Shown: positions 1-64,000 of the stretch, one piece after another
Layout of the letters: every line of letters starts with the position of its first letter
Numbering within the stretch: the first letter of the stretch is position 1
Virus record (IMG/VR): IMGVR_UViG_3300025141_000016
Span: 186,001 to 250,000 of that record
Direction: 5' to 3' (one strand)
Length of the DNA: 64,000 bases
The notes under the pieces: model-generated
Told to the model about the DNA's origin: nothing
What the model saw: the letters and a program-made list of their open reading frames with translations, nothing else
The model's database searches: none
Made by a program: the position numbers and the translations under genes

Positions 1-696
1 CTCGCGCTCGGCTTCGGCAAAGAACCCGTCGAGTTCTGCCTCCCTGTCGGTGCCTTCAACCCCCAACACCTGCTTCATCACCTGCCACTTGGCTTGTGAG
101 GGCAGCACGTTGAACCACGGATCGGGCTGCTTTCCCGGCTCCGGGTACGACAGGTAGTTGCAGGCACGGAACCCACACTCCCGATCAATGGCCTTGCGGC
201 TCTTGCCCGAAGCATCGAACAGGGCGCGTAGTTCCTTTTTCAAGACCACGATAGAGACATGGATCCGGCCCTGGTGCTTATCGAGAGCCTTTCCTATGGA
301 CATGGATTTCGGGAACCCGCTTCCGTAGGTCCATGCTTCCAGGCGCAGGTCCACGAGGCCAACCTCGGCCATCGCCGCTGTCATACGGTGAAACGTGCGA
401 GTCCCACTGAACGCCTTGACCACCCCTCCGGGGCGAAGGACACGGTAAATCTCATCCCACAGCGTCAGGGAAAACGCGATGCCAGTACCATCCCAAGTCT
501 TGCCCATGAACCCCCGACGATCCGTGCCCACACGAGCGCGTCCATACGGGTTGTCCACGAACTGACGGGAAGACCCCCCACGGCTCACCGAGGTCAGGTC
601 ATAGGGGGGGTCGCAGACCACAGCCCCAACTGACCCTTCCTCATATTCTCGGAGCACCTTCACGCAATCTCCGTATCGTAAAGTCAACGTCTGCAT
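1..696 (-). CDS. DNA methyltransferase (N4-C/N6-A, beta-class), runs off the left edge
   Basis: Not in the ORF track (no stop in window). My translation from ATG 696: MQTLTLRYGDCVKVLREYEEGSVGAVVCDPPYDL...GFMGKTWDG...YRVLRPGG...WTYGSGFPKS; contains DPPY motif IV. Confidence 0.9.
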   Translation of the reverse strand, partial: MQTLTLRYGDCVKVLREYEEGSVGAVVCDPPYDLTSVSRGGSSRQFVDNPYGRARVGTDRRGFMGKTWDGTGIAFSLTLWDEIYRVLRPGGVVKAFSGTRTFHRMTAAMAEVGLVDLRLEAWTYGSGFPKSMSIGKALDKHQGRIHVSIVVLKKELRALFDASGKSRKAIDRECGFRACNYLSYPEPGKQPDPWFNVLPSQAKWQVMKQVLGVEGTDREAELDGFFAEAERE

Positions 697-706
697 CCCA
701 CCCCCC

Positions 707-1522
707 TCAAAAGCCAAACAGATCGTCAAGAGTCAACGTCACGGGTTTCCCCTCCTGGGCTTTCTTGATGGTGTCCAGATCCGACGTGACCTTCGCAGCG
801 TTCCACCCAGCTTCACGGGTGTTCCAATGACGAACGCGGCCTTCCGCGATGGTGAGGTATTCCTCCCCCATCTCGATACCGATGAACTCATGCCCCGTTC
901 GGAGACAAGCGATACCTGTCGTCCCTGACCCCATGAAGGGGTCGGCCACCACAGCATCCTGGGGCACGTCTGCCAACAGCCTCTCCATGATCCCGATGGG
1001 CTTCACGGTCGGGTGGATGTTCCGGCGTTTCTGGACTCGGTTCAGGCCGATGCCTTGGGCCGCTTCGTAGTCCTCACCATCAGAGATGGCCCCTTGTGCT
1101 CCCCCTGACATGCCGAACACCTGCTCGGGGAGATGGTCGAGCCCTTCCTCTCGCTCGGAACGGCTGGCCTTGGCGACGTAATGAAGGTGGTCCCCATCAC
1201 CGGGCTGGTCGGGGACCATGATGCAATCACGGACCTCAAAGCCTCCGTCCTCGGCGTAGCAAGCCCCCGTGTGTCCCGTGGGCTCGTCGTCGGGTGCCGC
1301 CAACATCAGGTGACCCCCTGGTTTCAGGACGCGGTGCGCTTCCTTGATCGCCTGGAGGTCATCGAGAGGGCTCTCCAACACGATGCCGTGGACGCTCTCA
1401 TCCTCATGCCCGGACCAGTCATAGCCAGGAGTTGCATGGATGAAGACCCCATCGATCCCCTCTGGGTCGCCAGGGGTGATCATCGTCCGCAAGTAGTCCA
1501 CCAGTTCAAAGTGCAGGCTCAT
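707..1522 (-). CDS. DNA methyltransferase-like protein with a degenerate catalytic motif
   Basis: HRVLKPGG, HPTVKP and DPFMGSGTTG (SAM-binding) are present; ESPL occupies the DPPY position. Start taken at ATG 1522. Confidence 0.8.
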   Translation of the reverse strand: MSLHFELVDYLRTMITPGDPEGIDGVFIHATPGYDWSGHEDESVHGIVLESPLDDLQAIKEAHRVLKPGGHLMLAAPDDEPTGHTGACYAEDGGFEVRDCIMVPDQPGDGDHLHYVAKASRSEREEGLDHLPEQVFGMSGGAQGAISDGEDYEAAQGIGLNRVQKRRNIHPTVKPIGIMERLLADVPQDAVVADPFMGSGTTGIACLRTGHEFIGIEMGEEYLTIAEGRVRHWNTREAGWNAAKVTSDLDTIKKAQEGKPVTLTLDDLFGF

Positions 1523-1845
1523 GCGCCCCCCTTGGGCTTCAAGAGTTCTTTCAGCACATCCATGACGGGTTCTCCCCACGCTTCTTCCGTCATCACCGCT
1601 CGGGTCACCGAGGGCGAAGCGTAGGGGCACGCGGGGCACCCCAAGTAGGTACAGATGCCCTTGCCTCCACGGAGTTGGGGCATCTCGGCATCCACAACCA
1701 CGGAACACAAGTGGCCCCCACAGTTGGGACACGGAGGGGTGTCTGCTGGAGCACGCTCCCAAGTAGGGGTGCCTGTGGGTTCGGGGTCAGGGAGTCCGTA
1801 ATCGCGCAGGCTCATGGCTTGTTCCGAGGTCAGAGGGTGTGCCAT
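1519..1845 (-). CDS. small Zn-finger protein
   Basis: CPNC...CPAC pairs; overlaps the next gene by ATGA. Start uncertain (1845 or 1815). Confidence 0.6.
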   Translation of the reverse strand: MAHPLTSEQAMSLRDYGLPDPEPTGTPTWERAPADTPPCPNCGGHLCSVVVDAEMPQLRGGKGICTYLGCPACPYASPSVTRAVMTEEAWGEPVMDVLKELLKPKGGA

Positions 1846-2160
1846 CTGTACCCGAGAGGGAGGGAGCCACAACCCCCCACTACCAGATGGAGTCAGTGCG
1901 AGGCACCGGCTGGCCGTGCTGGCGCACCATCACGATCCCAACGACAATGAGAACCCCCACGCACAACCCCAGATGGACCGGAATGTAGAGGATCTTCTTC
2001 ACCCGAGGGCACTGGAAACGTGAACGGGGTCGGCGGCGGTTACCTCGCATGGGATCACTCCTGGGACCAGTGGGGGGAGATAGCGAGATCCCAGCAAGCG
2101 GGGAGTAGACCACTCGTTTGACGCACGGGAGGAACCTCACATGGCACCACCCTACCCATC

Positions 2161-2175
2161 CGGTGAGGTGTCTAT
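2161..2175 (+). promoter_or_regulatory. class L (putative late) promoter motif
   Basis: CGGT-GAGGTGT-CTAT, 28 nt before ATG 2203. Confidence 0.6.
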
Positions 2176-2202
2176 CCCTTCCCCCATAGGAAGGAGGTGG
2201 CT

Positions 2203-2463
2203 ATGGAAGTCAATCCCAAAGACCCAAAGACCCTGATGGCTGCCGTTGTGGTGGTGGCAGGAGCCCTTGCGGGCGGATCCGTCCTCGGTTTCACTATCGA
2301 ACCAGAGGAAACAACTGCCCTCCGGGTAGCCAATGCGACCCTTACCGAACGGGCTTCCAACTTGGAAGCCCAAGTCGAAGGCTTGGAAGGCCGGGTAGGG
2401 GTGCTGGAGGAGATCGTAGCGGATTGCAGTAGGGTGGTCGCCGCCCTCAACACCCCCCAATAG
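2203..2463 (+). CDS. membrane-anchored coiled-coil protein (possible lysis/spanin-like)
   Basis: GGAGG RBS; hydrophobic N-terminal segment followed by a heptad pattern. Confidence 0.6.
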   Translation: MEVNPKDPKTLMAAVVVVAGALAGGSVLGFTIEPEETTALRVANATLTERASNLEAQVEGLEGRVGVLEEIVADCSRVVAALNTPQ

Positions 2464-2472
2464 AGGTCCACC

Positions 2473-2769
2473 ATGCCCACCAAAACCCCTTCCTTTGTTC
2501 TTGTGCTCGGACTCTCCCTTGCGGTGGTCACAGGTGGGCTCATCGCTGCCTTCCTGCCCCCACCAGTGTACGCCCAGGATAGCGAAGACACCTTGCAACA
2601 GGACGTGAAGTCTCTGGAAGAACGCATCCAGCAATACGGGCAGAACCTACCTGTCCCCCAAGGTCCGACACGCGAGGAACTTCAAGCGCGGATCACCGAA
2701 CTGGAAGCCGAACTGGCAACCTCCAAGGCCGCGTTGACAGCGTGCCAAAAGGCCGCCACAGAGGAATGA
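2473..2769 (+). CDS. signal/TM plus coiled-coil protein
   Basis: Hydrophobic N-terminus, AYA-like cleavage region, coiled-coil C-terminus. Confidence 0.6.
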   Translation: MPTKTPSFVLVLGLSLAVVTGGLIAAFLPPPVYAQDSEDTLQQDVKSLEERIQQYGQNLPVPQGPTREELQARITELEAELATSKAALTACQKAATEE

Positions 2770-2972
2770 TCAAGGTCACGGAAGTTCAATGGGCGGTGTT
2801 GGAAACCATGCGGGGCACTGACCGCATCTACCGGCCTCGGAGCAGCTTGGAACGCCTGGAGAAGAAAGGGCTCGTGAGCGGCAACCGGAAAGCCGGATGG
2901 ACCCTCACCGACAAGGGCAAACTCCTCACCCGTACAGCGGTGTCCTCTCTGTCGGCACACTCAATCGAGTAG
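2766..2972 (+). CDS. small winged-helix-like protein
   Basis: ATGA overlap; SLERLEKKGLV...WTLTDKG wing pattern. Confidence 0.55.
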   Translation: MIKVTEVQWAVLETMRGTDRIYRPRSSLERLEKKGLVSGNRKAGWTLTDKGKLLTRTAVSSLSAHSIE

Positions 2973-2980
2973 GGACTGTT

Positions 2981-3643
2981 TCAGTCAGCCATAAAACCGA
3001 GTTGGACCCCGGCTGGGACCGCCCATGCGTAGGGCTCATCCCAATCCATCTGCCCGTGCTTGACAGCCCACTTTGCCAGCCACAGCAGGTAGGCTTCCAA
3101 CGACTTCTGCATCGGGATCTTGACGTTCGTGGGGAGGCGGATCTCGGTGAGATCCTTGATGTTCTTGAAGATTTGCTTGTCTGGAATCTGGTCCGTCAGC
3201 TTGTACCCCTTTTCTCGGGCGGCCAACTGGTCGAACGAGAGTTTCAGCTTCATCTTTGCCATGAAGGGGAAGATGCGATCTGGGGCGTATTGCGCCGACA
3301 TACCAGCGAGACGGGCCAGTCTCTCCCGACGGGAATCATGCTTCGCCGTTGCGGTGCCGGGACACTTGGATGCGGTACGCTTCATCCCCCGGAGAGCCTT
3401 GCCCACCATAGACAGCGCATCTCCCACAAGGTCATTGACCTCTCCGCTCATGCCCTGGGATTCCAAGTAGCGTGCGGTATCCGTCAAAGCGTCTTCTGCT
3501 TTGGTGAGTTTGGGCTTGGCCGTGGCCCAAACGTAGTCCCAGTTGCCAGCCAACTTCGCCAGGATCTTCCGGCGCGTGGGGTCACCCTTGGGAAGCCCAG
3601 CGGCTTTGTGGATGAGTGCGAAACGGTCGGGGTCAGTAGGCAT
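2981..3643 (-). CDS. tag-A protein, hypothetical
   Basis: N-terminal DRFALIHKAAGLPKGDPTRRKILAKLAG; internal KRTA. Confidence 0.8.
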   Translation of the reverse strand: MPTDPDRFALIHKAAGLPKGDPTRRKILAKLAGNWDYVWATAKPKLTKAEDALTDTARYLESQGMSGEVNDLVGDALSMVGKALRGMKRTASKCPGTATAKHDSRRERLARLAGMSAQYAPDRIFPFMAKMKLKLSFDQLAAREKGYKLTDQIPDKQIFKNIKDLTEIRLPTNVKIPMQKSLEAYLLWLAKWAVKHGQMDWDEPYAWAVPAGVQLGFMAD

Positions 3644-3684
3644 GGAAGGCTCCAGTGCGGGATGCTGCTTACCCTCCCCGCCCT

Positions 3685-3698
3685 ATAGAAAACCTACC
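3685..3698 (-). promoter_or_regulatory. class L promoter motif
   Basis: GGT-AGGTTTT-CTAT, 42 nt before ATG 3643. Confidence 0.55.
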
Positions 3699-3771
3699 CA
3701 CCCCAAAAAACTGACCGACTCGTGTCCGTTTGGCGGTTCTCGTTTCGTTTCCACCTATGGAGGAACGACCC

Positions 3772-4275
3772 ATGACCATCATCGGAACCCTTATCACCCT
3801 GCGCTACCCCCTCTCCGAAGCGGAGATCGAAGCCGTCATCAAAGACCGTGAGCGGACCTACCGCAAGACACGGGAATCCCTCGACCGAGTAGAGGGAGAG
3901 TGGGCCGACCGCATCCGTGCCCACATGGACTCTCCCCGCGCCAAGAAGCGTTGGGAAGTCGAGATGGAAGGGCTCCGTCGCATCTACCGCGTGTCCCCCG
4001 AGGACCGCCTACGGAACGAGTTGGACTTCTGGCAGCGGACGGAGGAGAGGTTGATGGAAGACCGGGAGGAGCCCAACGACTACCCCCTCCTCCCCTGGAT
4101 CTACAGTGCCCAGCGGGCACTGCGAAGGGACGACTTCTGGAAAGCCGTCCTCGTCCTGCGGGAAGCACTGGCTTCGGGCGTTCAAGTCCCCGAGGGCCTT
4201 GATGTTCTCCACGGGGAGATTTGGGAGGACGTGGACGTACCCCCTGTGGTCGATGCCCGAGCATGGCCCTCGTGA
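3772..4275 (+). CDS. hypothetical protein, paralog of 18053-18574
   Basis: GGAGG RBS; shares PLSExEI and PW...RAL...W.DV patterns with 18053-18574. Confidence 0.75.
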   Translation: MTIIGTLITLRYPLSEAEIEAVIKDRERTYRKTRESLDRVEGEWADRIRAHMDSPRAKKRWEVEMEGLRRIYRVSPEDRLRNELDFWQRTEERLMEDREEPNDYPLLPWIYSAQRALRRDDFWKAVLVLREALASGVQVPEGLDVLHGEIWEDVDVPPVVDARAWPS

Positions 4276-4403
4276 CCCCTTCGTATCCGCTTGGGGGCAC
4301 CCACTCCGTCTCTACCTATACAACCCCCGGAGATCCCATGAGCATGAGCACACCCATCTGGGAGATGAAGGACATAGATCCATCACCCATATGACCCCTG
4401 CAT

Positions 4404-4418
4404 CGGTAAGGTGGCTAT
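4404..4418 (+). promoter_or_regulatory. class L promoter motif
   Basis: CGGT-AAGGTGG-CTAT, 33 nt before ATG 4451. Confidence 0.6.
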
Positions 4419-4450
4419 GGACTCGTCACAGGGTAGACGGAGACTCGTCC

Positions 4451-4588
4451 ATGCCTATTACCGCCACCAACCGAAGAACCCTCATCCGAAAAGCTGCTTC
4501 CCTACCCGTGGGATTGGCTCGGGAGGTCCAGTCGGCTCTGGGGGGTGGGAAGCTACCTGACGAGTTCGATGAGCACAGCTTTGAATGA
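4451..4588 (+). CDS. 45-aa peptide consisting mostly of a partial tag A
   Basis: GGAGA RBS; MPITATNRRTLIRKAASLPVG...; stop overlaps ATG 4585. Confidence 0.65.
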   Translation: MPITATNRRTLIRKAASLPVGLAREVQSALGGGKLPDEFDEHSFE

Positions 4589-7500
4589 TGCCCAGGCCCT
4601 CCCATAAACGAGTCGCCCGTCGTTACGCTTCCCGCACCGCGAGTGAAGCAGAGAGGTTCCCCCACGGTCCCAATGGCCCCAAGGCCGATGAGTGGTTCAG
4701 GGCATGGAGAGCACGAATAGGCCCCTACATGAGAGGAGCCTGTTACGACTTGGCGGGGTTCCTTCACGATGAAGGCGGGTTTCCCGTATGGGGGGTGATT
4801 GATGAAGACGGTATCATCGCCCACGCCTTCGCGTACAACCCCCGCATCCGAAAGGGCTTGGATGCTCGGGGTGAGGTAGACCCCGAAGATATGATGGATG
4901 GGGTAATCGGTGCCGAAAGTGTCCGTCCCCTGACCAAGAAAGAGAACCGATCTCTGTGCTCCAGATGGGGCTCCGACGAACGTGACTTCGCCCAACAGTT
5001 CGGGAAATACCTTTGGGATTTACGGGGGAGTCGTCTCGGAGCAGCCTTACGCACCGCGACCTCTACCAAGATCCCCGCAAAGACTGTCTACGCAGGGGGG
5101 TGGGAATGGAACAAGGGAGGCTTCGCGGACTGGCCTTCATTCCGACGCAAGCCCAAAAGAGAGCAGATCGCGTGGGCGAAGGAATACGTTGGCTCTGGTA
5201 TCCGCGAGCCCGTTGAGGTCACCGTGTACTCGGACGGGGGCGTGGGGTTTACGGACGGCCACCATCGAGTCATGGCGGGAACACTGCTCGACATTGAGAT
5301 CCCCGTGCGGGTCAAGTCCCGCAACTTCGACAAAGACCTGTGGCCTGACCTCCTTGCTCTGTTGAAGGCTGGGTACACACCCAAGCAGTACAACCCGCAG
5401 GGGTGGAAGCTAACCAACTCCGGTGTGCCGCCCCTGGAGGTTGTTCGCCGTGGTCCCAACGCCGCTGACGAATGGATCATGTCGAACGAGAGGGTCAAGA
5501 CCGCAGCCCGTCCCATCCGTCTCCCGACACGGGAGATCAAGGCTCTCGCCAAGAAGTTGGCGCAGCGGCTCTACCAGTGGGGGCTGCCGAAGCCCGGTCG
5601 GGTGATCGCACAGGAGTACCTGCCTCTCACCAACGTCATGGGTGACGAGGTGGAGGTCGAGATTCTACTGACGGGTACGCCCAATAAGTGGCGTGACCCG
5701 TTCAGCAGCGAACTGGTCCAAGGCGGATTCGCTCTGACGCATAAGAGGTCCGATAATCCTTTGGTGCGGATCTTTGTGAACCCGGACTTGGGCACCCGGA
5801 CGTTTGAGATGCGACCTCGCAGGATTGTCGAGAGCGAGTTGTACGAAATCCTTGCTCACGAACTCACCCATGCCGCAGACACATGGCTGGGCAAAGGCTC
5901 GGCGGTGGGCGCACTGGAAGGGCTGGGGCCGGGTTCCCACCACAACCACCCGGCAGAGGTCAAGGCACTGATGCGGGACGTGGTGACGCACCTTGAAGAT
6001 GGCGAGTACGTCCGCGAGTTGATGGGCTACGGCATGGACTTCAACACGGCTTTCCGCGAGGCACTGAAGGAAACCCAGTGGCCGGACATTGAGCCCTACC
6101 TGACTCCGAAGAACCAGAAGACCATCCTCAAAGGGGTCTACACCCACCTCCAAGACCAAGGGCTCACCAAGGCCGCGAGCAGGACCGCTGGAGGGTTCCG
6201 TCGGATCATTGATGAGATCGAAGACAAGACAGGCTTGGAGGCCAAGGTCGAGGCCGGGGCTGACAACATCAAGATCGAGTTGAAGCGCGGGACGAAGATA
6301 GTCGGCTACTTCCGAGCCTCGACGGTAGACCCAAACAGCTTCCAATGGAAGGGGGCTCCTCTGGACTGCAAAGAGGCGTGGGGTCAGATAGGGGAGCCGC
6401 CAGTCTGGATTGTCCGAGGAGCCCTGCTGAGTTGGTGGCTCCGAGGCAAGGGGTTCGGCAAGCTGCTCTACAAGGCATTGTTCTCCCACATCGCCTCCAA
6501 GAAGGGCGTTGTGGGTCCGAACCGTTGCTCCGGGGGAAACACATCACCGGATGCACAGCGGGTCTGGAAAAGCCTACGCTCGATGTACCCGAAGCATGGT
6601 CCCTTGATCGACTTGCGGAAGATGGCATCAGCCAGCCGAGTAGCCTCCCGGTTCCGCAGGATGGAAGCGGGAATGAGGACCGTCAAAGACCTTCCTGACG
6701 ACTGGTACGTCGAGATCACCGGTTCACTGTCGAATCTCGGCATCTATCTGCTGGACGGTGATGACAACACCGTAGGAAGTTTGGACATCCACCGGACAGG
6801 GGACTTCCTCCAAATCAACGAGATTCAGGCACGTCAGGGGTGGGGGCCGCTTCTTTACGATCTGGCTATGGAAGTCGCAAACGAGTTCAATGACGAGGGA
6901 CTAATGCCCGACCGTTCCTCGGTTTCGCGTGAAGCACGGGCGGTCTGGGAGCACTACCTCAATCGCCGTTCGGACGTTGAAGCGACCCTCTTGCCAGAGT
7001 GGGTACATGAACTCGCGGGTTCAGGGCACGTTCGCACACACTTGGACCGATATGAACCTGATTCCCCCCTGTCATACTCTTACCGGAAGACCACTGGAAA
7101 CCCGTTCATGCGGCAACTGGCGCTCCAAGGTCAGTTGGAGTCTGACGATTACTCTTTCGACCTCCCACGGGCCGCCGCCAGCCGTGTCGCCTCCCGGTAC
7201 GCAGGCCGAGCCTACTGCATCTGCTGGCCGACTGACGGATTGCTCTACGTCGAGGTGCCCAGCTACGACCACCTCCGCAATCTGTTGTTGACGCAGAAAT
7301 GGCGCGGGGACGCGCATTTGCGAACGAAGGACGGCTATGTCCCGTACTTCGGTGGCGGCATCGCCTTCAGCTTCACGAAGATGCGGATGAAGGGAGTCCA
7401 CCCCGTCTGGTACATCCGCAAGGGCTTCACAAAGCAACAGGCCGTGGCCCATCTGGTGGAGGATGGCTTGTTTGTGAGCGAGCGAGACGCGCTGCGTCAC

Positions 7501-9144
7501 GCTGAAGGGGATTACCCTGGCGAGTGTGAGTGGAAAGGCAAGAAGGGCCTATCGTTTACCCCGGATGCCATCGAATACGTCTGGTTAGGTAAGCGGGCAG
7601 GCAAACCGTTCGATGAGGCGAAGGCCGAGCTTCACCAGTTCATTCCCGACCTCGACGTGCGGTCGGAGGCCCCACCTTCGGGCAACAGTCCGTGCCGAGT
7701 TGCCTCCCGGTTCCGCAGGATGGAAGCGGGGCTCCTACAAGCCCCGCCGAAACTCGTCAAAGCCGTGACCGAATGGGCACAGGCCACCTTCGCTGACCGC
7801 GCCCACCACAACGCCCTGGCCAAACAGGCCAAGTTCGACCGGACAGGAGCCGGAATCATCGGGGGTCAGGACACCCTCGATCTGTGGTTCAAGAGCATGA
7901 AGCCTTGGAAGCGCACCTCCGCTGGGAAAGGGGGTGAGGTGTCCACTACGTTCGACCTCACCGACTACCTTGATGGTTGGCGGTATCGGCACCTCTGGGA
8001 CAACCTCAATGCAGGCGAGCAACGTGCTCTCCGCAAAGGCCCTCTCCGTCCGATCACCGTGACCAACGCTTTTGATGAGGGACGTTCGGGTGCCATGGGT
8101 GCTTGGTCAGACAAGAGACATGAGTTCCAAGTGTGGCTCCCCGCCGATGTCTGGATGCCAGAAGTCATCCCCGACCTTGTGGAGAAGCACGACAAACTCA
8201 TCCCGAAAACCGTTCGCCACGAGTTGCAGCACGCCACCCAAGTCATCCTCGGTGCCTTGACGGGTCAGGATTACGGGGGCCTCCCGAAACGGAAGGTGAG
8301 GCAGCCTCACAGCATCGAGGAACAACGCCAGAAGCAGATTGAGGACAACGCATCCGCATCGCGTGAAACCTTCCGCTTTCCACCAGACACGTCCAGCCCA
8401 CGCGACGACCGACGGCGAGATCGGTATTACCGCTCTGATCTGGAGTACCAGACCTCCCTCACCGATGCCGTGGGCGATTGGGAGTCCGACTCCCTACCTC
8501 CGGTGCAACGATGGTTGGACGAGACGGACCTCAATGACCGCGACAAGGGCAAGGTGCTTCGGTGGGCTGTTCGCACCTTCGTCGGTGAAGGGCGAGCACG
8601 GTTCCCCACCCTTCCGCGTGACTTCAAACGCCCTGACTGGAACCCAGGCAAGATCAAGCCGTCCGAGTTCTTTACGCACATCAAGGGCGACCGGGAGCGG
8701 TGGGCAGATGCCGTGGCGACCTTTTACAAGGAGATCGCCCGCACCACCAAACTCGCCCGCCGTGTAGCTACCCGGTATGCGAAGCGTGACTACCCGAAAG
8801 CCGGAGGCTCCGTGAGTGGGCTGCGGGTCAAAGGGGATGCCCCCAACCAGAACTCCATCAGCGCCTCGTTCTCCGACTATGAAGTGCTCCCCGACGTGCG
8901 AGAGGTACCCCTCTCCGACTTCGATGCCGCACCACATGACATGTTCTACTCGGCAAGTGACCTGGGGAGGGTCCGAGAACTCGCGGAAGCCATCGAACAC
9001 AACGGCTGGATTGCACCTCTCATCGTGGTCATAGACGATGACCCCAAGCCGTACATTCTGGAAGGAGCACACCGACTCGCCGCACTGCACACCCTGTCGA
9101 AACGAACCTTCCCCGCCCTCGTGGTGAGAGACCTCGACGGATGA
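4585..9144 (+). CDS. polyvalent polyprotein: papain-like, ParB-like, zincin, GNAT, GNAT, unknown, zincin, ParB-like; tag-B linkers
   Basis: GACY...AHAF...LDARG; DGHHR; HELTH; LRGKGFGKLLY; QGWGPLLYDL; HELQH; LEGAHRL. Modules are separated by SRVASRF/Y, RRVATRY and [KR]TA. Confidence 0.85.
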   Translation: MMPRPSHKRVARRYASRTASEAERFPHGPNGPKADEWFRAWRARIGPYMRGACYDLAGFLHDEGGFPVWGVIDEDGIIAHAFAYNPRIRKGLDARGEVDPEDMMDGVIGAESVRPLTKKENRSLCSRWGSDERDFAQQFGKYLWDLRGSRLGAALRTATSTKIPAKTVYAGGWEWNKGGFADWPSFRRKPKREQIAWAKEYVGSGIREPVEVTVYSDGGVGFTDGHHRVMAGTLLDIEIPVRVKSRNFDKDLWPDLLALLKAGYTPKQYNPQGWKLTNSGVPPLEVVRRGPNAADEWIMSNERVKTAARPIRLPTREIKALAKKLAQRLYQWGLPKPGRVIAQEYLPLTNVMGDEVEVEILLTGTPNKWRDPFSSELVQGGFALTHKRSDNPLVRIFVNPDLGTRTFEMRPRRIVESELYEILAHELTHAADTWLGKGSAVGALEGLGPGSHHNHPAEVKALMRDVVTHLEDGEYVRELMGYGMDFNTAFREALKETQWPDIEPYLTPKNQKTILKGVYTHLQDQGLTKAASRTAGGFRRIIDEIEDKTGLEAKVEAGADNIKIELKRGTKIVGYFRASTVDPNSFQWKGAPLDCKEAWGQIGEPPVWIVRGALLSWWLRGKGFGKLLYKALFSHIASKKGVVGPNRCSGGNTSPDAQRVWKSLRSMYPKHGPLIDLRKMASASRVASRFRRMEAGMRTVKDLPDDWYVEITGSLSNLGIYLLDGDDNTVGSLDIHRTGDFLQINEIQARQGWGPLLYDLAMEVANEFNDEGLMPDRSSVSREARAVWEHYLNRRSDVEATLLPEWVHELAGSGHVRTHLDRYEPDSPLSYSYRKTTGNPFMRQLALQGQLESDDYSFDLPRAAASRVASRYAGRAYCICWPTDGLLYVEVPSYDHLRNLLLTQKWRGDAHLRTKDGYVPYFGGGIAFSFTKMRMKGVHPVWYIRKGFTKQQAVAHLVEDGLFVSERDALRHAEGDYPGECEWKGKKGLSFTPDAIEYVWLGKRAGKPFDEAKAELHQFIPDLDVRSEAPPSGNSPCRVASRFRRMEAGLLQAPPKLVKAVTEWAQATFADRAHHNALAKQAKFDRTGAGIIGGQDTLDLWFKSMKPWKRTSAGKGGEVSTTFDLTDYLDGWRYRHLWDNLNAGEQRALRKGPLRPITVTNAFDEGRSGAMGAWSDKRHEFQVWLPADVWMPEVIPDLVEKHDKLIPKTVRHELQHATQVILGALTGQDYGGLPKRKVRQPHSIEEQRQKQIEDNASASRETFRFPPDTSSPRDDRRRDRYYRSDLEYQTSLTDAVGDWESDSLPPVQRWLDETDLNDRDKGKVLRWAVRTFVGEGRARFPTLPRDFKRPDWNPGKIKPSEFFTHIKGDRERWADAVATFYKEIARTTKLARRVATRYAKRDYPKAGGSVSGLRVKGDAPNQNSISASFSDYEVLPDVREVPLSDFDAAPHDMFYSASDLGRVRELAEAIEHNGWIAPLIVVIDDDPKPYILEGAHRLAALHTLSKRTFPALVVRDLDG

Positions 9145-10478
9145 TCAAACCCTCTGCCAGCCGTGTTGCCTCCCGGTATGCGGGCCGCTCTGTCCCTCCC
9201 TTCAAGGTTCGGGATGCGGCGGCGAAGACACCTTCGGATCTGCCCGATGGGTGGTATGTGGTTGCCCGCTGGGTCGGCCCGTCGAGGTCATTCCAGTTGT
9301 ACGACGGAAAGAAAGAGGTCGGGTATATCCGAGCGACCCCGAACTCCTCCTGTGGTGGGGCCTATACGGTGCGTCAAGTATGGGCACCCTCCGGTTGGGG
9401 TCCGATGCTCTATGACCTGATGATGGAGGATGCGGGTCGTTATGGGGTGATGCCGGATCGAAGTCAGGTATCGGAAGACTCCGCTCGTGTTTGGTTCCAC
9501 TACCTCACGAAACGCCGCCGTGATGTGACCGCACACCCTTTGTGGGATGACCCCTCCATTCGTGATGATCGGGCGTGCGGCTATCATTATGAAGATACTG
9601 GTCCCGGTGTGTTTGAGTCCTTGGACTATCGGTACGTCAAGGACGGTCGCGGAGTGACGGGCTCACTGGAGCGTGAGGGCAGGCTCTTTGAAGGTGAGCA
9701 TCCCGAGTGGTCCGGTGTCCGAAAAGAAGCTGTGGCGCAGCGGTATGCGAAGCGACCCTTCGACCTCGCCATGAACGGACTGAAAGGTCTGGACGAGGGA
9801 AGGACCGTGACCCTGTACCACGGCACCACACGATCCTTCGACCGCTTTGACCTCACCAAGTCCAGGGACGAACTCGTCAACGACTTCTACGGCAAGGGGA
9901 TCTTCCTGACCCCATCCAAGAACGTCGCCTGGAAGTACGCCAACGCCAACCGGAACATCGGCCTCGACCCCAGCATCATTGGCGAACTGAAACGCAAGAA
10001 GCCCCAGGCCGGAGCCTTTCTGGAAAGCCTCTACTCCCAGGGATCCGATGCCTGGGAACCCATGCTCGCAGAAGCCAAAGCCGCAGGGCACGAACCCTAC
10101 GAGCACGAGGACTTCCTCAACGGGGTGGACGGGAACACCCTCGGTGACATAGCGGGGTACATCGAAGGGAGTGCAGTCCCACCACGCGGGGGCGGCTCAA
10201 CCAACATCTTCTCGACCAGTAGCGGTGCCCCCTACTGGCTCTACGACACCCTCGATGAAGTGGGCCTCGACTCCTCGGCGTACCGACCCAAGGTCTACAC
10301 CGTTGGGGTCACCGTACAGAACCCCCTCATCACCGCAAGCGCATCCGAAGCCCGCAAGGCAAGAGCCAATGGCTACGACAGCGTGGTCTTCCACGGCTCT
10401 CGGCTGGTCGATGGCTGGCCCGAGGTCGCCGTGTTTTCACCCAGGAACGCCAAGATCAAAAAGGTCGAGGTCGAGTAA
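9141..10478 (+). CDS. tag-B protein: GNAT plus ADP-ribosyltransferase-like (ART-PolyVal type) domain
   Basis: SASRVASRY; GWGPMLYDLMME; LYHGT...YGKGIFLT...GYDSV...EVAVF. Confidence 0.8.
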   Translation: MIKPSASRVASRYAGRSVPPFKVRDAAAKTPSDLPDGWYVVARWVGPSRSFQLYDGKKEVGYIRATPNSSCGGAYTVRQVWAPSGWGPMLYDLMMEDAGRYGVMPDRSQVSEDSARVWFHYLTKRRRDVTAHPLWDDPSIRDDRACGYHYEDTGPGVFESLDYRYVKDGRGVTGSLEREGRLFEGEHPEWSGVRKEAVAQRYAKRPFDLAMNGLKGLDEGRTVTLYHGTTRSFDRFDLTKSRDELVNDFYGKGIFLTPSKNVAWKYANANRNIGLDPSIIGELKRKKPQAGAFLESLYSQGSDAWEPMLAEAKAAGHEPYEHEDFLNGVDGNTLGDIAGYIEGSAVPPRGGGSTNIFSTSSGAPYWLYDTLDEVGLDSSAYRPKVYTVGVTVQNPLITASASEARKARANGYDSVVFHGSRLVDGWPEVAVFSPRNAKIKKVEVE

Positions 10479-10494
10479 GCAAGTCACCCCACCC

Positions 10495-10596
10495 ATGAAA
10501 CCGGAACCCCATGAAATCCCCTCGTGGGTACTCATAGTGCTGATAGCAATCGTGGTCGGAGCCGTCCTACTCTCGGATTACTTGCGCCTGAAATGA
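10495..10596 (+). CDS. small single-TM peptide
   Basis: MKPEPHEIPSWVLIVLIAIVVGAVLLSDYLRLK fills the intergenic gap. Confidence 0.4.
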   Translation: MKPEPHEIPSWVLIVLIAIVVGAVLLSDYLRLK

Positions 10597-10598
10597 CC

Positions 10599-10613
10599 CG
10601 GTGACTTCCCTAT
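10599..10613 (+). promoter_or_regulatory. class L promoter motif
   Basis: CGGT-GACTTCC-CTAT, 30 nt before ATG 10643. Confidence 0.65.
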
Positions 10614-11824
10614 CGGACCCGTAGGGTCAGGAGAAACTAACCATGTCCAAGACCATTACCGCTTCTGACCGGAGCCGATTGATTCGACTCGCTTCAACAA
10701 TGTCTGCTGGCTCTCCCGAGCGGAAGGCCATCCTCGCTGGGTTGTCAAAGACCGCTGGAGAACACCCGCTGGGCCGCATGGCAATCGTCTACTTCGATTT
10801 GATCATTGAGGCTTACAACATTGAGGAGGACGCGGAAAACGGTGACGAGTTCGCACAGAGCCTCATGGATGATGGTGGTCGAGGTATGAACAAGTTGGAG
10901 GGTGACGCTCTCAAAAACCTGTCCCGCATGTTCGGACAGCGAATCAGCAACGAGGGGCATGGCCCCGACGGCGCACTTGTCTGCAAGTTCCCAGTGAACT
11001 CGTGGGCAGAGGTCAAGAAAGCCAATGACGTAATCAACAAGAACCACACTGGCGGTGACGATAACATCGACACGGGCGTTCAGTACGTTGAGGCACGGGA
11101 CTTTCGCCTCCACCCGGAGGGCGTGGGACAAAATCAGGCTTTCTACGGTGAGCACTCCCGTGCAGAGGGTGATTGGGACGAGTGGCTGTCCGACCACAAG
11201 TAATCCCTATCGGACCCGTAGGGTCAGGAGAAACTAACCATGCCCAAGACCATTACCGCTTCTGACCGAGCCAGCTTGATCCGGCTCGCTTCCTGTCTAC
11301 CCGTAGAGCGGAAGGCAATCCTGGCTGGGCTCCAGAAGACGGCAGCCATGGAGCCGTGGGATTCCCCCGATTACGTCTTTGAAGACCCAAAGGATGAAGA
11401 TGACTACATCACTCTCTTTGAGGAAGGGACCACACGCCACTACGATGTGAACGTCTCTGGCCGCGTGGATTCAGCGAAGGATGGGCTCCTCCTACTCCAC
11501 AAGGAGTTCGGTCGTGGGGGTAAGGAAAGCCGCGACTTTGAGGGTCAGTACCTCTGGGGGACAGGCTACTCCATCACAGCGATCCCCCCAAACAATCTGT
11601 CCTATGAGCGGTGGCATAACGACAAGGCCCACTTGGCAAAGATCCACAAGGTTCTGGACAGGATCAAGAAGATGCCAGGAGTCAAAAAGGTCAGCTTGGA
11701 GGAACGGCCCGACAGTGCAGACCTGCATAAGAAACAAGGGCAGGCCATGAAGCGGTGGGTCGCCAAGGGTCGGACCCTGCGAACTGCGAAGAAGACACCC
11801 TATCGGACCCGTAGGGTCAGGAGA
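10608..11824 (+). repeat. three exact 27-nt leader repeats CCCTATCGGACCCGTAGGGTCAGGAGA
   Basis: Copies at 10608-10634, 11205-11231 and 11798-11824, each followed by ATG and a tag-A coding sequence; internal hairpin GACCC-GTA-GGGTC. Confidence 0.95.
10643..11203 (+). CDS. tag-A protein, hypothetical cargo
   Basis: MSKTITASDRSRLIRLASTMSAGSPERKAILAGLSKTA. Confidence 0.85.
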   Translation: MSKTITASDRSRLIRLASTMSAGSPERKAILAGLSKTAGEHPLGRMAIVYFDLIIEAYNIEEDAENGDEFAQSLMDDGGRGMNKLEGDALKNLSRMFGQRISNEGHGPDGALVCKFPVNSWAEVKKANDVINKNHTGGDDNIDTGVQYVEARDFRLHPEGVGQNQAFYGEHSRAEGDWDEWLSDHK

Positions 11825-12244
11825 TACACCATGCCCAAGACCCTCACCGCAACTGACCGATCCCGATTGATCCGGCTCGCTTCCACTATGGCTGCTGGCT
11901 CTCCCGAACGGAAAGCGATCCTCGCGGGCTTGGAGAAGCAAGGGGGTGCGTCGAAGACGGCCTACAGCGACAAGTTTGGTCTTCGGTTCAACTTTCGGGA
12001 CGGTTTCTCATTCACGACGGTCCCTGTTGACCCCCCCTACAACCAGACATATTCGGGCTTTATCCTGATAAAGAAGCCCGGACGGGTGAAGGCGTACAGA
12101 GCGGCGATGGCCTACGTCAACCAGAACCGTAGGGAGATCGAACGCATGAAAAGAACAAAAGATGTTCTCGGTGCCATCAACGACTACGCCCGTCAGGTGA
12201 GCGGTAAGGAGCCCTACTGGCACCGATACCTGATGCCAGACTGA
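11240..12244 (+). CDS. double tag-A protein (in-frame fusion of two cassettes; internal start at 11831)
   Basis: Tag A at the N-terminus and again at ATG 11831, which has its own leader repeat and RBS. Confidence 0.85.
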   Translation: MPKTITASDRASLIRLASCLPVERKAILAGLQKTAAMEPWDSPDYVFEDPKDEDDYITLFEEGTTRHYDVNVSGRVDSAKDGLLLLHKEFGRGGKESRDFEGQYLWGTGYSITAIPPNNLSYERWHNDKAHLAKIHKVLDRIKKMPGVKKVSLEERPDSADLHKKQGQAMKRWVAKGRTLRTAKKTPYRTRRVRRYTMPKTLTATDRSRLIRLASTMAAGSPERKAILAGLEKQGGASKTAYSDKFGLRFNFRDGFSFTTVPVDPPYNQTYSGFILIKKPGRVKAYRAAMAYVNQNRREIERMKRTKDVLGAINDYARQVSGKEPYWHRYLMPD

Positions 12245-12259
12245 TTAGGAGATCCCACC

Positions 12260-12784
12260 ATGCCCAAGACCATTACCGCTGCCGACCGATCCCGATTGAT
12301 CCGGCTCGCTTCCTCGATGCCCGTAGGCTCCGATGAGCGGAAAGCCATCCTCGCTGGGTTGAGGGTTGCTGACCGCGCTATCGACAAAGCCGTGGACTAT
12401 CTGGTGAAGGCCCAGCGTATTCTCTCGGGAGTCCCCGGATGGGGCACTGCTCCGTATGGGGGGTATGACCGCTCCCTGACCGAGTTGATCAAGGTCTTAC
12501 GGGCCGGACCCAACAAGAAGGCTTCAGCTTCGTTGAAGGATGTGCTGCGAAAGTGGCCCGAGTTTGCCCCCGAGATCCAAAAGGAACTGCGAGGGCTGCG
12601 GGCGGCGTTGCGAGGCGACCCCGACTTCGGGCGCGTGAGTAATGCCCTCATACAGATCCAGATGCGGCTGGAAGACGACCACCGCAGAGACCCAGCGGCT
12701 TTCCATGCCCGCGCACCCTTCAACAAAGCACTCGCTGACTTTGCAAAGGCCGAGTACGAACACAAGACGGGCAATAAGTGGTAG
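12260..12784 (+). CDS. tag-A protein, hypothetical cargo
   Basis: MPKTITAADRSRLIRLASSMPVGSDERKAILAGLRVA. Confidence 0.85.
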   Translation: MPKTITAADRSRLIRLASSMPVGSDERKAILAGLRVADRAIDKAVDYLVKAQRILSGVPGWGTAPYGGYDRSLTELIKVLRAGPNKKASASLKDVLRKWPEFAPEIQKELRGLRAALRGDPDFGRVSNALIQIQMRLEDDHRRDPAAFHARAPFNKALADFAKAEYEHKTGNKW

Positions 12785-12797
12785 GCAGCGTAACGCC

Positions 12798-13082
12798 CTA
12801 CGCCTCTCCAACCACGTCCGAAGCCTTGTACTGGATGAGGGCATCAATCTCGTCACGGAACTCGATGAGTTCCGTCAGCGTGAACACACGAGCATCCTTC
12901 AACACACTCTCGGGGAACACCGCGATGGTCGATTGCGTGTCCTCATGGATGGAGGTCGCGATCTCACGAACCTCCTCCACCTCGTAGGGAGTAGCATCAT
13001 CCGCTACCACCAACACGATGAGGTCATACCGACCAGCCCGTAAAACCATCTGCCGAACCGCTGCTTGGCAAGCATCACCCAT
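12798..13082 (-). CDS. hypothetical protein
   Basis: Member of a tightly packed minus-strand run. Confidence 0.55.
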   Translation of the reverse strand: MGDACQAAVRQMVLRAGRYDLIVLVVADDATPYEVEEVREIATSIHEDTQSTIAVFPESVLKDARVFTLTELIEFRDEIDALIQYKASDVVGEA

Positions 13083-13097
13083 TGACCAACCCCGTCT

Positions 13098-13427
13098 CTA
13101 TACCTGATCGGGAACGATAGACAGCCTACCTCTGCCGTCCTCGACTGTAGAGCACCGCTCGCATGGCTTCTCCGGGCCACACGTCTCACAACGACCAGCC
13201 AAAGCCCACGGGAAGGTGCCCTGCGGGTTCTGGGAAGCAACCTGAAGGTGACCGCCAGACGCACGGTACTCGTCCGCTGTCACCAAGGCTTGCGCTAACT
13301 CCTCCCCCAACCGCCGTACCTCACCCTCCTGGGCCGGGTCCGTCATGTCGAACAACAGGTGAACACTCTCCTCGTCAGAACGCACACGCTCCGGGTTTAC
13401 AAACACCAACTTCATCCATCTGCTCAT
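13098..13427 (-). CDS. hypothetical protein with C-terminal Zn-ribbon
   Basis: CETC...CERC; GAGG RBS. Confidence 0.65.
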   Translation of the reverse strand: MSRWMKLVFVNPERVRSDEESVHLLFDMTDPAQEGEVRRLGEELAQALVTADEYRASGGHLQVASQNPQGTFPWALAGRCETCGPEKPCERCSTVEDGRGRLSIVPDQV

Positions 13428-13430
13428 CCC

Positions 13431-13775
13431 TCACCTCTCCTGCCCCTCCGGGCCGTTTCTCTCCAACAGCGGAGGGTCGATACGGACAACCTCCCATTGG
13501 TACTCTTCTATGGCTGATACAGGGTCAGGGTCAATGGCGACCATCTCGGCCTTCCACTCACGACCTCCCTGGAGGGCAAGGTCCATCCCGACAAACTCGT
13601 AGGGGAGTTCACCGGAAGCGTGCTCGGTGGACCACACCACCTTGTAGGTGGATGGTCGCTGCTCCTCGACCTCGGCATACCCGAGCATCTTCTCCATCAC
13701 CATGTCGTCCAAGTCCTTTTGGCAAGCCTCGCCCATGATGGACTCGGGACCACCGAACATCGTTCGCTTACTCAT
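13431..13775 (-). CDS. hypothetical protein
   Basis: Packed minus-strand run; start uncertain. Confidence 0.55.
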   Translation of the reverse strand: MSKRTMFGGPESIMGEACQKDLDDMVMEKMLGYAEVEEQRPSTYKVVWSTEHASGELPYEFVGMDLALQGGREWKAEMVAIDPDPVSAIEEYQWEVVRIDPPLLERNGPEGQER

Positions 13776-13971
13776 CCCGCTCATCCTCGACCTCATCGGC
13801 GTTGTACTGGCGCACCGTCCCCAGGACGTGCTGCCCGTCCAGCCATAGGTTGACGACCTCTCGCCCGTTGGGGAGCGTTTCGCGTTCAAGCAGCCGCATA
13901 CGCCGCCCGCCATAAGGGCGCACCCCTCGCTTGATGCGGACGGTCGTGCTCGGTTTGATCTTACTCATCAC
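13768..13971 (-). CDS. small beta-barrel-like hypothetical protein
   Basis: GGAG RBS; overlaps both neighbours. Confidence 0.55.
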   Translation of the reverse strand: MMSKIKPSTTVRIKRGVRPYGGRRMRLLERETLPNGREVVNLWLDGQHVLGTVRQYNADEVEDERDE

Positions 13972-14711
13972 TCACTCCTTCGATCCATGCAGCCAGGATG
14001 AACCCAGCCCAGGTTCCCACCACCCCACACGGGAATCACTCCGTGCGTGGGGTCCAGTAAGGACTCCCCACAGAAAGGACACCGCGTAGGCGAATGGTCG
14101 GCCAAGTCCGCAAGGCTCTCCGCAACCGCAAGACCCGAACGCCACACCCCCAACAACAACTCCGTCTGATACCGGTGTGAACCGTCGGGTCGGTCAAAGA
14201 GGGGCAACGGCAACAACGGGGACACATGAGGTCGCTGTTTGGACCTGACGTAGAGGGGTATCCCCCTCCGAGGGTCCAAGTGATAGACGTGCGGAGCCAT
14301 CTCCGTGGCCAACCGCCTTCCCACGTCAGGAAGGTGGTGGCTCATGGCGTACTCCCGATCAGTGACCGTGAAGGACACCGAGTAGATGGGAGCATCCTGT
14401 TCCGTAGACACCACCTGTTCCGTAGACACCACACGGAGGGTGAAGACCGTAGCGGGGATCCGCTCCCGATACTCCACGTCCAACCGGGTCGTGAGTGTGT
14501 CCCGGTACTTCAAGTGGCCGTGCCCAAAAAGCCTGTTGCCAGATCCGTGCCTGACTTGGACCTCATCACCCCACTTGTCTTGGTGGGCTTCACCGAAACC
14601 GCCCCACATCGCACGGAGTACCCCTTCGATGAGGGGAACCCAGAGCCCTTCCCGCTCGTCGGGAAGAGGGCGAGTGGCGGGGCCTGGGGTCGGGGTGACC
14701 GTGGGGTCCAT
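13968..14711 (-). CDS. hypothetical protein with C-terminal CxxC...HxxC
   Basis: Start at ATG 14711 after GAGGA; CPFC...HPGC. Confidence 0.65.
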   Translation of the reverse strand: MDPTVTPTPGPATRPLPDEREGLWVPLIEGVLRAMWGGFGEAHQDKWGDEVQVRHGSGNRLFGHGHLKYRDTLTTRLDVEYRERIPATVFTLRVVSTEQVVSTEQDAPIYSVSFTVTDREYAMSHHLPDVGRRLATEMAPHVYHLDPRRGIPLYVRSKQRPHVSPLLPLPLFDRPDGSHRYQTELLLGVWRSGLAVAESLADLADHSPTRCPFCGESLLDPTHGVIPVWGGGNLGWVHPGCMDRRSE

Positions 14712-15061
14712 GGGAACGTCCTCTGCTGGGTTCTGGGTTCCTCTACCTGTACCGGCCAACACCCCCTCTCGCACCCCCCTGTAGGAGTCCCCGCCCCCGA
14801 AACGCAATACTTGAAACGTACTTGTGACTACTCGATACATGGCCCATGTGACAGTCACAATCGTGAATGAAGTATTGGGGCTCCTGGGTATCGGGTTTCG
14901 CCCACCGTTAGCGGGGGGTTGGGGAGGCCGAATACAAGGTGGTTGTGATTATCACGAACACGATCCCTCCCTGTGAGGCCCGCCAATCCAGAGAACAAGT
15001 CAAGCCCCCGGAGATTTTTCTGGCATGGGGTTTGCATGGGAAAATACTGTATTGGGTAAAT

Positions 15062-15157
15062 GTAACTGTTAGGTTTGCAAACGTAACTACATGGTATGCA
15101 AACGTAACTGTATTGGTTGCGTTTGTGACAGTCACGATTGGCGTTCGTGACTGTCAC
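15062..15157. repeat. phased array of 11-bp palindromes GTRACWGTYAC (five units, some degenerate)
   Basis: Units start at 15062, 15083, 15104, 15125 and 15147 (spacing 21, 21, 21, 22); a lone copy at 14848. Confidence 0.85.
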
Positions 15158-15175
15158 ACCCAAAACCCCAAACGC

Positions 15176-15211
15176 AAAAAACCCCCGACCGCCACGGAGG
15201 CAGTCGGGGGT
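15176..15211 (-). terminator. intrinsic terminator
   Basis: CCCCCGACTGCC-TCCGT-GGCGGTCGGGGG followed by TTTTTT on the minus strand. Confidence 0.8.
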
Positions 15212-15281
15212 CGGGGGTTGTTGGGGGTTGGGTCAGCGGCGGCTGTCTCGGGTCAGTCCGAGGGTCCGTCAGTTCGTGGGC

Positions 15282-15581
15282 CTACTCGTAGTGCGGAGTC
15301 TCGGTGGGGAAGGTCCGAGCGGGGTGGTCTTCGACGTAGACCTCGACGGCGACCCCGCCGAGGACAGAGTAAATGTCTCCCTCCGCGTGATCGGCGTACC
15401 GCTGTTTGAGTTGGTTGACCATGGTGCCCACGCGCCCATCGTCGGGACCGGTGGGGGTGAACGGGAGCGGCACGGACGCGAGGGGTTCCCCAGCGTTGTA
15501 CCACCACCCGCCTTCCTCGGGTCCACCGAAATGGCGGGTGACCGCGTAGGCGTTGACGTATGTAGAGGTTGCGGTAGGCAT
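15282..15581 (-). CDS. hypothetical phage protein (GGPEEGGWWY motif)
   Basis: GGAGG RBS; FGGPEEGGWWY motif, which I recall from phage hypothetical proteins (not searched). Confidence 0.75.
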   Translation of the reverse strand: MPTATSTYVNAYAVTRHFGGPEEGGWWYNAGEPLASVPLPFTPTGPDDGRVGTMVNQLKQRYADHAEGDIYSVLGGVAVEVYVEDHPARTFPTETPHYE

Positions 15582-15640
15582 GAGAGCCCTCCAGTTTGAA
15601 AGTGTGTCAAACACCGAATGTGAATACTCGGTTCGTAAAC

Positions 15641-15694
15641 GTGACTGTCACAAGGGGTGCCTGTAACAGTCACAAGTGCATCTGTGACTGTTAC
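15641..15694. repeat. phased palindrome array (three units)
   Basis: GTGACTGTCAC 15641, GTAACAGTCAC 15663, GTGACTGTTAC 15684. Confidence 0.85.
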
Positions 15695-15759
15695 AAAGTG
15701 GGACCGCCCAATACACCAAAGGCCCCCTCCAGGGGGGAGGGGGACCGGTGAGGGGGGGA

Positions 15760-16200
15760 TCAGGCAGCGGACTCCTCGTCCTCCGCAGCCGCGACCTCGG
15801 TGGCACTGACCACTGAAACCGACAGAGCCGGGAAGGTCACCTTGCCCTTGCAGTCGGTCAGGGTCGGTCCCTTGACCGCAGCGATAGCGACCTTGGCCCT
15901 CTTCTTGAGGGACGCGATCAGCTTGGGGTCGGCGGTGAGGGCTTCGCGGGTGAGGGAATCGACGGTCACGCCGTTGAGGTGGCTCAATGCCGCAGCCAGG
16001 AGCGTCCAGGGGTCAGCCTTGGCCACGATGGGCTGGGTGTAGTCATCACCGCAACGGGTAGTGGCGACCGTGTGCAGGGTGACGATCTCGTCCACGTCGT
16101 TATCCCCGACGGGGAGGTCAGCGCGGGTCGCGGATTTCGCAGCGGCGAGCGCCTTATGAAGTGCCGCGATGGTCGCGGGGGAGAGGGAAGTGAGGTCCAT
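15760..16200 (-). CDS. hypothetical protein
   Basis: ATG 16200 after hairpin and GGAGA; has its own class E promoter. Confidence 0.75.
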   Translation of the reverse strand: MDLTSLSPATIAALHKALAAAKSATRADLPVGDNDVDEIVTLHTVATTRCGDDYTQPIVAKADPWTLLAAALSHLNGVTVDSLTREALTADPKLIASLKKRAKVAIAAVKGPTLTDCKGKVTFPALSVSVVSATEVAAAEDEESAA

Positions 16201-16274
16201 GAGAAGTCTCCATTGGCCCGTCATTCGGGCTCGTGGGGGGTGTTTTGTGTGGGTAGCGGGGCTCCCTACACTCC

Positions 16275-16307
16275 TATACGGAGAAGCAAGGGGGAGTTGA
16301 ACCCCCC
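16275..16307 (-). promoter_or_regulatory. class E promoter GGGGGGTTCAAC-N15-CGTATA
   Basis: One of eight copies with invariant spacing. Confidence 0.8.
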
Positions 16308-16328
16308 TCCGTCGAGAAAGTTGAGGGT

Positions 16329-16610
16329 TTAGAACGGCATGTCTTGGTCGTCTGCGGCCCAGGCGGGGATGACGGGTTGGTCCTGGGGCACCACAATGTC
16401 ATCCCCCGACGGCGTGTACCCGTAGATTTCGGCGGCAGTGGGCTCCCGCTCGTCCTCGTCCGGTTCGGGTCCGTAGACCACAGCAGCCAGGAGGTCGTGG
16501 CACCGTGCGAGTTCGGCTTCCTGCTGCTCTGGGAGCAGGGAGGGTGAGCGGTAGCCAGCGAGGGCGAAGTACGCCTCGCGGATGGTGGAGAGCAGTTCAG
16601 CGTGGGTCAT
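16329..16610 (-). CDS. hypothetical protein
   Basis: GGAG RBS; acidic C-terminus ending DDQDMPF. Confidence 0.65.
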   Translation of the reverse strand: MTHAELLSTIREAYFALAGYRSPSLLPEQQEAELARCHDLLAAVVYGPEPDEDEREPTAAEIYGYTPSGDDIVVPQDQPVIPAWAADDQDMPF

Positions 16611-16789
16611 GTGGCTCCGGGGGTGGTCTGTTCGGGCGAAGGTGCGTCAGGGTGCCATCCACACTTGAAGCAGCCCTTCCTCGTGTAGATGCCCACCTCT
16701 CCTTTGGGGAGGAAGGTCACGACGTTCTTGATGGCCTTTTTCTTACCGCACTGTTGGCACTTGGTCTTGATGGTCATGGTGCCGGTCAT
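16607..16789 (-). CDS. small Zn-ribbon protein
   Basis: CQQC...CFKC. Confidence 0.55.
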   Translation of the reverse strand: MTGTMTIKTKCQQCGKKKAIKNVVTFLPKGEVGIYTRKGCFKCGWHPDAPSPEQTTPGAT

Positions 16790-16807
16790 GGGAGGTTCCA
16801 GAGAGGG

Positions 16808-16984
16808 TCAAAGGGTGTAGTCGATCTCGACCACCCCCCGCTCGGGGGCGGGGTCCGGTCGTTCCAGCACAGGACGGGGAGGCACAGGACGAGGTGCATA
16901 GAGGGGGAGCCGTCGGCGCTCGCTCTCGCGTTCCTCACGCTCGCGGCGTTCGCGCTCGATGATGGCTGGGTGGATGTGGGTCAT
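16808..16984 (-). CDS. 58-aa charged protein (below the ORF-track cutoff)
   Basis: MTHIHPAIIERERREREERESERRRLPLYAPRPVPPRPVLERPDPAPERGVVEIDYTL; GGAGG RBS directly after a class E promoter. Confidence 0.7.
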   Translation of the reverse strand: MTHIHPAIIERERREREERESERRRLPLYAPRPVPPRPVLERPDPAPERGVVEIDYTL

Positions 16985-17001
16985 AGTAGGGCCTCCACCC
17001 T

Positions 17002-17034
17002 TATACGGAGATAGGGGGGTGAGTTGAACCCCCC
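17002..17034 (-). promoter_or_regulatory. class E promoter
   Basis: GGGGGGTTCAAC-N15-CGTATA. Confidence 0.8.
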
Positions 17035-17052
17035 AAAACCAAGTATTCGGGT

Positions 17053-17138
17053 GTGACAGTCACGTTTTGGGCGCGGTTTTGCCTGTGACAGTCACGTTTG
17101 AAAACGTGACTGTCACGTTTAGGGGGTGTGACAGTCAC
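17053..17138. repeat. palindrome array (four perfect GTGACWGTCAC)
   Basis: Units at 17053, 17085, 17106 and 17128. Confidence 0.9.
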
Positions 17139-17156
17139 GTTTAGGGGGTGTGGGGG

Positions 17157-17453
17157 TCAAGCGGTCCCTGCGGTGGCCTCGACCTCTTCCCAGCCGAAGG
17201 AAGCGCATCGGAGGACACGTCCATCCGACAGGCGGATGCGGTCACCGACGGAGGTGGAGCGGCATCCCTCACCAGGGAAGGTCGAGGTGACCAGAGCGTT
17301 CTCCCACCAGTAGTGTTCGATGGTGTTGGTCAGTTCAAAGACGCGGGGGTAGTCCGCGTCGGGCAGGTCCACATCAGCGACGTGGATGAACTCGGTGGGC
17401 TCCGGCCCGGACCCGAAGGTGGGGCGAGTGGCGTGAAAGACTGCGATGGACAT
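17157..17453 (-). CDS. YodL-like domain protein
   Basis: VFELTN...RSTSVGD...FGWEEV resembles the YodL RS[LM]SVGD motif; ATG 17453. Confidence 0.6.
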   Translation of the reverse strand: MSIAVFHATRPTFGSGPEPTEFIHVADVDLPDADYPRVFELTNTIEHYWWENALVTSTFPGEGCRSTSVGDRIRLSDGRVLRCASFGWEEVEATAGTA

Positions 17454-17514
17454 GGGCGCTCCTGTTGGCCTCTCGATGAGGCTCGTGGGGATGAGGGAAG
17501 GTTCTCTCACCCCC

Positions 17515-17547
17515 TATACGGAGATAGGAGGCCGAGTTGAACCCCCC
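17515..17547 (-). promoter_or_regulatory. class E promoter
   Basis: GGGGGGTTCAAC-N15-CGTATA. Confidence 0.8.
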
Positions 17548-17548
17548 C

Positions 17549-17762
17549 TGTCGTAAATAGGTAGAGCGCCGTCGGCCTTACTCAACCAGAAAGGTCTTTC
17601 GCCCCACCGGAGAGTAGCCTCGGGCGGGTGTCGTAAATCGGAAGGGCACCGTCGGGCTTACTCAACCGGAAAGGTCTTTCGCCCCACCGAGGAGTAGCCT
17701 CGGGTGTCGTAGATAGGCAGAGCCCCGTTGGGCTTACTCAACCGGAAAGGTCTTTCGCCCCA
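17549..17762. repeat. tandem repeat of a 76-80 bp unit (about 2.7 copies), possibly a structured RNA
   Basis: Units at 17549, 17629 and 17705 share CTTACTCAACCRGAAAGGTCTTTCGCCCCA; inverted partial copy at 18035-18060. Confidence 0.85.
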
Positions 17763-18052
17763 ACTTGCGGGGGGTGGAACCACAGGTCCAGTTCTGGAAC
17801 CACAGGTCCAGGGGCGCTCCCCCGTTGTTGTAAAAACCCCTGATCGGGGTGTCATCAGAACGGCGTGCGCGAAAACCCCAGTGAAGGCAAGGGTTTAGCG
17901 AATCGGGCGGCCCCGAGGACATCCCCGAGACCTCGGACGACATCGCTGTGGGAGGCTTGTGGGGTCAGATCGGTGACCCCACGGGTGAGACTACCGCCGT
18001 CTCGGACGGCAGCCGTTCCCCGTGGAACACGGGTCAACGGTGCCCTTCCGAT

Positions 18053-18574
18053 CTACGACACCCACTCGCCCCCACCGATGAAGGCCACGTCGGACCACAT
18101 CTCGGTGTTCAGGTCCAGTTGTCCTGGCACTATCCCACCGAGCGCGGTGTTCAGGTCGCGAATGATGTTGAAGGCGAGGTCGAAGTCTACGTCCTGAATC
18201 GCCCGTAGGGCTCTGCGGAGCCACGGAGCCATGGAGAGCCCTTCCTCCTCGGCCTGCTCTATCTCCTCTTGGGAGAAGACCGAGGGGACTTCCTTGCCGG
18301 TGTCTACATCGGTGCCGTTCACCTCGACGTTCCACCACCACCACACCTCACGGGACAGCCGGAGGTAGGGGTGGGTCTGGAGGTGGCCCCGGATGAGGGC
18401 ATCTCCTCCCACGTCCCTGACGAGCAGGGTCCGTCGGAACGTGCCGAGGGTCGAATCGGGCGGGAAGCTGTCGAGGTTTGCGGCACTCTCCAGCCGTTCG
18501 GCGTGCCGGGTTTCCAGCACGGTGTTGATCTCCATCTCGGAGAGGGGGAACAGGACGCGGATAGGGGTAGTCAT
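18053..18574 (-). CDS. hypothetical protein, paralog of 3772-4275
   Basis: GGAGG RBS; FPLSEMEI...PWLRRALRAI...MWSDV. Confidence 0.75.
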   Translation of the reverse strand: MTTPIRVLFPLSEMEINTVLETRHAERLESAANLDSFPPDSTLGTFRRTLLVRDVGGDALIRGHLQTHPYLRLSREVWWWWNVEVNGTDVDTGKEVPSVFSQEEIEQAEEEGLSMAPWLRRALRAIQDVDFDLAFNIIRDLNTALGGIVPGQLDLNTEMWSDVAFIGGGEWVS

Positions 18575-18641
18575 CGGGCACCTCCACAGGGGTAGACGCA
18601 GGGGGGTGTCCACTTCGCACACTTGGGGGGCCAGAAACGAC

Positions 18642-18673
18642 AAAAGCCCCCACTCCCAGGCGGGAGTGGGGGC
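18642..18673 (-). terminator. intrinsic terminator
   Basis: GCCCCCACTCCC-GCCT-GGGAGTGGGGGC-TTTT. Confidence 0.75.
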
Positions 18674-18764
18674 GGCGGATGTGTAGTCGGGGGGATGGGG
18701 GCTGAAACCCACCGCCCACGACCCCGAACAAGGCATCTGGGGGGCCGTGAGGGCGGGCAGGAGG

Positions 18765-19217
18765 TCAGGTAGGCTTGAAGCCCACCCTGGGAGTGGGTTC
18801 GGCTCGTTCGATGGCTTTGAGCACGTCTGGCACCTCGCCAGAAGCCTTGCGGGTCTTGATGACCGCATCAATGTCCTTGCGAGCGTCGTACCGCACGTTC
18901 GTCACGAAGTAAGTGTCGAAGCAGTCTCCGAGGACGTGGCGCACCACGTCCCAATCAGTGCCCTTGCGAGCCTTGAACCGGGGCGACGGGAACGTCACGG
19001 ACACGCTTCCAGCATCGGTGTCGTAGTGGACGTGGCTCTCGTCCCCCCGCTGGGTAGACGCAAGGTCACGAAGGAGAGCCTTCAGGGGGTCCAGAGCCTC
19101 CTGGGCGTTAGAGATATGGCCCGCGAGGCGGCAAGCCACGCGGGCGATTTCCTGGGCGCTGCCCCCGCGCTTGGCGAGGTCAGTGGCTTCGGTAATGAGG
19201 GGGGTCAGGTCTTTCAT
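18765..19217 (-). CDS. hypothetical protein
   Basis: ATG 19217 after GGAG. Confidence 0.7.
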   Translation of the reverse strand: MKDLTPLITEATDLAKRGGSAQEIARVACRLAGHISNAQEALDPLKALLRDLASTQRGDESHVHYDTDAGSVSVTFPSPRFKARKGTDWDVVRHVLGDCFDTYFVTNVRYDARKDIDAVIKTRKASGEVPDVLKAIERAEPTPRVGFKPT

Positions 19218-19268
19218 GGGGATACTCCAGGGGCCGGTTGGACACCGACCCAAAAGTGGGTCAGGTGT

Positions 19269-20150
19269 CTACAGCGCGATGGCGCACTCCGTGTGGAAGA
19301 CTCCACGCCCTTCAACATGGGCAGCGGTGGCGTTGGCCTCGATGGTGCCCTTGCATCCCTCTGCCGAGCAGACGCAGGCGAAGGGGACCACGACGGTCGA
19401 GTAGTCAACCGAGGAAGTGGTGGCCTCGGGAGTCGGAGCCATGGACGTTTTCAGGGCAGCTACCAACCGCGCACGTTCGGCAGCGAGTTCGGCCTCGGCC
19501 TTGGCGACCTCGGCAGCGAACTCAGCATCGAGTTCGGAGGCCACCGTCGCCAGGGTGGTGATGGTCGATGCTTGGCACAGCCCAGCCAGAGGGCACCCCT
19601 CGCACTGCGAAGACCGTGAGGACCACAGGCTGAAGCAGTGGGTGTTGTCGATGGCCACGCGCCGGAGGTCAGCCTCCGTAGCGTAGGACCCGGCAGTCAC
19701 GGCACCGACGGGGGGCAGGTAAGCCATCCCCGAATCCTCGGTGATCACGGAGATCGCCGCTGGGGCTTCCTCGGTGGCTTCCTCGGTGACCATCTCGGTC
19801 AGGGTGACCGCTGCCATCGTCTCTACCTCGGTAGCCTCGGTGACTTCCGGTGCTGGCGCAGCAGCCAACTCGGAGGCCAAGGCGTAGTACCCGCGACGTG
19901 GGTTGACGGCCATACCGTCCTTCTTCAAGCGCCCACCCGCGAGGGTGACGGCTCGGTGTCCGGCGAAGTAGGGCTTGCCCCGCTTCATCTTCGTGCCCCA
20001 GGTACCCCAGCCAGGGAAATCGGTCAGGGACTCGATATGGGCGATCACGTCGCGGAACCGTACTTCCTCCCCTCGGGGTCCGAGGGCGCGGAGCGCGGCC
20101 AGGACATAGGGCATCCAAGCCGTGGTTTCCAGGGTGGTCGGGAAGTTCAT
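19269..20150 (-). CDS. Mrr-N-like winged-helix protein with Cys-rich C-terminal domains
   Basis: VLAALRALG...RLKKDG...PRRGYYAL; CEGCPL...C; CVC...HTEC. Confidence 0.6.
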   Translation of the reverse strand: MNFPTTLETTAWMPYVLAALRALGPRGEEVRFRDVIAHIESLTDFPGWGTWGTKMKRGKPYFAGHRAVTLAGGRLKKDGMAVNPRRGYYALASELAAAPAPEVTEATEVETMAAVTLTEMVTEEATEEAPAAISVITEDSGMAYLPPVGAVTAGSYATEADLRRVAIDNTHCFSLWSSRSSQCEGCPLAGLCQASTITTLATVASELDAEFAAEVAKAEAELAAERARLVAALKTSMAPTPEATTSSVDYSTVVVPFACVCSAEGCKGTIEANATAAHVEGRGVFHTECAIAL

Positions 20151-20226
20151 GGGGTGTCTCCAGTTGCCTCGCTCGATGCGGGTCATGGGGATGGGGTGAA
20201 AGGGTGCGGGGACGCCCCTACACTTC

Positions 20227-20259
20227 TATACGGAGAAGCAAGGGGGGGTTGAACCCCCC
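20227..20259 (-). promoter_or_regulatory. class E promoter
   Basis: GGGGGGTTCAAC-N15-CGTATA. Confidence 0.8.
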
Positions 20260-20271
20260 TGCCTGTTGGTT

Positions 20272-21489
20272 TCAGTCAGTTTCCTCGTCAGTGAAGCAAC
20301 CGCCGGTCACCACAGCGTCGATCAGGCGCATCGCGATGGTCCGAGAGTCCTTGTCCAGCCGGTGCAACCACGCTGCGAAACCCCTCTTCAAGAGGTTGGC
20401 AGGAGGGGTGCCGTCGGACAGCCAGAGCACGTCTTCGCACTCCGACAGGACTTCACACAGACCACGGTGGGTGAACTCCGCGTAGAGTTCTTCCGACTCG
20501 ATAGCCGCACGAATCTTGTCCGTAGCCTTGCCCAACTGGTCGATGACGGCAGGTGCCGCTTCTACCAGCGCCGGGTACTTCGACCGCAGGATCGCGGACT
20601 CATCATCCCAGTGCATGTGGGTGAACTCAACGAACCGACCCATCCGGTCGAGGATCGAAGCATCCATCCGCTGACTCGACATACGACCCGTCTCGTCACC
20701 CGTACCGCAGGAGTTCGCGGTGAAAGCGAACTGCGTTCCAGGGAACAAGGTGTGGACTTCACCCGTCGGACCAACGATCCGCTTGGAGGTGGTGTCCAGG
20801 GTCAACCGGAACTCCTCAATCTGCTCGGGGGTGCCCCGGTCAACATCGGAGAACAGGATCAGCGCGGGACGCGCAACACCGTCGGTTCCAACAACACCGT
20901 TGACGATGGCGTTCCAGAGAGTCCCGTAGGACCATGAGGTGCCAGCGTCGGTGATCTCGCGGGAGTAGAACCACCGCTTCACTTCCGTACCCGGAGTGAA
21001 GGTGTAGGCGAACGCCGGAGTGCGGGTGTAGCTGGAGAAGGCGTGAACCACCGCATCCTTACCGGTTCCGGGGCCACCCCAGATGAACACGGCACGCTTC
21101 TTGGCGAGGGCCAGGAGCGCACGCTGGTAAGCGGTGCGTGCCTTCCCTTTGGTGGGGAACGCATAGGCCCAGGGGAGGGGCAGGCAGAAGTGGAGGGGAA
21201 TCCCATGGTCCACTCGACACACGACTCCGAGGAGATCGCGGGTCAGGTCGGTGACCTCGGGAGCCGCCTTACGCCGCTTCCCTTTGAGGGCGCGGTCAAA
21301 GGCATCCAGAGCCTTGGTGCTGACGGTGAGAGCGCCAGGGTGAGCATCGAGGTACGCCTCGGGGGTCATCCCGTGAGCCTCGACCACATGGTCGAGCAGG
21401 GAGTGGGCGCGGTGTCCACACTCGATGCACTCGACGCGACCATCAACCACCGTGAGGTTGGGCGCGAGAGCAGTTGCAGCAGCAGGCAT
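20272..21489 (-). CDS. MoxR/CobS-like AAA+ ATPase with N-terminal C2H2 Zn finger
   Basis: CIEC...H...H; Walker A GGPGTGKD; atypical Walker B LILFSDVD; TANS; ASILDR. Confidence 0.85.
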   Translation of the reverse strand: MPAAATALAPNLTVVDGRVECIECGHRAHSLLDHVVEAHGMTPEAYLDAHPGALTVSTKALDAFDRALKGKRRKAAPEVTDLTRDLLGVVCRVDHGIPLHFCLPLPWAYAFPTKGKARTAYQRALLALAKKRAVFIWGGPGTGKDAVVHAFSSYTRTPAFAYTFTPGTEVKRWFYSREITDAGTSWSYGTLWNAIVNGVVGTDGVARPALILFSDVDRGTPEQIEEFRLTLDTTSKRIVGPTGEVHTLFPGTQFAFTANSCGTGDETGRMSSQRMDASILDRMGRFVEFTHMHWDDESAILRSKYPALVEAAPAVIDQLGKATDKIRAAIESEELYAEFTHRGLCEVLSECEDVLWLSDGTPPANLLKRGFAAWLHRLDKDSRTIAMRLIDAVVTGGCFTDEETD

Positions 21490-21574
21490 TGGGAGTCTCC
21501 AGTTGGCCTCTCGATGAGGCATAGGGAAGATGAAAGGGAACAGGATGGGGGGGTGTGCTCACCCCCTGCACCCA

Positions 21575-21607
21575 TATACGGAGATAGGGGGGTGAGTTGA
21601 ACCCCCC
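21575..21607 (-). promoter_or_regulatory. class E promoter
   Basis: GGGGGGTTCAAC-N15-CGTATA. Confidence 0.8.
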
Positions 21608-21626
21608 TGGAGGAAGAAAAGGTAAG

Positions 21627-21653
21627 AAAACTGACCCCCCGGAGGGGGTCAGT
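21627..21653 (-). terminator. intrinsic terminator
   Basis: ACTGACCCCC-TCCG-GGGGGTCAGT-TTT immediately after the VWA gene. Confidence 0.7.
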
Positions 21654-21657
21654 GAGA

Positions 21658-23307
21658 TTAGCGGAACCCGCCACTGGCCATCAGGCCGTCCAATGCGGCC
21701 TTCTTGGCGTGCTTCGGGAACACGATGGTCGAGATAGTCTCCATCATGCGCTTGGCCAGGGTATCCAAACTCGGGACCGTGACGTGCAACGGGAACAGGT
21801 TGGTCACAGCGTACCCGTCCTCGCCAATGCCCACGCCGATGACGAAGATGCCAGCCTCGGCAGCGAGCCGAATCTGGCGACGAACGACGCGGGGGCAGTC
21901 GGGCTGACCGTCAGTGAGCACCAGAATCACCCGATACCGCTCCTCGCGAGTGGACAACTCCTGCATGGCGAACTGGATGCCGTCAGACAGAGGCGTGCCC
22001 CCAGAAGCCGTGTAGCTACCGAAGCGGTCCTTGCAGGTTCGGAAGGGCTCATCCCAATCCTTGAAAAGATCGATCCGAGCACCCGAGATCCGGTGGAACG
22101 AAGCGTCGTCTTCGTTGTACTGCTCGGTCGTCGTGTAGGGAGCCCGACGACCGTTCCGAGGACCACAGCACATGACCGGAGAACCCAGGGTGTCGAACGC
22201 CTCGGCCATAGCGACCATCGCTGTCGCTGCCGACCGAGCGCGACTACCACGCATCGAGCCCGACTGGTCACCAACGACTGCGACCGCGATGGACACATCG
22301 TCCGACTTGACGTTCTGGAAGTAGGGGCGGCTGGGCCGGATACCCGACTTGATCTCGATGAACGACTCAACCAGACGACGCTCCGAGAGATCCTTTCCAC
22401 GGCGGGTGCCATGAATGACCTTCTTGGTCTTGGCCATCAGGAACTTCGCCCGGAACTGCGAGCGGATGCCCGCAGTCAGGAGTCGGGCATCATCCCGGTA
22501 AATCTTGGCCATGCCATTGTAGCCCCCGCTGGGACGAACGATCTCATCCAGGCTCGGGTCGAAGGGTCGCCAAACCTGCTCATAATCGAGGCAATCGTCA
22601 TCGCGCTCACCCTCGGTGGCACTACCCATCGCCTCGTTGTTGTCGAGCAGGTCCGTGTCGTTCGCTTCCAGAGCAGCCAGGAGGCCATCGAGAAACGCCT
22701 TGGGATCATCGCCCAGGTCGCAGTGACCCCCAGCCAGTGCATCCGAACCGGCACCCTCGGCACCGGGGTCACCGAAGTCATCGGAACCGTCACCGGCTGC
22801 GCCATCGGAGTCACCACCGGAGTCGCCACCGGAGTCACCACCGGAGTCGCCATCGGAGTCGCCGTCACCGTCTCCGTCTCCGTCGCCCGAGCCTTCGCCC
22901 TCACCGTCGGAGTCATCACCCTCGGAGTCGCCATCACCGGAGCCTTCACCGTCGGTGTCTTCGTCGGTATCCTCACCGCCCTCACCGTCGGAGCCTTCAC
23001 CGTCGGAGCCTTCACCGTCGGCATCAGTGTCGGCATCTTCACCGTCGCCTTCACCGTCGCCTTCACCGTCGCCTTCACCGTCGGTGTCTTCGTCGGTATC
23101 CTCGGTGTCTTCGTCGGTATCCTCGGTGTCATCACCCTCCGAGCCCTCGCCACCCTCGGGGGTGCCGTCGGTCTCGTCGGACTTCTCACCGTCGCCGTCG
23201 CCGTCGCCGGACCCGTCGCTGTCATCCTCGCGGGGCAGCGGAGCGAGGTCCATGTTGGACCCCACCAACTCGGTTCCGAGTCGGAGCATGTAATCGAAAA
23301 GAGCCAT
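21658..23307 (-). CDS. CobT-like VWA (MIDAS) protein with a long D/E/G/S-rich linker
   Basis: DQSGSM, GGTPL, VLTDGQP, IGVGIG; acidic low-complexity tract at about 22730-23225. Confidence 0.85.
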   Translation of the reverse strand: MALFDYMLRLGTELVGSNMDLAPLPREDDSDGSGDGDGDGEKSDETDGTPEGGEGSEGDDTEDTDEDTEDTDEDTDGEGDGEGDGEGDGEDADTDADGEGSDGEGSDGEGGEDTDEDTDGEGSGDGDSEGDDSDGEGEGSGDGDGDGDGDSDGDSGGDSGGDSGGDSDGAAGDGSDDFGDPGAEGAGSDALAGGHCDLGDDPKAFLDGLLAALEANDTDLLDNNEAMGSATEGERDDDCLDYEQVWRPFDPSLDEIVRPSGGYNGMAKIYRDDARLLTAGIRSQFRAKFLMAKTKKVIHGTRRGKDLSERRLVESFIEIKSGIRPSRPYFQNVKSDDVSIAVAVVGDQSGSMRGSRARSAATAMVAMAEAFDTLGSPVMCCGPRNGRRAPYTTTEQYNEDDASFHRISGARIDLFKDWDEPFRTCKDRFGSYTASGGTPLSDGIQFAMQELSTREERYRVILVLTDGQPDCPRVVRRQIRLAAEAGIFVIGVGIGEDGYAVTNLFPLHVTVPSLDTLAKRMMETISTIVFPKHAKKAALDGLMASGGFR

Positions 23308-23414
23308 CTGTGTCTCCGGGGCCTCTCGATGAGGCGGGGAAGAAAGGAAAGGAGTCGGGTCTTATTTAGGTCGAACCCGAGAAACGACCGGGGGTGTGCT
23401 CACCCCTACACTTC

Positions 23415-23447
23415 TATACGGAGATACCCAAGGGAGTTGAACCCCCC
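23415..23447 (-). promoter_or_regulatory. class E promoter
   Basis: GGGGGGTTCAAC-N15-CGTATA. Confidence 0.8.
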
Positions 23448-23461
23448 TGGGCATAGGTTTT

Positions 23462-24562
23462 TTAGTCGTCTATGACCACCGCAAACTTCAAGCCCTGACG
23501 GCCATCAGCATCCGGCAGACCAGCGAAGGTCACCTCGACAATCTCGCCAGCGTGGGGTCCGACCTTGGCGCGAGCCCTGTCACCCACCCGGAAGACGGGG
23601 AACTTCGGGGCCTTGCCAGAGCCGCCCTCACCCTCGCCTTCCGACGGGGGACCGGGAGGTCCAGGCTCACTCTCACCACCACCATCGTTGGAGGGGGGTG
23701 GGGAAGCCGGGGGTGTGTCGTGGCCCAACGCCACCAGCAGGGCAACGATTTCCATCGCCAGCCACCAGTGCCCAAGGTCATCCTCGGGGGTCAGTGCAAT
23801 CGCACGGTCGAGCAAGGGCTTCAACGGACCCTCCGTCACCAGACGCCAACCAGCCGGGGACCGCTCACGGTAACCAGCCAGGGCTTCGTTCTGGCGGTCG
23901 GTGTCGTAGCCGAGTCCGAGATCACGGAAAGCACCCATCACGACCGAGAGGTCGTTGTGGGGGTCAATCCCTCGGTGCTCGGAAGCCTCACGACCCTCGG
24001 ACTCCATCTTCAAGATCAAATCCTGCAAGTCAGCCATCTTGTCAGGGGCACCAGGGTACTTGGCACACCCACACCGCTCGATGCGAATGTCCTCAATGAT
24101 GTTGCCCCAGGTCAACACGGCACCGATGTAGGGTCGCCAGTCAGCCAGGAGTGTCCAACGCTCGGACAGCGGACCCCACACGTCTTCTATGGTGAGGTCA
24201 CGACGGCAGGAGTATTCGGTGTGCCACGCCTCGTGGTAGTCACCACCGATCCCCGCACGCGCCAGCCAGAGGGGGATGCGGTCGGGGTTGGTCGCCACGA
24301 CGATGTGGGGGTCAGAGACATAGGTGGCGTTGGCAGCGTTGAGGGCATCCTCGACCATCTCATAGCTGAACTCGTTGCCATAAGACACCGATTCACACAG
24401 CTTCCCCTGCATCACGCGGCAAGTCCACTTGTCCTTGTTGAAGAAGGAGGAGCCTCGTGCGAGTACCTTACGAGCATCCGCTGTCCGAGGGTCAAGGATA
24501 GCGTTGACCGAAGCCTGATGGCTCGCGGCCCACTTCTTGCCGTTGATGGTGAGTTCAGCCAT
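23462..24562 (-). CDS. HExxH protein resembling the N-terminal half of CobT-like VWA partners
   Basis: YHEAWH...NIIEDIRIE...YPGA; ATG 24562. Confidence 0.7.
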   Translation of the reverse strand: MAELTINGKKWAASHQASVNAILDPRTADARKVLARGSSFFNKDKWTCRVMQGKLCESVSYGNEFSYEMVEDALNAANATYVSDPHIVVATNPDRIPLWLARAGIGGDYHEAWHTEYSCRRDLTIEDVWGPLSERWTLLADWRPYIGAVLTWGNIIEDIRIERCGCAKYPGAPDKMADLQDLILKMESEGREASEHRGIDPHNDLSVVMGAFRDLGLGYDTDRQNEALAGYRERSPAGWRLVTEGPLKPLLDRAIALTPEDDLGHWWLAMEIVALLVALGHDTPPASPPPSNDGGGESEPGPPGPPSEGEGEGGSGKAPKFPVFRVGDRARAKVGPHAGEIVEVTFAGLPDADGRQGLKFAVVIDD

Positions 24563-24637
24563 GGGGTGTCTCCGGGCCTCTCGGTGAGGCGTGGGAAAAG
24601 GTGAAAGGGGTGGGGGTGTAGATGACCCCCGCACCCC

Positions 24638-24670
24638 TATACGGAAATGCCAGGGGTAGTTGAACCCCCC
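24638..24670 (-). promoter_or_regulatory. class E promoter
   Basis: GGGGGGTTCAAC-N15-CGTATA. Confidence 0.8.
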
Positions 24671-24761
24671 TCCGGCAAGTTTTCTGCTGGAGGCCCAAAA
24701 TAAGTGGTGGTGGCTGACCCCCTGTGTGCGACAAGCCCCCCGACCCTCGGGCGTAGCCCAA

Positions 24762-24806
24762 GGGGAGAACCGTCCATCCCCCTAAAGGGGATGGACGGTT
24801 CTCCCC
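24762..24806. repeat. perfect 20-bp inverted repeat
   Basis: GGGGAGAACCGTCCATCCCC-CTAAA-GGGGATGGACGGTTCTCCCC. Confidence 0.95.
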
Positions 24807-24857
24807 GACCGGGGGTGCCAGCCGGGGGTGCCAGCCGTGCGGCCCGTCCCCCCTCCG

Positions 24858-24893
24858 GTGCATGAGTATGCACCCCCACGCATACTCATGCAC
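24858..24893. repeat. perfect 14-bp inverted repeat
   Basis: GTGCATGAGTATGC-ACCCCCAC-GCATACTCATGCAC. Confidence 0.95.
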
Positions 24894-25087
24894 GGTCTGT
24901 TCAGTGCCACAACGTCCGATAACGTACATTATGTCAAGTAGCGGGAACGGGCGAACCTGGGTTTTCGCCGTCCGTTCAGGTGAACACCTGTTCACACTGA
25001 ACACCCCTCTGTTCAGTGTCCCGTATGCACCGAATATGCAGGGACGGGGCCTACCCCCCTGGGGTAACCGTTACTTTTCTTGCCGAA

Positions 25088-25120
25088 GGGGGGTTCAACT
25101 CGGGCCGGTATCTCCGTATA
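25088..25120 (+). promoter_or_regulatory. class E promoter (divergent copy)
   Basis: GGGGGGTTCAAC-TCGGGCCGGTATCTC-CGTATA. Confidence 0.8.
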
Positions 25121-25182
25121 GAAGTGGAAGGACACCCCCCACCGATTCCCGCGCCCCATCGAGGGGCCATAGGAGACACCCC

Positions 25183-25776
25183 ATGAAGAAAGGACTCACC
25201 GTCGTCGTGCGCGAGCACGCTGACCTCTGGCGACCCGTCACTGCCGAGGAGACGGCAGAGTGGTACGCATCCCCCGAGAGTAAGGGGATGGACTGCGCTG
25301 GCGAGAGCAAGCTGCCACCCAGGTCTGTCTACCGCCGTGACACCAGCGGCACCTACACTGTCACACGCGCCCGCGTGAACGCTCCCCGTGGCTGGGGCTC
25401 GCTGCCCAAGTGCTCGGAGATCATGGACCTCGATGGAGTCCTCTGGTTCTGCCGCCGCCGTGACCTGCACTCCCTGACCCCCGTGACCCCCACGGTCAGC
25501 ACGATGGCCCCCGCGAGGGACGGCCTCGACGCGGAGATCGAGGAGTGGGTCGCCAAGGTCAACGCCAAGTACCCTGGCAGTCGCACCATCGAGTGGGGCC
25601 GCAAGTACGCCAAGGTCGTCCGTGGTGGCTCGGTCTACTGCTTCGTGGTCCGAAGCAACGGGGACATTATGAAGGCAGCCAACTGGCGAGCCCCGGCCAA
25701 GCACGCTCGCGGCAACATCCGTGACGCTGACCCGCTGGCTGGCGTGACCGACTACGGCGCAGCGTACCTCCGATGA
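25183..25776 (+). CDS. two-domain hypothetical phage protein
   Basis: ATG 25183 after hairpin and GGAGA; C-terminal GSVYCFV...GDIMKAANWRAPAKHARGNI motif, which I recall from phage proteins (not searched). Confidence 0.75.
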   Translation: MKKGLTVVVREHADLWRPVTAEETAEWYASPESKGMDCAGESKLPPRSVYRRDTSGTYTVTRARVNAPRGWGSLPKCSEIMDLDGVLWFCRRRDLHSLTPVTPTVSTMAPARDGLDAEIEEWVAKVNAKYPGSRTIEWGRKYAKVVRGGSVYCFVVRSNGDIMKAANWRAPAKHARGNIRDADPLAGVTDYGAAYLR

Positions 25777-25992
25777 TGGCGGCTGCACTCTCCCTCATCC
25801 TCCCTGGCTCGGGCCAGTTCCTCGCCGGGAGGCCAGGGAGGGCCATCTACTTCTTCTCCCTCATGGTCCTGGCGTGGCTCATGTCCTGTGGGCTTCTTCG
25901 GATGGGTCATCCACATCTGTGCCGCTCTCGACGCATGGCACCTCACCACGACCAACGACACCTAACCACTCACCACCTTACCGGAGGATCCA

Positions 25993-26256
25993 ATGGCTAC
26001 CATGTGCCCCACCTTCAAGGCTGCTGTCTGTGCAGTCATGGCCAAGCATGAGGCTCGCACTCACTTCATGGAGGGTGGCCGTGGTGTCTGCTGCTACGTC
26101 TGGGTCACTGGCCCTGCCGTGACCCCAAAGGGCAACCCCAGCAAGAGGCTGGTCAAGGCGTGCTTCTCCAGCAACGGCCTGGACCTCACGGGCACCCTGG
26201 CCGCAGACATGAAGGCCATCCCAGGTTACGTTGGCCACTACGTCAACATCGACTGA
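25993..26256 (+). CDS. hypothetical protein
   Basis: GGAGG RBS; followed by a terminator. Confidence 0.65.
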   Translation: MATMCPTFKAAVCAVMAKHEARTHFMEGGRGVCCYVWVTGPAVTPKGNPSKRLVKACFSSNGLDLTGTLAADMKAIPGYVGHYVNID

Positions 26257-26302
26257 CCCTCCCGCATAGGGCTGACCGTCATGGTCATTCCCTCCCACCC
26301 AT

Positions 26303-26340
26303 AAGGGGCACAGGACCATTCTCGGTCCTGTGCCCCTTTC
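26303..26340 (+). terminator. intrinsic terminator
   Basis: AAGGGGCACAGGACC-ATTCTC-GGTCCTGTGCCCCTT-TC. Confidence 0.7.
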
Positions 26341-26430
26341 TCTGTATCTGCCCGCCGCGCCCACGCATAGGGGGGTAGGCCCCCACGGGGGACCGGGTAA
26401 TATGGGGTGACACCTACCAGGGAGGTCCAC

Positions 26431-26646
26431 ATGAAGGACTCACCACAGGACTTGCTCCTCACTCTCTCCAAGCCGACCGGCATCATGGGGAGCAAGGACT
26501 CCCTCGACGCTGCCCAGGTATGGGCAAGGGCCGTCTGCCATTCTATCCTCGGACCAGAGGAAGGAGAGAGGTACTACAGGCAGATGCCAGCCCTCTCCAC
26601 CCTCCTGGCCTACAAGGCCATGCTCGCGTCAGGCGAGTGGCATTAG
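26431..26646 (+). CDS. hypothetical protein
   Basis: GGAGG RBS before ATG 26431. Confidence 0.55.
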   Translation: MKDSPQDLLLTLSKPTGIMGSKDSLDAAQVWARAVCHSILGPEEGERYYRQMPALSTLLAYKAMLASGEWH

Positions 26647-26669
26647 TCGTTACTCAATACACGGAGGGT

Positions 26670-26765
26670 GTGACTGTCACAAACGTAAACGTAACAGTCA
26701 CACTCGGTAAACGTAACAGTATGGTATGCAAACGTAACAGTTAGGTATGCAAACCTAACAGTCAC
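26670..26765. repeat. phased palindrome array (five units, some degenerate)
   Basis: Units at 26670, 26691, 26713, 26734 and 26755; shares GGTATGCAAACGTAAC with the 15062 array. Confidence 0.85.
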
Positions 26766-27223
26766 AAACACACCCCAACGCCGACCTGTCAGAACCGACG
26801 ACAAAACCCCTGGGGGGGTACCGGCCCCCCCTGTTGGCCACATTGAAACCGCGTCCAAAATCGGAACGCTAATCCCAACCCCCCTTGGACAAACCCTTTG
26901 AAGGGTTGACCTCCACACAGACCCCCCTTCGCTGGAAGGCCCCCCTTTCTGTGTGCGTCCGAGGGGCGACTCCCCGAATGGCAAGTGGCTGTTGGTGGCC
27001 CTTTCTTATCTGGCGGTCACAGGTGTCCTCCCCCCGGTCACAGGTGTCCGGGCGTGATCCCACGATCCCTTTCGTCGCCGGTACGGTCCAGGGCACCATG
27101 GGAACCGACAGGAACCCATAGGAAATGACAGGCAAGCAGTTGAAACATAGGCGCTTTCTATCGGGGGGTGGTGTCGTCTGGGGTCTGGGTACAGATGAAG
27201 CGCACCCCTCACCAGAAGCACCC

Positions 27224-27652
27224 ATGCCTGACCTCATCACTCTCGACATATTCACCTTGTTTGGCCGTGATGATGGCCTCGGGGTCGAAGTCCAACCCGT
27301 CATCCCTGTGCGAACAAAAGGCGACACGGAACAAAGGTTTGAGGCGTTCCACAGGATGAACCCGCATGTCTACGGCCACATTGTTGAGATCGCCCTTGAC
27401 CTCAAAGGCCGGGGTTTCGGTCGCTGTAGCATCTGGCTCATCTTCAACCGCCTGCGGTGGCTCTACGCCCTCCAGACGCAAGGGGACGAGTTCAAGCTCA
27501 ACAACAACTACACGGCGTACTACGCCCGGTTGGTGATGGCGACCGTCCCCGACCTCGACGGGTTCTTTGAGACGCGGTTGCACAAAGGGCAAGACCCTTA
27601 CGTTCCCGATCTTGTGGCGTTGGGCTTCGGCGCGAGATTGACCCATGAATGA
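27224..27652 (+). CDS. hypothetical phage protein (FKLNNN..AYYAR motif)
   Basis: FEAFHRMNPHVY...RW...FKLNNNYTAYYAR...FFETR. Confidence 0.7.
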   Translation: MPDLITLDIFTLFGRDDGLGVEVQPVIPVRTKGDTEQRFEAFHRMNPHVYGHIVEIALDLKGRGFGRCSIWLIFNRLRWLYALQTQGDEFKLNNNYTAYYARLVMATVPDLDGFFETRLHKGQDPYVPDLVALGFGARLTHE

Positions 27653-28262
27653 CGTTGTGGATTTACTGTTCGATTGGCAGGACGAGGCAGAGGCCCGTAG
27701 GCGCGAGGCTGCTGAAGCCCCCGTCGAGCGTGGTACAAAAGGCAGTGGCCCAGCCCCACTCCCTTGGCCTCCCCGCGAGGTCACGGAGGAAGAACTCGCC
27801 AGTGGTTCGACCCGGACATGCAAGACGTGTCGGGGGACGTACCCCGAAACCCCCGAGTTCTACGTCATACGTCAAAGCGGCCCGAGGAAAGGATATGCGG
27901 GAACGGAGTGTCGGGAGTGCCAAAACCAGCGAACCCGCCACTTCACCGCGCAGAAGACACTTCCCTTTCGCTGTAGGAGGATTCACGGGGAAGCAAAGAG
28001 GCGTGGGATCGAGTGGGCCTTCGATTCCCCCGAAGTCCTACGCGAGTTCTACGGTGCTCCCTGTCATTACTGCGGGGGCGAGGTCGAGCACCGTCTTGGT
28101 CTGGACCGGGTGGACAACGACAAAGGCTACGTTCCCGGCAACGTGGTTCAATGTTGTGCGAGGTGCAACTGGATGAAAAGGGAACTCGCCGTAGACGAGT
28201 GGCTGGCTCACATGCGGCGGGTGTTGGATCACACCTCTCAATCAGGAAGCGGTTGTGAGTGA
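27645..28262 (+). CDS. HNH endonuclease
   Basis: CHYCG...LDRVDNDKGYVPGNVVQCCARCNWMK. Confidence 0.85.
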   Translation: MNDVVDLLFDWQDEAEARRREAAEAPVERGTKGSGPAPLPWPPREVTEEELASGSTRTCKTCRGTYPETPEFYVIRQSGPRKGYAGTECRECQNQRTRHFTAQKTLPFRCRRIHGEAKRRGIEWAFDSPEVLREFYGAPCHYCGGEVEHRLGLDRVDNDKGYVPGNVVQCCARCNWMKRELAVDEWLAHMRRVLDHTSQSGSGCE

Positions 28263-28944
28263 CCGCGAAGTCCTCACCCTCAACATGCTCATTGAGGACG
28301 CTGTGGTCGAGGGCGAGTCTGATTCCCACCGCGTATGGATGCGGAAACACCGAGAGGTCGCCGCGACAGGGAACGGGCTTCGACGGGCGTGGCCGTGGCC
28401 TCCCCGTGTGGTCTTTCCTTCGGAAAGGGCAGGTCCGTGTCGCCAGTGCGTAGTGTGCGACGAGGTGTACCCCCTCACAGACGAGTTTTTCCCAGCCAAC
28501 AAGAACCGCCAGAAGACCCGGATCGTCTCCCATCGGAAGGAGTGCCGTGGTTGTGCTCGTATCCGTCACAGGAACCTTGAACGCCACAAGGTCCGAGACA
28601 CCCCCTTGCAGTATCGCTACAGAATGATCCGAAAGGGTGCGCTACGACGGGGGCATCGGTGGGGGTTCAAGTCTCCCGAGGGTTTGCGTGGGTATCTGGA
28701 TGCTCCCTGCCACTATTGCGGGGGAGAGGTGGAGACTCGACTTGCCCTCGACCGCATCGACAGCATGAAGGGGTACACCCCCGGCAACGTGGTTTCGTGT
28801 TGCTGGCGGTGTAACCGCTGCAAGGTCGATCTCTCCACGGACGAGTGGTACGCCCACATGGAGAAGATCCTGGCTCACCGGAAGGGGGGTGGAGAAGACC
28901 TTTCACCGAGTAATGGAGGGAGTCTATCTGACCCCAGGAGTTGA
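28255..28944 (+). CDS. HNH endonuclease, tandem paralog
   Basis: CHYCG...LDRIDSMKGYTPGNVVSCCWRCNRCK. Confidence 0.85.
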   Translation: MSDREVLTLNMLIEDAVVEGESDSHRVWMRKHREVAATGNGLRRAWPWPPRVVFPSERAGPCRQCVVCDEVYPLTDEFFPANKNRQKTRIVSHRKECRGCARIRHRNLERHKVRDTPLQYRYRMIRKGALRRGHRWGFKSPEGLRGYLDAPCHYCGGEVETRLALDRIDSMKGYTPGNVVSCCWRCNRCKVDLSTDEWYAHMEKILAHRKGGGEDLSPSNGGSLSDPRS

Positions 28945-28947
28945 GCC

Positions 28948-29499
28948 ATGAGCCATCAGGACATTTTCGAGATTTTCAGTATGCCTGACCCTTCGGATGC
29001 GAAGCCCGAGCCTCGGGTTGTCCACGCGCCACCTCCAGCGTGGGCGACGTTGGAGGATGCTGTAGCCTTTGTGCAAGCCAATCTCGATGATGGTGTGGAG
29101 TGTCCTTGCTGCAATCAGTATGCCCGTCGTTACAAGCGGAGGTTCAACGCTACGATGACCCGTTCCCTCATCTGGCTGGTTCGGGAGTGGGAGGACAACG
29201 GGAACACCTGGGTAGAGGTGCCCAAACACGGTCCTCGTTGGCTTGTTCGGTCTAACCAGCTTCCGACGGTACGGTGGTGGGGTTTGGTCAAGCGTCCTCC
29301 GAGTAACGATCCGGCCTTGAAGCATGAGGGCCTTTGGTGTCCGACGCAGAAGGGTGTGGATTTCGCTCATGGTCGCATCAAGGTGCCGGAGCGTGCGGTT
29401 ACCTACCGGGGTGTTGTAGAAGACCTCATTGGAAAGGACGTGGCTGTACAGGACACTCTGGGCAAGAAGTTCAACTATGCCGAGTTGATGTCAACGTAG
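28948..29499 (+). CDS. hypothetical protein (CPCC; winged-helix-like)
   Basis: CPCCNQ; RWWGLV...GLWCPTQKG. Confidence 0.7.
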   Translation: MSHQDIFEIFSMPDPSDAKPEPRVVHAPPPAWATLEDAVAFVQANLDDGVECPCCNQYARRYKRRFNATMTRSLIWLVREWEDNGNTWVEVPKHGPRWLVRSNQLPTVRWWGLVKRPPSNDPALKHEGLWCPTQKGVDFAHGRIKVPERAVTYRGVVEDLIGKDVAVQDTLGKKFNYAELMST

Positions 29500-29565
29500 C
29501 CAAGAGGAGGGGGGTCCATTGTTGCTCCGTTCCGGTAAGGGGATTCTGACACGGAGGACTCCCCT

Positions 29566-29985
29566 ATGGCAGAAAAGATCCCTGACTTCTCTTGGTTGAA
29601 AGACCTTCCTCCCCCTGACCCAAAGATCGCGGCTGCTCTTGCCGAGAAACATGCGGCGAAGTGGGACCACCAGACCTGGGACGTAGTGATCTCCGACCGG
29701 GAGATGATCCTGCGACACTTGGAACGCTCTTGTGGGGGCAAGCACCCCAAGCCCTTCATGTCCACCGAGGGACACAACGACGTAGCAGTGGGCGAAGGCC
29801 CGACTCCCAAAGGGTTGCTCTACTCCCTCGACATGTTGATGACCCTCCGCGATGAGGGGCTCGTGACCTCATGGAAGGACGGCAAAGTCTACGTCACGAC
29901 GAACAGCCCTTCCACGACCATTGAGTGGTGGCTCGGAGATGAAGAGTTTGAGGGACCGGGTGTCCTCAACGGGGAGGAAATCTGA
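29566..29985 (+). CDS. hypothetical protein
   Basis: GGAGG RBS; part of a coupled operon. Confidence 0.7.
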   Translation: MAEKIPDFSWLKDLPPPDPKIAAALAEKHAAKWDHQTWDVVISDREMILRHLERSCGGKHPKPFMSTEGHNDVAVGEGPTPKGLLYSLDMLMTLRDEGLVTSWKDGKVYVTTNSPSTTIEWWLGDEEFEGPGVLNGEEI

Positions 29986-30452
29986 TGGGTCACGCGCATT
30001 TAGGAAACATCTCCGAGTTCGTCATTCGATACCTGTACGCCAAGGGGCAGGTGAGCATTGATGACATTCTCAATCAGATGCACCGGAAAGGGGAAACCCT
30101 CCATGCCTCCGAAGATGAGTACGACGACTACGGGACGATGGGCAGCGGCGTAGAGTCGGTCATTACGTTTCACCGGGGGAAAGGGGTGATTGAGCCCGCT
30201 GACCCCACTCCAGAGGAAACGGCTCTGTTGGATTACCCAGACAAACTCACCAACAGCAACTTCACTCAATCATGCGAGGGCTTTGGGTTCCCGTCCGATG
30301 CCGAACTGGTTGGCTATGGCTTCGCCAAAGAGGACAACAAGTTGTGGGAGGCTTTCTACAACATCAAGTGGCGATTCTGTGAGGGCCAGCGCAACCGCTA
30401 CAAGAACGGTGGCACATCCAACTACGACCACCTCGGGTCAATCACTGTTTGA
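29985..30452 (+). CDS. hypothetical protein
   Basis: TGATG coupling to the upstream gene. Confidence 0.7.
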   Translation: MGHAHLGNISEFVIRYLYAKGQVSIDDILNQMHRKGETLHASEDEYDDYGTMGSGVESVITFHRGKGVIEPADPTPEETALLDYPDKLTNSNFTQSCEGFGFPSDAELVGYGFAKEDNKLWEAFYNIKWRFCEGQRNRYKNGGTSNYDHLGSITV

Positions 30453-30461
30453 GGGGAAGTC

Positions 30462-31238
30462 ATGCTTTTGTACCACGGCACATCGGAGCGTGTTGCTCGC
30501 CTTGCTTTGAAGGAGGGGTTGTCCCCTCGGAACGAACTGGATGAGGACGGCAACTGGGAGGAGCACCCGTCATGTGGGGCGATGGTCTACCTGACGACTG
30601 CCTACGCTGGGTTCTTCGCTCTCAACGCCACGAAAGAGGGTGAGCGGTGGGGGATCATCGAGATCGACTCCGACCGCTTGGACGAGGACAACCTGCGCCC
30701 GGACGAGGACTTCTTGGAGCAGGCATCCCGCTCGGAGGAGAACCGGAAGGCATTTCACGCCATGGGCCTGGAACATGACCCCGAGGATGTGCTTGCCATG
30801 GATGCGTCCATGGCGGAACGGACTCGTTGGATTCGTGACCACATCGAGTTCTTCGGCCCTTGGTGGGGGAACGGCGACTTCTGGAAGAAGTCTATCGACG
30901 GCATTGGGAACTGCGCCCACTTCGGCTGGATTCCGGTCGAGGCGATTACGCGGGTGGGGCTGTTTGACCCCGAGTCGAACGGCACCATCGCCATGGTTGG
31001 TCTGGACCCCTCCATCTCGCTGATGAACTTCGCCATCTGCGAGGGGAAGTATCGTGCTCACACTCAATGGCTGGTGGGCGACGAGATCGATCCGGGTGCT
31101 CTCCTGGGCGCGACATGGACCAAGGAAGCCGTGGCCGACAACCCCCACGTCGCTGACAGTATGCAGCCCCACATCGAGCGGATGCGGGAGGCCCTGGCGT
31201 TCCGTGATGGCCTGGAGGTGATCCGTGCTGTTCGATAA
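30462..31238 (+). CDS. ADP-ribosyltransferase-fold protein (untagged)
   Basis: LLYHGTS...EGLSPR...VYLT...IPVEAI. Confidence 0.65.
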   Translation: MLLYHGTSERVARLALKEGLSPRNELDEDGNWEEHPSCGAMVYLTTAYAGFFALNATKEGERWGIIEIDSDRLDEDNLRPDEDFLEQASRSEENRKAFHAMGLEHDPEDVLAMDASMAERTRWIRDHIEFFGPWWGNGDFWKKSIDGIGNCAHFGWIPVEAITRVGLFDPESNGTIAMVGLDPSISLMNFAICEGKYRAHTQWLVGDEIDPGALLGATWTKEAVADNPHVADSMQPHIERMREALAFRDGLEVIRAVR

Positions 31239-31932
31239 TCTCCATGCGTTGCTCCAAGGCGGCGACCTGCGGACAGCCCGCGCTGTCTACCGGAAGATAC
31301 GATCCCAGATGGCTCCCGAGTGGCTGGCCAACCTCTACGGTGATTGCATCGCGGTGGAGATTGGCCTCACCCGCATCTCGGAGTCTCCAGTGAACCTGTA
31401 TCGGGTGTCGGCCCAGGTGATCCTGCTCGGGGATACCGAAGACAAGCCCGTAGGAACCGTCAGGAAGGGGCTCTACGCCCCCCACACCCTTTCTTATGAG
31501 GACGGGGAAGCCATCGAGGTTGGGGTGGGGGAGATCGCTGACGCATTGGACGTGGCTGCTGCCAGGGGCGGTGCCCTGTACGACTCCCTTCGACGGGAGG
31601 GGGAAGTAGAACCCATGTCTTCGGGCTGGCTGCACCTGGGTCAGATCGAACTGTTGCCCGCGTATCGGGGGCTGGGGATCTCCCACTATGTGATGAAGGA
31701 GATCGTCGCGGCGTTGGGTTCCAACGCGGTGGTGACTCTCCAGCCGTTCCCGCTTGGAACTGACCTGACCCCAACGCAGACCGATGCGGCAGCCGCCGCG
31801 TTGGAGGAGCACTGGGTTCGGTTCGGGGTCAAGAACGTGAGCATCGCCCACGATGGTTCTCGGATGCTGTGGTTTGACATGGCTTGTGTCAATCACGGCT
31901 CTCTACTGACTTATGAAGGAGCCCTCCCATGA
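31225..31932 (+). CDS. GNAT-family acetyltransferase (untagged)
   Basis: LHLGQIELLPAYRGLGIS acetyl-CoA motif; LEEHWVRFG. Confidence 0.7.
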   Translation: MLFDNLHALLQGGDLRTARAVYRKIRSQMAPEWLANLYGDCIAVEIGLTRISESPVNLYRVSAQVILLGDTEDKPVGTVRKGLYAPHTLSYEDGEAIEVGVGEIADALDVAAARGGALYDSLRREGEVEPMSSGWLHLGQIELLPAYRGLGISHYVMKEIVAALGSNAVVTLQPFPLGTDLTPTQTDAAAAALEEHWVRFGVKNVSIAHDGSRMLWFDMACVNHGSLLTYEGALP

Positions 31933-32279
31933 ATGACCCCTCCCTGCTGATCGAGCACGCACTCACCGAGGGGGAGTGTTTGGCTTTCCTCGACAGGTTC
32001 ACGGGCCTCAATCCCCACTGGAAGGGGGCCAGGGTTGCGGACGTGCTGGCGGTGCTCGATGACACGGACTCTCACTGTGGGGACATTGAGCAGGTCGTTG
32101 ACCACTTCAAGCCCACGGACACAGTAGAAAGTGCCCTGTACCGGATGGCTTCTTATGCGGTCCTCTACTCGGCCCACGGGGAGACGGTGGCCTCGCCCGT
32201 TGGTCTTCGTGACTTGGACGCACCCGGCAACCGGAACCGCATCCAGGCTCTCGTGGCAAAGGCACAGGGTCAGCCGTGA
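31929..32279 (+). CDS. hypothetical protein
   Basis: Overlaps both neighbours in the operon. Confidence 0.6.
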   Translation: MNDPSLLIEHALTEGECLAFLDRFTGLNPHWKGARVADVLAVLDDTDSHCGDIEQVVDHFKPTDTVESALYRMASYAVLYSAHGETVASPVGLRDLDAPGNRNRIQALVAKAQGQP

Positions 32280-32971
32280 CTGCCAAGCGTCATAGGTGGG
32301 TCTGCCCTACCTGCGAGGCAGGGGTGCTGGCTCCGAGCAAGCCTCGGCGTGATGATGTGCGGAGGTTCTGTCTGCCGTGCTCTGCCGAGACGGGTCGGAT
32401 GGTTGAGCGGACATGTCCTTCCCTGGACAAGAAGCGTGAACAGCGCCGTGTGAGCCGGAGCGAGCAGGACAAGAAGAAGCGGGCTACCGCCAAGCGCAAG
32501 GCCGAAGCCGAGGCCAAGGCACGGCATGAGCGGGAGGAGTCCCGTTGGTTCGTGGAGGGCCACGACATTCGCGAGGAGTTCGTTCGGCTGACTCGCTTCA
32601 CTCGGGTCTGGGCATCCATCCGAGGGAAGCCCACCCTGATGAGGTGGTGGAAGGGCTGGACGTTGACCACCTCGTATCGGTCGAAGGGAACACGAAGCCA
32701 GAGCGGCTACTGCAACGTGTACGGTCGCCAGATCAACATCTCGGTTTCGGACCATTCCAACTGGGCCTGTGTTCGCGAGACGCTGCTTCACGAGATGGTT
32801 CATGCGGTGCTGCCCCCGGAGGAAAACCACGGTGACCGGTTCCGCTACGGGCTGGCCCAGGCAGCACATGGGGTCGGCTACGTCCCCGAGGGAACGGTGA
32901 TCCCCGTGTCGGGGGCAACACACAAGGCCGACAACCTCATTGAACAATGCTTGATGGACATGGACAAATGA
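32276..32971 (+). CDS. SprT-like zincin metalloprotease with N-terminal Zn-ribbon
   Basis: ETLLHEMVH...HGDRF; CPTC...CLPC. Confidence 0.75.
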   Translation: MTAKRHRWVCPTCEAGVLAPSKPRRDDVRRFCLPCSAETGRMVERTCPSLDKKREQRRVSRSEQDKKKRATAKRKAEAEAKARHEREESRWFVEGHDIREEFVRLTRFTRVWASIRGKPTLMRWWKGWTLTTSYRSKGTRSQSGYCNVYGRQINISVSDHSNWACVRETLLHEMVHAVLPPEENHGDRFRYGLAQAAHGVGYVPEGTVIPVSGATHKADNLIEQCLMDMDK

Positions 32972-33405
32972 CCACCCCCAAACTCACCATCGAACTTGTG
33001 CCCAAGGGCCAGTGGGGCATGAACCTACGAAGCGAGTTGCCACGGGCAGCCTGGAACCGGCTCCGCAGGGACACCTACAAGGCGGCTGACTACCACTGCG
33101 AGGTCTGTGGTGGTGTGGGCAGCAAGCATCCAGTGGAGTGCCACGAGCGATGGCGCTACGACGACGACACCAAGACCCAGGTGTTGGAGGGGTTGATCGC
33201 CCTGTGCCCTGCGTGCCACGAGGTCAAGCACATTGGCCGTGCCGGTGCCGTGGGTCGGTTGGAGCACGCTGTCGCCCATCTGATGAAGGTGAATGGTTGG
33301 GAAGCTGACCGTGCCTTGGAGTACATAGACGATGCGTTCTCGCTCTGGGCGAAGCGGTCGCAAGCAGAGTGGACCCTGGACCTATCCTGGCTCCACGAAG
33401 GGTAG
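32968..33405 (+). CDS. HNH endonuclease
   Basis: CEVCG...ECHERW...LCPACHEVKH. Confidence 0.8.
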   Translation: MTTPKLTIELVPKGQWGMNLRSELPRAAWNRLRRDTYKAADYHCEVCGGVGSKHPVECHERWRYDDDTKTQVLEGLIALCPACHEVKHIGRAGAVGRLEHAVAHLMKVNGWEADRALEYIDDAFSLWAKRSQAEWTLDLSWLHEG

Positions 33406-33575
33406 GGTGGGGGTGTGTTCACCAAGACGGCCAGTTCCTTGTATTCACGAACCCCATTCCTTGTAATCACATTTCCAATCGTGACTTTCACACCCTGGAG
33501 GGGGGTTGTGGGGTTTCCGAATCCGGTAATACCGATTTGGAAACTTGACTGTCACAACCCTCCGAGGGAGAGAAC

Positions 33576-34187
33576 ATGAAGCTGATTCTGGAGTTCCGGT
33601 CGATGGAGGAGATGCGGGCATTTTGCCGGGAGCAGATGAGCCAAGAGGTTGTTGCTCCCCAGCGCGAGGTGCCTGTCAATGGGAGTTCCGATGCCCCGGT
33701 GTTGGAGGTTCCCGAGGACCAAGAGTCCATTACGGGGTTGGGCAAACGCCAAGTAGCTGTGTTGCGTGCCCTTGCTGATGGGGCGCACCGCCCAACGAAG
33801 TGGATCTCGGAGGAGATTGGTCTTGCCGTCCCCGCCCTCTCCACGACCCTCACAAGCCTCGCCAAGCGTGGATTGGTGAACAGGGTCAAGTGGGGCACCT
33901 GGGCCAAGGCTGACGGCGCTCCTGGGGTTCCCGAGGCCCCCGAGCCGGTAGTGGAGCCGGAGGTGGTTGAGACTCCCCCTGTGGAAGTGGGGGTCACCCC
34001 TCCCCCACCCAAGCCCAAGCGAAAGGCGAAGCCCAAGCCCAAGCCCAAGCCCAAGCCCAAGGCGAAAGAGAAAGAGAAAGAGAAAGAGAAGACCGAGCCG
34101 CCCACGACCCCTTTCCCTCCGTGGACCGGATATGAGGGTGAGGAGCAGGTGTTCTCGACGGTCGATCAGATCCTCGGAGACATTTGA
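33576..34187 (+). CDS. winged-helix DNA-binding protein with a KP/KE-repeat tail
   Basis: RQVAVLRAL...ISEEIGL...LSTTLTSLAKRGLV...GTW; KPKPKP/EKEKEK tract. Confidence 0.75.
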   Translation: MKLILEFRSMEEMRAFCREQMSQEVVAPQREVPVNGSSDAPVLEVPEDQESITGLGKRQVAVLRALADGAHRPTKWISEEIGLAVPALSTTLTSLAKRGLVNRVKWGTWAKADGAPGVPEAPEPVVEPEVVETPPVEVGVTPPPPKPKRKAKPKPKPKPKPKAKEKEKEKEKTEPPTTPFPPWTGYEGEEQVFSTVDQILGDI

Positions 34188-34188
34188 G

Positions 34189-34410
34189 ATGGTCATGGAC
34201 ACGGAGAGGTTCGTGCGTGAGGAGTCCTCGTTCACGACTCCCGCAGGTAAGACCGTTCCCGTCGGGGGGTCGGTCTATCTCGTAGGCTCGCCAAGCAAGG
34301 TGGCCACATTTACGGTGAAGACCATCTGGGATGATGGGAACGTAACCCTCACCCGTCTCTACGACGGTTCTATCCACTACCGTCAGACCTCCGAGTTGGA
34401 AGCCCCGTAG
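34189..34410 (+). CDS. small SH3/KOW-like hypothetical protein
   Basis: Fills the gap up to the convergent gene. Confidence 0.5.
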   Translation: MVMDTERFVREESSFTTPAGKTVPVGGSVYLVGSPSKVATFTVKTIWDDGNVTLTRLYDGSIHYRQTSELEAP

Positions 34411-35205
34411 CTACGCAGCGGTCATTTCGGCTACGTCCTGCTCAAAGTCGGACTTCCAGTTGGGGCGCTTCCGCATAAGGCCCAGGTACAGCAGCCGCCC
34501 TTTCTTGGGATTGATGCTGACTGGGTAGGGGCGTTGCTGGGACATGATGGTGAAGATCACGTCACCGCCTTTGGTGTACTTGAAGCCCATGATGTAGCCG
34601 GAGTAGTACGGTCCCTTGCGGTCCTCACCCTTCGCCGTGCCTCGTTCCTGATACTGTTGGACGACGTGCTTGCGGTAGGGTTCGACCTCGCCAGCCTTGG
34701 CGAAGTAGACCACTTCCATGTGCTGCTTCGCGGTGCCTTCGCTGTACTGGCTCTTGGGGCTGTAGCGGTAGAGGCCGGTCTTGGTTCCGGTGGAGTGTCC
34801 GAAGAAGCGAGCGGTCTGGCCGTTCTCAAACTTGACGAGAACGCCATCCTCATCAATCTTCTCGACGGTACAGGGCTTGTACTTGAACTGGTCGGCTACG
34901 TCTTGGTTTTGGGGCGGGGCCTTGTCGGGCTTGGGTAGGAGCATGTCGCCCACCTGAATGTTCGGCCCGCGCTTGGTCTTCTTGGTGTACGGGGTCGGCT
35001 CTCTGCCGAGGATCTTCTCCAGATACGTTTCCATGGCGCGTGGGGACATGGGGTCTTGGTTGAGGACGACCCAATCAATGAACTGGGAGGTTTCTGCTTT
35101 GAGGGCAGTCCTCTGGTGCAGCCCGGACAGGATCTCTCGCCGCTCCTCTGACCCCACCGGAAGTGTGGCGGCCTTACGAATGAGGGTTCTCCGGTCAGTG
35201 CTCAT
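34411..35205 (-). CDS. tag-A protein, hypothetical cargo
   Basis: MSTDRRTLIRKAATLPVGSEERREILSGLHQRTA. Confidence 0.85.
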   Translation of the reverse strand: MSTDRRTLIRKAATLPVGSEERREILSGLHQRTALKAETSQFIDWVVLNQDPMSPRAMETYLEKILGREPTPYTKKTKRGPNIQVGDMLLPKPDKAPPQNQDVADQFKYKPCTVEKIDEDGVLVKFENGQTARFFGHSTGTKTGLYRYSPKSQYSEGTAKQHMEVVYFAKAGEVEPYRKHVVQQYQERGTAKGEDRKGPYYSGYIMGFKYTKGGDVIFTIMSQQRPYPVSINPKKGRLLYLGLMRKRPNWKSDFEQDVAEMTAA

Positions 35206-35558
35206 CACAGCCCCTTGATCTTGTCGTCAATGTCCCTGGCGATAGGGGCGAGTTTCTTCAGCGCGGAGTCGAGGTTGCTGATGATCTCCTCTCGGAGTGC
35301 GCGGAGCCCTTTCTGGTCGCTGCCGTGTTCCTCAATCCAGAGGGCTAAACCATCCTCGGGGTCATCGAGGTAGGTCCACTTGGCCGCATCATGCACAGCC
35401 TTGACGACCCCCTTGTAGAACTCGGCATTGAGTTTCTGGATCTCGCGGGAAGGCGGGTCAGACCGACCTCCCCGCTTCAGGGCAGCGAGGATTTCCCGGC
35501 GCTCCTCTGACCCCTTGGGGAAGGAGGCAGCTTTTCGGATAAGGGTTCGGCGGTTCAT
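35205..35558 (-). CDS. tag-A protein, hypothetical cargo
   Basis: MNRRTLIRKAASFPKGSEERREILAALKRG. Confidence 0.85.
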   Translation of the reverse strand: MNRRTLIRKAASFPKGSEERREILAALKRGGRSDPPSREIQKLNAEFYKGVVKAVHDAAKWTYLDDPEDGLALWIEEHGSDQKGLRALREEIISNLDSALKKLAPIARDIDDKIKGL

Positions 35559-35578
35559 CGGTTCCTCACTTCTTTGGG

Positions 35579-35944
35579 CTACGAGAGGTAGGCCACGACC
35601 TCAAATCTGTGTTCATCAAGTTCGTGATACTGGAGATAGAGCATCGAGTTGGAGATCGCTGCTCCCGGCATGAAGGGGTTGGGGTCAGTGCTGACGAACT
35701 CGATGTCCGACCTCACTGTTCCGCTGGGGCGTGGGGTGAACTGGTGGGATGAGGTAAGCCCATCCACGGTGACCCCGAACTTCTGCATGATCTCGGCGGC
35801 CTTTGCGTAGCCTCTGGTGGGGCTGGCAAAGCGGCCATTCCCGTCCAGACCTGCCCGCTCCATCGCCTTGTTGATCTTCATGCGGAGGCTGCGGTCGATC
35901 TTCTGGACCAAACCCTCGGCGGCAAGAATCTTTCGGAGGCTCAT
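35579..35944 (-). CDS. hypothetical protein
   Basis: Starts MSLRKILAAEGL; ATGA overlap with the tag stub upstream. Confidence 0.75.
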   Translation of the reverse strand: MSLRKILAAEGLVQKIDRSLRMKINKAMERAGLDGNGRFASPTRGYAKAAEIMQKFGVTVDGLTSSHQFTPRPSGTVRSDIEFVSTDPNPFMPGAAISNSMLYLQYHELDEHRFEVVAYLS

Positions 35945-36015
35945 TTTGACCCCTTGGGGAAGGATGCTCGGCGGATCAATCGGCTTCGGTCAGCGGCGGT
36001 CAGGCTCTTGGACAT
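35941..36015 (-). CDS. 24-aa tag-A stub
   Basis: MSKSLTAADRSRLIRRASFPKGSK*; TAATG and ATGA couplings; not in the ORF track. Confidence 0.6.
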   Translation of the reverse strand: MSKSLTAADRSRLIRRASFPKGSK

Positions 36016-37886
36016 TAGTACAGGCTCTCTTCAGCGCGGTGTAGGACTGCGTTCAAGGTGACCAAGGTATCGAGAACCCTCCCCACCTCGGAGGACTCCC
36101 CATGCTTTCGGGCAAAGGCTTTCATCGTCTTGTGGAGAGAATCCACAGCCCTACGATCTGGGTCACTCACGGAGGGGAAATCGACCTTGGCACTGGAAGC
36201 GGTCTTCAGGGCAGCGAGGATGGATCGCCGTTCCTCTGACCCTTTGGGGAGGCGCGAGGCGAGTCGGATGCGGGCGGCCCGAGCGGTGGGGTCACGGCGC
36301 TTCGACCCGTACTTGTCCATCGAGCCGGTGGTTTCGTAGGCGGCTTCTTCCAGGGCTTCGTTGATCGAACCCCCACCAGTGTCGTCGGCGTACTGGCCGA
36401 GTTTCTGTTTCAGATACCGTTCCAGAACCTTGATGCCCCGGTCCCCATCTACGAAGTAGTGGTCCCAGTCACCGTCCCAGATGCCGACTCCCTCACCACG
36501 GAGGGTCATCAGCACGAGGTAGGCGGCCCCGTCGTCCAAGAGATCATCGACCTCCATGTCTTCAACGAGAGCATCGGCGTTCTTGCGGTGCCACTCCTCC
36601 ATCGCCTTTTCCAAATCCTGCTCAAACTTCTTGGCGAGAGCCTTCACGGCGCTGGTAGCTTCCGCATCACGGCTGTTGTCAAGGTCAGCGGATTCCGCCG
36701 CCCCTTCGGCCAACCAATCAAGTGTTCGGGGGGAGAGCCCCCGTTCGTGTCGGCCAGCCGTTCGTGTTGCTGCCATCCTTTCCGAGTGGCCGCCTTTCTC
36801 TGCTTGCTTCACGAGCCAGTCGGCACCGTCGCCGTACATCTGGTGGGATCTCCCTGACTGACCCTCAAACTTCTTGCCTCGCATCCGGTCGAAGTCCACG
36901 CGGCCCTTGGGGGTTTCGGCGTAGAACTCTCCGAAGCCCATGTGATGCACGGAGACTCCAGAGACACGCTGGCACTTGTTGATGAACGCGGTGTCCACAT
37001 ACCACTTGCGGTCGGAACCTTGGTGGTGGCCTGCTGTCTTGCCTGGGGCATGGGGCTTGGAGAAGTCCACAACCCCTTCGTTGAGGAGTTTGGCAGCCGA
37101 GGGCACTTGTTTGGGGTCAATGACAGGCATCTGCTTCCGGTCGGGTGCCCAACCGGGAACCTTCTGGCTCATCAGCTTGACGTTTTCCGCCATCTGGTCG
37201 ATGCCCGCCTCTACGGATCCGAAGGCTTTTTCCAGGGTGGCCTTCACGGCATCGGCGGTAACAGGGAACTCCCCTCCGATGCCCGTTGTCGTGTACTCTT
37301 CCAGCAGCTTTCGGACGTTCCCCGGCTTGAAGTCAGCGATTGCTCCCTTCCCCGCGTTGCCGTTGCGGACCTTGAACTTGCCCTTGCTGATGATGTTGAG
37401 GACTTTCAGCAACTCCTTACCGGGAAGGCCCGCAGCGTATCCTCCAACCTTGCCTTTGGAGCCGCCCGCGAGGATGGTCGCTGCCCAACGATGGTGACCG
37501 TCCAGAATGTGTTTGTCTTTTGAGACGATAGCTCCAAGGTCACCACCAATCTTGTCTTTCTTCAACATCCCCAAGGCCATCCCGATAGCCTTGGGGAGAA
37601 CCATTGTCTTCTGGGATGGGTTGAGGGCGGTAGCTGCCCAGGATCCCTTCCCGGCGCTGACCACATCGTCCCCCGAGTTGCCGTCACTCAGTCCCGACTG
37701 GACAATGTATTTGGCCACTGTGGGGTCAACTGCGTCCAGCTTGCCTGCGCTCGCGACTGCCTTTTCGATCTCCTCGGGCGTAGGAACACCTGAATATGCG
37801 GTGAGGTCGGAAGCCAGACGCACAAGGGCAGAACGGTATTCTGGGTGCTGGAGTGCGAGGTTCAGAATGAGGCGGCGGTTGAGCAT
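36015..37886 (-). CDS. multi-module tag-A protein with a ParB/Srx-like domain
   Basis: ILDGHHRWAA; GKTAG and TRTAG junctions; internal RIRLASRLPKGSEERRSILAALKTA. Confidence 0.8.
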   Translation of the reverse strand: MLNRRLILNLALQHPEYRSALVRLASDLTAYSGVPTPEEIEKAVASAGKLDAVDPTVAKYIVQSGLSDGNSGDDVVSAGKGSWAATALNPSQKTMVLPKAIGMALGMLKKDKIGGDLGAIVSKDKHILDGHHRWAATILAGGSKGKVGGYAAGLPGKELLKVLNIISKGKFKVRNGNAGKGAIADFKPGNVRKLLEEYTTTGIGGEFPVTADAVKATLEKAFGSVEAGIDQMAENVKLMSQKVPGWAPDRKQMPVIDPKQVPSAAKLLNEGVVDFSKPHAPGKTAGHHQGSDRKWYVDTAFINKCQRVSGVSVHHMGFGEFYAETPKGRVDFDRMRGKKFEGQSGRSHQMYGDGADWLVKQAEKGGHSERMAATRTAGRHERGLSPRTLDWLAEGAAESADLDNSRDAEATSAVKALAKKFEQDLEKAMEEWHRKNADALVEDMEVDDLLDDGAAYLVLMTLRGEGVGIWDGDWDHYFVDGDRGIKVLERYLKQKLGQYADDTGGGSINEALEEAAYETTGSMDKYGSKRRDPTARAARIRLASRLPKGSEERRSILAALKTASSAKVDFPSVSDPDRRAVDSLHKTMKAFARKHGESSEVGRVLDTLVTLNAVLHRAEESLY

Positions 37887-37940
37887 GGCAGGATCTCCTG
37901 TTCACCCCCACGGGAGGTATAGGAGAAGTATTACCCGACC

Positions 37941-37955
37941 CGGTATTCCCCCTAT
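37941..37955 (+). promoter_or_regulatory. class L promoter motif
   Basis: CGGT-ATTCCCC-CTAT, 38 nt before ATG 37993. Confidence 0.6.
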
Positions 37956-37992
37956 ACGCAAGGGAGGGTGGCTACCCGTGGAGGAACCCCTC

Positions 37993-38694
37993 ATGCGCCT
38001 ACTGATGATCATCTGCACCCTCATCCTTTCGGCGTGCATCAAGAAGCCTGTCCCGACCAGCCCAGTGGAGTCACCGGATCCGATTCCGGTGGTGTTGATC
38101 TCATTGGAGTCCGCGAGTTCCATCAGTGCTGTAGCGGGGCAGTTTGCCCAACAGTCTGGCGACTATGTGGGTTGTGTGACCGGCCTTGCCCTATCGGCGG
38201 CTTTGACCACAGCCCGCGACGGGGTGGCTGGGAACATTGAGGGTGGCCTCATCCCTGGCGTGGACCTCGATGTGGGTGTGTGCTTGGACCTCGCAGAGTC
38301 GCAACCCGAGGGCGAGGATGTTCCGGCGCTTGTCCAGCCCCTTGTGGATGTTGGGCTCCAGACAGTCAAGACTGTCCTCGACATTTACGGCAGTCAGATC
38401 GACTGCGCGGCGTTGGCATGGACCCAGGCTGGTCTGACCTACGCGGGTCAGGTGGTGGGTGCTGCGGTTGCAGAGATCGAAAGCCCCGACGGTAAGGTGA
38501 CCTTGGGTGAGGTCAGCGTGGACCTTGCAGACTGTGAACCTGCTCCCGAGGAACCTGCTCCCGAGGAAGCCCCTGTCGAGGAACCTGCTCCCGAGGAACC
38601 TGCTCCCGAGGAACTTGCTCCCGAGGAACCTGCTCCCGAGGAACCTGCTCCCGAGGAACCTGCTCCCGTCGAGGAGTCTACCGACTCACCGTGA
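37993..38694 (+). CDS. lipoprotein with C-terminal EEPAP repeats
   Basis: MRLLMIICTLILSAC lipobox; GAGGA RBS. Confidence 0.75.
   Translation: MRLLMIICTLILSACIKKPVPTSPVESPDPIPVVLISLESASSISAVAGQFAQQSGDYVGCVTGLALSAALTTARDGVAGNIEGGLIPGVDLDVGVCLDLAESQPEGEDVPALVQPLVDVGLQTVKTVLDIYGSQIDCAALAWTQAGLTYAGQVVGAAVAEIESPDGKVTLGEVSVDLADCEPAPEEPAPEEAPVEEPAPEEPAPEELAPEEPAPEEPAPEEPAPVEESTDSP
38536..38675 (+). repeat. 15-bp coding tandem repeat GAGGAACCTGCTCCC (EEPAP)
   Basis: About nine near-identical units. Confidence 0.9.
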
Positions 38695-39751
38695 TGCGGT
38701 CAGCGAGGAAGGTGACATCTGCCTTCCCCCATGGTGCCCATATCTGTTCCCAGTTGCCGCGTTTGCCCGCCGTGGGGGGGATGTAGAGCAAGACCATCTT
38801 GACCTTGGCTTCCCCGAGCATGACCATATCCGCTCCCTGGAAGGGGATCGCTGTGTTGGCCATGACCCCAAACACCAGGGAGAATGAGTCTATCCCGTCC
38901 GACCGATGTGGATGGGCCTGGGTGAAAGCCTTGCCGGACGAAGATTCCCACCAGGGAATCGCCCCTCTCCCCAGGTAGGAAAAGAGCAGGCGACCCAGGC
39001 GGTCGGATTCCATCGGCGTTGCTTGCAACTCTCGTCTCCGTCGGACTTTCTCTCGGCGGTCGAGAGGGCGACCATCGGGGCCAAAGCCGTACTGCACGGT
39101 TTCATATCGGAGTGCCCGTTTGAGTTTGCCGGGTAAGTCGCTGGGGCCGAAATACTCTCCGTACCAGAGTTCTACGTCGCGGGGCTTCAAGCCCAGTTCG
39201 TTGATCATGTCGTCTACTTCGTCAGCAGACACCTTACGGATCTTCCCGTTCTCACCCACGGCGTACCACTGTCTCACGTCACCCTTGCTGGCGTGGACCG
39301 AGCACCCGAGCCCGGTGTAGCAGAAGTCGGGGTCAATCGAAATGGTGCCAGAGTCCGGCTTCAGTTCGCCATCAGCCCCCGTAAGATGGGCGAAGACGCG
39401 CCCGTTGCCGTCGATCTCCGCGACGAACAACTCGTGGCCAAGCCGTTTGCCTTGCTGGCTGACCCCCCACTTCGCCACCTTGTCCCTGTCGGCACCCCAT
39501 TGAGCCCCAAAGGCTCGCTCCCCCTCAACGGAGTAGGAGCCGCCCTTGATCTCACCTGTGTCCCAAATGTCCCTGACTTCTTCGCCGTCCATGACCCGGA
39601 ACAGCGGCACCGAGGAGAGGAACTTCCCCACGGCGATGTTCCCACCGAAGCGGGATTGGGCTTTCTCGGTAGCTTCGGGGATCACCTCGACCTTCACGCT
39701 TCCAGCGGAGAGGTGACGGGCTGCAACTCGGCTGCAACTCGGACGGGTCAC
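38678..39751 (-). CDS. tag-B protein, possible ART-like N-terminal domain
   Basis: MTRPSCSRVAARHLSA; LFRVMDGEE...GEI. Confidence 0.7.
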   Translation of the reverse strand: MTRPSCSRVAARHLSAGSVKVEVIPEATEKAQSRFGGNIAVGKFLSSVPLFRVMDGEEVRDIWDTGEIKGGSYSVEGERAFGAQWGADRDKVAKWGVSQQGKRLGHELFVAEIDGNGRVFAHLTGADGELKPDSGTISIDPDFCYTGLGCSVHASKGDVRQWYAVGENGKIRKVSADEVDDMINELGLKPRDVELWYGEYFGPSDLPGKLKRALRYETVQYGFGPDGRPLDRREKVRRRRELQATPMESDRLGRLLFSYLGRGAIPWWESSSGKAFTQAHPHRSDGIDSFSLVFGVMANTAIPFQGADMVMLGEAKVKMVLLYIPPTAGKRGNWEQIWAPWGKADVTFLADRITVSR

Positions 39752-40044
39752 AGGCTGTTCTCAAAGGCGACGAACCAGTCCCGCAGGGCGACCTCCGTGG
39801 CTTCACCATAGGTCGAGTCGTAGACACCCTCCGGCGAGGACTCATGTCCTACGACCGTGGCCGAGTAGCGGGGGCGCGTGCCTGCCATCAACGTGTCGAT
39901 GGTGTAGACCTCTCCTGCCGGAACCTCGATCTTGACCACAAGGCTCTCTGGTTCCTCAAAGGTGACGCTGTAGGACGGAAGCCCAGCGACCACCGCCACC
40001 CAGCGACCTTTCCAACACTCATTGGCGATCTCTTGGAGACTCAT
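39748..40044 (-). CDS. hypothetical protein
   Basis: GGAGA RBS before ATG 40044. Confidence 0.65.
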   Translation of the reverse strand: MSLQEIANECWKGRWVAVVAGLPSYSVTFEEPESLVVKIEVPAGEVYTIDTLMAGTRPRYSATVVGHESSPEGVYDSTYGEATEVALRDWFVAFENSL

Positions 40045-40052
40045 CTCTCCCC

Positions 40053-40946
40053 CTAAATGAAGCTGCGCGGGCTCAACACGCCCCGCCCCACGTTCGGGCC
40101 AAACGCGGATCTGACCCCACGCCCGAATCGGGGCTGCGCGAGTCCACGCATGTACTTGGTTGTGCGAGACTTGGCCTCGCATAGCTTGTCCCACTGGTCT
40201 TCGGCGTTCTGCTTCATGCCCTCGTACTTGCTGGACTTCTCGACGGAGAGGCTGATCCCACCGATGCTGTAGTCGAACTCGTTGGCAATCCAGTTGTAGG
40301 TGAGGGCTTGGGCCGCATTGACCAGAGCCCCCCAGAGCATCGCTGCTTTCCATGAGGGCTTCTGGGCGCAAAGCACCTCCAGTGTCCGCAGTTCCTCCGT
40401 TTCGGGGGGCTGCATGTTCCACTTCCACAAGGCCATCTCCAAATACTCCGCGAACTCCTCGTCCGTCCAGATGTAGCCAAAGACTTGGTTGAAGCACCCG
40501 ACCGTGCCTTCGCCCTCGGGGGGCATGAAGCGGTAGTTGCGGTCGGGGTTGTTATCCCTGGTGAGGAACCGCATCTTGCGGATGAGGTCAGTCACGCAGG
40601 TCGAGTAGGTGGACGAGGTGGTCACCGCGTCAGACACCACCCCCCATTCTTGGACTGCCCCTTCCTCGGGATCGACTGCTGTCTCACGGAAGCGCCATCG
40701 GATCACATAGTCACCGGGGACCGCACTCGCAGGGACTTGGAGGCTCGCGTAGTATTCCCCAACAGCCGGGTTGACCGGGGTACGGGTGGCTGACCCGATC
40801 AAGACCTCATCGCTCGTGTCAGGGTCCACGAGGTAGATGGCGTAGGAGATGCTGAAAGCGTTGACCGGATTCCCCGTATCGTTGGACAGGAAAATGTCGA
40901 GATCCCCTCGCTGTAGGGTTTCTCCTTGTGTGAAGACGACGCTCAT
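40053..40946 (-). CDS. probable virion structural protein (Ig-like N-terminus plus neck/connector-like helical part)
   Basis: AGGAGG RBS; beta-rich N-terminus (VGEYYA...PGDYVIRW); FDYSIGGISLSV. Function is inferred. Confidence 0.5.
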   Translation of the reverse strand: MSVVFTQGETLQRGDLDIFLSNDTGNPVNAFSISYAIYLVDPDTSDEVLIGSATRTPVNPAVGEYYASLQVPASAVPGDYVIRWRFRETAVDPEEGAVQEWGVVSDAVTTSSTYSTCVTDLIRKMRFLTRDNNPDRNYRFMPPEGEGTVGCFNQVFGYIWTDEEFAEYLEMALWKWNMQPPETEELRTLEVLCAQKPSWKAAMLWGALVNAAQALTYNWIANEFDYSIGGISLSVEKSSKYEGMKQNAEDQWDKLCEAKSRTTKYMRGLAQPRFGRGVRSAFGPNVGRGVLSPRSFI

Positions 40947-40974
40947 AGACGGACCTCCTGCCCCCTGCCCCTTC

Positions 40975-40989
40975 ATAGACGACCTACCG
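40975..40989 (-). promoter_or_regulatory. class L promoter motif
   Basis: CGGT-AGGTCGT-CTAT, 29 nt before ATG 40946; back-to-back with the 40999 copy. Confidence 0.65.
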
Positions 40990-40998
40990 CCCCCCAAT

Positions 40999-41013
40999 CG
41001 GTAGGCCGCCTAT
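40999..41013 (+). promoter_or_regulatory. class L promoter motif
   Basis: CGGT-AGGCCGC-CTAT, 43 nt before ATG 41056. Confidence 0.65.
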
Positions 41014-41055
41014 ACCTTCCGACAGACCAAAGACGATTTTACGGAGCCATCTCCT

Positions 41056-44000
41056 ATGGACAAAGAAGCCGCTCGGCCACCCTCGGTGACTCCTCAAAAT
41101 ATGAGCGAGTTGATCCTTTTTCTCCTGGCCTTCCGCTCCTATGTGCTCTTGAAGGGAGAGGAAGACCCTCACACGGCTCTGGGGAAGAAGATTGCTCAAC
41201 GGTACCGCAACCTCTCGGAAGCGGGGTTCGCCAGATACTTTGAACCCCTCATCGAAGGGGACCAGAAGTTCTCCCGGTTCAAGCCCTTCTACCGCAGGGC
41301 GACGATGGGAGCCCCTTTGCAGGCAGCACTTTCACAAGGGGAGTTTCTGACTGAACTCCTCCCGCTCCTTTCACAACGCGCCACCGTGTTGCAGGAGACG
41401 TTCTCGGATTCCCGCGCTGTCCAAGTTGTCCGTAAGGCTGGGCTGGCTTGCCACGAGGAAGACCCCGCAGTAGTGCTGCGGGGGATCGCCCTTGTGCCCT
41501 CTGCCGCCAAGTTGAAGATTCCCCGCGCTTGGGTTCGGGAAGCGGTTGCTTTGGCAGACGTGTCGATTGAGCCAGCCGAAGGAGTGTTGGCTGATTCGGA
41601 GACAGCCCAGACCATCGGAGAAGAACTCCGCGAGGTCGAGGCTCACATCCTTCAAGTGGACCCTCTTACGGAGGAGGGTGTTGCCCTCCGTGAAGCCAAA
41701 GAGGAGATCATTGACCGTATCGACGGTGTGGCAGCGGAGAGCGAAGTGCCCTCTGCCGTTTTTGGTGCCGCAGCGGGAGCGGCGGCACAACCCAAAGAGT
41801 ATCGAACCGCGACAGGAGCCACACGGAAGCTGCTCCCTGACAAGGAAGCGGCGATGATGATTCGTGGTCGTGGGATCATCGCGGCTGGGGCCGGAGCAGG
41901 GAAGACGATGACCCTGGCCTCCAAGGTCGTCTACCACATCAATGAGTTGGGGGTTCCGGCGAGCAGCGTGATCGCCACCTCTTTCTCCCGAAAGAGTGCG
42001 GCGGAACTACGGAAGCGTATCGAGAAATATGGGGCCTCCTTGGGGAGCAAGCGGGCTGCCGCAGGGTTCGGAACCACCCACTCGGTCGTCTCCCAACTGA
42101 TGCAACAGTACGGGAACGGCGAAAGGAAGGAAGGGCTCAAAGACTATGGTGTGACGACGCTGGTTCGTTTGGCGATGGAGCAGGTACAGATGGGGGGAGG
42201 GGGAACACCCCCCGAGGCCATGAGTCTGTTTGCTGGGCTTTCCGCAACTGCTCCCACTCCTGCGGACGTGGACTCTCCTGATTCGGCTCCTGGGATTGGC
42301 CTCACGTTCATGGAGGCCCTTCAGTTAGCCGCAGACCGGAAGCAGAAGATCAAGTGGAACAACTTTCTTTATGGCTACCTCCGAGGCTTCTTTGACTCGC
42401 GGGACCAGTGGCATCGTTTCAAGATGCGTAGCACCAAGAACATGACTGACCCTCGTGGGATGAACGACAAGAACAAGGGCATCGTGGAGCAAATCTTCCA
42501 GTATACGGGAGTGGACTACGACATTTGGAACCCCGAGCAGAAAGACCCCAACCTCTCGGGGACCACGCGCACGGGTGCCCCGAAGAAAAAGAAGCGGGAC
42601 AAGGACAAGGGGCTTCGTGAGAAGTACGAGTTCTTTGGCCGTCCGGCTCGGGAGTGGTTCAACCTCGGCTTGGACCTGACGACGGAAGGCGCGGATGGGG
42701 AAAAGACCCCCATGCCGGTGGGGGAGTTCAAGGGGGCCATCACGAAGATGAAGGGGAAGCTCATTTCCCCCACCGAGGCTTGGCATGATGATGCTCACGA
42801 GGATGCCCACGCTGCGGTGTACGCGGCGTATGAGTGGTTGAAAGGCCCTTACGGCGAGGAGGATTTCCAGAATCACGGCGACTTTGACGACGTATTGATT
42901 GATATGTCGAAGATGATGCTTCGTGACCCCAGAGCCCGAAAGAAGATCCAATCACGCTTCCGTGTCCTGCTCATTGACGAGGCCCAGGATCTCAACCGCG
43001 CACAGCACCTCATGTTTGGCCTGATGGCTGGCTTCATCGATCCCGATAAGGTCGATCAGGTCGCATCCGTGGACAACATCATGGATCTCGCAAACGACGA
43101 CGGCTCCATGACCGCTGACACATTCTGCTTCATCGGAGATGACAAGCAGGCCATCTACGAGTTCCGTGGTGCCGACCCCGAAGCCTTCATTGGCTTGTCT
43201 GATCTGGTGGAGGGGGGCGCAGGGTTTGAAACCCATGTGCTGGAAACCAACTTCCGCTCGGGCAAGCTGATTGTGGAAGCAGCCAACCGTCTCATGGCGT
43301 ACAACACACGTCAGATTCCAATGGTGTGCAACGCCAACCCGGATCGGGCCGACGAAGGTGGAATCAAGGCCATCTCTTTCGCGCCTGTAGAGGGTTCCGA
43401 TTTCAGTGAGCCCGCCGATTGGGTGGCTGGCCACATTCAGGAACAGATGGGGTTGGGGGCGGGAAACAGCGAGGACGCTCCTTCCTGGGATGCCTTTGGC
43501 ATCGGGTTGAGGACCAACGGCGAAGCCATGGCGTATGGGTTGGAACTGATCCGGCGCGGCATCCCCTTCCGGTCCAAGGTCAACTTCTTCAGTGACCGCA
43601 CCACGAAGGCTCTGCTCGGATGGCTGACTATCGCAGACGAAGGGGTCAACGGGAACCCCGACCGTATCAACGCGGCTGTGATAAACGTGAAGAACGCTCC
43701 CGTGACCATGTTGGGCAAGACCTTCGTGGAGCGGCTTGGGGAGAACGCCACAGGGAACTACATCGAATGGCTCCAGTCAGACGGGCCGAGCATCTATGGC
43801 CCGCGTGCCAGATGGACCAAGAACGTCAATGACTTCACGGCCAATCTGGTGGCGATAGCCGCATTGAAGGGTGCGGGGATGGACGCGAAGGAAATCCTCC
43901 ATGAGATTTTCCAACTCCAAGGATTCGATGGCACCAACATCAAGGAAACCCTCATTGACGCTGTGCGAGAGGACAAAGACCGCATGGCCGAGTTGATGGC

Positions 44001-44637
44001 CGCCGCTCCTGGGGGAGTGGTGTCCGATGAACAGGTAGAGGAGGAAGCCATGGGGGCTATCGGCCCCCTCCTGGGGCTCTTGGAGTCCCGTGCGGACTTG
44101 CCCGAGGCCATGGAATATGTACGACAGTTGGAGCGAGCCAACGAGAAACTGGCCGCCTACGATGATCCCGACAACGCCAAGGCACGAGAACCAGCGGTGA
44201 CGTTGGGGACCATGCACTCATGGAAGGGCTTGGAAGTCCCCAACATGTACATCCCCATGGTCGGGGGGCGCTTCCCTCGCTTCGACAAGCAGAGCGAAGA
44301 AGACCTTGCCTCTGAACGGCGGCTCGCCTACGTCGCGGTCACTCGCGGTGAGGACAACGTGTTCGTTCTCGACATTCCAACAGCGCGGACGACCAAGGCG
44401 GGAACGGTCATTCAACGGAGTCAGTTCGTCGGGGAACTGTGTGTCCCTGACCTCTCCGCTGGGGCTCGTATCGCTTCCGATGCCGCCGAGGCGGATGAGG
44501 AGGAGATGCAGCAACTTACCGAGGACATGGATGCCATGATCGATGTGTACCTTGCTTCGGATGAGGCCACACCACCGGAACAGAGACTCGCCGTATCCTG
44601 GGGATCTACCCTCTTTGCCCCTCGGGGTGAGGGATGA
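41056..44637 (+). CDS. uvrD: UvrD/PcrA-family SF1A DNA helicase with N-terminal extension and insertion
   Basis: AGAGAGKT, LIDEAQD, IGDDKQAIYEFRGADP, LETNFRS, TMHSWKGLE, ERRLAYVAVTRG. Confidence 0.93.
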   Translation: MDKEAARPPSVTPQNMSELILFLLAFRSYVLLKGEEDPHTALGKKIAQRYRNLSEAGFARYFEPLIEGDQKFSRFKPFYRRATMGAPLQAALSQGEFLTELLPLLSQRATVLQETFSDSRAVQVVRKAGLACHEEDPAVVLRGIALVPSAAKLKIPRAWVREAVALADVSIEPAEGVLADSETAQTIGEELREVEAHILQVDPLTEEGVALREAKEEIIDRIDGVAAESEVPSAVFGAAAGAAAQPKEYRTATGATRKLLPDKEAAMMIRGRGIIAAGAGAGKTMTLASKVVYHINELGVPASSVIATSFSRKSAAELRKRIEKYGASLGSKRAAAGFGTTHSVVSQLMQQYGNGERKEGLKDYGVTTLVRLAMEQVQMGGGGTPPEAMSLFAGLSATAPTPADVDSPDSAPGIGLTFMEALQLAADRKQKIKWNNFLYGYLRGFFDSRDQWHRFKMRSTKNMTDPRGMNDKNKGIVEQIFQYTGVDYDIWNPEQKDPNLSGTTRTGAPKKKKRDKDKGLREKYEFFGRPAREWFNLGLDLTTEGADGEKTPMPVGEFKGAITKMKGKLISPTEAWHDDAHEDAHAAVYAAYEWLKGPYGEEDFQNHGDFDDVLIDMSKMMLRDPRARKKIQSRFRVLLIDEAQDLNRAQHLMFGLMAGFIDPDKVDQVASVDNIMDLANDDGSMTADTFCFIGDDKQAIYEFRGADPEAFIGLSDLVEGGAGFETHVLETNFRSGKLIVEAANRLMAYNTRQIPMVCNANPDRADEGGIKAISFAPVEGSDFSEPADWVAGHIQEQMGLGAGNSEDAPSWDAFGIGLRTNGEAMAYGLELIRRGIPFRSKVNFFSDRTTKALLGWLTIADEGVNGNPDRINAAVINVKNAPVTMLGKTFVERLGENATGNYIEWLQSDGPSIYGPRARWTKNVNDFTANLVAIAALKGAGMDAKEILHEIFQLQGFDGTNIKETLIDAVREDKDRMAELMAAAPGGVVSDEQVEEEAMGAIGPLLGLLESRADLPEAMEYVRQLERANEKLAAYDDPDNAKAREPAVTLGTMHSWKGLEVPNMYIPMVGGRFPRFDKQSEEDLASERRLAYVAVTRGEDNVFVLDIPTARTTKAGTVIQRSQFVGELCVPDLSAGARIASDAAEADEEEMQQLTEDMDAMIDVYLASDEATPPEQRLAVSWGSTLFAPRGEG

Positions 44638-45500
44638 ACACCTCTCGCACAGCGGCGGGAACCTACGTCCAGATCACTCGGCAGGAGTTTGAGGATTGGC
44701 TGGACTCCCTCGGGTTCCGGGGGAAGTGGCGACTCAAACCCGGTCGGGGCGGGATGTACCAACTCTTTTTGAGCCCCCAGGTGATGATTGAGATCAACAG
44801 CACCACGGGGTCACAGGCCCAGGTGATGCAACGGGGCCGCGCCTCCATGTCGTTGAAACTCGTCTCGCGGATCACGGGGAAGGTGCTGAACAAGAAAGCC
44901 ATGGGACAGCGACACTTCGCGAGAACAACGAACTGGCGTAAGAACTGGGCCAAGGGCGTTGAGCGGATGAAGACCGCCTACGAGGGGTCAAGGGGCTGGT
45001 ACGACCAGATTGCCGAGATTGAAGACCGCGACAAGTACAAGGCTGAAATGATGGGGCGTATCGAAGCCATCCCTGACTGGGACGGTGACGCTTTTCTCAC
45101 GAGCCTCCACGAACGGCTGGGGAAGGGTGGTGTCCTGACGGGCAAGCAAAAGGCAGCCCTGGAAAGAACAGAGGGAAGACGGCAGCCTGCACGGGAGCCG
45201 GAACAACCCCCCCGGCCTCGACGCGAGCGCCCGGAACCACCTACCCGTTCGCGGGTCCGAGAGCCGGAGCCCCCAGCGGAGCCCGCATGGCAACCTCCTG
45301 ACATTGAGACGGTACGGGAACTCTATCGCAGGGCTCGTGCTTCCAACGACACTTGGACCTTGGGGTTCGTGGAGTCTGTGGGGAAGATGATCAAGGGGGG
45401 TCGTCCATTGAGCGACCGCCAACAAAAGGTGCTTGATGAGAAGCTGGAAGACTACCGGCTCGGCCCGAACTCCCGGCGTGCCCATATCGTAGGGTGGTGA
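44634..45500 (+). CDS. hypothetical protein with two F..S.......L[TS].[KR]Q helical repeats
   Basis: MNTSRTAAG; FLTSLHERLGKGGVLTGKQ and FVESVGKMIKGGRPLSDRQ. Confidence 0.75.
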   Translation: MNTSRTAAGTYVQITRQEFEDWLDSLGFRGKWRLKPGRGGMYQLFLSPQVMIEINSTTGSQAQVMQRGRASMSLKLVSRITGKVLNKKAMGQRHFARTTNWRKNWAKGVERMKTAYEGSRGWYDQIAEIEDRDKYKAEMMGRIEAIPDWDGDAFLTSLHERLGKGGVLTGKQKAALERTEGRRQPAREPEQPPRPRRERPEPPTRSRVREPEPPAEPAWQPPDIETVRELYRRARASNDTWTLGFVESVGKMIKGGRPLSDRQQKVLDEKLEDYRLGPNSRRAHIVGW

Positions 45501-45504
45501 CCCC

Positions 45505-48500
45505 ATGGCACCCTTCCCCCAGCGTCTTCGATGCCAGGAGGACGGTGACTTCTACTTGATGGATCTGGCGAAGGATACCTTCGTTCACTTCACGCCCCCC
45601 GAACGGGCCGAGCAGATCATCCGGTCAGGTAAGTTGCTGATGCGACCGCCGTACAAGAAGTTCGGGATCGACGCGGTGACGGCGGTGTCAGCGGTATGGG
45701 GTAGCTTCGTACCCGGTGTGCAAACCACCCACAGCAAGCGTGATGATCTTGTCGCGGTGGTGTTTCAGACCAGAACTCTTCCCCAGGTCGGTCACCCCGA
45801 GGAGGTCATCTGGAAGCGCGATGTGGCTCTCGTCAACCCCAAGATCGTGTCCTACTCCAAGGGCAAGGGGATGCTGCGAAGTGGGTTCGACGGTCAGGTC
45901 TACTACTCGATGCCCTCGTGGTGCGATGGGGTCGAGAGTCGAACGGCCTCCCTGCTTTGCAATCCCAATGCTCTCTCGGGAGCATGGATTGACCCCACGG
46001 GGAAGGTATACGAGATACGGCGTGGGCTGACACATGACCAGTGGGCTGACGACCACCTCACCAACGACAGGGAATACCAGCAACAGATGTGGGATGTTGG
46101 TGCAGGTTCTCTCCTCCAAGATCGAGGATGGGTCCGGTTCGTCAACTTCATCAACATGGCTGTTGGAACCCGACCCTCTCGGGCAGCGATGGAAGCGGCT
46201 GCTGACCTCGTAGCTGATTGTGTGCTCTCCAGGCGTGATGTTGACCCCGAGAAGGACACCCTTTGGCTTGAGACGGGGCCGATGCCCCATGCCCGTGAAC
46301 TGTCTATATCCACCTTCATAGAGGAATACGGTTCCAAGGCCACGGAGGAGAAAATGTGGGAAGGTTTGCTGGCCCGCTTGGCTTCCCGAGTCACTGCTCG
46401 TTATCTCGATGCCGCCTGTGGTCCGGTGCCTCGGATCGTGGTTGCAGCCAACCTCAAAGCGTTGAAGCCGAACGACTGGCTGACCGTCTACCACGGCACT
46501 ACGCTGTCCACGGCCCCGAAACTACTCAACGGGTTCGACTCTACGAGAGTCAAGTCCCGACAGTTCGGGGGGCCGCGTCATAAAGGGCTGTTCGTCACCC
46601 CCACCTTCCGCACGGCACGCAACTTCGCCTCGTATGGACCAACCGTGCTGGAAATGGTGGTCCGGGCCAAGAACCTCCACGGCACGGACTACTCCGGGGT
46701 CACTGGACGGGATGATCCCAGAAGGGAAGAGATTTGGCGAGACAAGTACCCCGACTCCTTTCGGCCTTACTTGTCCCAGACATTGACACAGGGACATGAA
46801 CCGCAGGCGCTACTTCAAGGGCTCGTCGCACCGCGCCAGATCAAACGGGTTTGGCACGCACCGGGCCAGAATGAGCCGGGACAGTGGTATTCCCGTAAGG
46901 AGTTCCTCGATCTGGGGCTGGACCCCTCGGCCAACCCACGGGACAAGCAAGACCCCCTGCGGGATCTGGGCATTGACCTCTCCTACCCCAACTACGACTA
47001 TGACGAGTTCATAGAAGCCCTCGGGGTAGCCTATGGAAAACCCGGCAAGCCAATGAGCCGTGAACGCATCGAGAAGACGCTCACCATGCACGCTGAAATC
47101 TCGATGATTCCGGGGCGTTCTGACACATTACTGGAACTGATTGAGGGGGCGGGGTTCCAAGGACGCGCAGCACAGCGTTACGCCGACCGATTCCGTGAAA
47201 CCCTCGCTCAACAAAGCCGAGAGGTTGCCGCCAGCGCAAGTCGAGTCGCTGCCCGCTACCTCGTCGCAGACTGCAATCTGCGGCTTCCCTCTCATTCATG
47301 GATTGACCCCAAGGGGAAGGTTCATTTGGTTCCCCTTATGCACGATGTCTGGGCCGAGGAAAAGATACGATCTACGCCCTCGATGCTGCGTTCGTTTGTG
47401 AAACGCTACAGGGAATACTATCCCGATGAACTCTATGAGATCGACCATCCGTGGACCAGTTTTCTGGTTGACCAAGGTTGGGTGAGGGTGGCGAACTTTC
47501 TGAACTTTGAGGGGAGAGATCACCTTGTTTCCCCGCACGCTTGGGAGTCAGCCGCAGACCTCATCATCAACTGTGTGGTCAAGAAGCAGCTTGACCCCGA
47601 GACTACTGTCGTGACGGTCGCTGGATATGGGAAGCAGCGATACTCGGTGTCCCAGATCGTCAGGGAATGGGGTGGGCGCAAGGCCGAGGATCGGTTGTTT
47701 GGGGCACTCATGGCCCGCACCGCTGCCCGACTTTGGTATCACGGGACTGAAAAGCGTTTTGAAGAGTTCAAGACCTTTGAGAGCCACACGTTTGGGTCTG
47801 ACCCCTCCGAAGTGCCTCTGTTCTTCTCGCCCTCCAAGTCCTTTGCAAAGATGCACGCCCAAGGACCGAAGGGGGTCATCTACACGGCGCGGCTGAAGTG
47901 GCGCAAGGTGTTTGATAGCGCCAACTTGTATCGGGAATCTCGGTACTGGCCCCCCGAACGTGACGCTCTGACCCAAGAGGGGAAGGCCCTGTACGACGAC
48001 CTCGTAGGGGGCAAGGTGTTTCCCGGCATTGATGAAGACGATCTGCTTGACGGGTATCCGAGTCTTTGGTCGCAGGTGCTCCGTATGGATTACGATGTGA
48101 TTGAAACGACGGAGTTCAAGCGGTGGCTCAAAAAGAACGGTTACGACGCGGCTTATGTCACGGGAGATGGTGAGCAGAACGTGTTTGTCTTCTCCCCGAG
48201 ACAGGTCGAGGTTGTGGGCGTGCAAAGGGCCTCCGCATCCGTTTCTGCTTCCCGTGTCGCTGCTCGCCATCCCGTCGTGGACATTGACCCCAGCAAAGTA
48301 AAGTTCAAGATCCGATCCAGTAGCGATGCTGTGGCTGTGGAAATGCGGTATGGCGGTAAGCGCATTGGCGGCATGAACGCCCACAAGGTCCGTTATCCAG
48401 AAGAGAAGGACTGCCCTCGGGACGTTACCGCGTTGGCTGAACGCTTCCCCGAGTTGGTGACGGGAGAATGGAAGCGCAGCGATGGTGAGGTGTGGCGATA

Positions 48501-49248
48501 CATCACCGCGCTGGCCGTCTTCAAAGCGTTCATCACCGAGGAGGAGTTTCGGGGGTATGGGCTCGGCAAGAAGATGTATAAGGCACTGATGGGGGCTTGG
48601 TTCAAGAAGGTCGGACCATTTCTTTTCATGCCCTATAAGTGTGACGGGGGTTCGGGCACGTCACCAGACGCGATGCGGGTTTGGCACTCTTTAGCCAAGG
48701 AGTTTCCATCAAGTGGCGACGTGGTTGCGGTGATGAAGAATCCGCGTGTGGCTCGGGGGCAGTTACCCCAGTACCGAAAGAGGGCACACACCCCCGACTC
48801 CAGCGAGGAGGTCGAGAACTGGGTGGATGACTTTGGGCGGGAAAACAACTACACGCCTGGAACCTGTGACCTCAACCGTGGCGACTGCGACATGATGTCA
48901 AACGTCTTCGCGGACTGGTTTGAGGACCAGACTGGCGTGGGGCTTCAGATATGGGCCGGTCAGGGGTTCATCCCTCCTCTCGGGAAGGATGCCAATGACC
49001 TCTGGGTCATGCTTTCGGGGGACAAAGCCCACAAGAAAGGCGAGAAACCCCTCTCCCATGTGGTCGTCGTCTGGGGGGATTGGGTCATTGACCTTACAGG
49101 TCGTCAGTTCGGTTCCAAGTACAAGGCCCCTGTGTACTCTCTTTCGGAGTTCAAGAAGCGGTGGGCCACCGTTGGGAAGGCCCGTCGGGCTGACCGAGGG
49201 ATCAACAACCTCCGACGGATGATGCTCCAGAACTCCAGCGATTGGTAG
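45505..49248 (+). CDS. polyvalent polyprotein: three ART-like domains, two WIDPxG repeats, GNAT, papain-like; tag-B linkers
   Basis: FVHFT...EEVIW; VYHGT...GLFVT; WYHGT...LFFS...GYDA; FRGYGLGKKMY; GDCD...SHVVV...VIDLTGRQF; linkers SRVTARY, SRVAARY, SRVAARH and RTA. Confidence 0.85.
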   Translation: MAPFPQRLRCQEDGDFYLMDLAKDTFVHFTPPERAEQIIRSGKLLMRPPYKKFGIDAVTAVSAVWGSFVPGVQTTHSKRDDLVAVVFQTRTLPQVGHPEEVIWKRDVALVNPKIVSYSKGKGMLRSGFDGQVYYSMPSWCDGVESRTASLLCNPNALSGAWIDPTGKVYEIRRGLTHDQWADDHLTNDREYQQQMWDVGAGSLLQDRGWVRFVNFINMAVGTRPSRAAMEAAADLVADCVLSRRDVDPEKDTLWLETGPMPHARELSISTFIEEYGSKATEEKMWEGLLARLASRVTARYLDAACGPVPRIVVAANLKALKPNDWLTVYHGTTLSTAPKLLNGFDSTRVKSRQFGGPRHKGLFVTPTFRTARNFASYGPTVLEMVVRAKNLHGTDYSGVTGRDDPRREEIWRDKYPDSFRPYLSQTLTQGHEPQALLQGLVAPRQIKRVWHAPGQNEPGQWYSRKEFLDLGLDPSANPRDKQDPLRDLGIDLSYPNYDYDEFIEALGVAYGKPGKPMSRERIEKTLTMHAEISMIPGRSDTLLELIEGAGFQGRAAQRYADRFRETLAQQSREVAASASRVAARYLVADCNLRLPSHSWIDPKGKVHLVPLMHDVWAEEKIRSTPSMLRSFVKRYREYYPDELYEIDHPWTSFLVDQGWVRVANFLNFEGRDHLVSPHAWESAADLIINCVVKKQLDPETTVVTVAGYGKQRYSVSQIVREWGGRKAEDRLFGALMARTAARLWYHGTEKRFEEFKTFESHTFGSDPSEVPLFFSPSKSFAKMHAQGPKGVIYTARLKWRKVFDSANLYRESRYWPPERDALTQEGKALYDDLVGGKVFPGIDEDDLLDGYPSLWSQVLRMDYDVIETTEFKRWLKKNGYDAAYVTGDGEQNVFVFSPRQVEVVGVQRASASVSASRVAARHPVVDIDPSKVKFKIRSSSDAVAVEMRYGGKRIGGMNAHKVRYPEEKDCPRDVTALAERFPELVTGEWKRSDGEVWRYITALAVFKAFITEEEFRGYGLGKKMYKALMGAWFKKVGPFLFMPYKCDGGSGTSPDAMRVWHSLAKEFPSSGDVVAVMKNPRVARGQLPQYRKRAHTPDSSEEVENWVDDFGRENNYTPGTCDLNRGDCDMMSNVFADWFEDQTGVGLQIWAGQGFIPPLGKDANDLWVMLSGDKAHKKGEKPLSHVVVVWGDWVIDLTGRQFGSKYKAPVYSLSEFKKRWATVGKARRADRGINNLRRMMLQNSSDW

Positions 49249-49470
49249 CTACCGTTTGAGGAAGGCGGCGGCGACACCCCATCCCTTCGACGTGAGCCGA
49301 CGGGGCTCTTTCTTGGTGATCCAGCCCTTTGTCAGTGCATGGTGGTGGTAGGGGCAAGGCCCCGAAACCGGGATGGAACCCAGAGGGTTTTTCAAGCAGT
49401 GGTCGGCCCACTTGATCATCACCTTCCGAGTCATCTGGTTGATGAACGCCTCTTCGCCTTTCGATCTCAT
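49249..49470 (-). CDS. small winged-helix-like protein
   Basis: GGAGA RBS; KGWI...LTSKGW. Confidence 0.6.
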   Translation of the reverse strand: MRSKGEEAFINQMTRKVMIKWADHCLKNPLGSIPVSGPCPYHHHALTKGWITKKEPRRLTSKGWGVAAAFLKR

Positions 49471-49520
49471 AGGTATCTCCTGCCCCACTATACCGAGGGG
49501 GTGCGCTTCATCTGTACCCC

Positions 49521-49535
49521 CGGTACTCATGCTAT
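49521..49535 (+). promoter_or_regulatory. class L promoter motif
   Basis: CGGT-ACTCATG-CTAT, 30 nt before ATG 49565. Confidence 0.65.
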
Positions 49536-49564
49536 GGGCACACGAGAATGAGAGAGCACCGCCT

Positions 49565-50578
49565 ATGTCCGAACTTCACCTGTATGACTTCGACGGAACA
49601 CTGTTCCGAAGTCCCCATGAGCCTGCGGTGTGGGATGGTCAGTGGTGGAACGACGTGCGCTCCCTGATCCCCCCGTGTGTCCCACAGAAGCCGGGGGCTG
49701 ATTGGTGGGTCAACCAAACTGTCAGCAGTGCCAAGCAGTCGATCTCCGACCCAGACGTGTTTGCCATGATGATCACAGGGAGGAATGCAAACTCGGGTCT
49801 TCGGTTCCGGGTGCCAGAACTCCTCAAACAGCGAGGGCTCAACTTCGATGAGGTCCATCTGACCCCCGTTAGCAGCACCCTGGGGTACAAGAAGAAGCTG
49901 CTGGGGAATACGTTGGGGCGGTATCCCCTCATCGACACCGTGCGGATGTGGGACGACAGACCCTCACACCTCCGAGCCTTCGCGCAGGTTGCGGAGAAGA
50001 TGGGGATTGACCCCGAAAACATCCATGCCACCCAGGTCCGGGCCAAGTCCAAAGACCCCGAGTGCGAAGAAGACAGCCCAGCAGGGGGTGGTTTCCTGTC
50101 AGACCCCCCTCCAATCGGAGACGTGTGCCGATATGTAGGGGTTTTTCTTGATGCTTCTTCCAAGGCAGCCCTGTCACATGCGTTCCCTTTTGCCCACAAC
50201 AAGATCAAGAACGACCATGTGACCCTCTGCCTTGGCCCCGCTCTTGGGGGAAACATAGCGGAGGGTGCCCTCGATCTCCTGGGAACGAAGGTACGCATGA
50301 AGGTGATTGGCTACGCCGAGGATGAGGATGGGCAAGCAGTAGTGGTTTCTGTTCCCCCCGGACTCATCTCGGACGCTTCCAGAATCCCTCATGTCACCTT
50401 GTCCATCTCGGACTCGGTGCAGTCCAAGTACAGCAACACTCTCCTCCGCAAAGGGTGGGAGCGTGTTCGCGGCCCCGCCATCAGTGGGGTGATTGATATG
50501 TTTCCGCGCTCCATGCGAAGGCAAGCAAGTGCAGTTCGGGTAGCCTTCCTGCATTCTCGCTTGGGCCGTAGCGGGTAG
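49565..50578 (+). CDS. HAD phosphatase (Swiss-Army-knife RNA-repair type) fused to a 2H phosphoesterase
   Basis: LYDFDGTLFRSP, ITGR, MWDDR; two HVT motifs; C-terminal RQASAVRVAFLH. Confidence 0.8.
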   Translation: MSELHLYDFDGTLFRSPHEPAVWDGQWWNDVRSLIPPCVPQKPGADWWVNQTVSSAKQSISDPDVFAMMITGRNANSGLRFRVPELLKQRGLNFDEVHLTPVSSTLGYKKKLLGNTLGRYPLIDTVRMWDDRPSHLRAFAQVAEKMGIDPENIHATQVRAKSKDPECEEDSPAGGGFLSDPPPIGDVCRYVGVFLDASSKAALSHAFPFAHNKIKNDHVTLCLGPALGGNIAEGALDLLGTKVRMKVIGYAEDEDGQAVVVSVPPGLISDASRIPHVTLSISDSVQSKYSNTLLRKGWERVRGPAISGVIDMFPRSMRRQASAVRVAFLHSRLGRSG

Positions 50579-50587
50579 CCTCTCTAT
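50574..50587 (+). promoter_or_regulatory. class L promoter motif
   Basis: GGT-AGCCTCT-CTAT, 30 nt before ATG 50617. Confidence 0.65.
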
Positions 50588-50616
50588 CAAGGCTCCCACC
50601 GTAGAGGTATTCGTTT

Positions 50617-51942
50617 ATGGCCCATGACGACGATGCAAAGAAAACCAGTGAGACTCCGTTTTCTCTGACGCAGAACCCCGCTCCGAACCCTGTGACGGGG
50701 TTGGCGTACAAGACCCAGAAACGGGATCTTGTAGAGAAGATCCTGGCGACGTTCCGGTCTGTGCTGCCGAGCAACTATGTCGCACAGGTCAATGGCCCCT
50801 GGTACTCGTTGCAGTTTCAGGCGATGGCCGAGCAGTTGGCCGAGATCCAAATCTTGGGGACCGAGGTCTACAAAGACTCTGATTGGGACTTCACGCGCAC
50901 AGACTTCTTGTGGCAAGTGCTGGGGTCACTCGTTTTTCCAGGGGCGACTGACCGCTCGGGCATCCCGGCCATCGACGGGGACACCGCCTATCGGCAGTTC
51001 CTACATAAGATGGTGTTGTTTCTGTTGGACGGAGCCACCAAAGCCAGCCTGGAAAGAGGGTTAGAGGCCCTTGATCCCGATGTGGTGGCCACCATCACCG
51101 AGAGGTATCTGGAGTCCCCCCCTCGTGATGAAGATGGGGCCTTCACCATTGATGACCAGTTCGTCATCGACGTTTTCATCGAGGGGGCAGCACCCAACAC
51201 CTTCCCTGCTGACCCCTTCGTTCTCCAGCAGAACGCGGAACTGGTGCTGGCAGCCTTGAAGCCAGCGCACGTCATCTATTCGTACTCCTACTTGTTCCGC
51301 GATGCCTTCGACAAGATCGCGGATGACAGTGGGGGCCTTTCCCTTGATCTCGACTCCTATTACTACGCCGACCTGCGGAAGTGGTGTCTGGGTGCCCAGC
51401 GCATCACCGGATCCGGGGACACCCTCACCAACCGGATGCACTTTTCGGACCCCACCAAGTCCTTCCAGAACGTCCGGGCTGGGGCAATCCTCACCTTATC
51501 CGCTGGTGCTAACAAGGGTCGCTATCGGGTGGTGTCAAAGAGGGTTCTCCTGGGGGGCATCGACCCAACATCAGTGACCTACACCCTCTCCACGTCCCTT
51601 GTTCTCACAGGGACTCTGACCGCTCCTGGCGTGGATACGGTGACATTGAGCGCGGCCCCTGATTGGAGCCTCATCCCAGTGGACACCACCATCACCATTG
51701 GAAGTGGGATCAACGCTGGGACGTATCGCTTGGACACAGTGCTGGGGCCAACGGGAGGACCAGTGGGAACTGTTGGGATCAGTGGCGCACAGGTGCGCCT
51801 GTCCCCCAGCATCCTTCAGGTGGAACGCCGAATGTTGAGCACGTTGAATGCTCAAGCCTATGAGGTCGGTGTGGATCGACTCGGGGTACAACTCCCCCAC
51901 GTTGTTGCTGGTGAGAACGTCTCCACCCAGTTCCTTTTGTGA
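50617..51942 (+). CDS. baseplate wedge-like structural protein
   Basis: LPSNY...DTAYRQFL...GAT...LKPAHV as in P2 gpI/Mu gp48-type proteins; T/G-rich beta C-terminus. Confidence 0.65.
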   Translation: MAHDDDAKKTSETPFSLTQNPAPNPVTGLAYKTQKRDLVEKILATFRSVLPSNYVAQVNGPWYSLQFQAMAEQLAEIQILGTEVYKDSDWDFTRTDFLWQVLGSLVFPGATDRSGIPAIDGDTAYRQFLHKMVLFLLDGATKASLERGLEALDPDVVATITERYLESPPRDEDGAFTIDDQFVIDVFIEGAAPNTFPADPFVLQQNAELVLAALKPAHVIYSYSYLFRDAFDKIADDSGGLSLDLDSYYYADLRKWCLGAQRITGSGDTLTNRMHFSDPTKSFQNVRAGAILTLSAGANKGRYRVVSKRVLLGGIDPTSVTYTLSTSLVLTGTLTAPGVDTVTLSAAPDWSLIPVDTTITIGSGINAGTYRLDTVLGPTGGPVGTVGISGAQVRLSPSILQVERRMLSTLNAQAYEVGVDRLGVQLPHVVAGENVSTQFLL

Positions 51943-51949
51943 GGCGGCG

Positions 51950-52771
51950 ATGACCCCTTCAAGCCAACGTGTAGCTTCCCGGTGGGCGAAGTCCCAAGCC
52001 AACTGGACGCTGCCCTATCTGGAAAAACTCATCAAGGCAGCCGAGGGTGACCCCACAGGGTGGGGGGAGAGTAGTCCTGCCGCCCGCGTCCTGCGGCAGA
52101 TGATCAAGTCCTCCGGGTTCGGGAACCTTGACCCGTTCCCAGTAGGTGAACTGTGGGACTACTTGACCTCATACGATGTGGACTCCGACGAGATCGCGGT
52201 GTTGAAGAAAGTTCGACCCCCCCGAGCACGGAAAAGGAAGGTAGGTCCGACATTCTACGAAGCACTACGCGCCTTTGAGCAGGCAACGGGGAAACACACG
52301 ACCACATCCCGCATTGACTGGGACAACGACCACCACTTGGCCCCGGCATTGTTGGCGATCACCAAAGCCGTCTCCAAGTTGCCCAAGCGGGCTGCCCGCC
52401 TCTGGCAGTCGGAAGTCAAGGAGGTGATGCTGGTCGGGCGCAACAAGAGCACCGAGGATGCCTCTTGGCGGGCCGGTGGCGTGATGCGTTTAGTGCTCGG
52501 AAAGAGTGGTTTCCACTCTGTGTCCCAAAGCGTTCCCCCCTGGCGCTCCCACATTGTCCATGAACTCGGGCACGCACTGGAGGACAAGTTGAATCTGGTG
52601 GTGACCGCTTGGTCCTCGGACCCCTACGGCCATGAACCATACATTTCGGCATACGCGGACACGAACGCCTCGGAGGACTTTGCCGAGACGTTTCAGGCTT
52701 TGGAGATGGAGCCGAGCCGCCTACGACGAGTAGCCCCTGCCAAGTATGAGGACATGAAGGCTCGCTTTTGA
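51950..52771 (+). CDS. tag-B zincin metallopeptidase
   Basis: MTPSSQRVASRW; IVHELGHALE...ISAYADTNASEDFAE. Confidence 0.8.
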   Translation: MTPSSQRVASRWAKSQANWTLPYLEKLIKAAEGDPTGWGESSPAARVLRQMIKSSGFGNLDPFPVGELWDYLTSYDVDSDEIAVLKKVRPPRARKRKVGPTFYEALRAFEQATGKHTTTSRIDWDNDHHLAPALLAITKAVSKLPKRAARLWQSEVKEVMLVGRNKSTEDASWRAGGVMRLVLGKSGFHSVSQSVPPWRSHIVHELGHALEDKLNLVVTAWSSDPYGHEPYISAYADTNASEDFAETFQALEMEPSRLRRVAPAKYEDMKARF

Positions 52772-52777
52772 GGGGTG

Positions 52778-52792
52778 CGGTAAGTCCTCTAT
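52778..52792 (+). promoter_or_regulatory. class L promoter motif
   Basis: CGGT-AAGTCCT-CTAT, 32 nt before ATG 52824. Confidence 0.65.
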
Positions 52793-52823
52793 TGATTGGT
52801 GTGGCGTAGAGGAGACTTCTCGT

Positions 52824-53201
52824 ATGTCTGACCAACCCAGTACCCGGCGAGTGGCCCGTGCGTTCCAAGCGGCACGAAACACCCGCCGCCTCAAAGAAGC
52901 CCTGGAGGCATACCTCCACTCCATCCAAATCGAATCCGAGCAGATGATGGATGACCCCAAGTGGGGGAAGGGGGGCAAGTATGACCCCGTAGCGGATGCC
53001 GGTGTTTGGATCGGGGACCGGGCCAAGGACGAAGCGGGGGCCGATGTGGTGCTCCACTTTGATGGGGCTGGGTATGACTATTTCTACTACGGGTCACGCA
53101 TGGCTGAACCTCACCGCAAGGCGGTGAGGGCCATCGCCAAGAAGCTGGGCTACGAGATGGAAGACAACACCAACTGGAACATCGGCTTCTACCCGAGATA
53201 A
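52824..53201 (+). CDS. tag-B protein, hypothetical cargo
   Basis: MSDQPSTRRVARAFQAA. Confidence 0.75.
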   Translation: MSDQPSTRRVARAFQAARNTRRLKEALEAYLHSIQIESEQMMDDPKWGKGGKYDPVADAGVWIGDRAKDEAGADVVLHFDGAGYDYFYYGSRMAEPHRKAVRAIAKKLGYEMEDNTNWNIGFYPR

Positions 53202-53238
53202 CCGCTAAAGGAGAGGCCAATGCCCACCAACGACGGAC

Positions 53239-53631
53239 CTACGCCGAGTCAGATACAGCGGGGGTAGCCAGCGCACCCACCCGAACCAGAACTTCCTCAC
53301 ACGCCGCATCTATGAAGGTGTCGGTCATCCGAAGTAGTCGTAGTCGGACTCGTTCGGCCAAGTCCTTCCGGTCCAGGGGCTCTGCGGATCCATTCTCCCG
53401 CTCGGAAATCGTGACGAGAGCCAAGAGATAGGCTTCATGCCGAAGCATCTCCACGAACAGAGAATGACCTGCTTGGGCCAGACCCCCAGAGGGCCACCCC
53501 CCCATCACTTCTGCATCAGTGTCCGAGGCTGGGCGATGTGAGGTCTGGAGGGAACCGTCGTTGAGGTTGTGCCTCATCTCCAAGATGAGACGCACGACTT
53601 CCACATCAGCTTCGGGGGTTTTGTTTTCCAT
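53239..53631 (-). CDS. hypothetical protein
   Basis: ATG 53631, downstream of nrdJ. Confidence 0.6.
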   Translation of the reverse strand: MENKTPEADVEVVRLILEMRHNLNDGSLQTSHRPASDTDAEVMGGWPSGGLAQAGHSLFVEMLRHEAYLLALVTISERENGSAEPLDRKDLAERVRLRLLRMTDTFIDAACEEVLVRVGALATPAVSDSA

Positions 53632-53704
53632 GCTGCACCTTACCCGGAGGGGTCGCCTTTCAGACCCCTGTGGCCGCTCGCGCAATCATCACGGACACCG
53701 CTGT

Positions 53705-55735
53705 TTAGGGGGTGCTGGCGTGGGCATCGAAGTCAATCTCGCAGGAACCCCCCATGCAAGCAAGGGTCTGTGCGCCCTGGCCCATGTCCTCTGTCTCGTA
53801 GCGGGAGAGGAGTCCGTAATCGACGGTGGGAAAGTCCTCACTCAACCGTAGGTATTCTTCCTCGGTGATCTTCGTGTAGGGGGCGAGTTCGTAGTTGCCC
53901 CCATCGTAGGGGAGAAACGAGAGGCCGGTCACTTCATCGAAGTGCGTGTAGAGCCAGTTCCCTACCTCGTCCCACTCATGGTCACGAACGTAGACGGTGG
54001 CACTCTGGTTGTGGCCGCGCCGAGAGCACCACGTCTGCATGATGTGAAGGTAGCGTCCAAGCTGTTCCAAAGCAGTCTCATCGTCGCGGGTCATGCACCC
54101 CTTGGGGGCCTTCACGGGGAACTCGACCACCCATGTAGGACATTCATCATCAGGTCCGTCCTTGTATTTCACGTCCTTGTGGACAGGAGCACCCGAGTCG
54201 CGAATGAGGTGGAAGAGAGGATCGGTGGCACTGACCCGCACGCGACGGATGTAGAACGGTGACCACCGTGTGTGGAACCCGCTCGCACAATCCACAGCCT
54301 GTGAACTGTTGCCACTCGGCTTCCCACAGGCCACCGAAGCGGGCATCGGAATGTTGAGGTGAGCCGAGGCTGCGGCAGCAGTTTCCAGGGCCACGCGGTT
54401 GAAGTAGGTCATGGCCTTGGGGTCATTGGACAGGGTGGGGTTGTCACAGTGCCCGGTAATGTCCACTCCCAGGAGCCGGTCCTCATCACAGTGCTTCTTC
54501 CAAGCCGGACGGAGGTACGGGAAGTGGGTGAAGGACGCTTGAATCGCGCCGATCCAAGTAGCCACCTTGACCTTTTCAGCGAAGGAATGAACAGTGTCGT
54601 CGGCTCGCATGACAGCAGCCGAGAGATTGCAGAACTGGCCTCCACCCCCTTCGCCGGTCCAGGGGTCTTCCGCTACCGCGTAGCGGAGTAGGATCTCCCC
54701 ACACGGGTTGGAGCGCATGTCTCCACGGCGTTCTCGACGCTTGGCGCTCGGGATCATGTAAAACCCACGCTCACCGCTGCCGCTGTTCCGTAGGGCGGCC
54801 CACTCTGCATCGAAGGTCTGACGGTCAGGCTTATCGCTCCAGAATGCAGACAGGTTCGCCATGTATCGGTGCTCGGGAAACTTGCCTCGGCTCCAGTCTT
54901 TCGCGTGGCGCATCTCCTCGTCGTCAGGGTCAGAGAAGCAGATGAGAGCAGCACGACGCACACCCCCTGCCTTGACGATCTCTCCGATCATGCAGCAAAT
55001 GTCGCTGACCTCCAACGAGGTCAGGTGTCGGCCCGAGGCCCCGTCGATGACCTCCTGGCAGAACTCCAAGAGAAGACGTAGAGGTTTTGGCCCGGAAGCC
55101 CTGCCCCCTTTCGTCATGCACCGTGAACCTTCAAGTCGGATCAGGGAGTAGTCGAACTCGACCGTATAGCCCTTCCACATGGAGGTGAGTCCGTGGAACA
55201 CCGCGTCGGCCCAACCCTCCGTTGAGTCTGGGATCAGGTACGAGACTGTCTTCCCGTTACGGGGGGCAACCAACGGTAGATTGCTGACGAACTTCCGTTC
55301 GACGGAGTAGCCAACGCCAGTGCCCATCATCAAGATGTAGAGCATCTCCGCGAAGGCCCGCAGGTTGTCCATCGGCAGGAAGGAGCAGTTGTAGATCATC
55401 GTGTTGTCGCGCTCTGCCGCAGGACCAGCCGACCACAATGCCCGCATCGACGGCAGCGTCCCCATCTCCAGCATCCCCTCACGCACTGACTTCAACACCG
55501 CTGATGGAATGTCCCGATTCCGGTCGATGAAATCCACATATCGGTCCACCGCTTCGGGGTAGACCTCACGCCGAGAGTCCTCTTCCCGCCATCGCAGGTA
55601 GGAGCGTGTGATCACGAACTGGGAGAGGGGGTTGGCGAAGGAGAAGGTAGGTTTGAGGTCCGCATGGAAAACCGTCCCCGGAAGCGTCTGTAGGCCATCT
55701 GTATTGTGTGCGGCGGGGGGGCGTGGTTGGTCCAT
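53705..55735 (-). CDS. nrdJ: class II (adenosylcobalamin-dependent) ribonucleotide reductase
   Basis: PSMRALW, YNCSF, GTGVG, GGVRRAA, SNPCGEI, FCNL, KPSG, C-terminal CMGGSC. Confidence 0.92.
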   Translation of the reverse strand: MDQPRPPAAHNTDGLQTLPGTVFHADLKPTFSFANPLSQFVITRSYLRWREEDSRREVYPEAVDRYVDFIDRNRDIPSAVLKSVREGMLEMGTLPSMRALWSAGPAAERDNTMIYNCSFLPMDNLRAFAEMLYILMMGTGVGYSVERKFVSNLPLVAPRNGKTVSYLIPDSTEGWADAVFHGLTSMWKGYTVEFDYSLIRLEGSRCMTKGGRASGPKPLRLLLEFCQEVIDGASGRHLTSLEVSDICCMIGEIVKAGGVRRAALICFSDPDDEEMRHAKDWSRGKFPEHRYMANLSAFWSDKPDRQTFDAEWAALRNSGSGERGFYMIPSAKRRERRGDMRSNPCGEILLRYAVAEDPWTGEGGGGQFCNLSAAVMRADDTVHSFAEKVKVATWIGAIQASFTHFPYLRPAWKKHCDEDRLLGVDITGHCDNPTLSNDPKAMTYFNRVALETAAAASAHLNIPMPASVACGKPSGNSSQAVDCASGFHTRWSPFYIRRVRVSATDPLFHLIRDSGAPVHKDVKYKDGPDDECPTWVVEFPVKAPKGCMTRDDETALEQLGRYLHIMQTWCSRRGHNQSATVYVRDHEWDEVGNWLYTHFDEVTGLSFLPYDGGNYELAPYTKITEEEYLRLSEDFPTVDYGLLSRYETEDMGQGAQTLACMGGSCEIDFDAHASTP

Positions 55736-55792
55736 GTGGTTCCTCTCGGCAGAGCGTGGAGATGATAGGGATTCAGTGCATAAGGGTAAGGG

Positions 55793-56794
55793 CTATCGAC
55801 CCGTTACCGAACGGCAACCTTGAAGGAGAGAGGCTACACAAGCCACCCATGGGGCAGGGATGCCTTTGAGTAGCCCTCGGTCGGTGAAGGCAAGATTTCT
55901 TACGAGTTGCTGGAGGGATTTTACCCCCCATTTTCTCGCAGCGGGGATGTGGTCACGACGAACGGCCCATTCGGGCACACCAATGCCGGAGGCGATCCTT
56001 TGCCCATCCCAACCTCGGGCCAGGAGCAGGGACACGCGGAGCCATTGATAAGCCAGATCAGCGGGGCCACCCCGAGCCCGCAATAGGAGCATCGTGGGGT
56101 CAGTGACACTCTTTGCTCGGATCTTGGCGAGGGCTTTCGCAACCCTTACCTCGTCTGCGTTGGCCAATGCTTCCCGTAAGGGTTGCATGTCGGCATCGGG
56201 GGATCCCCGAACGGTAGCGCGTACATGCTCCACTGTGATGGTGGGTGTTCCCTCTGACCTTGCCAGTGCAGATGCCTTGGCCACTTCAAACGCCAACGTC
56301 CCGAGATCGGTGCCCACCGCTTCGACCCAGCGTTCCCCGAGACGTGGATCGATAGCGTTCTTCTGGCCCATCAGACGTGCCGATTCGGCCACCATAAAAC
56401 GACCTGCCAACTTACGTTGGTCCTTACGTTGGGTGGGCCATTTGAAGATGGTCTGGTAAGCCCCGTGGATGGGGGCTGTGGCGGGAAGTTTCTTCTCATC
56501 CACGGCCCCCCTTGCGGTGAGGAGCAAGCATGTCTGGGAAGGCTTCCCCTCGACTTGGACTTTGACCGTCTCGGGGTTCGCGTTCTTGGCCTCGGCTACG
56601 ACAAAGGTGGGGAGTCCAAAGGTTGCCCCCATGGAGAGCGCAGCACAGATTTCATCGTCGTCAGCGGCATGAACCACCTCAAACCCGGCGACATGCGCTC
56701 CGAGTATCGCCTCGCGAACCCAGCGCCGTCGCACAAAAGCATTGTCCCCTCCCACAACCATGGCTGCGGGAGGCTTGGCCCAAGACAGCTTCAC
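55793..56794 (-). CDS. holA: DNA polymerase III delta-like clamp-loader subunit
   Basis: VGTDLGTLAFEVAK, ITVEHVR, IGVPEWAV, DRGLLKG match the HolA layout. Confidence 0.7.
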   Translation of the reverse strand: MKLSWAKPPAAMVVGGDNAFVRRRWVREAILGAHVAGFEVVHAADDDEICAALSMGATFGLPTFVVAEAKNANPETVKVQVEGKPSQTCLLLTARGAVDEKKLPATAPIHGAYQTIFKWPTQRKDQRKLAGRFMVAESARLMGQKNAIDPRLGERWVEAVGTDLGTLAFEVAKASALARSEGTPTITVEHVRATVRGSPDADMQPLREALANADEVRVAKALAKIRAKSVTDPTMLLLRARGGPADLAYQWLRVSLLLARGWDGQRIASGIGVPEWAVRRDHIPAARKWGVKSLQQLVRNLAFTDRGLLKGIPAPWVACVASLLQGCRSVTGR

Positions 56795-57405
56795 GGCATG
56801 GCCTCCATCAACGCGGAGGCTGCCACCAAGTGTGATCCCTTGCCGTCGAGGAGAGGGCGGATTGCAACCCAGGCACGCACCATCGCAGCATCTTCCGTGC
56901 CTCGTCTGGCCATGACCTCACTGAACCCCACCAAGAGGCCACCCCACTCTTTCTTGCGGTCATGCAGGATTTCCAGACAAGTAGCTGCGTCCCCTGCTTG
57001 GAACGCATCGAACAATCGCTCGGCGTGCTCATCGAGGAAGGGTGAAGCCCACTTTGCGTCTGGGGGGCACCATCGAGGGAGGGTGCGGGATTGGATGGTG
57101 CCCGTGACCCCGCCCAGGTAGTCAGCCCAGAGAATGACCCCCAGAGGTCCGTCTGCCAGATCCTCCAGGGTCTTCAAGAGAGCGTCGGAAGCCTCGGGGG
57201 TGGCACGGTCGATGGGACCAAGCACTACTACGGGAGGTCGGTCCCCAACCCCAGAGTTCCCAGCCAGTTCCACAACCCGTCGGGAGTCATCCACTTTGAG
57301 CCCATCGTCTCCGATGGGGTCGAGGATCATCCGTCCTGTCTCCCGTGCATGGGAGATGGCGAGCCCTCTGGCGAGGGGTCCATGAAACAAGATCGGAGTG
57401 CTCAT
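56791..57405 (-). CDS. holB: short DNA polymerase III delta'-like clamp-loader subunit
   Basis: ILFHGP, KVDDSR, ASDALLKTLED, TIQSRT; Walker A lysine absent. Confidence 0.7.
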   Translation of the reverse strand: MSTPILFHGPLARGLAISHARETGRMILDPIGDDGLKVDDSRRVVELAGNSGVGDRPPVVVLGPIDRATPEASDALLKTLEDLADGPLGVILWADYLGGVTGTIQSRTLPRWCPPDAKWASPFLDEHAERLFDAFQAGDAATCLEILHDRKKEWGGLLVGFSEVMARRGTEDAAMVRAWVAIRPLLDGKGSHLVAASALMEAMP

Positions 57406-57587
57406 CAGAACACAATCTGGAAGAGGCGCTTACACGTCAAGCACCGATAGCGGAGGGTCATCGGATTGATGCCCTTGGGGGGCTTGAAGACTTGGATGAG
57501 TTCTGATTGTCGGCCTTCACACGCTGCAACCGCTCGACAAGCGATCCATTCCACCTTGCCTACTACTGGTCCTTTGCGCTGTGCCAT
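57405..57587 (-). CDS. small Zn-ribbon protein
   Basis: C...C and CLTC; TGATG coupling. Confidence 0.6.
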   Translation of the reverse strand: MAQRKGPVVGKVEWIACRAVAACEGRQSELIQVFKPPKGINPMTLRYRCLTCKRLFQIVF

Positions 57588-57638
57588 TTGCCATCCTCGT
57601 GAGCACTACTACCCAGATGCGGTGCGGGCCAACCCCCC

Positions 57639-58175
57639 TCAATAGCCCGCGTTTTCAGCTACGACCTGAATGATGCCAGCCATCGCCTCGATGTACTCTT
57701 TTGATGCGTACAAGGGGGATGGCAGTTGGCGGGAGACGCGGGCCATTCCTGCATCGTCTCCCTCGGAGTAGACAACCTCTCCGTCAGGACCGACCACATC
57801 ATTGGGGAGAGGCAACGGCTGACCCCATCCGCCGTCAGGTGAACTCACAACCACCCCATCGGTGACAGTGCGGGGAGAGAACTGCTTTGCCCACTGGAGA
57901 GTCCTCGCGTCAGACATGATGGGAACAACGACGTTCTCCCACTGGGTCCAGTGGACCCATATCGGGAGTGCCGACTCCAACGACTGTAGGGCTGGGGGCA
58001 GTTCCGCCAAAGGGATGACCTTCACCGCCAAGGAAGGAGCAGGTCGCCCGTTATTGGGAAACAACGGGCCAGCAAGACCTGTGGCTAACAGGTAGATGGT
58101 TCCAGGGAGGAGTTCTGCCAGTTCTGTGGCAGAACGGATCGGAGCCCTGCCCTTACGGTAGTCAGCCCTGCCCAT
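57639..58175 (-). CDS. hypothetical protein
   Basis: AGGAGG RBS. Confidence 0.7.
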   Translation of the reverse strand: MGRADYRKGRAPIRSATELAELLPGTIYLLATGLAGPLFPNNGRPAPSLAVKVIPLAELPPALQSLESALPIWVHWTQWENVVVPIMSDARTLQWAKQFSPRTVTDGVVVSSPDGGWGQPLPLPNDVVGPDGEVVYSEGDDAGMARVSRQLPSPLYASKEYIEAMAGIIQVVAENAGY

Positions 58176-58823
58176 GGTGAACCTCCTTTACAGGAGGGGA
58201 CGATAGACGATCTACGGAACGAAGGCGCAGTTGGACCCGGACAGCGAGTCCGTGATCGGAAAAGCGGAGTGGGATGGATAGGTGTAGGTGTATGGGTGGT
58301 GTTGCTACTACTACGGGAAGGAGTCTTTTGATGAAGGATCGGAGGATCATTATTGAGTGTCTGATTTATTTTGAATCGGTCAACCTAACGGTTTCCCTCT
58401 CCTAAACAGAGTCTATTGAGTCTGTCGTCCCCCTCCTGCGCCAGTGAGGGGGTAGAGGATGCCGAAGGTGAAGGATCCGATTTCCGAGCAGCACGCCTTT
58501 TGACTCCCTCTCTCCTTTCCCGAGGTGAGAGGGGTGGTGTCAAAAGGGCCGAGCGAAGACTGATCCCGAGAACCCGTCCCCTTTACAGGGGGGTGGGTCA
58601 ACCCTTGAAGTTCCGAATGGGAAAGAGCGAGCAAGCGGGGGTGTTCCTTACCCCTCGGGTTTCCCCGATCAAACAACCCAAAGATTCAGTCAAGCACCGA
58701 TCTGGCGACCGGCCTAAATGTCCCGTGAGTTTCTGACACCCCCTCCGAAGAGGGGGACTTACCGGGTAGGGTCTACTCGGATCGGGGGGTCTTCGCAACC
58801 CCCCTTCTCCGGGGAGGGGCGCT

Positions 58824-59135
58824 GTGTACCGATTATGGATTGTGGACCGGGATCTGAAACCGACCGTGCTGAGTGCGGCTTACCTGACCGTCCATGAGGC
58901 GATGGGGTCGGCAGCGCGTTTGATGAAGGGGTTTGGTGCCCCGGCGTTGGATGCCAGGAACATTCTGATGTGGGCAGGGAAGCCCAGCCTTGTGGTCTTT
59001 GACCCCACCTTTTCGGTCGTTGTGTCGGCGGTCATCGAGGGAGGTCAACTGGTGTCGAGTGGTGACGATCCTGTCCCCCTTGATCCTGACGACAACGTGG
59101 GTCCATGCCAGACGACCCCTTCAATCTCCGAGTAG
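58824..59135 (+). CDS. hypothetical protein
   Basis: GGAGG RBS before GTG. Confidence 0.5.
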   Translation: MYRLWIVDRDLKPTVLSAAYLTVHEAMGSAARLMKGFGAPALDARNILMWAGKPSLVVFDPTFSVVVSAVIEGGQLVSSGDDPVPLDPDDNVGPCQTTPSISE

Positions 59136-59150
59136 CGGTAGGAGCCCTAT
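59136..59150 (+). promoter_or_regulatory. class L promoter motif
   Basis: CGGT-AGGAGCC-CTAT, 29 nt before GTG 59179. Confidence 0.65.
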
Positions 59151-59178
59151 AGGTTCCGAGGGGTCAGGAGCCCTCATC

Positions 59179-60201
59179 GTGAATCACCCGGACCCCAAAC
59201 GAGTTGCTATCGCTGTGTCTCCGCAGCATCAGGCGGCTCGGGTAGCGGCTCGCTACGCCTCCTCCCCTCTGATAAAGGAGTTGGAGGAAGACTACCATTC
59301 CCTCTGGCATGACAAGCATGAAAGGGAGGACGGAAAGCCTCGGCTGTGCCCACTGAAAGCTGGGGTGCCCGATTGTGAGAAGATGACCCTCAAAGAGTTC
59401 GTTGCCAAGTGGAAGAGGCACGGGCTGAAGGCGGTAAAGGTCCAACGGCTTCCTACCACCTACTCCTACTATGACTGTGGGAGCCACGCCACGCTGCGGA
59501 CGGAACAGATCCATGGCAGCCGACTTTACCCCCAAGGCGACATCACGGTTGACTTGAACACCCCCATTCCTTGGAGCAAGGCGAAGAAAGGCGACTGGGT
59601 TCAATGGCCATGGCACCACGGAGTGGTGATTGATCCCAAGCGCAAGATTGTGGAGAGTTGTTGGGGGGTAGACGGATGGGTGTTTCAACACCCCGTAGAC
59701 CTTTCTACTTATGGGGCGAAGCCTACGGTTCATTCCGTGCATCCAAAAGAGAAGACCAAGACCGCCAGTTCTGATGGTCAGTGTATCGTCGGAGGCCAGT
59801 GCTTCCGCTACGCTGTCATGTGGGATGGCAAAGGCCCAGGATCATCCCCTGACGACATTGTTGTTCACGGGAACGTGCATGGCTTGGTCGGTCCTCACGC
59901 CTGGGTCGAGCGGAAGGACGGTCGCGTATTTGACTGGCAGACGGTTGAGGGGATCTGGGAGACGCTTGGCCGTCAACCTGACCCCAGCTACACCAAGCGC
60001 GGCTGGCCGAAGCGTGAGTTCTACGCGGAGTTCAAGCCGCGCAAGATGAAGCGGTACACCGCCGAAGACGCGCTGATCAACGGGATACGGAACCGGCACT
60101 ACGGTCCCTGGGACGCGGATGAGGAGTACCGTCCTCCAATCCGATCAGCATCGCGGGTTGCCGCTCGCTACTTGATGGCTTCTCGGCGGCAACGCCGGTA
60201 G
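59179..60201 (+). CDS. tag-B protein with two papain/transglutaminase-like (Cys-His-acid) domains
   Basis: AARVAARY; YDCGSHA...HHGVV...VESCWG; KTKTAS junction; GQCFRYA...PHAWVE...VFD; C-terminal SASRVAARY. Confidence 0.75.
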   Translation: MNHPDPKRVAIAVSPQHQAARVAARYASSPLIKELEEDYHSLWHDKHEREDGKPRLCPLKAGVPDCEKMTLKEFVAKWKRHGLKAVKVQRLPTTYSYYDCGSHATLRTEQIHGSRLYPQGDITVDLNTPIPWSKAKKGDWVQWPWHHGVVIDPKRKIVESCWGVDGWVFQHPVDLSTYGAKPTVHSVHPKEKTKTASSDGQCIVGGQCFRYAVMWDGKGPGSSPDDIVVHGNVHGLVGPHAWVERKDGRVFDWQTVEGIWETLGRQPDPSYTKRGWPKREFYAEFKPRKMKRYTAEDALINGIRNRHYGPWDADEEYRPPIRSASRVAARYLMASRRQRR

Positions 60202-60210
60202 CTTCTTTAT
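60196..60210 (+). promoter_or_regulatory. class L promoter motif (TTAT variant)
   Basis: CGGT-AGCTTCT-TTAT, 34 nt before ATG 60244. Confidence 0.55.
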
Positions 60211-60243
60211 CTCTCCGATAAGGTCAAGTACCGGAGACAACCC

Positions 60244-60693
60244 ATGTCCAAGACCCTTACTGGATCTGACCGTAAACGCCTCATCCGCCTTGCTTCTACC
60301 CTCCCCACGGGGTCAGATGAGCGGAAGGCTATCCTTGCTGGGCTTCACCATGTCGCCGTCCACAAGACCGCCTCCAAGAAGACCACCCTCTCGGCAGATT
60401 TGAAGTTGAAGGACGGGACCGTGTACGCGAAGGGATCGCGTGCAGAGGTGTTCTTCTCGGAGCGCAACCCCTCCATGTCCGAGGTGGAGATTGAGGGTAG
60501 GAAGATCAAACTCCGCACGGTCAGTCTCCACAAGTACCTCCGTGGTTTTCCAAAGCCCCCCTCCACGAGAGCCTTGCAGAAGATGGACAGTGAGGCTTCC
60601 GGGCCAACGGTCAGTGGGGTACGCAACGTCGAGATGGACGGCTATGGTCCCGATGGGTCACCCTCGTGGATGCTGGCCATGGGGCTCATCTGA
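60244..60693 (+). CDS. tag-A protein, hypothetical cargo
   Basis: MSKTLTGSDRKRLIRLASTLPTGSDERKAILAGL...HKTAS. Confidence 0.85.
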   Translation: MSKTLTGSDRKRLIRLASTLPTGSDERKAILAGLHHVAVHKTASKKTTLSADLKLKDGTVYAKGSRAEVFFSERNPSMSEVEIEGRKIKLRTVSLHKYLRGFPKPPSTRALQKMDSEASGPTVSGVRNVEMDGYGPDGSPSWMLAMGLI

Positions 60694-60773
60694 CCCTGTG
60701 CGCCTCGGTGGTCGCTCCGTGAAGGGGGTCAACCACCTACCGAATGTCCGTAGAGGGCACAACGGAGAATGGT

Positions 60774-61229
60774 ATGAGCGCATCCCCCCAGAAAGTAGCC
60801 GAGCGGTGGGCCTCCGAAGCCAAGTTCTTCCGTGGCCTCCACAGTCGCAACAAGGGCATCTTCTTTCGTGGGGCCAAGAACCCCGGTGCCGGTGGCGGGG
60901 CTGGCTTTGGTGCTCTGGGACGTGGCCTTTATCTCGCGTGGGACAAGGGGATCGCCCAGTTCTTTGCTGACCGAGCCGGGGGTCAGGTATACGCCTACAA
61001 GATTCCGTCCAGCCTCAAACTGCTCGATGCCCAGAGCAGCGAGATGGCGACGATCAAGGAAGGGATGGGATTCAAGCCCTGGCAGTATTCAGACGATCCC
61101 ATGTACGCCGCTGTCGTCACAGCCGAGGTAAAAGACCTTGGATACGACGGGGTGATCTCCGACAAAGCGGCAGATGGCCTTGTCTTGTTCGATCCCCGTA
61201 AAGCGAAGCTGGTGGACCTACCGGAGTGA
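60774..61229 (+). CDS. tag-B ADP-ribosyltransferase-like protein
   Basis: SPQKVAERW; FFRG...LGRGLYLA...GYDGVI...LVLFDP. Confidence 0.7.
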   Translation: MSASPQKVAERWASEAKFFRGLHSRNKGIFFRGAKNPGAGGGAGFGALGRGLYLAWDKGIAQFFADRAGGQVYAYKIPSSLKLLDAQSSEMATIKEGMGFKPWQYSDDPMYAAVVTAEVKDLGYDGVISDKAADGLVLFDPRKAKLVDLPE

Positions 61230-62384
61230 TGCAGCGACGGCGTAGGACTCGCCGGGAGCCTCGTCCAGAAGCCCCTGCTCACAGAGGTATGCGATTGCGC
61301 GGCGGGTGTCGGCAGCGTCGAGCCGGAGGTCTGACTGGATTTCCTCGCGGGTTGACCATGGCTCATCGGCCACGAGCCGCAGGATGCGTTCGGCGTTTCC
61401 AACGGTGACTGGACCGTCACGAAGAGACTTGCGAACTCGTCCGGCAAGGTGGGCTGCTCGGAGGGTGGAGACACCTTCGCTGGCAGCGATCTCATCGCGG
61501 GTAGCCCCAGCGATCAAAGCGTCGTAGACCCGCTGATAACGCTCGGCGGCTCCTCGGTGGGCAGCACGGACGAGAGCACGACCGCCTGTGGTCTGGATTG
61601 TGTCTTCGTCGGTGAGGATGAGCATATCTTCCGGGCTCGGGCTCCGAGAGATGATCACCTCATGGAGATCATCCTCGTCTCCCTCGTAGGCGACTTCCCA
61701 CTCGGTCCCCTGGTTGGCCCGCTGGCAAACGTACTCGGGGGATTCTGTCTCGACGCGAACTCGGATCTCGTGCTGGGTCCGTGCCCCACGCATCCGAGCG
61801 AGGGGTTCTGCGCCTCGGACGAAGACGCTGGAGAAGTGCTTGCGCTTCAGAAACTTGTAGAGCGTGGAGAGCGATACGGTGCCTTTCTCGGCCAGTGCCT
61901 TGTCGAAGGTGCCACCTGCGGCCCATTTGGCGATCCAGAGCCCCGTCAACGAGAGACATTCGGCGTAGTCTTCGGAGGGGTAGTCGCGGGAGAGCAGCGC
62001 GGCGAGTCGGCGGTCCAGGGCGCGGTCGCGCAGTTGGGCTTCCAGCCATTCTGATGAGGTCAGCGGTGCGGCTTCATCGACCAGGGAGGAGAGGTGGGTC
62101 GTCACCGTCTCGTGGTCGTCTGACCGGAGGTGGGAGAGCAGCCCAGCCGCGTCACCCTGGAGAGCAGACCAGAGGTCAGCGCAGAGGAGGGCTTGTGAGC
62201 CGGTGCCCCGGTAGCCGTTCTGGTTCACGGAGTCGCGTCGAACGATACTCCGTTTGCGGGCCGTGGCTTTGGCGAGGTCGGTGATCCCGGCTGCGACCAG
62301 CGATTCAACTTCGCTGGGAGTCTGGGGGGAAGCACCGTGGATGAGATCGAGCAGGGAGAGCAGGTATGAGAGTCGTCGGGTCAT
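61218..62384 (-). CDS. sigma-factor-like protein (region 4 HTH) with an extra C-terminal winged helix
   Basis: PSPEDML...RVYDALIAGATRDEIAASEGVS...RVRKSLR; STREEIQSDLRL...LCEQGLL. Confidence 0.6.
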   Translation of the reverse strand: MTRRLSYLLSLLDLIHGASPQTPSEVESLVAAGITDLAKATARKRSIVRRDSVNQNGYRGTGSQALLCADLWSALQGDAAGLLSHLRSDDHETVTTHLSSLVDEAAPLTSSEWLEAQLRDRALDRRLAALLSRDYPSEDYAECLSLTGLWIAKWAAGGTFDKALAEKGTVSLSTLYKFLKRKHFSSVFVRGAEPLARMRGARTQHEIRVRVETESPEYVCQRANQGTEWEVAYEGDEDDLHEVIISRSPSPEDMLILTDEDTIQTTGGRALVRAAHRGAAERYQRVYDALIAGATRDEIAASEGVSTLRAAHLAGRVRKSLRDGPVTVGNAERILRLVADEPWSTREEIQSDLRLDAADTRRAIAYLCEQGLLDEAPGESYAVAASLR

Positions 62385-62497
62385 GGGATTCCTTGGAGTT
62401 CCGATGCCAGCAAGCTGGACAGGATGGGTGAGTGGTTTTTGGTCGAGGACGGGGACGGTGCTCTTACCGAGCGGGTCAAGGTCTGCGACTTCTCAAC

Positions 62498-62526
62498 ATC
62501 CTATCCGCCGTGACCCTATGGGTCAA
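62498..62526 (-). promoter_or_regulatory. sigma70-like promoter for the 62384 gene
   Basis: TTGACC-N17-TAGGAT. Confidence 0.45.
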
Positions 62527-62625
62527 CCCCACCTTGGCCATCAAGTGGATCGAAGTGGGCCAGATGCGGCCCCGTGCCCCATGCTTATTTTTTGGCGGGG
62601 GGATCACCCCTGATCAGGGTGGTGT

Positions 62626-62640
62626 CGGTAGGTCGTCTAT
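62626..62640 (+). promoter_or_regulatory. class L promoter motif
   Basis: CGGT-AGGTCGT-CTAT, 45 nt before ATG 62685. Confidence 0.65.
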
Positions 62641-62684
62641 CTGGGTAGTGGGGGTAGAAGAGAAGTCCCTTTGGAGAGATCCCC

Positions 62685-64000
62685 ATGAATCGCTACGCTG
62701 CCGCTTTGGTTCGTTTGGCGGTATCCCTGCCGTCAGGGAGCCGTGACCGCCGAGTGATCCTTGCTTTGATCAAAGAGGCGGGAGCCCGTGAGGATTTTCT
62801 GGCTCGCTACGAGTTCCTTGGGGGGCTCACCGGCAAGTCGGGTGATCGGGTCAAGAGTGATCTGAAGCAGGGCGACTACGAGCCGTATGTGAAGGCACTT
62901 GCCGCTAATGGCTGGGACGAGGGCACCGCACAGCGCCCCGGAGAGGCCCTTACGTTCGTTGACCCCACGGCCAACATGGGGCTGTGGACGGCTTTGGTGA
63001 GGGGCGGAAACTCGGCCTTGGGCCGTGCCGTGGACGAGGTGGCCAAGTGGCAACCTGCCCTGTCAGGAATCTCTGGTGAGGATGTTGCCCAGGTACTCTC
63101 ACACGGGGGTCAACACTGGCCTGGGATGCGCTTCGACTCTCGCGTGAAGAATGAGAAAGGTGGCTTTGGTGATTATGTCGAGCGCGTGAGCGGCGAGGAG
63201 CCCTACGCGACTGGAGACAACATCTTCCGGTCTGTCGGGAAGGAACTGAAGTCCAAGAAGTTCAACCTCGCTTTCATTATCAAGAGGTTGATGGGGATTG
63301 CCCGCAACAAGACGAAGGATTGGGTCCGCTCGGTGGATGCCGGGAAGTGGGAGGGACCATTCCCCGAAACCGAGGAAGGCCAGCAGATTGTCCCGAGGGG
63401 ATACACACCCCCGGACCCTGCTGACATGCTCACCAAGGAGTTGTATCTGAAAGCCATCGATCCCGTGATGAAGCGGGTGTTGGCTGATGCCCCTGCACAG
63501 GCTCGGATTTGGGAGGCTCTGTTGGCTTCCGTCCAGGCCAACAAGAACTTTCTTGGGGTATCCGCGAGAGGAAAGGGGGAGGGTGATGTGACCCTGGAGG
63601 GCACGAAGTTCCGTCCCTTCATGGAGAAGTATTTTGAGGGGCAGACGGATGAAGACGACAACCCCATCCGAATCCCCACCACCCAGAAGATCGCCGCAAA
63701 CTTCCAGAAACTCCTGAAGAAGATGAGGGCTGCGTTGGCGGGTCTTTCCGACGCAGAGTTGGCCAAGGGGCTCCCGAGACAAGACCGTGAGATCCTGAAA
63801 GACCGTGACATAGCGAGTGTCTACTGGTCGGAGGTCCATCGTCGCCGTCGGGCTTTGCTCATTCGTATGGCTTCCACGTTCCCCGTGGGGTCAGAACACC
63901 GCAAGGTGTTGCTCCGGCAGGCATCGGATGTGGGGGCGAAGGACGTGTTGACCGAGAAATCGCTCATCAAGTATTTGAAGGCGACGGGGGATACTGTCTC
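62685..64000 (+). CDS. tag-A protein with a possible ECF-sigma-like domain, runs off the right edge
   Basis: Not in the ORF track; open from ATG 62685 to the window end. Tag A at the N-terminus and at about 63850; SGEDVAQ, RLMGIARNKTKDWVR, KLLKKMRAAL between them. Confidence 0.75.
   Translation, partial: MNRYAAALVRLAVSLPSGSRDRRVILALIKEAGAREDFLARYEFLGGLTGKSGDRVKSDLKQGDYEPYVKALAANGWDEGTAQRPGEALTFVDPTANMGLWTALVRGGNSALGRAVDEVAKWQPALSGISGEDVAQVLSHGGQHWPGMRFDSRVKNEKGGFGDYVERVSGEEPYATGDNIFRSVGKELKSKKFNLAFIIKRLMGIARNKTKDWVRSVDAGKWEGPFPETEEGQQIVPRGYTPPDPADMLTKELYLKAIDPVMKRVLADAPAQARIWEALLASVQANKNFLGVSARGKGEGDVTLEGTKFRPFMEKYFEGQTDEDDNPIRIPTTQKIAANFQKLLKKMRAALAGLSDAELAKGLPRQDREILKDRDIASVYWSEVHRRRRALLIRMASTFPVGSEHRKVLLRQASDVGAKDVLTEKSLIKYLKATGDTV

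What the first reader, a model, noticed from the sequence alone, without database searches (positions are those of the whole stretch)
14848..33555. Helically phased arrays of an 11-bp palindrome (GTRACWGTYAC, 21-22 bp period) bracket the class E block
Seen: arrays at 15062/083/104/125/147, 15641/663/684, 17053/085/106/128 and 26670/691/713/734/755, with singles at 14848, 33481 and 33545. Some units are degenerate, and nearly all lie in AT-richer intergenic DNA. Spacing of two helical turns puts the sites on one face of the DNA. The two five-unit arrays share GGTATGCAAACGTAAC and flank the 15.2-26.6 kb region. Inference: cooperative binding by a dimeric protein, acting as a centromere or iteron, as a looping silencer of the block, or as an injection checkpoint like the T5 injection-stop region.
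Basis: partly seen in the sequence, partly recalled or inferred. Interest (0 to 1): 0.72.

Follow-up and report, generated by a model that had tools for sequence, protein, structure and literature searches.

The report
Phased palindrome arrays in jumbo phage
An uncultivated marine jumbo phage carries five clusters of an 11-bp palindrome spaced exactly two DNA turns apart, kept at the same places in a diverged relative; they are most likely cooperative binding sites (operators) for a small phage winged-helix regulator that also controls its own gene, which is a familiar kind of phage control element.

Summary
GTRACWGTYAC occurs 12 times exactly in the window, against 0.06 expected. All 12 copies in the 297-kb viral record lie in window 14848-26701. 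Every site scoring at least 14 bits lies in 14848-33555. Gaps are 21-22 bp, with single gaps of 32 and 64 bp, all whole helical turns.

All clusters are intergenic and sit at the heads of transcription units. A syntenic 286-kb relative (55-95% protein identity) has arrays at all five equivalent places. Three phages keep a site ending 21 nt before the start codon of a MarR-like winged-helix gene (33576-34187).

My best reading (confidence 0.5) is cooperative tandem operators of this autoregulated winged-helix protein, controlling four flanking accessory operons.

A replication-origin (iteron) reading is not excluded (about 0.17). The same palindrome at the same spacing lies inside replisome-organiser genes of unrelated phages. 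The record's deepest interior GC-skew trough falls at window 14862.

No ParA, tubulin, integrase or replisome organiser was found in the 297 kb. This argues against a centromere but proves nothing, because the record may be incomplete. The T5-like injection-stop idea has no support.

Novelty is modest: a new member of a known kind. No binding was shown.

The parts
14848..14858 (.). Single strong palindrome GTGACAGTCAC, about 137 bp upstream of the likely start (about 14711) of the minus-strand gene 13968-14711.
   Evidence: Exact match, PWM 25 bits. The relative has an equivalent site 135 bp before its homologue's start and, as here, 214 bp from the last array unit.
14945..14955 (.). Weak variant site GTGATTATCAC.
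   Evidence: PWM 14.8 bits. It is conserved in the relative with the centre flipped, so the sigma-70-like GATAAT found there changes strand in the relative and is probably not a promoter.
15062..15157 (.). Array A: five phased units (15062, 15083, 15104, 15125, 15147). Two are strong and three degenerate. It lies directly after an intrinsic-terminator-like hairpin.
   Evidence: A five-unit array sits at the syntenic place in the relative, but there the strong units are at the other end.
15180..15212 (-). Terminator-like hairpin with a T run, ending the unit upstream of array A.
   Evidence: Conserved in the relative.
15620..15694 (.). Array B: three exact units (15641, 15663, 15684) plus an in-phase degenerate unit (15620). 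It lies 60 nt upstream of the likely ATG (15581) of the minus-strand gene 15282-15581.
   Evidence: The relative has two units 58 nt before the homologue's ATG.
15723..15743 (-). Terminator-like hairpin ending the unit upstream of array B.
   Evidence: Conserved in the relative.
17053..17138 (.). Array C: four exact units (17053, 17085, 17106, 17128). It starts 19 bp after the stop of the minus-strand gene 17157-17453 and ends about 25 bp upstream of a class-E-like promoter.
   Evidence: The relative has three units plus a CTTGTATTT-type unit at the same place.
17000..17034 (-). Class-E-like promoter motif (GGGTTCAACTC, 8 nt, TATCTCCGTATA) driving 16808-16984 and the genes downstream of it.
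   Evidence: It is one of about 24-28 copies in the record.
26670..26765 (.). Array D: five phased units (26670, 26691, 26713, 26734, 26755). It starts 24 bp after the stop of the plus-strand gene 26407-26646 and lies upstream of the plus-strand operon 27224-33405.
   Evidence: The relative has four units at 21-bp spacing at the same place.
26790..26990 (+). Noncoding block of about 200 nt just downstream of array D, nearly identical in the relative. It may be the promoter or leader that array D controls, or a small RNA.
   Evidence: Alignment, fold, unique in the genome, no Rfam match.
33438..33491 (.). Three phased units upstream of the winged-helix gene: two invariant CTTGTAWTCAC units (33438, 33460) and GTGACTTTCAC (33481).
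   Evidence: All three are invariant or nearly so in three phages.
33545..33555 (.). Proximal site TTGACTGTCAC, ending 21 nt before the ATG of 33576 and next to the ribosome-binding site.
   Evidence: The same 21-nt distance is found in the 286-kb relative and in L013.
33576..34187 (+). Candidate binder. Residues 1-112 are conserved: an N-terminal strand-helix, a linker and a MarR/ArsR-like winged helix-turn-helix (54-110). The Pro/Lys-rich tail is not conserved.
   Evidence: Pfam MarR_2, E 2e-5, 25 bits, below the 27-bit cut-off. Alignments. Profile against PDB. Model. Fold search.
12798..14711 (-). Unit downstream of array A. Its first gene is fast-evolving (35% identity to the relative, against 78-90% for neighbours).
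27224..33405 (+). Operon downstream of array D, carrying accessory genes: endonuclease VII/HNH-like, SprT-like, HNH and unknowns.

Best explanation
The palindromes are tandem operator sites for a phage-encoded dimeric winged-helix protein, most likely the product of 33576-34187. Each 11-13-bp dyad (yGTGAC-W-GTCACr) would take one dimer. Spacing of two turns would put 3-5 dimers side by side on one face of the DNA. They would then bind cooperatively and form a stable nucleoprotein block at the head of a transcription unit. The proposed regulon is local and has five targets: the units starting at about 14711 (array A plus sites 14945 and 14848), 15581 (B), 16984 (C), 27224 (D), and the regulator's own gene. 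At its own gene, a site 21 nt before the ATG and a three-unit array 64 bp upstream would give negative autoregulation. Shown here: the sites, their confinement to this region, their phasing, their intergenic position, and their conservation in position and motif in relatives. Inferred: the identity of the binder, cooperativity, and the sign of the effect. I favour repression because the proximal site at the regulator gene lies between any possible promoter and the ribosome-binding site.
For: The motif is non-random and is confined to 19 kb of the 297-kb record. The centre base is A or T in no fixed order, so the sites have no polarity, as expected for a symmetric dimer. Every gap is a whole number of helical turns. 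Every cluster lies between genes, upstream of a unit, and two follow terminator-like hairpins. A syntenic relative (55-95% protein identity) has arrays at all five equivalent places. Distances to start codons are kept: 60 vs 58 nt for B, about 137 vs 135 nt for the A single site, and 21 nt for the regulator gene in three phages. The identity of the strong units drifts, which points to selection on the array as a whole. The gene 33576 encodes a MarR/ArsR-like winged helix. It is the only gene in the 12-36 kb region with a sequence-specific DNA-binding domain match to a transcription-regulator family in my Pfam and PHROG scans, apart from a weak Ros/MucR-like match on 20272. In the central block the intergenic signal is a different, genome-wide promoter motif. 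The flanking units lack that motif and have the arrays instead.
Against: No binding or expression data exist. The complex prediction with DNA was not run by the tool. No consistent sigma-70-type promoter could be placed relative to the sites. Array C lies upstream of a promoter motif, about 25 bp beyond its -35-like element, rather than over it. More distant homologues of the protein (52% and 35% identity) have no such palindromes nearby. Co-occurrence therefore holds only within one clade and cannot single out this gene. The protein lacks the helices that make a MarR dimer. The same palindrome at the same spacing lies in replisome-organiser genes of unrelated phages, and a GC-skew trough falls here. 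Both favour the origin rival.
Confidence: 0.5

Rival explanations
1. The arrays are origin iterons. They would be lambda-ori-like sets of dyad-symmetric initiator sites at two-turn spacing that wrap DNA to open a nearby duplex. The winged-helix protein would be the initiator and would autoregulate, and the extra clusters would act as copy-control or secondary origins.
For: A blind pattern scan of 2.9 million viral contigs found five unrelated contigs with GTGACWGTCAC at 21-22 bp. In three of them the sites lie inside a replisome-organiser gene (L009, Pfam Phage_rep_org_N, E 3e-41) or inside organiser-like winged-helix ORFs (L003, L004). The deepest interior minimum of cumulative GC skew in the record is at genome position 200,862, which is window 14,862, next to array A. 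Plus-strand and minus-strand genes both shift by about +0.07 across this point. The arrays are AT-richer than the genome. From established knowledge, tandem repeats of about 22 bp in groups of 5, 3 and 1 are typical of iteron origins.
Against: There are five separate clusters, each at the head of a unit with conserved distances to start codons. No replisome organiser was found in the 297 kb. The protein is only 105-200 aa with a variable tail and resembles generic regulators. No distinct AT-rich unwinding element lies beside any array. The exact position of the skew minimum comes from gene-level composition, and only the broad trough (about 195-213 kb) is informative. Neighbouring large genes are a UvrD-like helicase, polyvalent proteins and ribonucleotide reductase, not an initiator-helicase-loader set.
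Confidence: 0.17
2. The arrays are boundary elements or roadblocks, possibly looping together. Protein-coated arrays would stop RNA polymerase running out of the divergent central block and insulate the flanking cassettes, perhaps by array-to-array contacts as with lambda OL-OR.
For: Arrays C and D begin 19 and 24 bp after the stop codons of the outermost genes of the divergent block, with no terminator hairpin between. Arrays A and D share a 16-mer and the five-unit format. Single sites lie at 64, 97 and 214-277 bp, distances that suit short loops.
Against: Arrays A and B already follow terminator-like hairpins. A class-E-like promoter restarts transcription right after array C. The sites at the regulator gene do not bound anything. 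Looping cannot be tested from sequence.
Confidence: 0.12
3. The arrays are a partition centromere, like parC or tubC, bound by a winged-helix adaptor comparable to TubR.
For: Tandem repeat arrays plus a small autoregulated winged-helix protein match the general form of type III (TubZRC) centromeres. This comparison rests on established knowledge only.
Against: No tubulin/TubZ and no ParA (AAA_31) was found in the 297 kb. ParB_N-like matches occur only inside two giant polyvalent proteins and fall below the cut-off. No integrase or other sign of a plasmid or prophage state was found. The gene after 33576 encodes only 73 aa. The record may be incomplete (CheckV 67%), and ParM-type actins were not searched.
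Confidence: 0.05
4. The arrays are an injection-stop checkpoint like the phage T5 first-step-transfer boundary.
For: None beyond the presence of repeats. Large polyvalent, possibly injected, proteins are encoded nearby.
Against: No end repeats are recorded for this record. The sites lie 67-74% along it. The five clusters are spread over 19 kb and are tied to gene starts. Contig data gave no molecule ends.
Confidence: 0.02

Closest known systems
Phage lambda OR/OL tandem operators with CI
   Same: Three or more adjacent dyad-symmetric sites at about two helical turns, implying cooperative dimer binding. Clusters lie kilobases apart on either side of a gene block. The regulator gene is itself under operator control.
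   Different: The candidate binder is a winged helix, not a lambda-type HTH with a C-terminal oligomerisation domain. There are up to five units per cluster and five clusters. No lysogeny genes were found. Overlap of the sites with promoters has not been shown.
Streptomyces phage phiC31 repressor with dispersed conserved inverted repeats, and P1 C1 with dispersed operators
   Same: One phage regulator would act on many intergenic operator copies ahead of several transcription units.
   Different: Those operators are mostly single sites spread over the whole genome. Here the sites are tandem and phased and are confined to 19 kb.
Omega repressor of pSM19035 and ParR/parC-type repeat arrays
   Same: Arrays of 4-10 abutting repeats ahead of several promoters are coated cooperatively by small dimers. 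The regulator is autoregulated.
   Different: Those binders are ribbon-helix-helix proteins, the repeats are 7-11 bp, and the arrays double as centromeres with a partner ATPase. No such ATPase was found here.
Lambda ori and plasmid iterons; origins inside replisome-organiser genes
   Same: A period of about 21-22 bp and dyad-symmetric units. The identical 11-bp palindrome occurs inside replisome-organiser genes of unrelated phages (L009, L004, L003).
   Different: Here the arrays are intergenic, number five, and are not linked to any recognisable initiator gene.
Mycobacteriophage L5 stoperators
   Same: Repressor sites in short intergenic gaps that could block elongating polymerase.
   Different: Stoperators are asymmetric, single, orientation-dependent and genome-wide.

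Membership tests
MarR/ArsR-type winged-helix regulator | Winged helix-turn-helix domain recognisable by sequence or fold | tested here: inconclusive
   Pfam MarR_2, E 2e-5, 25 bits, under the 27-bit cut-off. Family profile against PDB gives best E 5e-5, with MarR, ArsR and DtxR regulators among the matches. The fold search gives Z about 6 to many winged-helix proteins, none standing out. The model has pLDDT of only 66-74 in this domain.
MarR/ArsR-type winged-helix regulator | MarR dimerisation helices on both sides of the winged helix | tested here: not met
   Only a strand (2-6), a helix (10-22) and a linker precede the domain. The C-terminal tail is not conserved and is predicted to be disordered.
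MarR/ArsR-type winged-helix regulator | Palindromic sites in its own promoter region (autoregulation) | tested here: met
   Sites lie 21 nt and about 85 nt before the ATG in three phages. Binding itself has not been shown.
Lambda-type cooperative tandem operators | Three or more adjacent dyad sites at whole helical turns | tested here: met
   Gaps of 21-22 bp in all arrays, plus 32 and 64 bp.
Lambda-type cooperative tandem operators | Sites overlap the -35/-10 elements of the regulated promoters | tested here: inconclusive
   Consensus scans give no conserved promoter. The host and its promoter type are unknown.
Lambda-type cooperative tandem operators | Cooperative binding and long-range looping between clusters | not testable with these tools
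   This needs footprinting, AFM or 3C.
Iteron or lambda-type replication origin | Tandem initiator sites of about 22-bp period | tested here: met
Iteron or lambda-type replication origin | Initiator gene (Rep, O or replisome organiser) containing or adjoining the repeats | tested here: not met
   PF09681 is absent from the 297 kb at E up to 1. The adjacent proteins have no initiator match. The record may be incomplete.
Iteron or lambda-type replication origin | Adjacent AT-rich unwinding element | tested here: inconclusive
   The arrays themselves are 41-51% G+C against 59.5% for the genome, but no separate AT-rich tract is seen.
Iteron or lambda-type replication origin | GC-skew inflection at the site | tested here: inconclusive
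   The interior minimum lies at window 14,862 within a broad trough at 195-213 kb. The fine position is set by gene composition, and the skew arms are asymmetric.
Partition centromere (parS, parC, tubC) | Partner NTPase (ParA, ParM or TubZ) encoded with it | tested here: not met
   No AAA_31 and no tubulin match in the 297 kb. ParM was not searched.
T5-type injection-stop region | Position near a physical genome end, inside a terminal repeat | not testable with these tools
   The record is listed without end repeats. Only assembled contigs were available, so molecule ends could not be seen.
L5-type stoperators | Asymmetric sites, one orientation relative to transcription, genome-wide | tested here: not met
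   The sites are dyad-symmetric with either centre base and are confined to 19 kb.

The most novel reading that the evidence does not exclude
The arrays and the rare winged-helix protein form a combined system in a marine jumbo phage. The same phased palindromes would serve as replication-origin iterons (an O-some-like wrap near the GC-skew trough) and as operators or boundaries for flanking accessory cassettes. They would use a DNA word that unrelated phages place inside their replisome-organiser genes. That would define a new initiator family for giant phages.
Probability: 0.12. Interest if true: 0.65.

Novelty: new member of a known kind. Interest (0 to 1): 0.42.

Why it matters
Gene control in uncultivated jumbo phages is almost unknown. 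This case offers a clean, testable cis/trans pair: one 11-bp word, five conserved clusters and one candidate protein. It could be tested entirely in a laboratory host with synthetic DNA. It also marks the edges of cassettes whose gene content differs between two related phages. Finally, it links a specific palindrome to replisome-organiser genes in other phages, which gives a lead for finding origins. If it is only an operator regulon, it is ordinary biology in an unusual genome.

Tried and rejected
- Near-identity DNA search of the phage collection found no match.
- Protein tblastn of 33576 against phages found nothing. The CobS-like gene gave only two distant hits.
- The search for related loci with 33576 and with the CobS-like gene returned only a second record of the same phage. 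The three array-bearing loci L002, L006 and L008 are that same phage (99.97-100% identity) and are not independent.
I walked about 40 kb of it by gene look-ups instead.
- Complex prediction (two copies of residues 1-115 plus a 23-bp site) was not folded by the tool, so it gives no evidence either way.
- The full-length AlphaFold model is poor (mean pLDDT 50). The fold search gave only generic winged-helix matches, including RctB domain 1 at Z 6.0, which does not stand out.
- Pairwise comparison of 33576 with the organiser-like ORFs of L003 and L009 showed no similarity.
- More distant homologues P0004 and P0011 have no palindromes or other arrays nearby.
- The sigma-70 consensus promoter at 14977-14948 was rejected, because its GATAAT lies in a palindromic variant site and flips strand in the relative.
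- A literature text search for the 11-mers returned only primers.
- Rfam found nothing in 12-36 kb.
- Read laying had only assembled contigs. It showed a strain variant that keeps arrays A and B and assembly breaks at the repeated class-E motif, but gave no information on ends or transcription.
- An RNA-hairpin role for single units was rejected, because a 5-bp stem with a 1-nt loop cannot form.
- Host factors recalled from memory (CRP/FNR, LexA, NtcA, Fur, CtrA, DnaA, NrdR) do not match the word. This was not tested further.

Full report
WHAT THE RECORD IS. The window is bases 186,001-250,000 of a 297,104-bp IMG/VR viral contig. The contig is linear, has no end repeats, and CheckV estimates it as 67% complete. 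It has 59.5% G+C and is held by marine metagenome runs. It has a weak HK97-capsid match, many giant ORFs, a UvrD-like helicase, ribonucleotide reductase and polyvalent proteins. It is therefore an uncultivated marine jumbo phage with an unknown host. No near DNA relative exists in the phage collection.

THE OBSERVATION. GTRACWGTYAC has 12 exact copies in the window against 0.06 expected, and 18 copies with one mismatch against 2.55 expected. Three listed units (15083, 15104, 26713) keep only the left half-site but are in exact phase. All 12 exact copies in the 297 kb lie in window 14848-26701. With a weight matrix built from the 12 sites, every hit of at least 14 bits lies in 14848-33555. The information is in 11-13 bp (yGTGAC-W-GTCACr), and the AAAC/GTTT flanks are only a tendency. 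The centre base is A or T in no order, so the sites have no polarity.

Start-to-start gaps are 21 or 22 bp, apart from one of 32 bp and one of 64 bp. All are whole numbers of 10.5-bp turns. Random placement gives such phasing in fewer than 1 in 20,000 trials for four sites. I added four items: a weak site at 14945, an in-phase degenerate unit at 15620, and two invariant in-phase units (CTTGTAWTCAC) at 33438 and 33460. The last two make 33481 the third unit of an array.

WHERE THE CLUSTERS SIT. I called genes with a codon-usage model trained on the record's long ORFs and corrected some starts using the genes called in a relative. A minus-strand block (12798-24562) and a plus-strand block (25183-34410) diverge from about 24.6-25.2 kb. 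The positions are as follows.
- Array A follows a terminator-like hairpin and precedes the unit starting at about 14711. Sites 14945 and 14848 lie in that unit's 450-bp upstream region.
- Array B follows another hairpin and ends 60 nt before the ATG at 15581.
- Array C starts 19 bp after the stop of 17157-17453 and ends about 25 bp upstream of a promoter-like motif.
- Array D starts 24 bp after the stop of 26407-26646 and precedes the operon 27224-33405.
- The last cluster precedes 33576-34187.
These positions rest.

A second, unrelated intergenic motif (GGGTTCAACTC, 8 nt, TATCTCCGTATA) occurs about 24-28 times across the record. Except at array C, an intergenic gap in this region carries either this motif or a palindrome array.

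CONSERVATION. A search of 5.8 billion proteins with the first 115 residues of 33576 found an 87% homologue on a 1.1-kb contig (L013). It also found a 66% homologue on a 286-kb ENA contig. Walking that contig gave about 40 kb that is syntenic with the window at 55-95% protein identity. It carries palindrome arrays at all five equivalent places.

Distances to start codons are kept: 58 vs 60 nt for B, 135 vs about 137 nt for the single site of A, and 214 bp from that site to the array in both phages. The proximal site ends 21 nt before the regulator's ATG in all three phages. Which units are strong differs. In array A the strong pair is at opposite ends in the two phages. This points to selection on the array as a whole. 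Gene content differs between the two phages right next to arrays C, A and D.

WHO BINDS. The product of 33576 has a Pfam MarR_2 match just under the cut-off. It has a conserved core of 112 residues (strand, helix, linker, winged helix) and a variable tail. Its family profile matches MarR, ArsR and DtxR regulators in the PDB at E from 5e-5. The family is rare, with 13 hits among 1.84 billion representatives. The conserved sites just ahead of its own gene are the main argument that it is the binder.

The argument is limited. Homologues at 52% and 35% identity have no such palindromes nearby. Co-occurrence therefore holds only within the clade. No binding was computed.

MECHANISM. I favour cooperative tandem operators. 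One dimer would bind per dyad, so 3-5 dimers would lie on one DNA face, giving a switch-like block at the head of four accessory units plus negative autoregulation. Repression is inferred at the regulator gene, because the proximal site lies between any possible promoter and the ribosome-binding site. For array C, which lies upstream of a promoter motif, activation or a boundary role is equally possible. I could not place promoters. Consensus scans are inconsistent between the two phages. A companion word WGTATTS has 9 of its 10 intergenic copies in these regions. It may be a promoter element or a variant half-unit.

RIVALS. The origin reading has real support. A blind scan of 2.9 million viral contigs for two phased sites found five unrelated contigs. 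In three of them the sites lie inside a replisome-organiser gene or an organiser-like winged-helix ORF. The deepest interior minimum of cumulative GC skew is at window 14,862, inside a broad trough, and genes on both strands shift together across it.

Against the origin reading, there are five clusters tied to gene starts. No organiser or other initiator was found. The protein is small and generic. The fine position of the skew minimum reflects gene composition.

A centromere lacks a motor: no ParA, no tubulin and no integrase were found. The record may be incomplete, so this is not proof. A boundary or looping role fits arrays C and D but not A and B, which already follow hairpins. The T5-type injection stop has no support.

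VERDICT. The finding is a real, conserved, local set of phased protein-binding sites. It is most likely an operator regulon of an autoregulated winged-helix protein (0.5). A minority chance (about 0.17) is that it marks a replication origin. It is a new member of a known kind and of moderate interest.

Noticed in passing
Window 16236-16305, 17000-17034, 17476-17545, 20188-20257, 21536-21605, 23376-23445 and 24599-24668 (minus strand), and 25091-25125 (plus strand); also genome-wide: A promoter-like motif of about 32 nt (GGGTTCAACTC, 8 nt, TATCTCCGTATAgg) occurs about 24-28 times in the 297 kb, nearly always 30-140 nt upstream of a gene. Clusters lie at genome 177-180 kb and 202-211 kb. It is conserved in the relative. 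It may be read by a phage-specific sigma factor or RNA polymerase, and it causes assembly breaks in metagenome contigs.
   Followed up: partly
Window 26790-26990: A noncoding block of about 200 nt just after array D is nearly identical to the 286-kb relative, more conserved than the flanking proteins. It is unique in the genome, has predicted hairpins but no informative covariation, and has no Rfam match. It could be a leader, a promoter region or a small RNA.
   Followed up: partly
Loci L009 2950-2985, L004 2690-2725, L003 480-860, L005 2211-2290, L007 2823-2885: Unrelated viral contigs carry the same palindrome at 21-22 bp. In L009 it lies inside a Phage_rep_org_N replisome-organiser gene. 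In L004 and L003 it lies inside organiser-like winged-helix ORFs, read as RDSH or VTVT peptide repeats. In L005 there are four perfect 22-bp repeats between genes in a 48% G+C phage. In L007 it lies at the 3' end of a terminase gene.
   Followed up: partly
Window 14871, 14930, 15048, 15109, 15622, 15709, 17042, 26655, 33440: The word WGTATTS has 10 intergenic copies in the 297 kb, and 9 of them lie in the palindrome regions. CTTGTATTC-type units replace palindrome units in phase, upstream of the regulator gene and in the relative's array C.
   Followed up: partly
Window 20272-21489 and 21658-23307 (minus strand): A CobS/MoxR-like AAA+ protein carries a weak N-terminal Ros/MucR-type zinc-finger match (E 1e-4, below the cut-off). 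It lies next to a CobT-like vWA protein with an acidic Asp/Glu/Gly-rich N-terminal region of about 190 residues. Both are conserved in the relative. The Ros/MucR match hints at an alphaproteobacterial host.
   Followed up: no
Window 10643, 11240, 12260, 34411, 35205, 60244 and at least seven more genes elsewhere in the record: At least 13 genes share an N-terminal module of about 35 residues (of the type ...RLIRLASSMPVGSDERKAIL...), fused to unrelated C-terminal parts. One protein carries the module twice.
   Followed up: no
Window 16329-16984, 27010-28950; L016 10640-11306; L014 12323-13936: Gene-content differences between this phage and the 286-kb relative lie directly next to arrays C, A and D. 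The arrays therefore mark the edges of exchangeable accessory cassettes.
   Followed up: partly
Window 13968-14711 (minus strand): The first gene downstream of array A is only 35% identical to its counterpart in the relative, while neighbours are 78-90% identical. It has a C-terminal zinc-ribbon-like Cys/His motif. It looks like a fast-evolving target of the proposed regulation.
   Followed up: no
Window 4729-10478 and 45505-49248: Giant polyvalent proteins carry ART-PolyVal domains and a ParB_N-like domain that falls below the cut-off.
   Followed up: no

What the first reader, a model, noticed from the sequence alone, without database searches (positions are those of the whole stretch)
16216..25167. 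Covarying boxB-like RNA hairpin immediately upstream of the RBS in class E leaders
Seen, in transcript sense: GCCTC-ATCGA-GAGGC (17468, 21506, 23321), GCCTC-ACCGA-GAGGC (24576), GCCCC-ATCGA-GGGGC (25153), GCCCG-AATGA-CGGGC (16216) and a bulged CGC-ATCGA-GCG variant (about 20170). Each lies a few nt before GGAG. Compensatory stem changes with a conserved A-N-N-G-A loop indicate an RNA structure. Established: lambda boxB is also a 5-bp stem with a 5-nt loop, bound by an arginine-rich peptide. Inference: an operator for a phage RNA-binding protein controlling translation, stability or antitermination across the whole regulon.
Basis: partly seen in the sequence, partly recalled or inferred. Interest (0 to 1): 0.74.

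Follow-up and report, generated by a model that had tools for sequence, protein, structure and literature searches.

The report
Covarying RNA hairpin beside phage ribosome-binding sites
An uncultured marine giant phage and its relatives place a small RNA hairpin, kept intact by compensating mutations, a few bases upstream of the ribosome-binding site of many genes; it is real and not in Rfam, but whether a protein reads it is not shown.

Summary

The window is part of a 297-kb marine metagenomic jumbo-phage record. A covariance model finds 15 copies in that record, 14 of them in the 15 long leaders behind one conserved promoter type.

Five related metagenomic phages keep a hairpin at the same place upstream of the same genes, although the promoter sequence has changed. 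There are about 20 different stems, 99% of cells are paired, all five pairs show double changes, and G.U wobbles occur in the sense strand only. For four orthologous genes in six phages, 22 of 24 upstream regions carry it; shuffles give about 1.

It is therefore an RNA structure tied to the ribosome-binding site, not a DNA operator or terminator.

The boxB/antitermination reading is weak:
- there is no conserved boxA;
- there is one copy per gene, at a fixed distance from the SD;
- relatives mix R-N-N-G-A pentaloops with triloops and CUUG-type tetraloops;
- the Glu/Arg peptide is near neutral and was found only in the closest relative.

No RNA-binding partner was found. My best reading is a cis-acting hairpin next to the RBS that affects translation initiation or mRNA stability. 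A translational operator is the main rival. It has no Rfam match.

The parts
16216..16230 (-). RBS-proximal hairpin GCCCG-AATGA-CGGGC; SD GGAG at 16208-16211; ATG at 16198-16200 (146-aa ORF)
17468..17482 (-). Hairpin GCCTC-ATCGA-GAGGC; SD at 17459-17462; ATG at 17451-17453 (98-aa ORF)
20167..20182 (-). Variant hairpin CCCGC-ATCGA-GCG(A)GG with one bulge or C.A mismatch; SD at 20158-20161; ATG at 20148-20150 (293-aa ORF). The orthologue in L005 is a perfect CTCGC/GCGAG stem
21506..21520 (-). Hairpin GCCTC-ATCGA-GAGGC; SD at 21497-21500; ATG at 21487-21489 (405-aa CobS/MoxR-like AAA ATPase)
23321..23335 (-). Hairpin GCCTC-ATCGA-GAGGC; SD at 23314-23317; ATG at 23305-23307 (549-aa VWA/CobT-like protein)
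24576..24590 (-). Hairpin GCCTC-ACCGA-GAGGC; SD at 24570-24573; ATG at 24560-24562 (366-aa ORF)
25153..25167 (+). Hairpin GCCCC-ATCGA-GGGGC on the other DNA strand, again in the sense of its gene; SD at 25172-25175; ATG at 25183-25185 (197-aa DUF7717 protein)
19231..19251 (-). Longer hairpin (8-bp stem, loop GTCCA) 2 nt before the SD of the 150-aa gene, with no promoter upstream. A hairpin stands at the orthologous place in all five relatives
10616..10628 (+). Triloop hairpin GACCC-GTA-GGGTC, 1 nt before GGAGA. First of three copies in front of tandem paralogues (also 11213-11225 and 11806-11818). Probably the same kind of module, but below the model's threshold
16273..16305 (-). Class E promoter cassette (GGGGTTCAACTC-N9-TCTCCGTATAGG) that heads the leader. 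The other copies are at 17000-17032, 17513-17545, 20225-20257, 21573-21605, 23413-23445 and 24636-24668 (all minus) and 25090-25122 (plus)

Best explanation
The element is a short RNA hairpin: a 5-bp G+C-rich stem with a 5-nt loop A-N-Y-G-A, transcribed as part of 5' leaders and some intercistronic spacers.

The leaders share a fixed layout:
- a phage-type promoter;
- a stem-loop at the presumed 5' end;
- a G-poor, C-rich linker;
- the hairpin;
- CAAC or a similar unpaired spacer of 2-7 nt;
- GGAG(A);
- 5-8 nt;
- the start codon.

I think it acts in cis and after transcription, at the ribosome-binding site. It would be a small, fast-folding stem that marks the 5' edge of an otherwise unstructured initiation region. 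In that role it could shield the RBS-proximal mRNA from attack entering from the long linker, and it could keep the SD in the same context whatever lies upstream.

Shown: the structure, its covariation, its strand, its position and its distribution. Inferred: the effect on stability or translation, and the transcription start just after TATA. The same stem may also be read by an unidentified factor; I rate that as the main rival rather than the best reading.
For: Structure:
- 41 curated copies are 99% paired. All 5 pairs show double changes, in 51 cells. The covariation score is 0.712 against 0.161 in shuffles, and it collapses when the 3' partner is slid by 1-3 columns.
- 53 model-aligned copies give the same result.
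- A test that does not depend on how copies were picked: of 24 regions upstream of 4 orthologous genes in 6 phages, 22 carry a perfect stem of at least 5 bp ending 1-8 nt before the SD. Shuffles give a mean of 0.96 and a maximum of 5.
- The hairpin is in the MFE and centroid fold of all 7 window leaders.

Tie to the RBS:
- The spacer to GGAG is 2-7 nt (mode 5) and the distance to the start codon is 11-19 nt in 59 copies.
- The distance to the promoter varies from about 20 to 80 nt.
- It also occurs between cistrons where there is no promoter.
- It is present in 14 of 15 long class E leaders and in none of the 5 short ones, where the presumed 5' end already lies next to the SD.
- More distant relatives with short leaders lack it.

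Stability rather than loop sequence:
- Relatives use triloops and G(CUUG)C-type tetraloops alongside R-N-N-G-A pentaloops.

No partner found:
- The record shows no S1, bS21, Csy4, RegB, sigma region 2 or T7-type RNA polymerase domain.
Against: - No expression data exist. No RNA run holds this phage, so neither the transcription start nor any effect on half-life or translation has been observed.
- In this phage, loop positions 1, 4 and 5 are invariant in 15 of 15 copies while positions 2 and 3 vary. That is more constraint than bare stability seems to need, and it would suit a trans-acting reader.
- The hairpin is confined to one promoter class plus a few other genes. Genome-wide, 35 of 246 SD-led ORFs have such a hairpin against 13.6 expected. 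That pattern looks like a regulon.
- The record is only about 67% complete, so a missing partner gene proves little.
Confidence: 0.5

Rival explanations
1. It is a translational operator. An unidentified phage RNA-binding protein binds the hairpin plus the CAAC spacer next to the SD. It represses or activates translation of the whole class E set together, as T4 gp43 or RegA or the MS2 coat protein do for their targets.
For: The position is right for blocking 30S binding. It is associated with one promoter class. Loop positions A1, G4 and A5 are invariant in 15 of 15 copies in this phage, and the 3' flank CAA(C) is conserved in about 40 of 59 copies.
Against: No candidate protein was found. Tests for known RNA-binding families were negative. 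The small proteins encoded nearby are not conserved in the fetched loci of hairpin-bearing relatives. Loops of 3, 4 and 5 nt coexist in a single relative's genome. Likeness of copies within one genome can also come from recombination between leader cassettes; for example, the L005 copies are nearly identical through the SD.
Confidence: 0.3
2. It is a processing site. An endoribonuclease (Cas6/Csy4-like in logic, or a host enzyme) recognises the stem and cuts in the CAAC spacer. That would free a standard short leader for each gene.
For: The layout (hairpin directly upstream of the RBS, conserved single-stranded 3' flank) matches what I know of Csy4 hairpins used as RBS insulators in synthetic biology. 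It also occurs between cistrons.
Against: There is no Csy4 domain in the record. No data on RNA ends exist.
Confidence: 0.1
3. It is a lambda-type nut site. A boxB-like hairpin loads an N-like antiterminator onto RNA polymerase, which then reads through the terminator-like stems that start each following promoter cassette.
For: It has a 5-bp stem and a 5-nt loop, and stems such as GCCCC/GGGGC resemble lambda boxB. In relatives the loop family R-N-N-G-A could fold like a GNRA-type pentaloop. Terminator-like palindromes head the cassettes.
Against: A boxA-like sequence occurs in 1 of 15 leaders only. The distance is fixed to the SD, not to the promoter. There is one copy per gene. Loops begin with A in this phage, and loops in relatives are heterogeneous. 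The Glu/Arg peptide is near neutral and poorly conserved.
Confidence: 0.04
4. It is a DNA-level element: either a palindromic operator for a dimeric repressor, or a hairpin promoter of the N4 virion-polymerase type that starts transcripts at GGAG.
For: It is an inverted repeat in DNA. The record holds a 3818-aa orphan ORF, the size of a virion RNA polymerase. GGAGA resembles the initial transcribed sequence of T7-type promoters (from my own knowledge).
Against: The half-site sequence changes freely while complementarity is kept. U.G and G.U pairs occur in the sense strand and would be mismatches on the other strand. The loop is asymmetric and always in gene sense. By contrast, the true operator-like repeat of this region (GTRACAGTYAC, 12 copies) is constant in sequence and found in both orientations. 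The giant ORF matches nothing in Pfam, PHROGs or PDB.
Confidence: 0.03
5. It has no function of its own: a passenger in a duplicated promoter-leader cassette.
For: Copies within one genome are paralogous, and recombination between cassettes is plausible.
Against: Pairing is kept through about 20 different stems, across phages whose AAA proteins are only 51-63% identical and whose promoter sequence has changed.
Confidence: 0.03

Closest known systems
Lambda/P22 boxB in nut sites (bound by the N arginine-rich motif)
   Same: 5-bp G+C-rich stem with a 5-nt loop. In relatives the loops fit R-N-N-G-A, which could adopt a GNRA-like pentaloop fold. It lies in early leaders.
   Different: No conserved boxA. 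One copy per gene, locked to the SD. The loop starts with A in this phage. Triloops and tetraloops substitute in relatives. No basic ARM peptide was found.
Phage translational operators: T4 gene 43 hairpin operator, the RegA regulon, MS2/PP7 coat-protein hairpins (T4 cases reviewed in PMC3014915)
   Same: RNA elements at or next to the ribosome-binding site. RegA, like this element, covers many early mRNAs.
   Different: Those have known protein partners. Per that review, the gp43 loop is conserved between phages, and RegA sites lack structure. Here no partner is known and the loops are not conserved across the family.
E. coli ompA 5' UTR and other 5' stabiliser stem-loops (from my own knowledge)
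   Same: A two-hairpin leader: one stem at the 5' end and one just upstream of the RBS, joined by a single-stranded segment.
   Different: That is a single host gene. Here the module is repeated in front of many phage genes and is conserved by covariation. An effect on stability is untested.
PeSL composite terminator/promoter cassettes of T4-like phages (PMC2839356, PMC4122927)
   Same: Repeated regulatory cassettes in front of many early genes, with a stem-loop joined to a promoter. Metagenome contigs join one cassette to another.
   Different: In a PeSL the stem-loop is the terminator part upstream of the promoter. The hairpin studied here lies downstream in the transcript, at the RBS.
Csy4 (Cas6f) repeat hairpin, also used as a synthetic RBS insulator (from my own knowledge)
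   Same: 5-bp stem and 5-nt loop placed directly upstream of an RBS.
   Different: No Csy4 domain in the record. Cleavage was not observed.

Membership tests
lambda-type nut site (boxA + boxB) | boxB: short stem with a GNRA-like pentaloop | tested here: inconclusive
   The 5-bp stem and 5-nt loop are met. The loop is A-N-Y-G-A here and R-N-N-G-A in relatives; the fold was not determined.
lambda-type nut site (boxA + boxB) | Conserved boxA (CGCUCUU(U)A) a few nt upstream of boxB | tested here: not met
   Only the leader at genome position 111504 has it: 1 of 15.
lambda-type nut site (boxA + boxB) | Placement relative to promoter and terminators, independent of ribosome-binding sites | tested here: not met
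   It lies 2-7 nt from the SD in 59 copies, at a variable distance from the promoter, with one copy per gene.
lambda-type nut site (boxA + boxB) | Cognate basic arginine-rich N-like peptide | tested here: inconclusive
   The 58-aa peptide alternates Glu and Arg and is near neutral. Among the fetched loci a homologue is found only in L003. The record is incomplete.
Protein-bound translational operator | RNA element adjacent to or overlapping the SD or start codon | tested here: met
Protein-bound translational operator | Specific RNA-binding repressor or activator | not testable with these tools
   No S1, bS21, Csy4 or RegB domains and no Pfam hit in the neighbouring small ORFs. Binding needs an experiment.
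Intrinsic terminator | G+C-rich stem followed by a U run | tested here: not met
   The stem is followed by CAAC-GGAG and lies downstream of a promoter.
Double-stranded DNA operator (palindrome or stoperator type) | Conserved half-site sequence, read on duplex DNA | tested here: not met
   About 20 different stems with complementarity kept. Sense-strand G.U pairs. An asymmetric loop, always in gene sense. Contrast with the GTRACAGTYAC sites.
Any Rfam family | Match to a curated covariance model | tested here: not met
   No match at gathering score in the window. Nothing on the hairpins at E up to 1 in 16000-25400.
5' UTR stabiliser or insulator hairpin | Stable stem next to the RBS in a long leader; effect on half-life or translation | tested here: inconclusive
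   Position and stability are met. It is present only where the leader is long. The effect itself cannot be tested here.

The most novel reading that the evidence does not exclude
The hairpin-CAAC-GGAG module is the recognition site of a dedicated, still unidentified phage factor. This could be an RNA-binding translational regulator or a stem-specific endoribonuclease. It would give a family of uncultured marine jumbo phages regulon-wide post-transcriptional control of dozens of genes.
Probability: 0.3. Interest if true: 0.7.

Novelty: new variant of a known kind. Interest (0 to 1): 0.55.

Why it matters
Structured RNA motifs of uncultured giant phages are almost uncharted. This one has about 60 copies with clean covariation and a strict link to the ribosome-binding site, so it can go straight into an RNA family database.

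It also offers a simple handle for asking how these phages organise early gene expression: one 15-nt stem to mutate in reporters or to use as bait. If a protein reads it, that protein would be a new post-transcriptional regulator. If none does, it is a natural example of the RBS 'insulator' hairpins that synthetic biologists design.

Tried and rejected
- SD sequestration. Folding pairs GGAGA with a pyrimidine tract 3-5 nt upstream of the hairpin in all 7 window leaders. In 59 copies, however, the probability of SD pairing with the 5' flank is 0.58, and 0.62 when the flank is shuffled. This is an effect of base composition, not of design.
- RNA evidence. No RNA run holds the phage. Laying four runs kept as assembled contigs (three apparently DNA, one of unknown kind) gave no molecule ends, only joints between promoter cassettes.
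- Relatives in GenBank phages: none by megablast, and only two weak protein matches.
- A scan of IMG/VR with the promoter pattern gave one chance hit.
- Host search through species genomes found nothing.
- Domain searches in the record for T7-type RNA polymerase, sigma region 2, bS21, S1, Csy4 and RegB were all negative. The T7-polymerase and RegB searches had no positive control.
- The 3818-aa ORF as a virion RNA polymerase: no Pfam, PHROG or PDB match.
- MAFFT plus RNAalifold on the orthologous upstream regions recovered only 4 pairs, because a gap column split the 3' arm. I used direct counting instead.
- Complex prediction was not run. I do not claim that the Glu/Arg peptide binds, and jobs with RNA get no verdict.
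Full report
**Context**

The window is bases 186001-250000 of a single-contig virus record of 297,104 bp with 59.5% G+C. The record is classed as linear and about 67% complete.
- A 100% identical IMG/VR contig exists.
- The DNA is held by marine metagenome runs.
- No GenBank phage is close.

It is therefore an uncultured marine jumbo phage whose host is unknown.

**The observation**

The pattern GCCNN-ANNGA-NNGGC occurs 7 times in the window against 1.0 expected. The seventh, at 34013, is a coding repeat. The bulged variant is at 20167-20182.

All seven copies are in the sense of the next gene. Each ends 2-5 nt before GGAG, which precedes an ATG by 5-7 nt. The genes behind them include a CobS/MoxR-like AAA ATPase, a VWA/CobT-like protein and a DUF7717 protein. 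The rest have no Pfam match.

**Anatomy of the leaders**

Each unit starts with a conserved cassette, GGGGTTCAACTC-N9-TCTCCGTATAGR.
- The whole record has 18 exact copies and 2 variants.
- Its first part is an extended palindrome whose flanks covary, followed by a T-rich stretch. It therefore looks like a terminator fused to a promoter.

Downstream of TATAG there is usually a stem-loop, then a G-poor, C-rich linker, then the hairpin, then CAAC or similar, then GGAG(A) and the start codon. That transcription starts just after TATA is my inference.
- Of the 15 leaders long enough to hold it, 14 have the hairpin.
- The 5 leaders of about 20-45 nt have none.
- One further copy lies between two cistrons, at genome position 112188.

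A covariance model built from 41 copies finds 15 in the record, all between genes and all in gene sense.

**Relatives**

The AAA protein has more than 170 metagenomic homologues, several on contigs of 180-370 kb. I fetched loci around nine of them.

In L003 (89% protein identity), L005 (63%), L007 (59%), L008 (60%) and L009 (51%), a hairpin stands directly upstream of CAAC-GGAG in front of the same genes. This holds although the promoter has changed to other sequences that share only a CCGTA-like core. The model finds about 40 copies in 80 kb of these loci.

More distant relatives have short leaders and essentially no such hairpin: L010, L032 and L033. L031 has two triloop versions.

**Covariation**

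On the 41 curated copies:
- 99% of cells pair;
- all five pairs have double changes, in 51 cells;
- the covariation score is 0.712 against 0.161 for shuffles;
- sliding the partner by 1-3 columns drops pairing to 25-56%.

The 53 model-aligned copies give the same picture.

Because I picked those copies as hairpins, I also ran a test that uses gene orthology only. Of 24 upstream regions (four genes in six phages), 22 have a perfect stem of at least 5 bp with a 3-5-nt loop ending 1-8 nt before the SD. The other two are the mismatch variant. Shuffled flanks give a mean of 0.96 and at most 5.

The stem changes along single gene lines. Upstream of the AAA gene it runs GCCTC/GAGGC, then GCCGC/GCGGC, then GCCCC/GGGGC.

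**RNA, not DNA**

- About 20 different stems keep complementarity.
- U.G and G.U pairs occur in the sense strand.
- The loop is asymmetric and always in gene sense, including the one copy on the plus strand.
- The distance is fixed to the SD, not to the promoter.

The same region holds a real operator-like DNA repeat, GTRACAGTYAC. It has 12 copies against 0.1 expected, is constant in sequence and occurs in both orientations. That is what a DNA site looks like here, and the hairpin behaves differently.

**What it does**

In 59 copies:
- the spacer to GGAG is 2-7 nt (mode 5);
- the distance from the stem to the start codon is 11-19 nt;
- the 3' flank is CAAC in 26 copies and CAA-like in about 40.

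Loops:
- In this phage and its two nearest relatives the loop is A-N-Y-G-A almost throughout. A1, G4 and A5 are invariant in 15 of 15 copies here, while positions 2 and 3 vary.
- In L007, L008 and L009, R-N-N-G-A pentaloops coexist with triloops and with CUUG or CUCG tetraloops closed by G-C.

From what I know of RNA hairpins, these are all compact, stable caps. R-N-N-G-A could be a triloop closed by a sheared R.A pair, or a GNRA-like pentaloop. That points to selection for a stable stem at a fixed place more than for one loop sequence.

The hairpin appears only where the leader is long, and short leaders put the presumed 5' end next to the SD. I therefore favour a cis-acting role at the 5' edge of the ribosome-binding site, as a barrier or insulator affecting mRNA survival and initiation. 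The invariant loop positions and the link to one promoter class keep a protein-bound operator as a strong rival.

- A boxA-like sequence occurs in one leader only.
- The 58-aa peptide at 16808-16984 alternates Glu and Arg, has almost no net charge, and has a homologue only in L003 among the fetched loci.
- Domain searches for S1, bS21, Csy4, RegB, sigma region 2 and T7-type polymerase found nothing in the record. The record is incomplete, and two of these searches lacked a positive control.
- No Rfam family matches.
- No RNA run holds the phage.

**A lead that failed**

Folding pairs the SD with a pyrimidine tract just upstream of the hairpin in all seven leaders. This would make a two-tier structure that hides the SD. 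But shuffling the flank gives the same pairing probability, 0.62 against 0.58 observed. The effect follows from composition alone.

**Specificity within the genome**

Among 246 ORFs led by GGAG, 35 have a 5-bp hairpin in this position against 13.6 expected. The excess is mostly:
- the class E set;
- three tandem paralogues with GACCC-GTA-GGGTC;
- a longer stem at 19231-19251 whose orthologous sites in all five relatives also carry a hairpin.

**Comparison and novelty**

The element works like the known RBS-proximal leader structures. It is formally like boxB but fails the nut-site tests. It resembles a translational operator in position but has no known partner. It resembles the ompA-type two-hairpin leader in layout. 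The cassettes that carry it recall PeSLs of T4-like phages (PMC4122927).

I rate it as a new variant of a known kind: a well-supported RNA motif not yet in Rfam, found in a clade of uncultured marine jumbo phages, with its mechanism open.

**Limits**

- Copies within one genome are paralogous and may exchange by recombination, so cell counts overstate the number of independent events.
- The model's E-values are rough.
- Every functional statement is inference.

Noticed in passing
window 16273-16305, 17000-17032, 17513-17545, 20225-20257, 21573-21605, 23413-23445, 24636-24668 (minus strand); 25090-25122 (plus strand): The promoter cassette GGGGTTCAACTC-N9-TCTCCGTATAGR has 20 copies in the record. 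Its first half is a covarying palindrome followed by T-rich sequence, so it looks like a terminator fused to a promoter. A CCGTA-like core persists in relatives whose other promoter bases differ, which hints at a phage-specific polymerase or factor. No T7-type polymerase or sigma region 2 was found.
   Followed up: partly
window, just downstream of each TATAG, e.g. 23385-23412 and 24605-24635 (minus strand): A second stem-loop, variable in sequence, lies at the presumed 5' end of most long leaders (for example GGGGTG...CACCCC). It was predicted by folding and not analysed for covariation.
   Followed up: no
window 14848-15157, 15641-15694, 17053-17138, 26670-26701: There are twelve copies of the near-palindrome GTRACAGTYAC against 0.1 expected. 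They cluster in intergenic regions in both orientations. L003 has similar TGTAACAGTCACA sites. They are likely DNA operators or iterons.
   Followed up: partly
window 10616-10628, 11213-11225, 11806-11818 (plus strand): Three tandem paralogous genes are each preceded by the identical stretch CCCTATCG-GACCC-GTA-GGGTC-A-GGAGA, a triloop hairpin abutting the SD.
   Followed up: partly
genome 155169-166625 (outside the window; locus L018): A 3818-aa ORF has no match in Pfam, PHROGs or PDB sequences. Several other ORFs of 1700-2000 aa lie nearby, two of them with beta-helix repeats.
   Followed up: partly
window 20191-21575, 20258-21558, 20216/25171, 20259/24673: Contigs from other marine runs join one class E cassette to another, skipping or inverting the genes between. 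This is either assembly collapse at the repeats or real cassette-mediated shuffling, as described for PeSLs.
   Followed up: no
window 20272-21489 and 21658-23307 (minus strand): A CobS/MoxR-like AAA ATPase carries an N-terminal Ros/MucR-like zinc ribbon. It sits next to a VWA/CobT-like protein whose first 200 or so residues are an Asp/Gly/Glu-rich repeat. The pair is conserved across the whole phage family.
   Followed up: partly
window 60715-60782 (plus strand): A degenerate copy of the promoter cassette (GGGGGTCAAC...TGTCCGTAGAGGG) has a short leader. Its -10-like part itself forms a 5-bp stem with a 5-nt loop followed by CAAC-GGAGA, and it scores weakly with the hairpin model (18.6 bits).
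   Followed up: partly

What the first reader, a model, noticed from the sequence alone, without database searches (positions are those of the whole stretch)
16275..25120. Eight-copy ECF-like promoter regulon GGGGGGTTCAAC-N15-CGTATA
Seen: copies at 16275, 17002, 17515, 20227, 21575, 23415 and 24638 (all minus) and 25088 (plus), with an invariant 15-nt spacer that usually ends TCTC. All point away from 24.7-25.0 kb, and most genes in the block have their own copy. Established: ECF sigma promoters typically carry AAC at -35 and CGT at -10. An alternative reading is TTCAAC-N17-TATA. Inference: early or middle promoters read by a dedicated sigma, plausibly one of the two sigma-like genes at 61-64 kb.
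Basis: partly seen in the sequence, partly recalled or inferred. Interest (0 to 1): 0.7.

Follow-up and report, generated by a model that had tools for sequence, protein, structure and literature searches.

The report
Phage sigma-dependent promoter set in megaphage
The repeated GGGGGGTTCAAC-N15-CGTATA element is a real family of promoters in an uncultured marine giant phage, most likely read by the host's RNA polymerase guided by a phage-made sigma factor, a known strategy seen here in a new phage family.

Summary
There are 8 exact copies in the window (0.02 expected) and 22 in the 297-kb phage record, all between genes and pointing at the next gene. Each copy has a T-rich tract, GGGGGGTTCAAC, a fixed 15-nt spacer and CGTATA.

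Related phages keep the (C)CGTA block and the spacing but use a different upstream block: GGGGGTTCC (32 copies), CGTTAAAA (17) or GGTTGGAGC (14). One of them has fully variable spacers. This is the signature of a two-part sigma-type promoter, not a T7-type or host sigma-70 promoter. No phage RNA polymerase was detected in this record or in near-complete relatives.

Three sigma-related phage proteins were found.
- The 388-aa gene at 61.2-62.4 kb has weak but consistent sigma-like fold matches. Its helix-turn-helix co-varies with the upstream block across four phage types. It also carries the genome's only intergenic sigma-70-type promoter.
- A clearer 306-aa sigma, outside the window, does not co-vary with the upstream block.

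The likely order is host sigma, then the 388-aa sigma, then these promoters driving delayed-early genes. No transcription data exist.

Two further promoter classes and a shared leader hairpin were also found. The finding is a new member of a known kind.

The parts
16275..16307 (-). Class A promoter copy 1 (GGGGGGTTCAAC-N15-CGTATA), upstream of a 146-aa gene at 15760-16200(-)
   Evidence: Exact match; gene map; no Pfam family
17002..17034 (-). Class A promoter copy 2, upstream of small ORFs at 16329-16984(-)
17515..17547 (-). Class A promoter copy 3, upstream of a 98-aa gene at 17157-17453(-)
20227..20259 (-). Class A promoter copy 4, upstream of a 293-aa gene at 19269-20150(-) and two further genes
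21575..21607 (-). Class A promoter copy 5, upstream of a 405-aa AAA_5/MoxR-like ATPase at 20272-21489(-). An intrinsic terminator-like hairpin at 21630-21653(-) lies just upstream.
23415..23447 (-). Class A promoter copy 6, upstream of a 549-aa VWA-domain protein at 21658-23307(-)
24638..24670 (-). Class A promoter copy 7, upstream of a 366-aa gene at 23462-24562(-)
25088..25120 (+). Class A promoter copy 8, the only plus-strand copy, upstream of a 197-aa DUF7717 protein at 25183-25776(+)
24577..24589 (-). Leader RNA hairpin (4-bp stem, A-Y-Y-G-A loop, then CCAA and GGAG) 25-32 nt before the start codon. Sister copies are at 17469-17481(-), 21507-21519(-), 23322-23334(-) and 25154-25166(+).
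   Evidence: 13 intergenic copies genome-wide with 7 different stems, almost all in class A leaders; no Rfam family
61218..62384 (-). 388-aa sigma-like protein with an extra C-terminal winged helix; the best candidate reader of class A
   Evidence: Atlas features nearest to sigma clusters, 0.92. PDB top 17 are Thermus sigma-A. AFDB Swiss-Prot top 13 are all sigma factors. Winged helix at residues 323-388, Z about 11. Helix-turn-helix co-varies with the class A upstream block.
62498..62526 (-). Sigma-70-type promoter TTGACC-N17-TAGGAT in front of the 388-aa gene
   Evidence: the only intergenic instance in 297 kb; conserved as TTGACC-N17-TACAAC in G003 and G016

Best explanation
The element is a class of promoters (class A) of an uncultured marine myovirus-type giant phage. 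Host core RNA polymerase, carrying a phage-encoded sigma-family protein, binds a two-part site. The upstream block GGGGGGTTCAAC acts as the -35, preceded by a T-rich UP-like tract, and the downstream block C-CGTATA acts as the -10, 15 nt further on. Transcription most likely starts a few bases downstream, near a conserved GTG. Each copy drives a short transcription unit, often bounded by a terminator. These units encode nucleic-acid-metabolism and takeover-type genes: an NAD-dependent DNA ligase operon, a polynucleotide-kinase-like protein, a phosphoesterase, MoxR/VWA proteins and many small unknown proteins. The most likely reader is the 388-aa sigma-like protein at window 61218-62384(-), which is itself made from a host sigma-70-type promoter. 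The order would then be host sigma, 388-aa sigma, class A, making class A delayed-early or middle. Shown here: the copies, their placement, the two-block conservation in relatives, the sigma-like proteins and the covariation. Inferred: that transcription starts there, which sigma reads it, and the timing. My sub-probabilities: it is a promoter, about 0.9; it is read by a phage-encoded sigma on host core polymerase, about 0.8; that sigma is the 388-aa protein, about 0.5.
For: (1) Eight exact copies against 0.02 expected, and 22 genome-wide, all intergenic and co-oriented with the next gene. (2) Relatives found through a shared protein keep the (C)CGTA block and the spacing but have different upstream blocks: G005 has GGGGTTC-N17-CGTA 32 times against 1 in the control, with variable spacers; G003 has T-tract...CGTTAAAA-N15-CCGTAAGTA-GTGA 17 times against 0; G002 and G016 have GGTTGGAGC-N12-CCGT 7 times each against 0. 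(3) A T-rich tract sits at a fixed distance upstream in both G000 and G003, where the alpha-subunit UP element of bacterial polymerase lies. (4) No sigma-70-type promoter occurs in the block (0 found, 1.3 expected). (5) No beta, beta-prime or T7-type polymerase was detected in G000 or in four relatives at least 90% complete. (6) Sigma-like proteins are present. The 306-aa protein's profile hits sigma-H at E = 1.2e-4 over regions 2-4, and nearly all of its best fold hits are sigma factors. For the 388-aa protein. A 202-aa protein matches Sigma70_r4 at 6e-15. (7) Covariation: the 388-aa helix-turn-helix is 60% identical between G000 and G005, which share the GGGGGTTC block, against 31% for the rest of the protein (Fisher p = 0.007). 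It differs in G003 and in G016, which use other blocks, and G016 also has a 6-aa insertion. Region 4 of the 306-aa sigma does not track the block. (8) The 388-aa gene carries the only intergenic sigma-70-type promoter in 297 kb, conserved in two relatives. (9) Precedents: phage 7-11 gp47 reads a two-part GTAAtg-(16)-aCTA promoter and phiEco32 gp36 reads tAATGTAtA, both on host core polymerase, with starts 6-9 bp from the element (PMC8948821, PMC12276001).
Against: There is no transcript evidence: no RNA run was listed and no host is known. The sigma-likeness of the 388-aa protein rests on weak scores. Foldseek E-values are 0.035-0.3, there is no Pfam, PHROG or PDB-sequence hit to a sigma, and hhalign aligns only the helix-turn-helix, at probability 16%. 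The covariation rests on four promoter types and one key pair. G003 and G016 differ in upstream block but are 64% identical in the helix-turn-helix, about the same as the rest of the protein. The record is about 67% complete, so another factor could lie in the unseen part. In 20 of 22 copies the G-run can pair with a C-rich start of the spacer, which a plain sigma model does not need. Divergent phage polymerases can escape Pfam, and the PF00940 control rang nowhere.
Confidence: 0.6

Rival explanations
1. Class A is read by the 306-aa ECF/sigma-H-like sigma (G000:107568-108488, minus strand, outside the window) on host core polymerase, not by the 388-aa protein.
For: It is the best-supported sigma of the genome: the profile hit to sigma-H spans regions 2-4 at E = 1.2e-4 and essentially all top fold hits are sigma factors, including ECF sigmas. 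A two-domain sigma suits a two-part -35/-10 site with a CGT -10. It is present in every relative that has a class A-type motif, although those relatives were found through this protein.
Against: Its region 4 helix does not follow the class A upstream block. G002 and G003 are 88% identical there yet use GGTTGGAGC and CGTTAAAA. G000 and G001 share the block yet are only 50% identical there. Its own gene is preceded in six genomes by a different, conserved motif, GGGGGGT-N17-yGGTAy (class C). By the usual self-regulation of ECF sigmas, that would make class C its target.
Confidence: 0.22
2. Class A is read by a host sigma (an alternative or ECF sigma, or an unusual housekeeping sigma) without any phage factor, so these are immediate-early promoters.
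For: The element can be read as TTCAAC-N17-TATAGG, a loose sigma-70 form. By my own recollection, not tested here, the CGTATA -10 with an AAC-containing -35 resembles the Bacillus sigma-W consensus TGAAAC-N16-CGTATA. The genes served look early.
Against: The upstream block differs completely between phages whose shared proteins are 50-67% identical, which is unexpected if a conserved host sigma reads it. The invariant C and G before TA are not sigma-70 features, and the T at -7 is missing. The generic scan finds 0 sigma-70-type sites in the block. The genome holds fewer sigma-70-like sites than its reversed-sequence control (4 against 19).
Confidence: 0.07
3. Class A is the promoter of a phage-encoded RNA polymerase that was not detected, such as a hairpin-recognising N4-type virion polymerase, a T7-type enzyme, or a very divergent multisubunit enzyme. 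It could lie in the unseen third of the genome or be one of the giant unknown proteins.
For: The near-invariance of 19 positions in 22 copies, and TATA followed by G(A/G)(A/G)G, recall T7/SP6-type promoters. In 20 of 22 copies a G-run/C-run hairpin can form (86% at or below -9 kcal/mol, against 21% for other G-runs). The phage encodes a 3818-aa protein of unknown function.
Against: No PF00940, Rpb2_6 or Rpb1_2 match occurs in G000 or in four near-complete relatives. The 3818-aa protein has no PHROG match, and a T7-type motif B pattern turned up only once by regex, in an unrelated 926-aa protein. In G005 the spacer is not conserved, so the site is two blocks, not one contiguous block. The element with its T-tract spans about 50 bp, and the hairpin is centred near -30, not near -12 as in N4. 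The hairpin is absent from most G003 sites.
Confidence: 0.07
4. The element is not a promoter. It could be a repressor or activator operator, a terminator, or a recombination or packaging repeat.
For: Two copies were flagged as terminator-like by the generic scan, with a G6...C6 stem followed by CTTGCTTCTC. The invariance suggests a sequence-specific protein site.
Against: All 22 copies point the same way as the next gene and lie at promoter distance from its start. Several follow a true terminator. The hairpin is not followed by a proper T-run, and the two-block layout with a fixed gap matches promoters.
Confidence: 0.04

Closest known systems
Salmonella phage 7-11 late promoters read by the phage sigma gp47 (PMC8948821)
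   Same: The phage sigma uses host core polymerase. The consensus is two-part with a fixed spacer (GTAAtg-(16)-aCTA). There are a handful to tens of copies in front of phage genes, and related phages have diverged motifs.
   Different: The sequence is different and the phage family is unrelated (a 90-kb podovirus against a megaphage of over 300 kb). There the promoters are late, whereas here the genes look early or middle. Here the upstream block is 12 nt, preceded by a T-tract, and at least two further promoter classes exist.
Escherichia phage phiEco32 gp36 sigma with gp79 (PMC12276001, PMC8948821)
   Same: The phage sigma is so divergent that sequence searches barely recognise it. It redirects host core polymerase to middle and late promoters, and its C-terminal domain contacts the -35 region. 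PDB 9m7y of this system appeared among the fold hits of the 306-aa sigma (rank 11).
   Different: The phiEco32 consensus is a single element, tAATGTAtA. No gp79-like partner was sought here. The 388-aa protein is larger and has an extra winged helix.
Bacterial ECF (group 4) sigma promoters, such as the Bacillus subtilis sigma-W consensus TGAAAC-N16-CGTATA (from my own knowledge, not tested here)
   Same: A CGT(A) -10 block, an AAC-ending -35 block in G000, a fixed short spacer and high information content.
   Different: The spacer is 15 nt, not 16-17. AAC is not conserved in related phages. The best candidate reader resembles group 1-3 sigmas, not ECF sigmas. No anti-sigma was identified.
Bacillus phage SPO1 sigma cascade (gp28, then gp33/gp34) and T4 gp55 (general knowledge; PMC13401047 for SPO1)
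   Same: Successive phage sigma-like proteins give successive promoter classes on host core polymerase. The late class is a short element near -10, as class B is here, and it precedes structural genes.
   Different: All sequences and proteins are unrelated, and the order of events here is inferred, not measured.

Membership tests
Sigma-70-family-dependent two-part promoter | Two conserved blocks separated by a spacer of fixed length whose sequence is free | tested here: met
   N15 is invariant in 22 copies. In G005 the blocks are conserved in 32 sites while the spacers vary.
Sigma-70-family-dependent two-part promoter | Intergenic, co-oriented with the downstream gene, at leader distance from it | tested here: met
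   22 of 22 copies; 18-107 nt to the start codon in 21 of 22
Sigma-70-family-dependent two-part promoter | Transcription starts 5-10 nt downstream of the -10 block | not testable with these tools
   No RNA run was listed. Only a conserved GTG five bases after CGTA, in G000 and G003, hints at a start region.
Sigma-70-family-dependent two-part promoter | A cognate sigma is available | tested here: inconclusive
   Sigma-like proteins exist. Assignment to the 388-aa protein rests on covariation in four types. The complex predictor does not handle DNA.
ECF (group 4) sigma promoter | AAC-type -35 and CGT-type -10 | tested here: inconclusive
   CGT is conserved in all relatives. AAC occurs only in G000 and G001, while the others have TTCC, TTAAAA or GGAGC.
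   The two-domain 306-aa sigma is preceded by class C, not class A, and its region 4 does not track class A. The better candidate resembles group 1-3 sigmas.
Host housekeeping (sigma-70) promoter | TTGACA-N16-18-TATAAT with A at -11 and T at -7 | tested here: not met
   0 sites in 15.0-26.5 kb against 1.3 expected. Read as TTCAAC-N17-TATAGG, the element lacks the T at -7.
T7-type single-subunit polymerase promoter | One contiguous conserved block of about 20 bp running into the start site, plus a T7-type polymerase gene | tested here: not met
   The spacer is not conserved in G005. There is no PF00940 match in G000 or in six relatives, but the control rang nowhere, so absence of the polymerase is not shown.
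N4-type hairpin promoter of a virion polymerase | A short hairpin (5-7 bp stem, 3-nt loop) centred about 12 nt before the start, plus a giant virion polymerase | tested here: inconclusive
   A hairpin can form in 20 of 22 copies, but with a 6-7-nt loop centred near -30, and in few G003 sites. The 3818-aa protein has no recognisable family.

The most novel reading that the evidence does not exclude
A family of uncultured marine megaphages (230-536 kb) runs its genes through a private three-tier transcription system on host core polymerase. A host-read immediate-early gene makes a divergent sigma with an added winged helix (388 aa), which reads class A. A 306-aa ECF-like sigma reads class C (GGGGGGT-N17-GGGTA), and a 202-aa region-4-only protein with a NusG-like neighbour reads the late class B (CGGTAG-N4/5-CTAT). 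The class A sigma and its 12-nt upstream block change together rapidly between sister phages, while the -10 block stays fixed. This would give each phage an orthogonal early programme, perhaps to avoid cross-activation or exploitation by co-infecting relatives. Class A messages would additionally share a leader hairpin operator for translational control.
Probability: 0.3. Interest if true: 0.7.

Novelty: new member of a known kind. Interest (0 to 1): 0.5.

Why it matters
Gene regulation in uncultured giant phages is almost unknown, because most of their genes have no recognisable function. Here the promoters themselves sort about a hundred genes into three classes and point to the proteins that read them. 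That gives a testable regulatory map for a whole family of marine megaphages without needing a culture. If the pairing of the 388-aa protein with its fast-changing upstream block holds, it would offer a natural set of mutually orthogonal sigma-promoter pairs sharing one -10 element, useful for studying how sigma-4 specificity evolves. If it does not hold, the finding is still a clean, ordinary example of a phage sigma regulon.

Tried and rejected
- Megablast of 10 kb against GenBank phages: no match.
- Motif scan of IMG/VR: the only hit was a near-identical 150-kb contig from the same sample, so not independent.
- RNA sequencing runs: none was listed.
- DNA runs laid on 20.1-26.0 kb: X4 holds a strain about 2-3% diverged whose contigs break at the promoter repeats. 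The variant list was truncated and the motif is too small a target, so it was not used as evidence.
- Complex prediction with the sigma and promoter DNA: not folded, because the tool has no verdict for DNA. It is not evidence either way.
- Pfam and PHROGs on the 388-aa and 478-aa proteins: nothing.
- PDB sequence profile of the 388-aa family: only the C-terminal winged helix.
- hhalign of the two sigma families: only the helix-turn-helix, and weakly.
- Close-homolog scans for the 388-aa and 478-aa proteins: only the twin contig.
- PHROGs on ten giant proteins: only a tail sheath, a virion protein and ParB-like hits; nothing for the 3818-aa protein.
- Rfam on 15-27 kb: only two chance-level hits.
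- Class C in distant relatives: not above the control.
- A first class B scan with the wrong spacing (N5 before CTATAC) gave noise and was redone.
- A simple residue-to-base code for region 4 of the 306-aa sigma: none emerged.
- A weak r4_2 hit in the 177-aa gene just after a class A copy: not confirmed by Pfam.
Full report
OBSERVATION. Dinucleotide-preserving shuffles predict 0.02 matches even with three mismatches allowed. The shorter core TTCAAC-N15-CGTATA finds the same eight and nothing else. An alignment with flanks shows 21 invariant columns inside the motif and two outside it.

The window is positions 186001-250000 of a 297,104-bp IMG/VR virus record of about 60% G+C, rated 67% complete. 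The whole record holds 21 copies within two mismatches, with 0 in the reversed-pattern control, and 22 with a slightly relaxed core. I built a gene map with a codon-usage-trained ORF picker (268 genes, 89% coding). On that map all 22 copies lie between genes and point the same way as the next gene, whose start codon lies 18-107 nt after CGTATA in 21 of 22 cases.

ANATOMY. The 22 copies share four features.
- A T-rich tract such as ACTTTTCTT lies about 8-12 nt upstream of the G-run.
- The 12-nt block GGGGGGTTCAAC is invariant.
- The 15-nt spacer begins C-rich (TC.CCCC) and ends in TATCTC or GCTTCTC.
- C-CGTAT(A/G) follows, then a purine-rich trinucleotide and GTG.

Several copies sit directly after an intrinsic terminator-like hairpin, for example 21630-21653(-). 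Genes in the block therefore form separate terminator-promoter-gene cassettes. The generic scan finds no sigma-70-type promoter between 15.0 and 26.5 kb (0 found, 1.3 expected).

The genes served include an AAA_5/MoxR-like ATPase, a VWA protein and a DUF7717 protein in the window. Elsewhere they include an NAD-dependent DNA ligase operon, a polynucleotide-kinase-like protein, a metallophosphoesterase and many small unknown proteins. This is an early or middle type of gene set, not a structural one.

RELATIVES. No GenBank phage matches at the DNA level. The only IMG/VR contig carrying the exact motif is a near-identical 150-kb contig from the same sample. Relatives were reached through a conserved 306-aa protein, which gave 16 loci in contigs of up to 536 kb. 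They carry variants of the element.

| Record | Class A form | Copies (control) |
|---|---|---|
| G001 | GGGGGTTCAA(A/C)...CTCCGTA | 3 (0) |
| G005 | GGGGGTTCC-N16-CGTA, spacers fully variable | 32 (1) |
| G004 | GGGGTTCC-N15-CCGTAAG | 1 (0) |
| G002, G016 | GGTTGGAGC-N12-CCGT | 7 each (0) |
| G003, G015 | T-tract...CGTTAAAA-N8-CTGCTTCCGTAAGTA-GTGA | 17 (0) in G003, 3 (0) in G015 |

The (C)CGTA block, the distance to the upstream block, the T-tract and, in G003, the GTG five bases after CGTA are all kept, while the upstream block itself has changed. A site made of two blocks at a fixed distance, with a free spacer and an A/T-rich tract where the alpha subunit's UP element lies, is what a bacterial holoenzyme promoter looks like. 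It is not what a contiguous T7-type promoter looks like.

WHICH POLYMERASE. Six-frame searches found no Rpb2_6, Rpb1_2 or T7-type RNA_pol domain in G000 or in six relatives, four of them at least 90% complete. The T7-type control rang nowhere, and very divergent phage polymerases can escape these models, so this is suggestive only. The 3818-aa protein and the other giant proteins have no polymerase-related PHROG match.

WHICH SIGMA. Three candidates emerged.

(a) A 306-aa protein at G000:107568-108488(-), outside the window. A profile of 15 orthologs matches RNA polymerase sigma-H (3mzy) at E = 1.2e-4 across regions 2 to 4. In its AlphaFold model (pLDDT 79.6), nearly all of the top 50 PDB matches are sigma factors, among them B. 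subtilis SigH, M. tuberculosis SigH, E. coli sigma-E, SigK, SigW and AlgU. The best E-value is 0.016, which is modest, as expected with a flexible linker between the two domains.

(b) A 202-aa protein at G000:271749-272357(+) with Sigma70_r4 at 6e-15 and no region 2. An unannotated NusG/KOW-like ORF lies just upstream of it.

- Pfam, PHROGs and a PDB sequence profile do not recognise it as a sigma.
- Its nearest clusters by protein-language-model features are sigma factors, at a score of 0.92.
- Its model (pLDDT 73.7) gives Thermus sigma-A as PDB hits 1-17.
- Sigma factors of groups 1-3 take ranks 1-13 in AFDB Swiss-Prot, with E-values from 0.035 to 0.28 covering residues up to about 322-333.
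- Residues 323-388 form an extra winged helix, with Z about 11.
- hhalign aligns its helix-turn-helix with region 4.2 of the 306-aa family in the same register, but weakly: E = 0.0016, probability 16%.

All three candidate families are conserved across this group of phages, so co-occurrence cannot assign the motif.

COVARIATION. Four independent promoter types can be paired with orthologs of both full-length candidates. The putative recognition helix of the 388-aa protein reads as follows.

| Type | Upstream block | Helix |
|---|---|---|
| G000 | GGGGGGTTCAAC | STLRAAHLAGRVRK |
| G005 | GGGGGTTCC | TVLRAGHLTARVRS |
| G003/G015 | CGTTAAAA | SVTRALTNRSKVRA |
| G016 | GGTTGGAGC | SEGRATTLKSKIRA, with six extra residues in the turn |

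G000 and G005 share the GGGGGTTC core. They are 60% identical in the 25-residue helix-turn-helix but 31% identical elsewhere (Fisher p = 0.007). Pairs with different blocks show no such excess (36% against 40%, and 32% against 41%).

The 306-aa sigma behaves in the opposite way. G002 and G003 use different blocks but are 88% identical in region 4. G000 and G001 use the same block but are only 50% identical there, against 67% elsewhere.

Two further points fit this. First, the 388-aa gene is preceded by TTGACC-N17-TAGGAT (62498-62526, minus strand). This is the only intergenic match to a relaxed sigma-70 pattern in the whole record, which has 4 matches in all against 19 in the reversed-sequence control. 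The promoter is conserved as TTGACC-N17-TACAAC in G003 and G016. Second, the 306-aa sigma gene is preceded in six genomes by a different conserved two-part motif, GGGGGGT-N17-(C/T)GGTA(T/C).

MODEL. The host holoenzyme transcribes the 388-aa gene first. Its product then replaces the host sigma on core polymerase and reads class A, turning on about 22 short transcription units for nucleic-acid metabolism and takeover. Class A is then delayed-early or middle. The ECF label is not established: AAC is not conserved, and the candidate resembles group 1-3 sigmas.

The main rival is the 306-aa sigma as reader (0.22). The lesser rivals are a host sigma alone (0.07), an undetected phage polymerase recognising a hairpin or a contiguous site (0.07), and a non-promoter role (0.04).

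One feature remains unexplained. In 20 of 22 copies the G-run can pair with the C-rich start of the spacer. Of class A sites, 86% fold at or below -9 kcal/mol, against 21% for other G-runs. The tendency is weaker in G005, and about a third of G003 sites show it, with different stem sequences.

OTHER PROMOTER CLASSES. Word enrichment in upstream regions revealed two more classes.
- Class B, CGGTAG(G)-N4/5-CTAT. About 60 intergenic, co-oriented copies lie mostly 40-60 nt before start codons, with 13 in the window against 1.15 expected. It precedes a tail-sheath gene, a DNA helicase and ParB-like genes. It is conserved unchanged in G003, G005 and G015, and in the distant G006, G010 and G013.
- Class C, GGGGGGT-N16/17-(C/T)GGGTA. 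There are about 22-25 copies, with 4 in the window against 0.58 expected. It is conserved in G003, G005 and G015 but is not above the control in distant relatives.

Class A shares its G-run plus T with class C, and class C shares GGTA with class B.

COMPARISON WITH KNOWN SYSTEMS. The nearest studied cases are phage 7-11 gp47, with the two-part GTAAtg-(16)-aCTA, and phiEco32 gp36, with tAATGTAtA. Both direct host core polymerase, with starts 6-9 bp from the element (PMC8948821, PMC12276001). The SPO1 and T4 cascades are the general model for this kind of control. This finding is a new member of that kind: a new consensus and new, very divergent sigma families in a family of uncultured marine megaphages.

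All claims about function are inferences from sequence and comparison. No transcription data could be obtained, and the complex predictor does not handle DNA.

Noticed in passing
window 62626-62640(+), 59136-59150(+), 40975-40989(-), 40999-41013(+) and 9 more; about 60 in G000: A second promoter-like class (class B), CGGTAG(G)-N4/5-CTAT, lies 40-60 nt before start codons. There are 13 in the window against 1.15 expected. It precedes a tail-sheath gene and a DNA helicase, and it is conserved unchanged in close and distant relatives.
   Followed up: partly
window 27164-27191(+), 29510-29537(+), 33501-33528(+), 57610-57637(-); G000:108531-108556(-), before the 306-aa sigma gene: A third class (class C), GGGGGGT-N16/17-(C/T)GGGTA, has about 22-25 copies. 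It is conserved upstream of the 306-aa sigma gene in six genomes. It shares its G-run with class A and its GGTA with class B.
   Followed up: partly
window 17469-17481(-), 21507-21519(-), 23322-23334(-), 24577-24589(-), 25154-25166(+): A leader RNA hairpin has a 4-bp stem of varying sequence (7 stem types), a constant A-Y-Y-G-A loop, then CCAA and GGAG, always 25-32 nt before the start codon. It occurs almost only in class A leaders, and a few copies are present in G003. It could be a translational operator or a stability element. No Rfam family matches.
   Followed up: partly
window 24680-25080: The 400-nt divergent region between the opposed class A promoters holds perfect palindromes at 24762-24806 (20-nt arms), 24858-24893 (14-nt arms) and 24994-25019 (10-nt arms). 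It also holds a 13-nt tandem repeat at 24809-24834 and TCTGTTCAGTG twice. It could be an origin or a regulatory hub.
   Followed up: no
class A copies, G-run to the first half of the spacer, e.g. window 21584-21607(-): In 20 of 22 copies the invariant G-run can pair with a C-rich stretch, giving a 5-7-bp stem with a TTCAAC(T) loop. This is far more often than for other G-runs in the genome. Some G003 sites have stems of different sequence around GTTAAAA. The role is unexplained.
   Followed up: partly
G000:271231-271750(+), L010 about 850-1370: An unannotated ORF with a NusG/KOW-like C-terminus (read by eye) overlaps the start of the 202-aa Sigma70_r4 protein gene, suggesting a small transcription-factor operon.
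   Followed up: no
window 24606-24638(-), 21550-21574(-), 23385-23414(-): The predicted 5' ends of class A transcripts can fold into a G/C-rich stem-loop (GTG.AGGGG...CCCC.CAC) right after the presumed start, which could stabilise the messages.
   Followed up: no
G000 whole record: Sigma-70-like sites (TTGAC[AC]-N16-18-TAnnn[TC]) are fewer than in the reversed-sequence control, 4 against 19. This could reflect avoidance of host-type promoters.
   Followed up: no
G000:155169-166625(+) (L072): A 3818-aa protein, and several others of 1700-2000 aa, have no PHROG match at all. The genome is largely uncharted.
   Followed up: partly
window 20272-21489(-), residues 5-47: The MoxR-like ATPase has a weak N-terminal match to the Ros/MucR zinc-finger regulator family (E = 1.3e-4, below the cutoff).
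   Followed up: no
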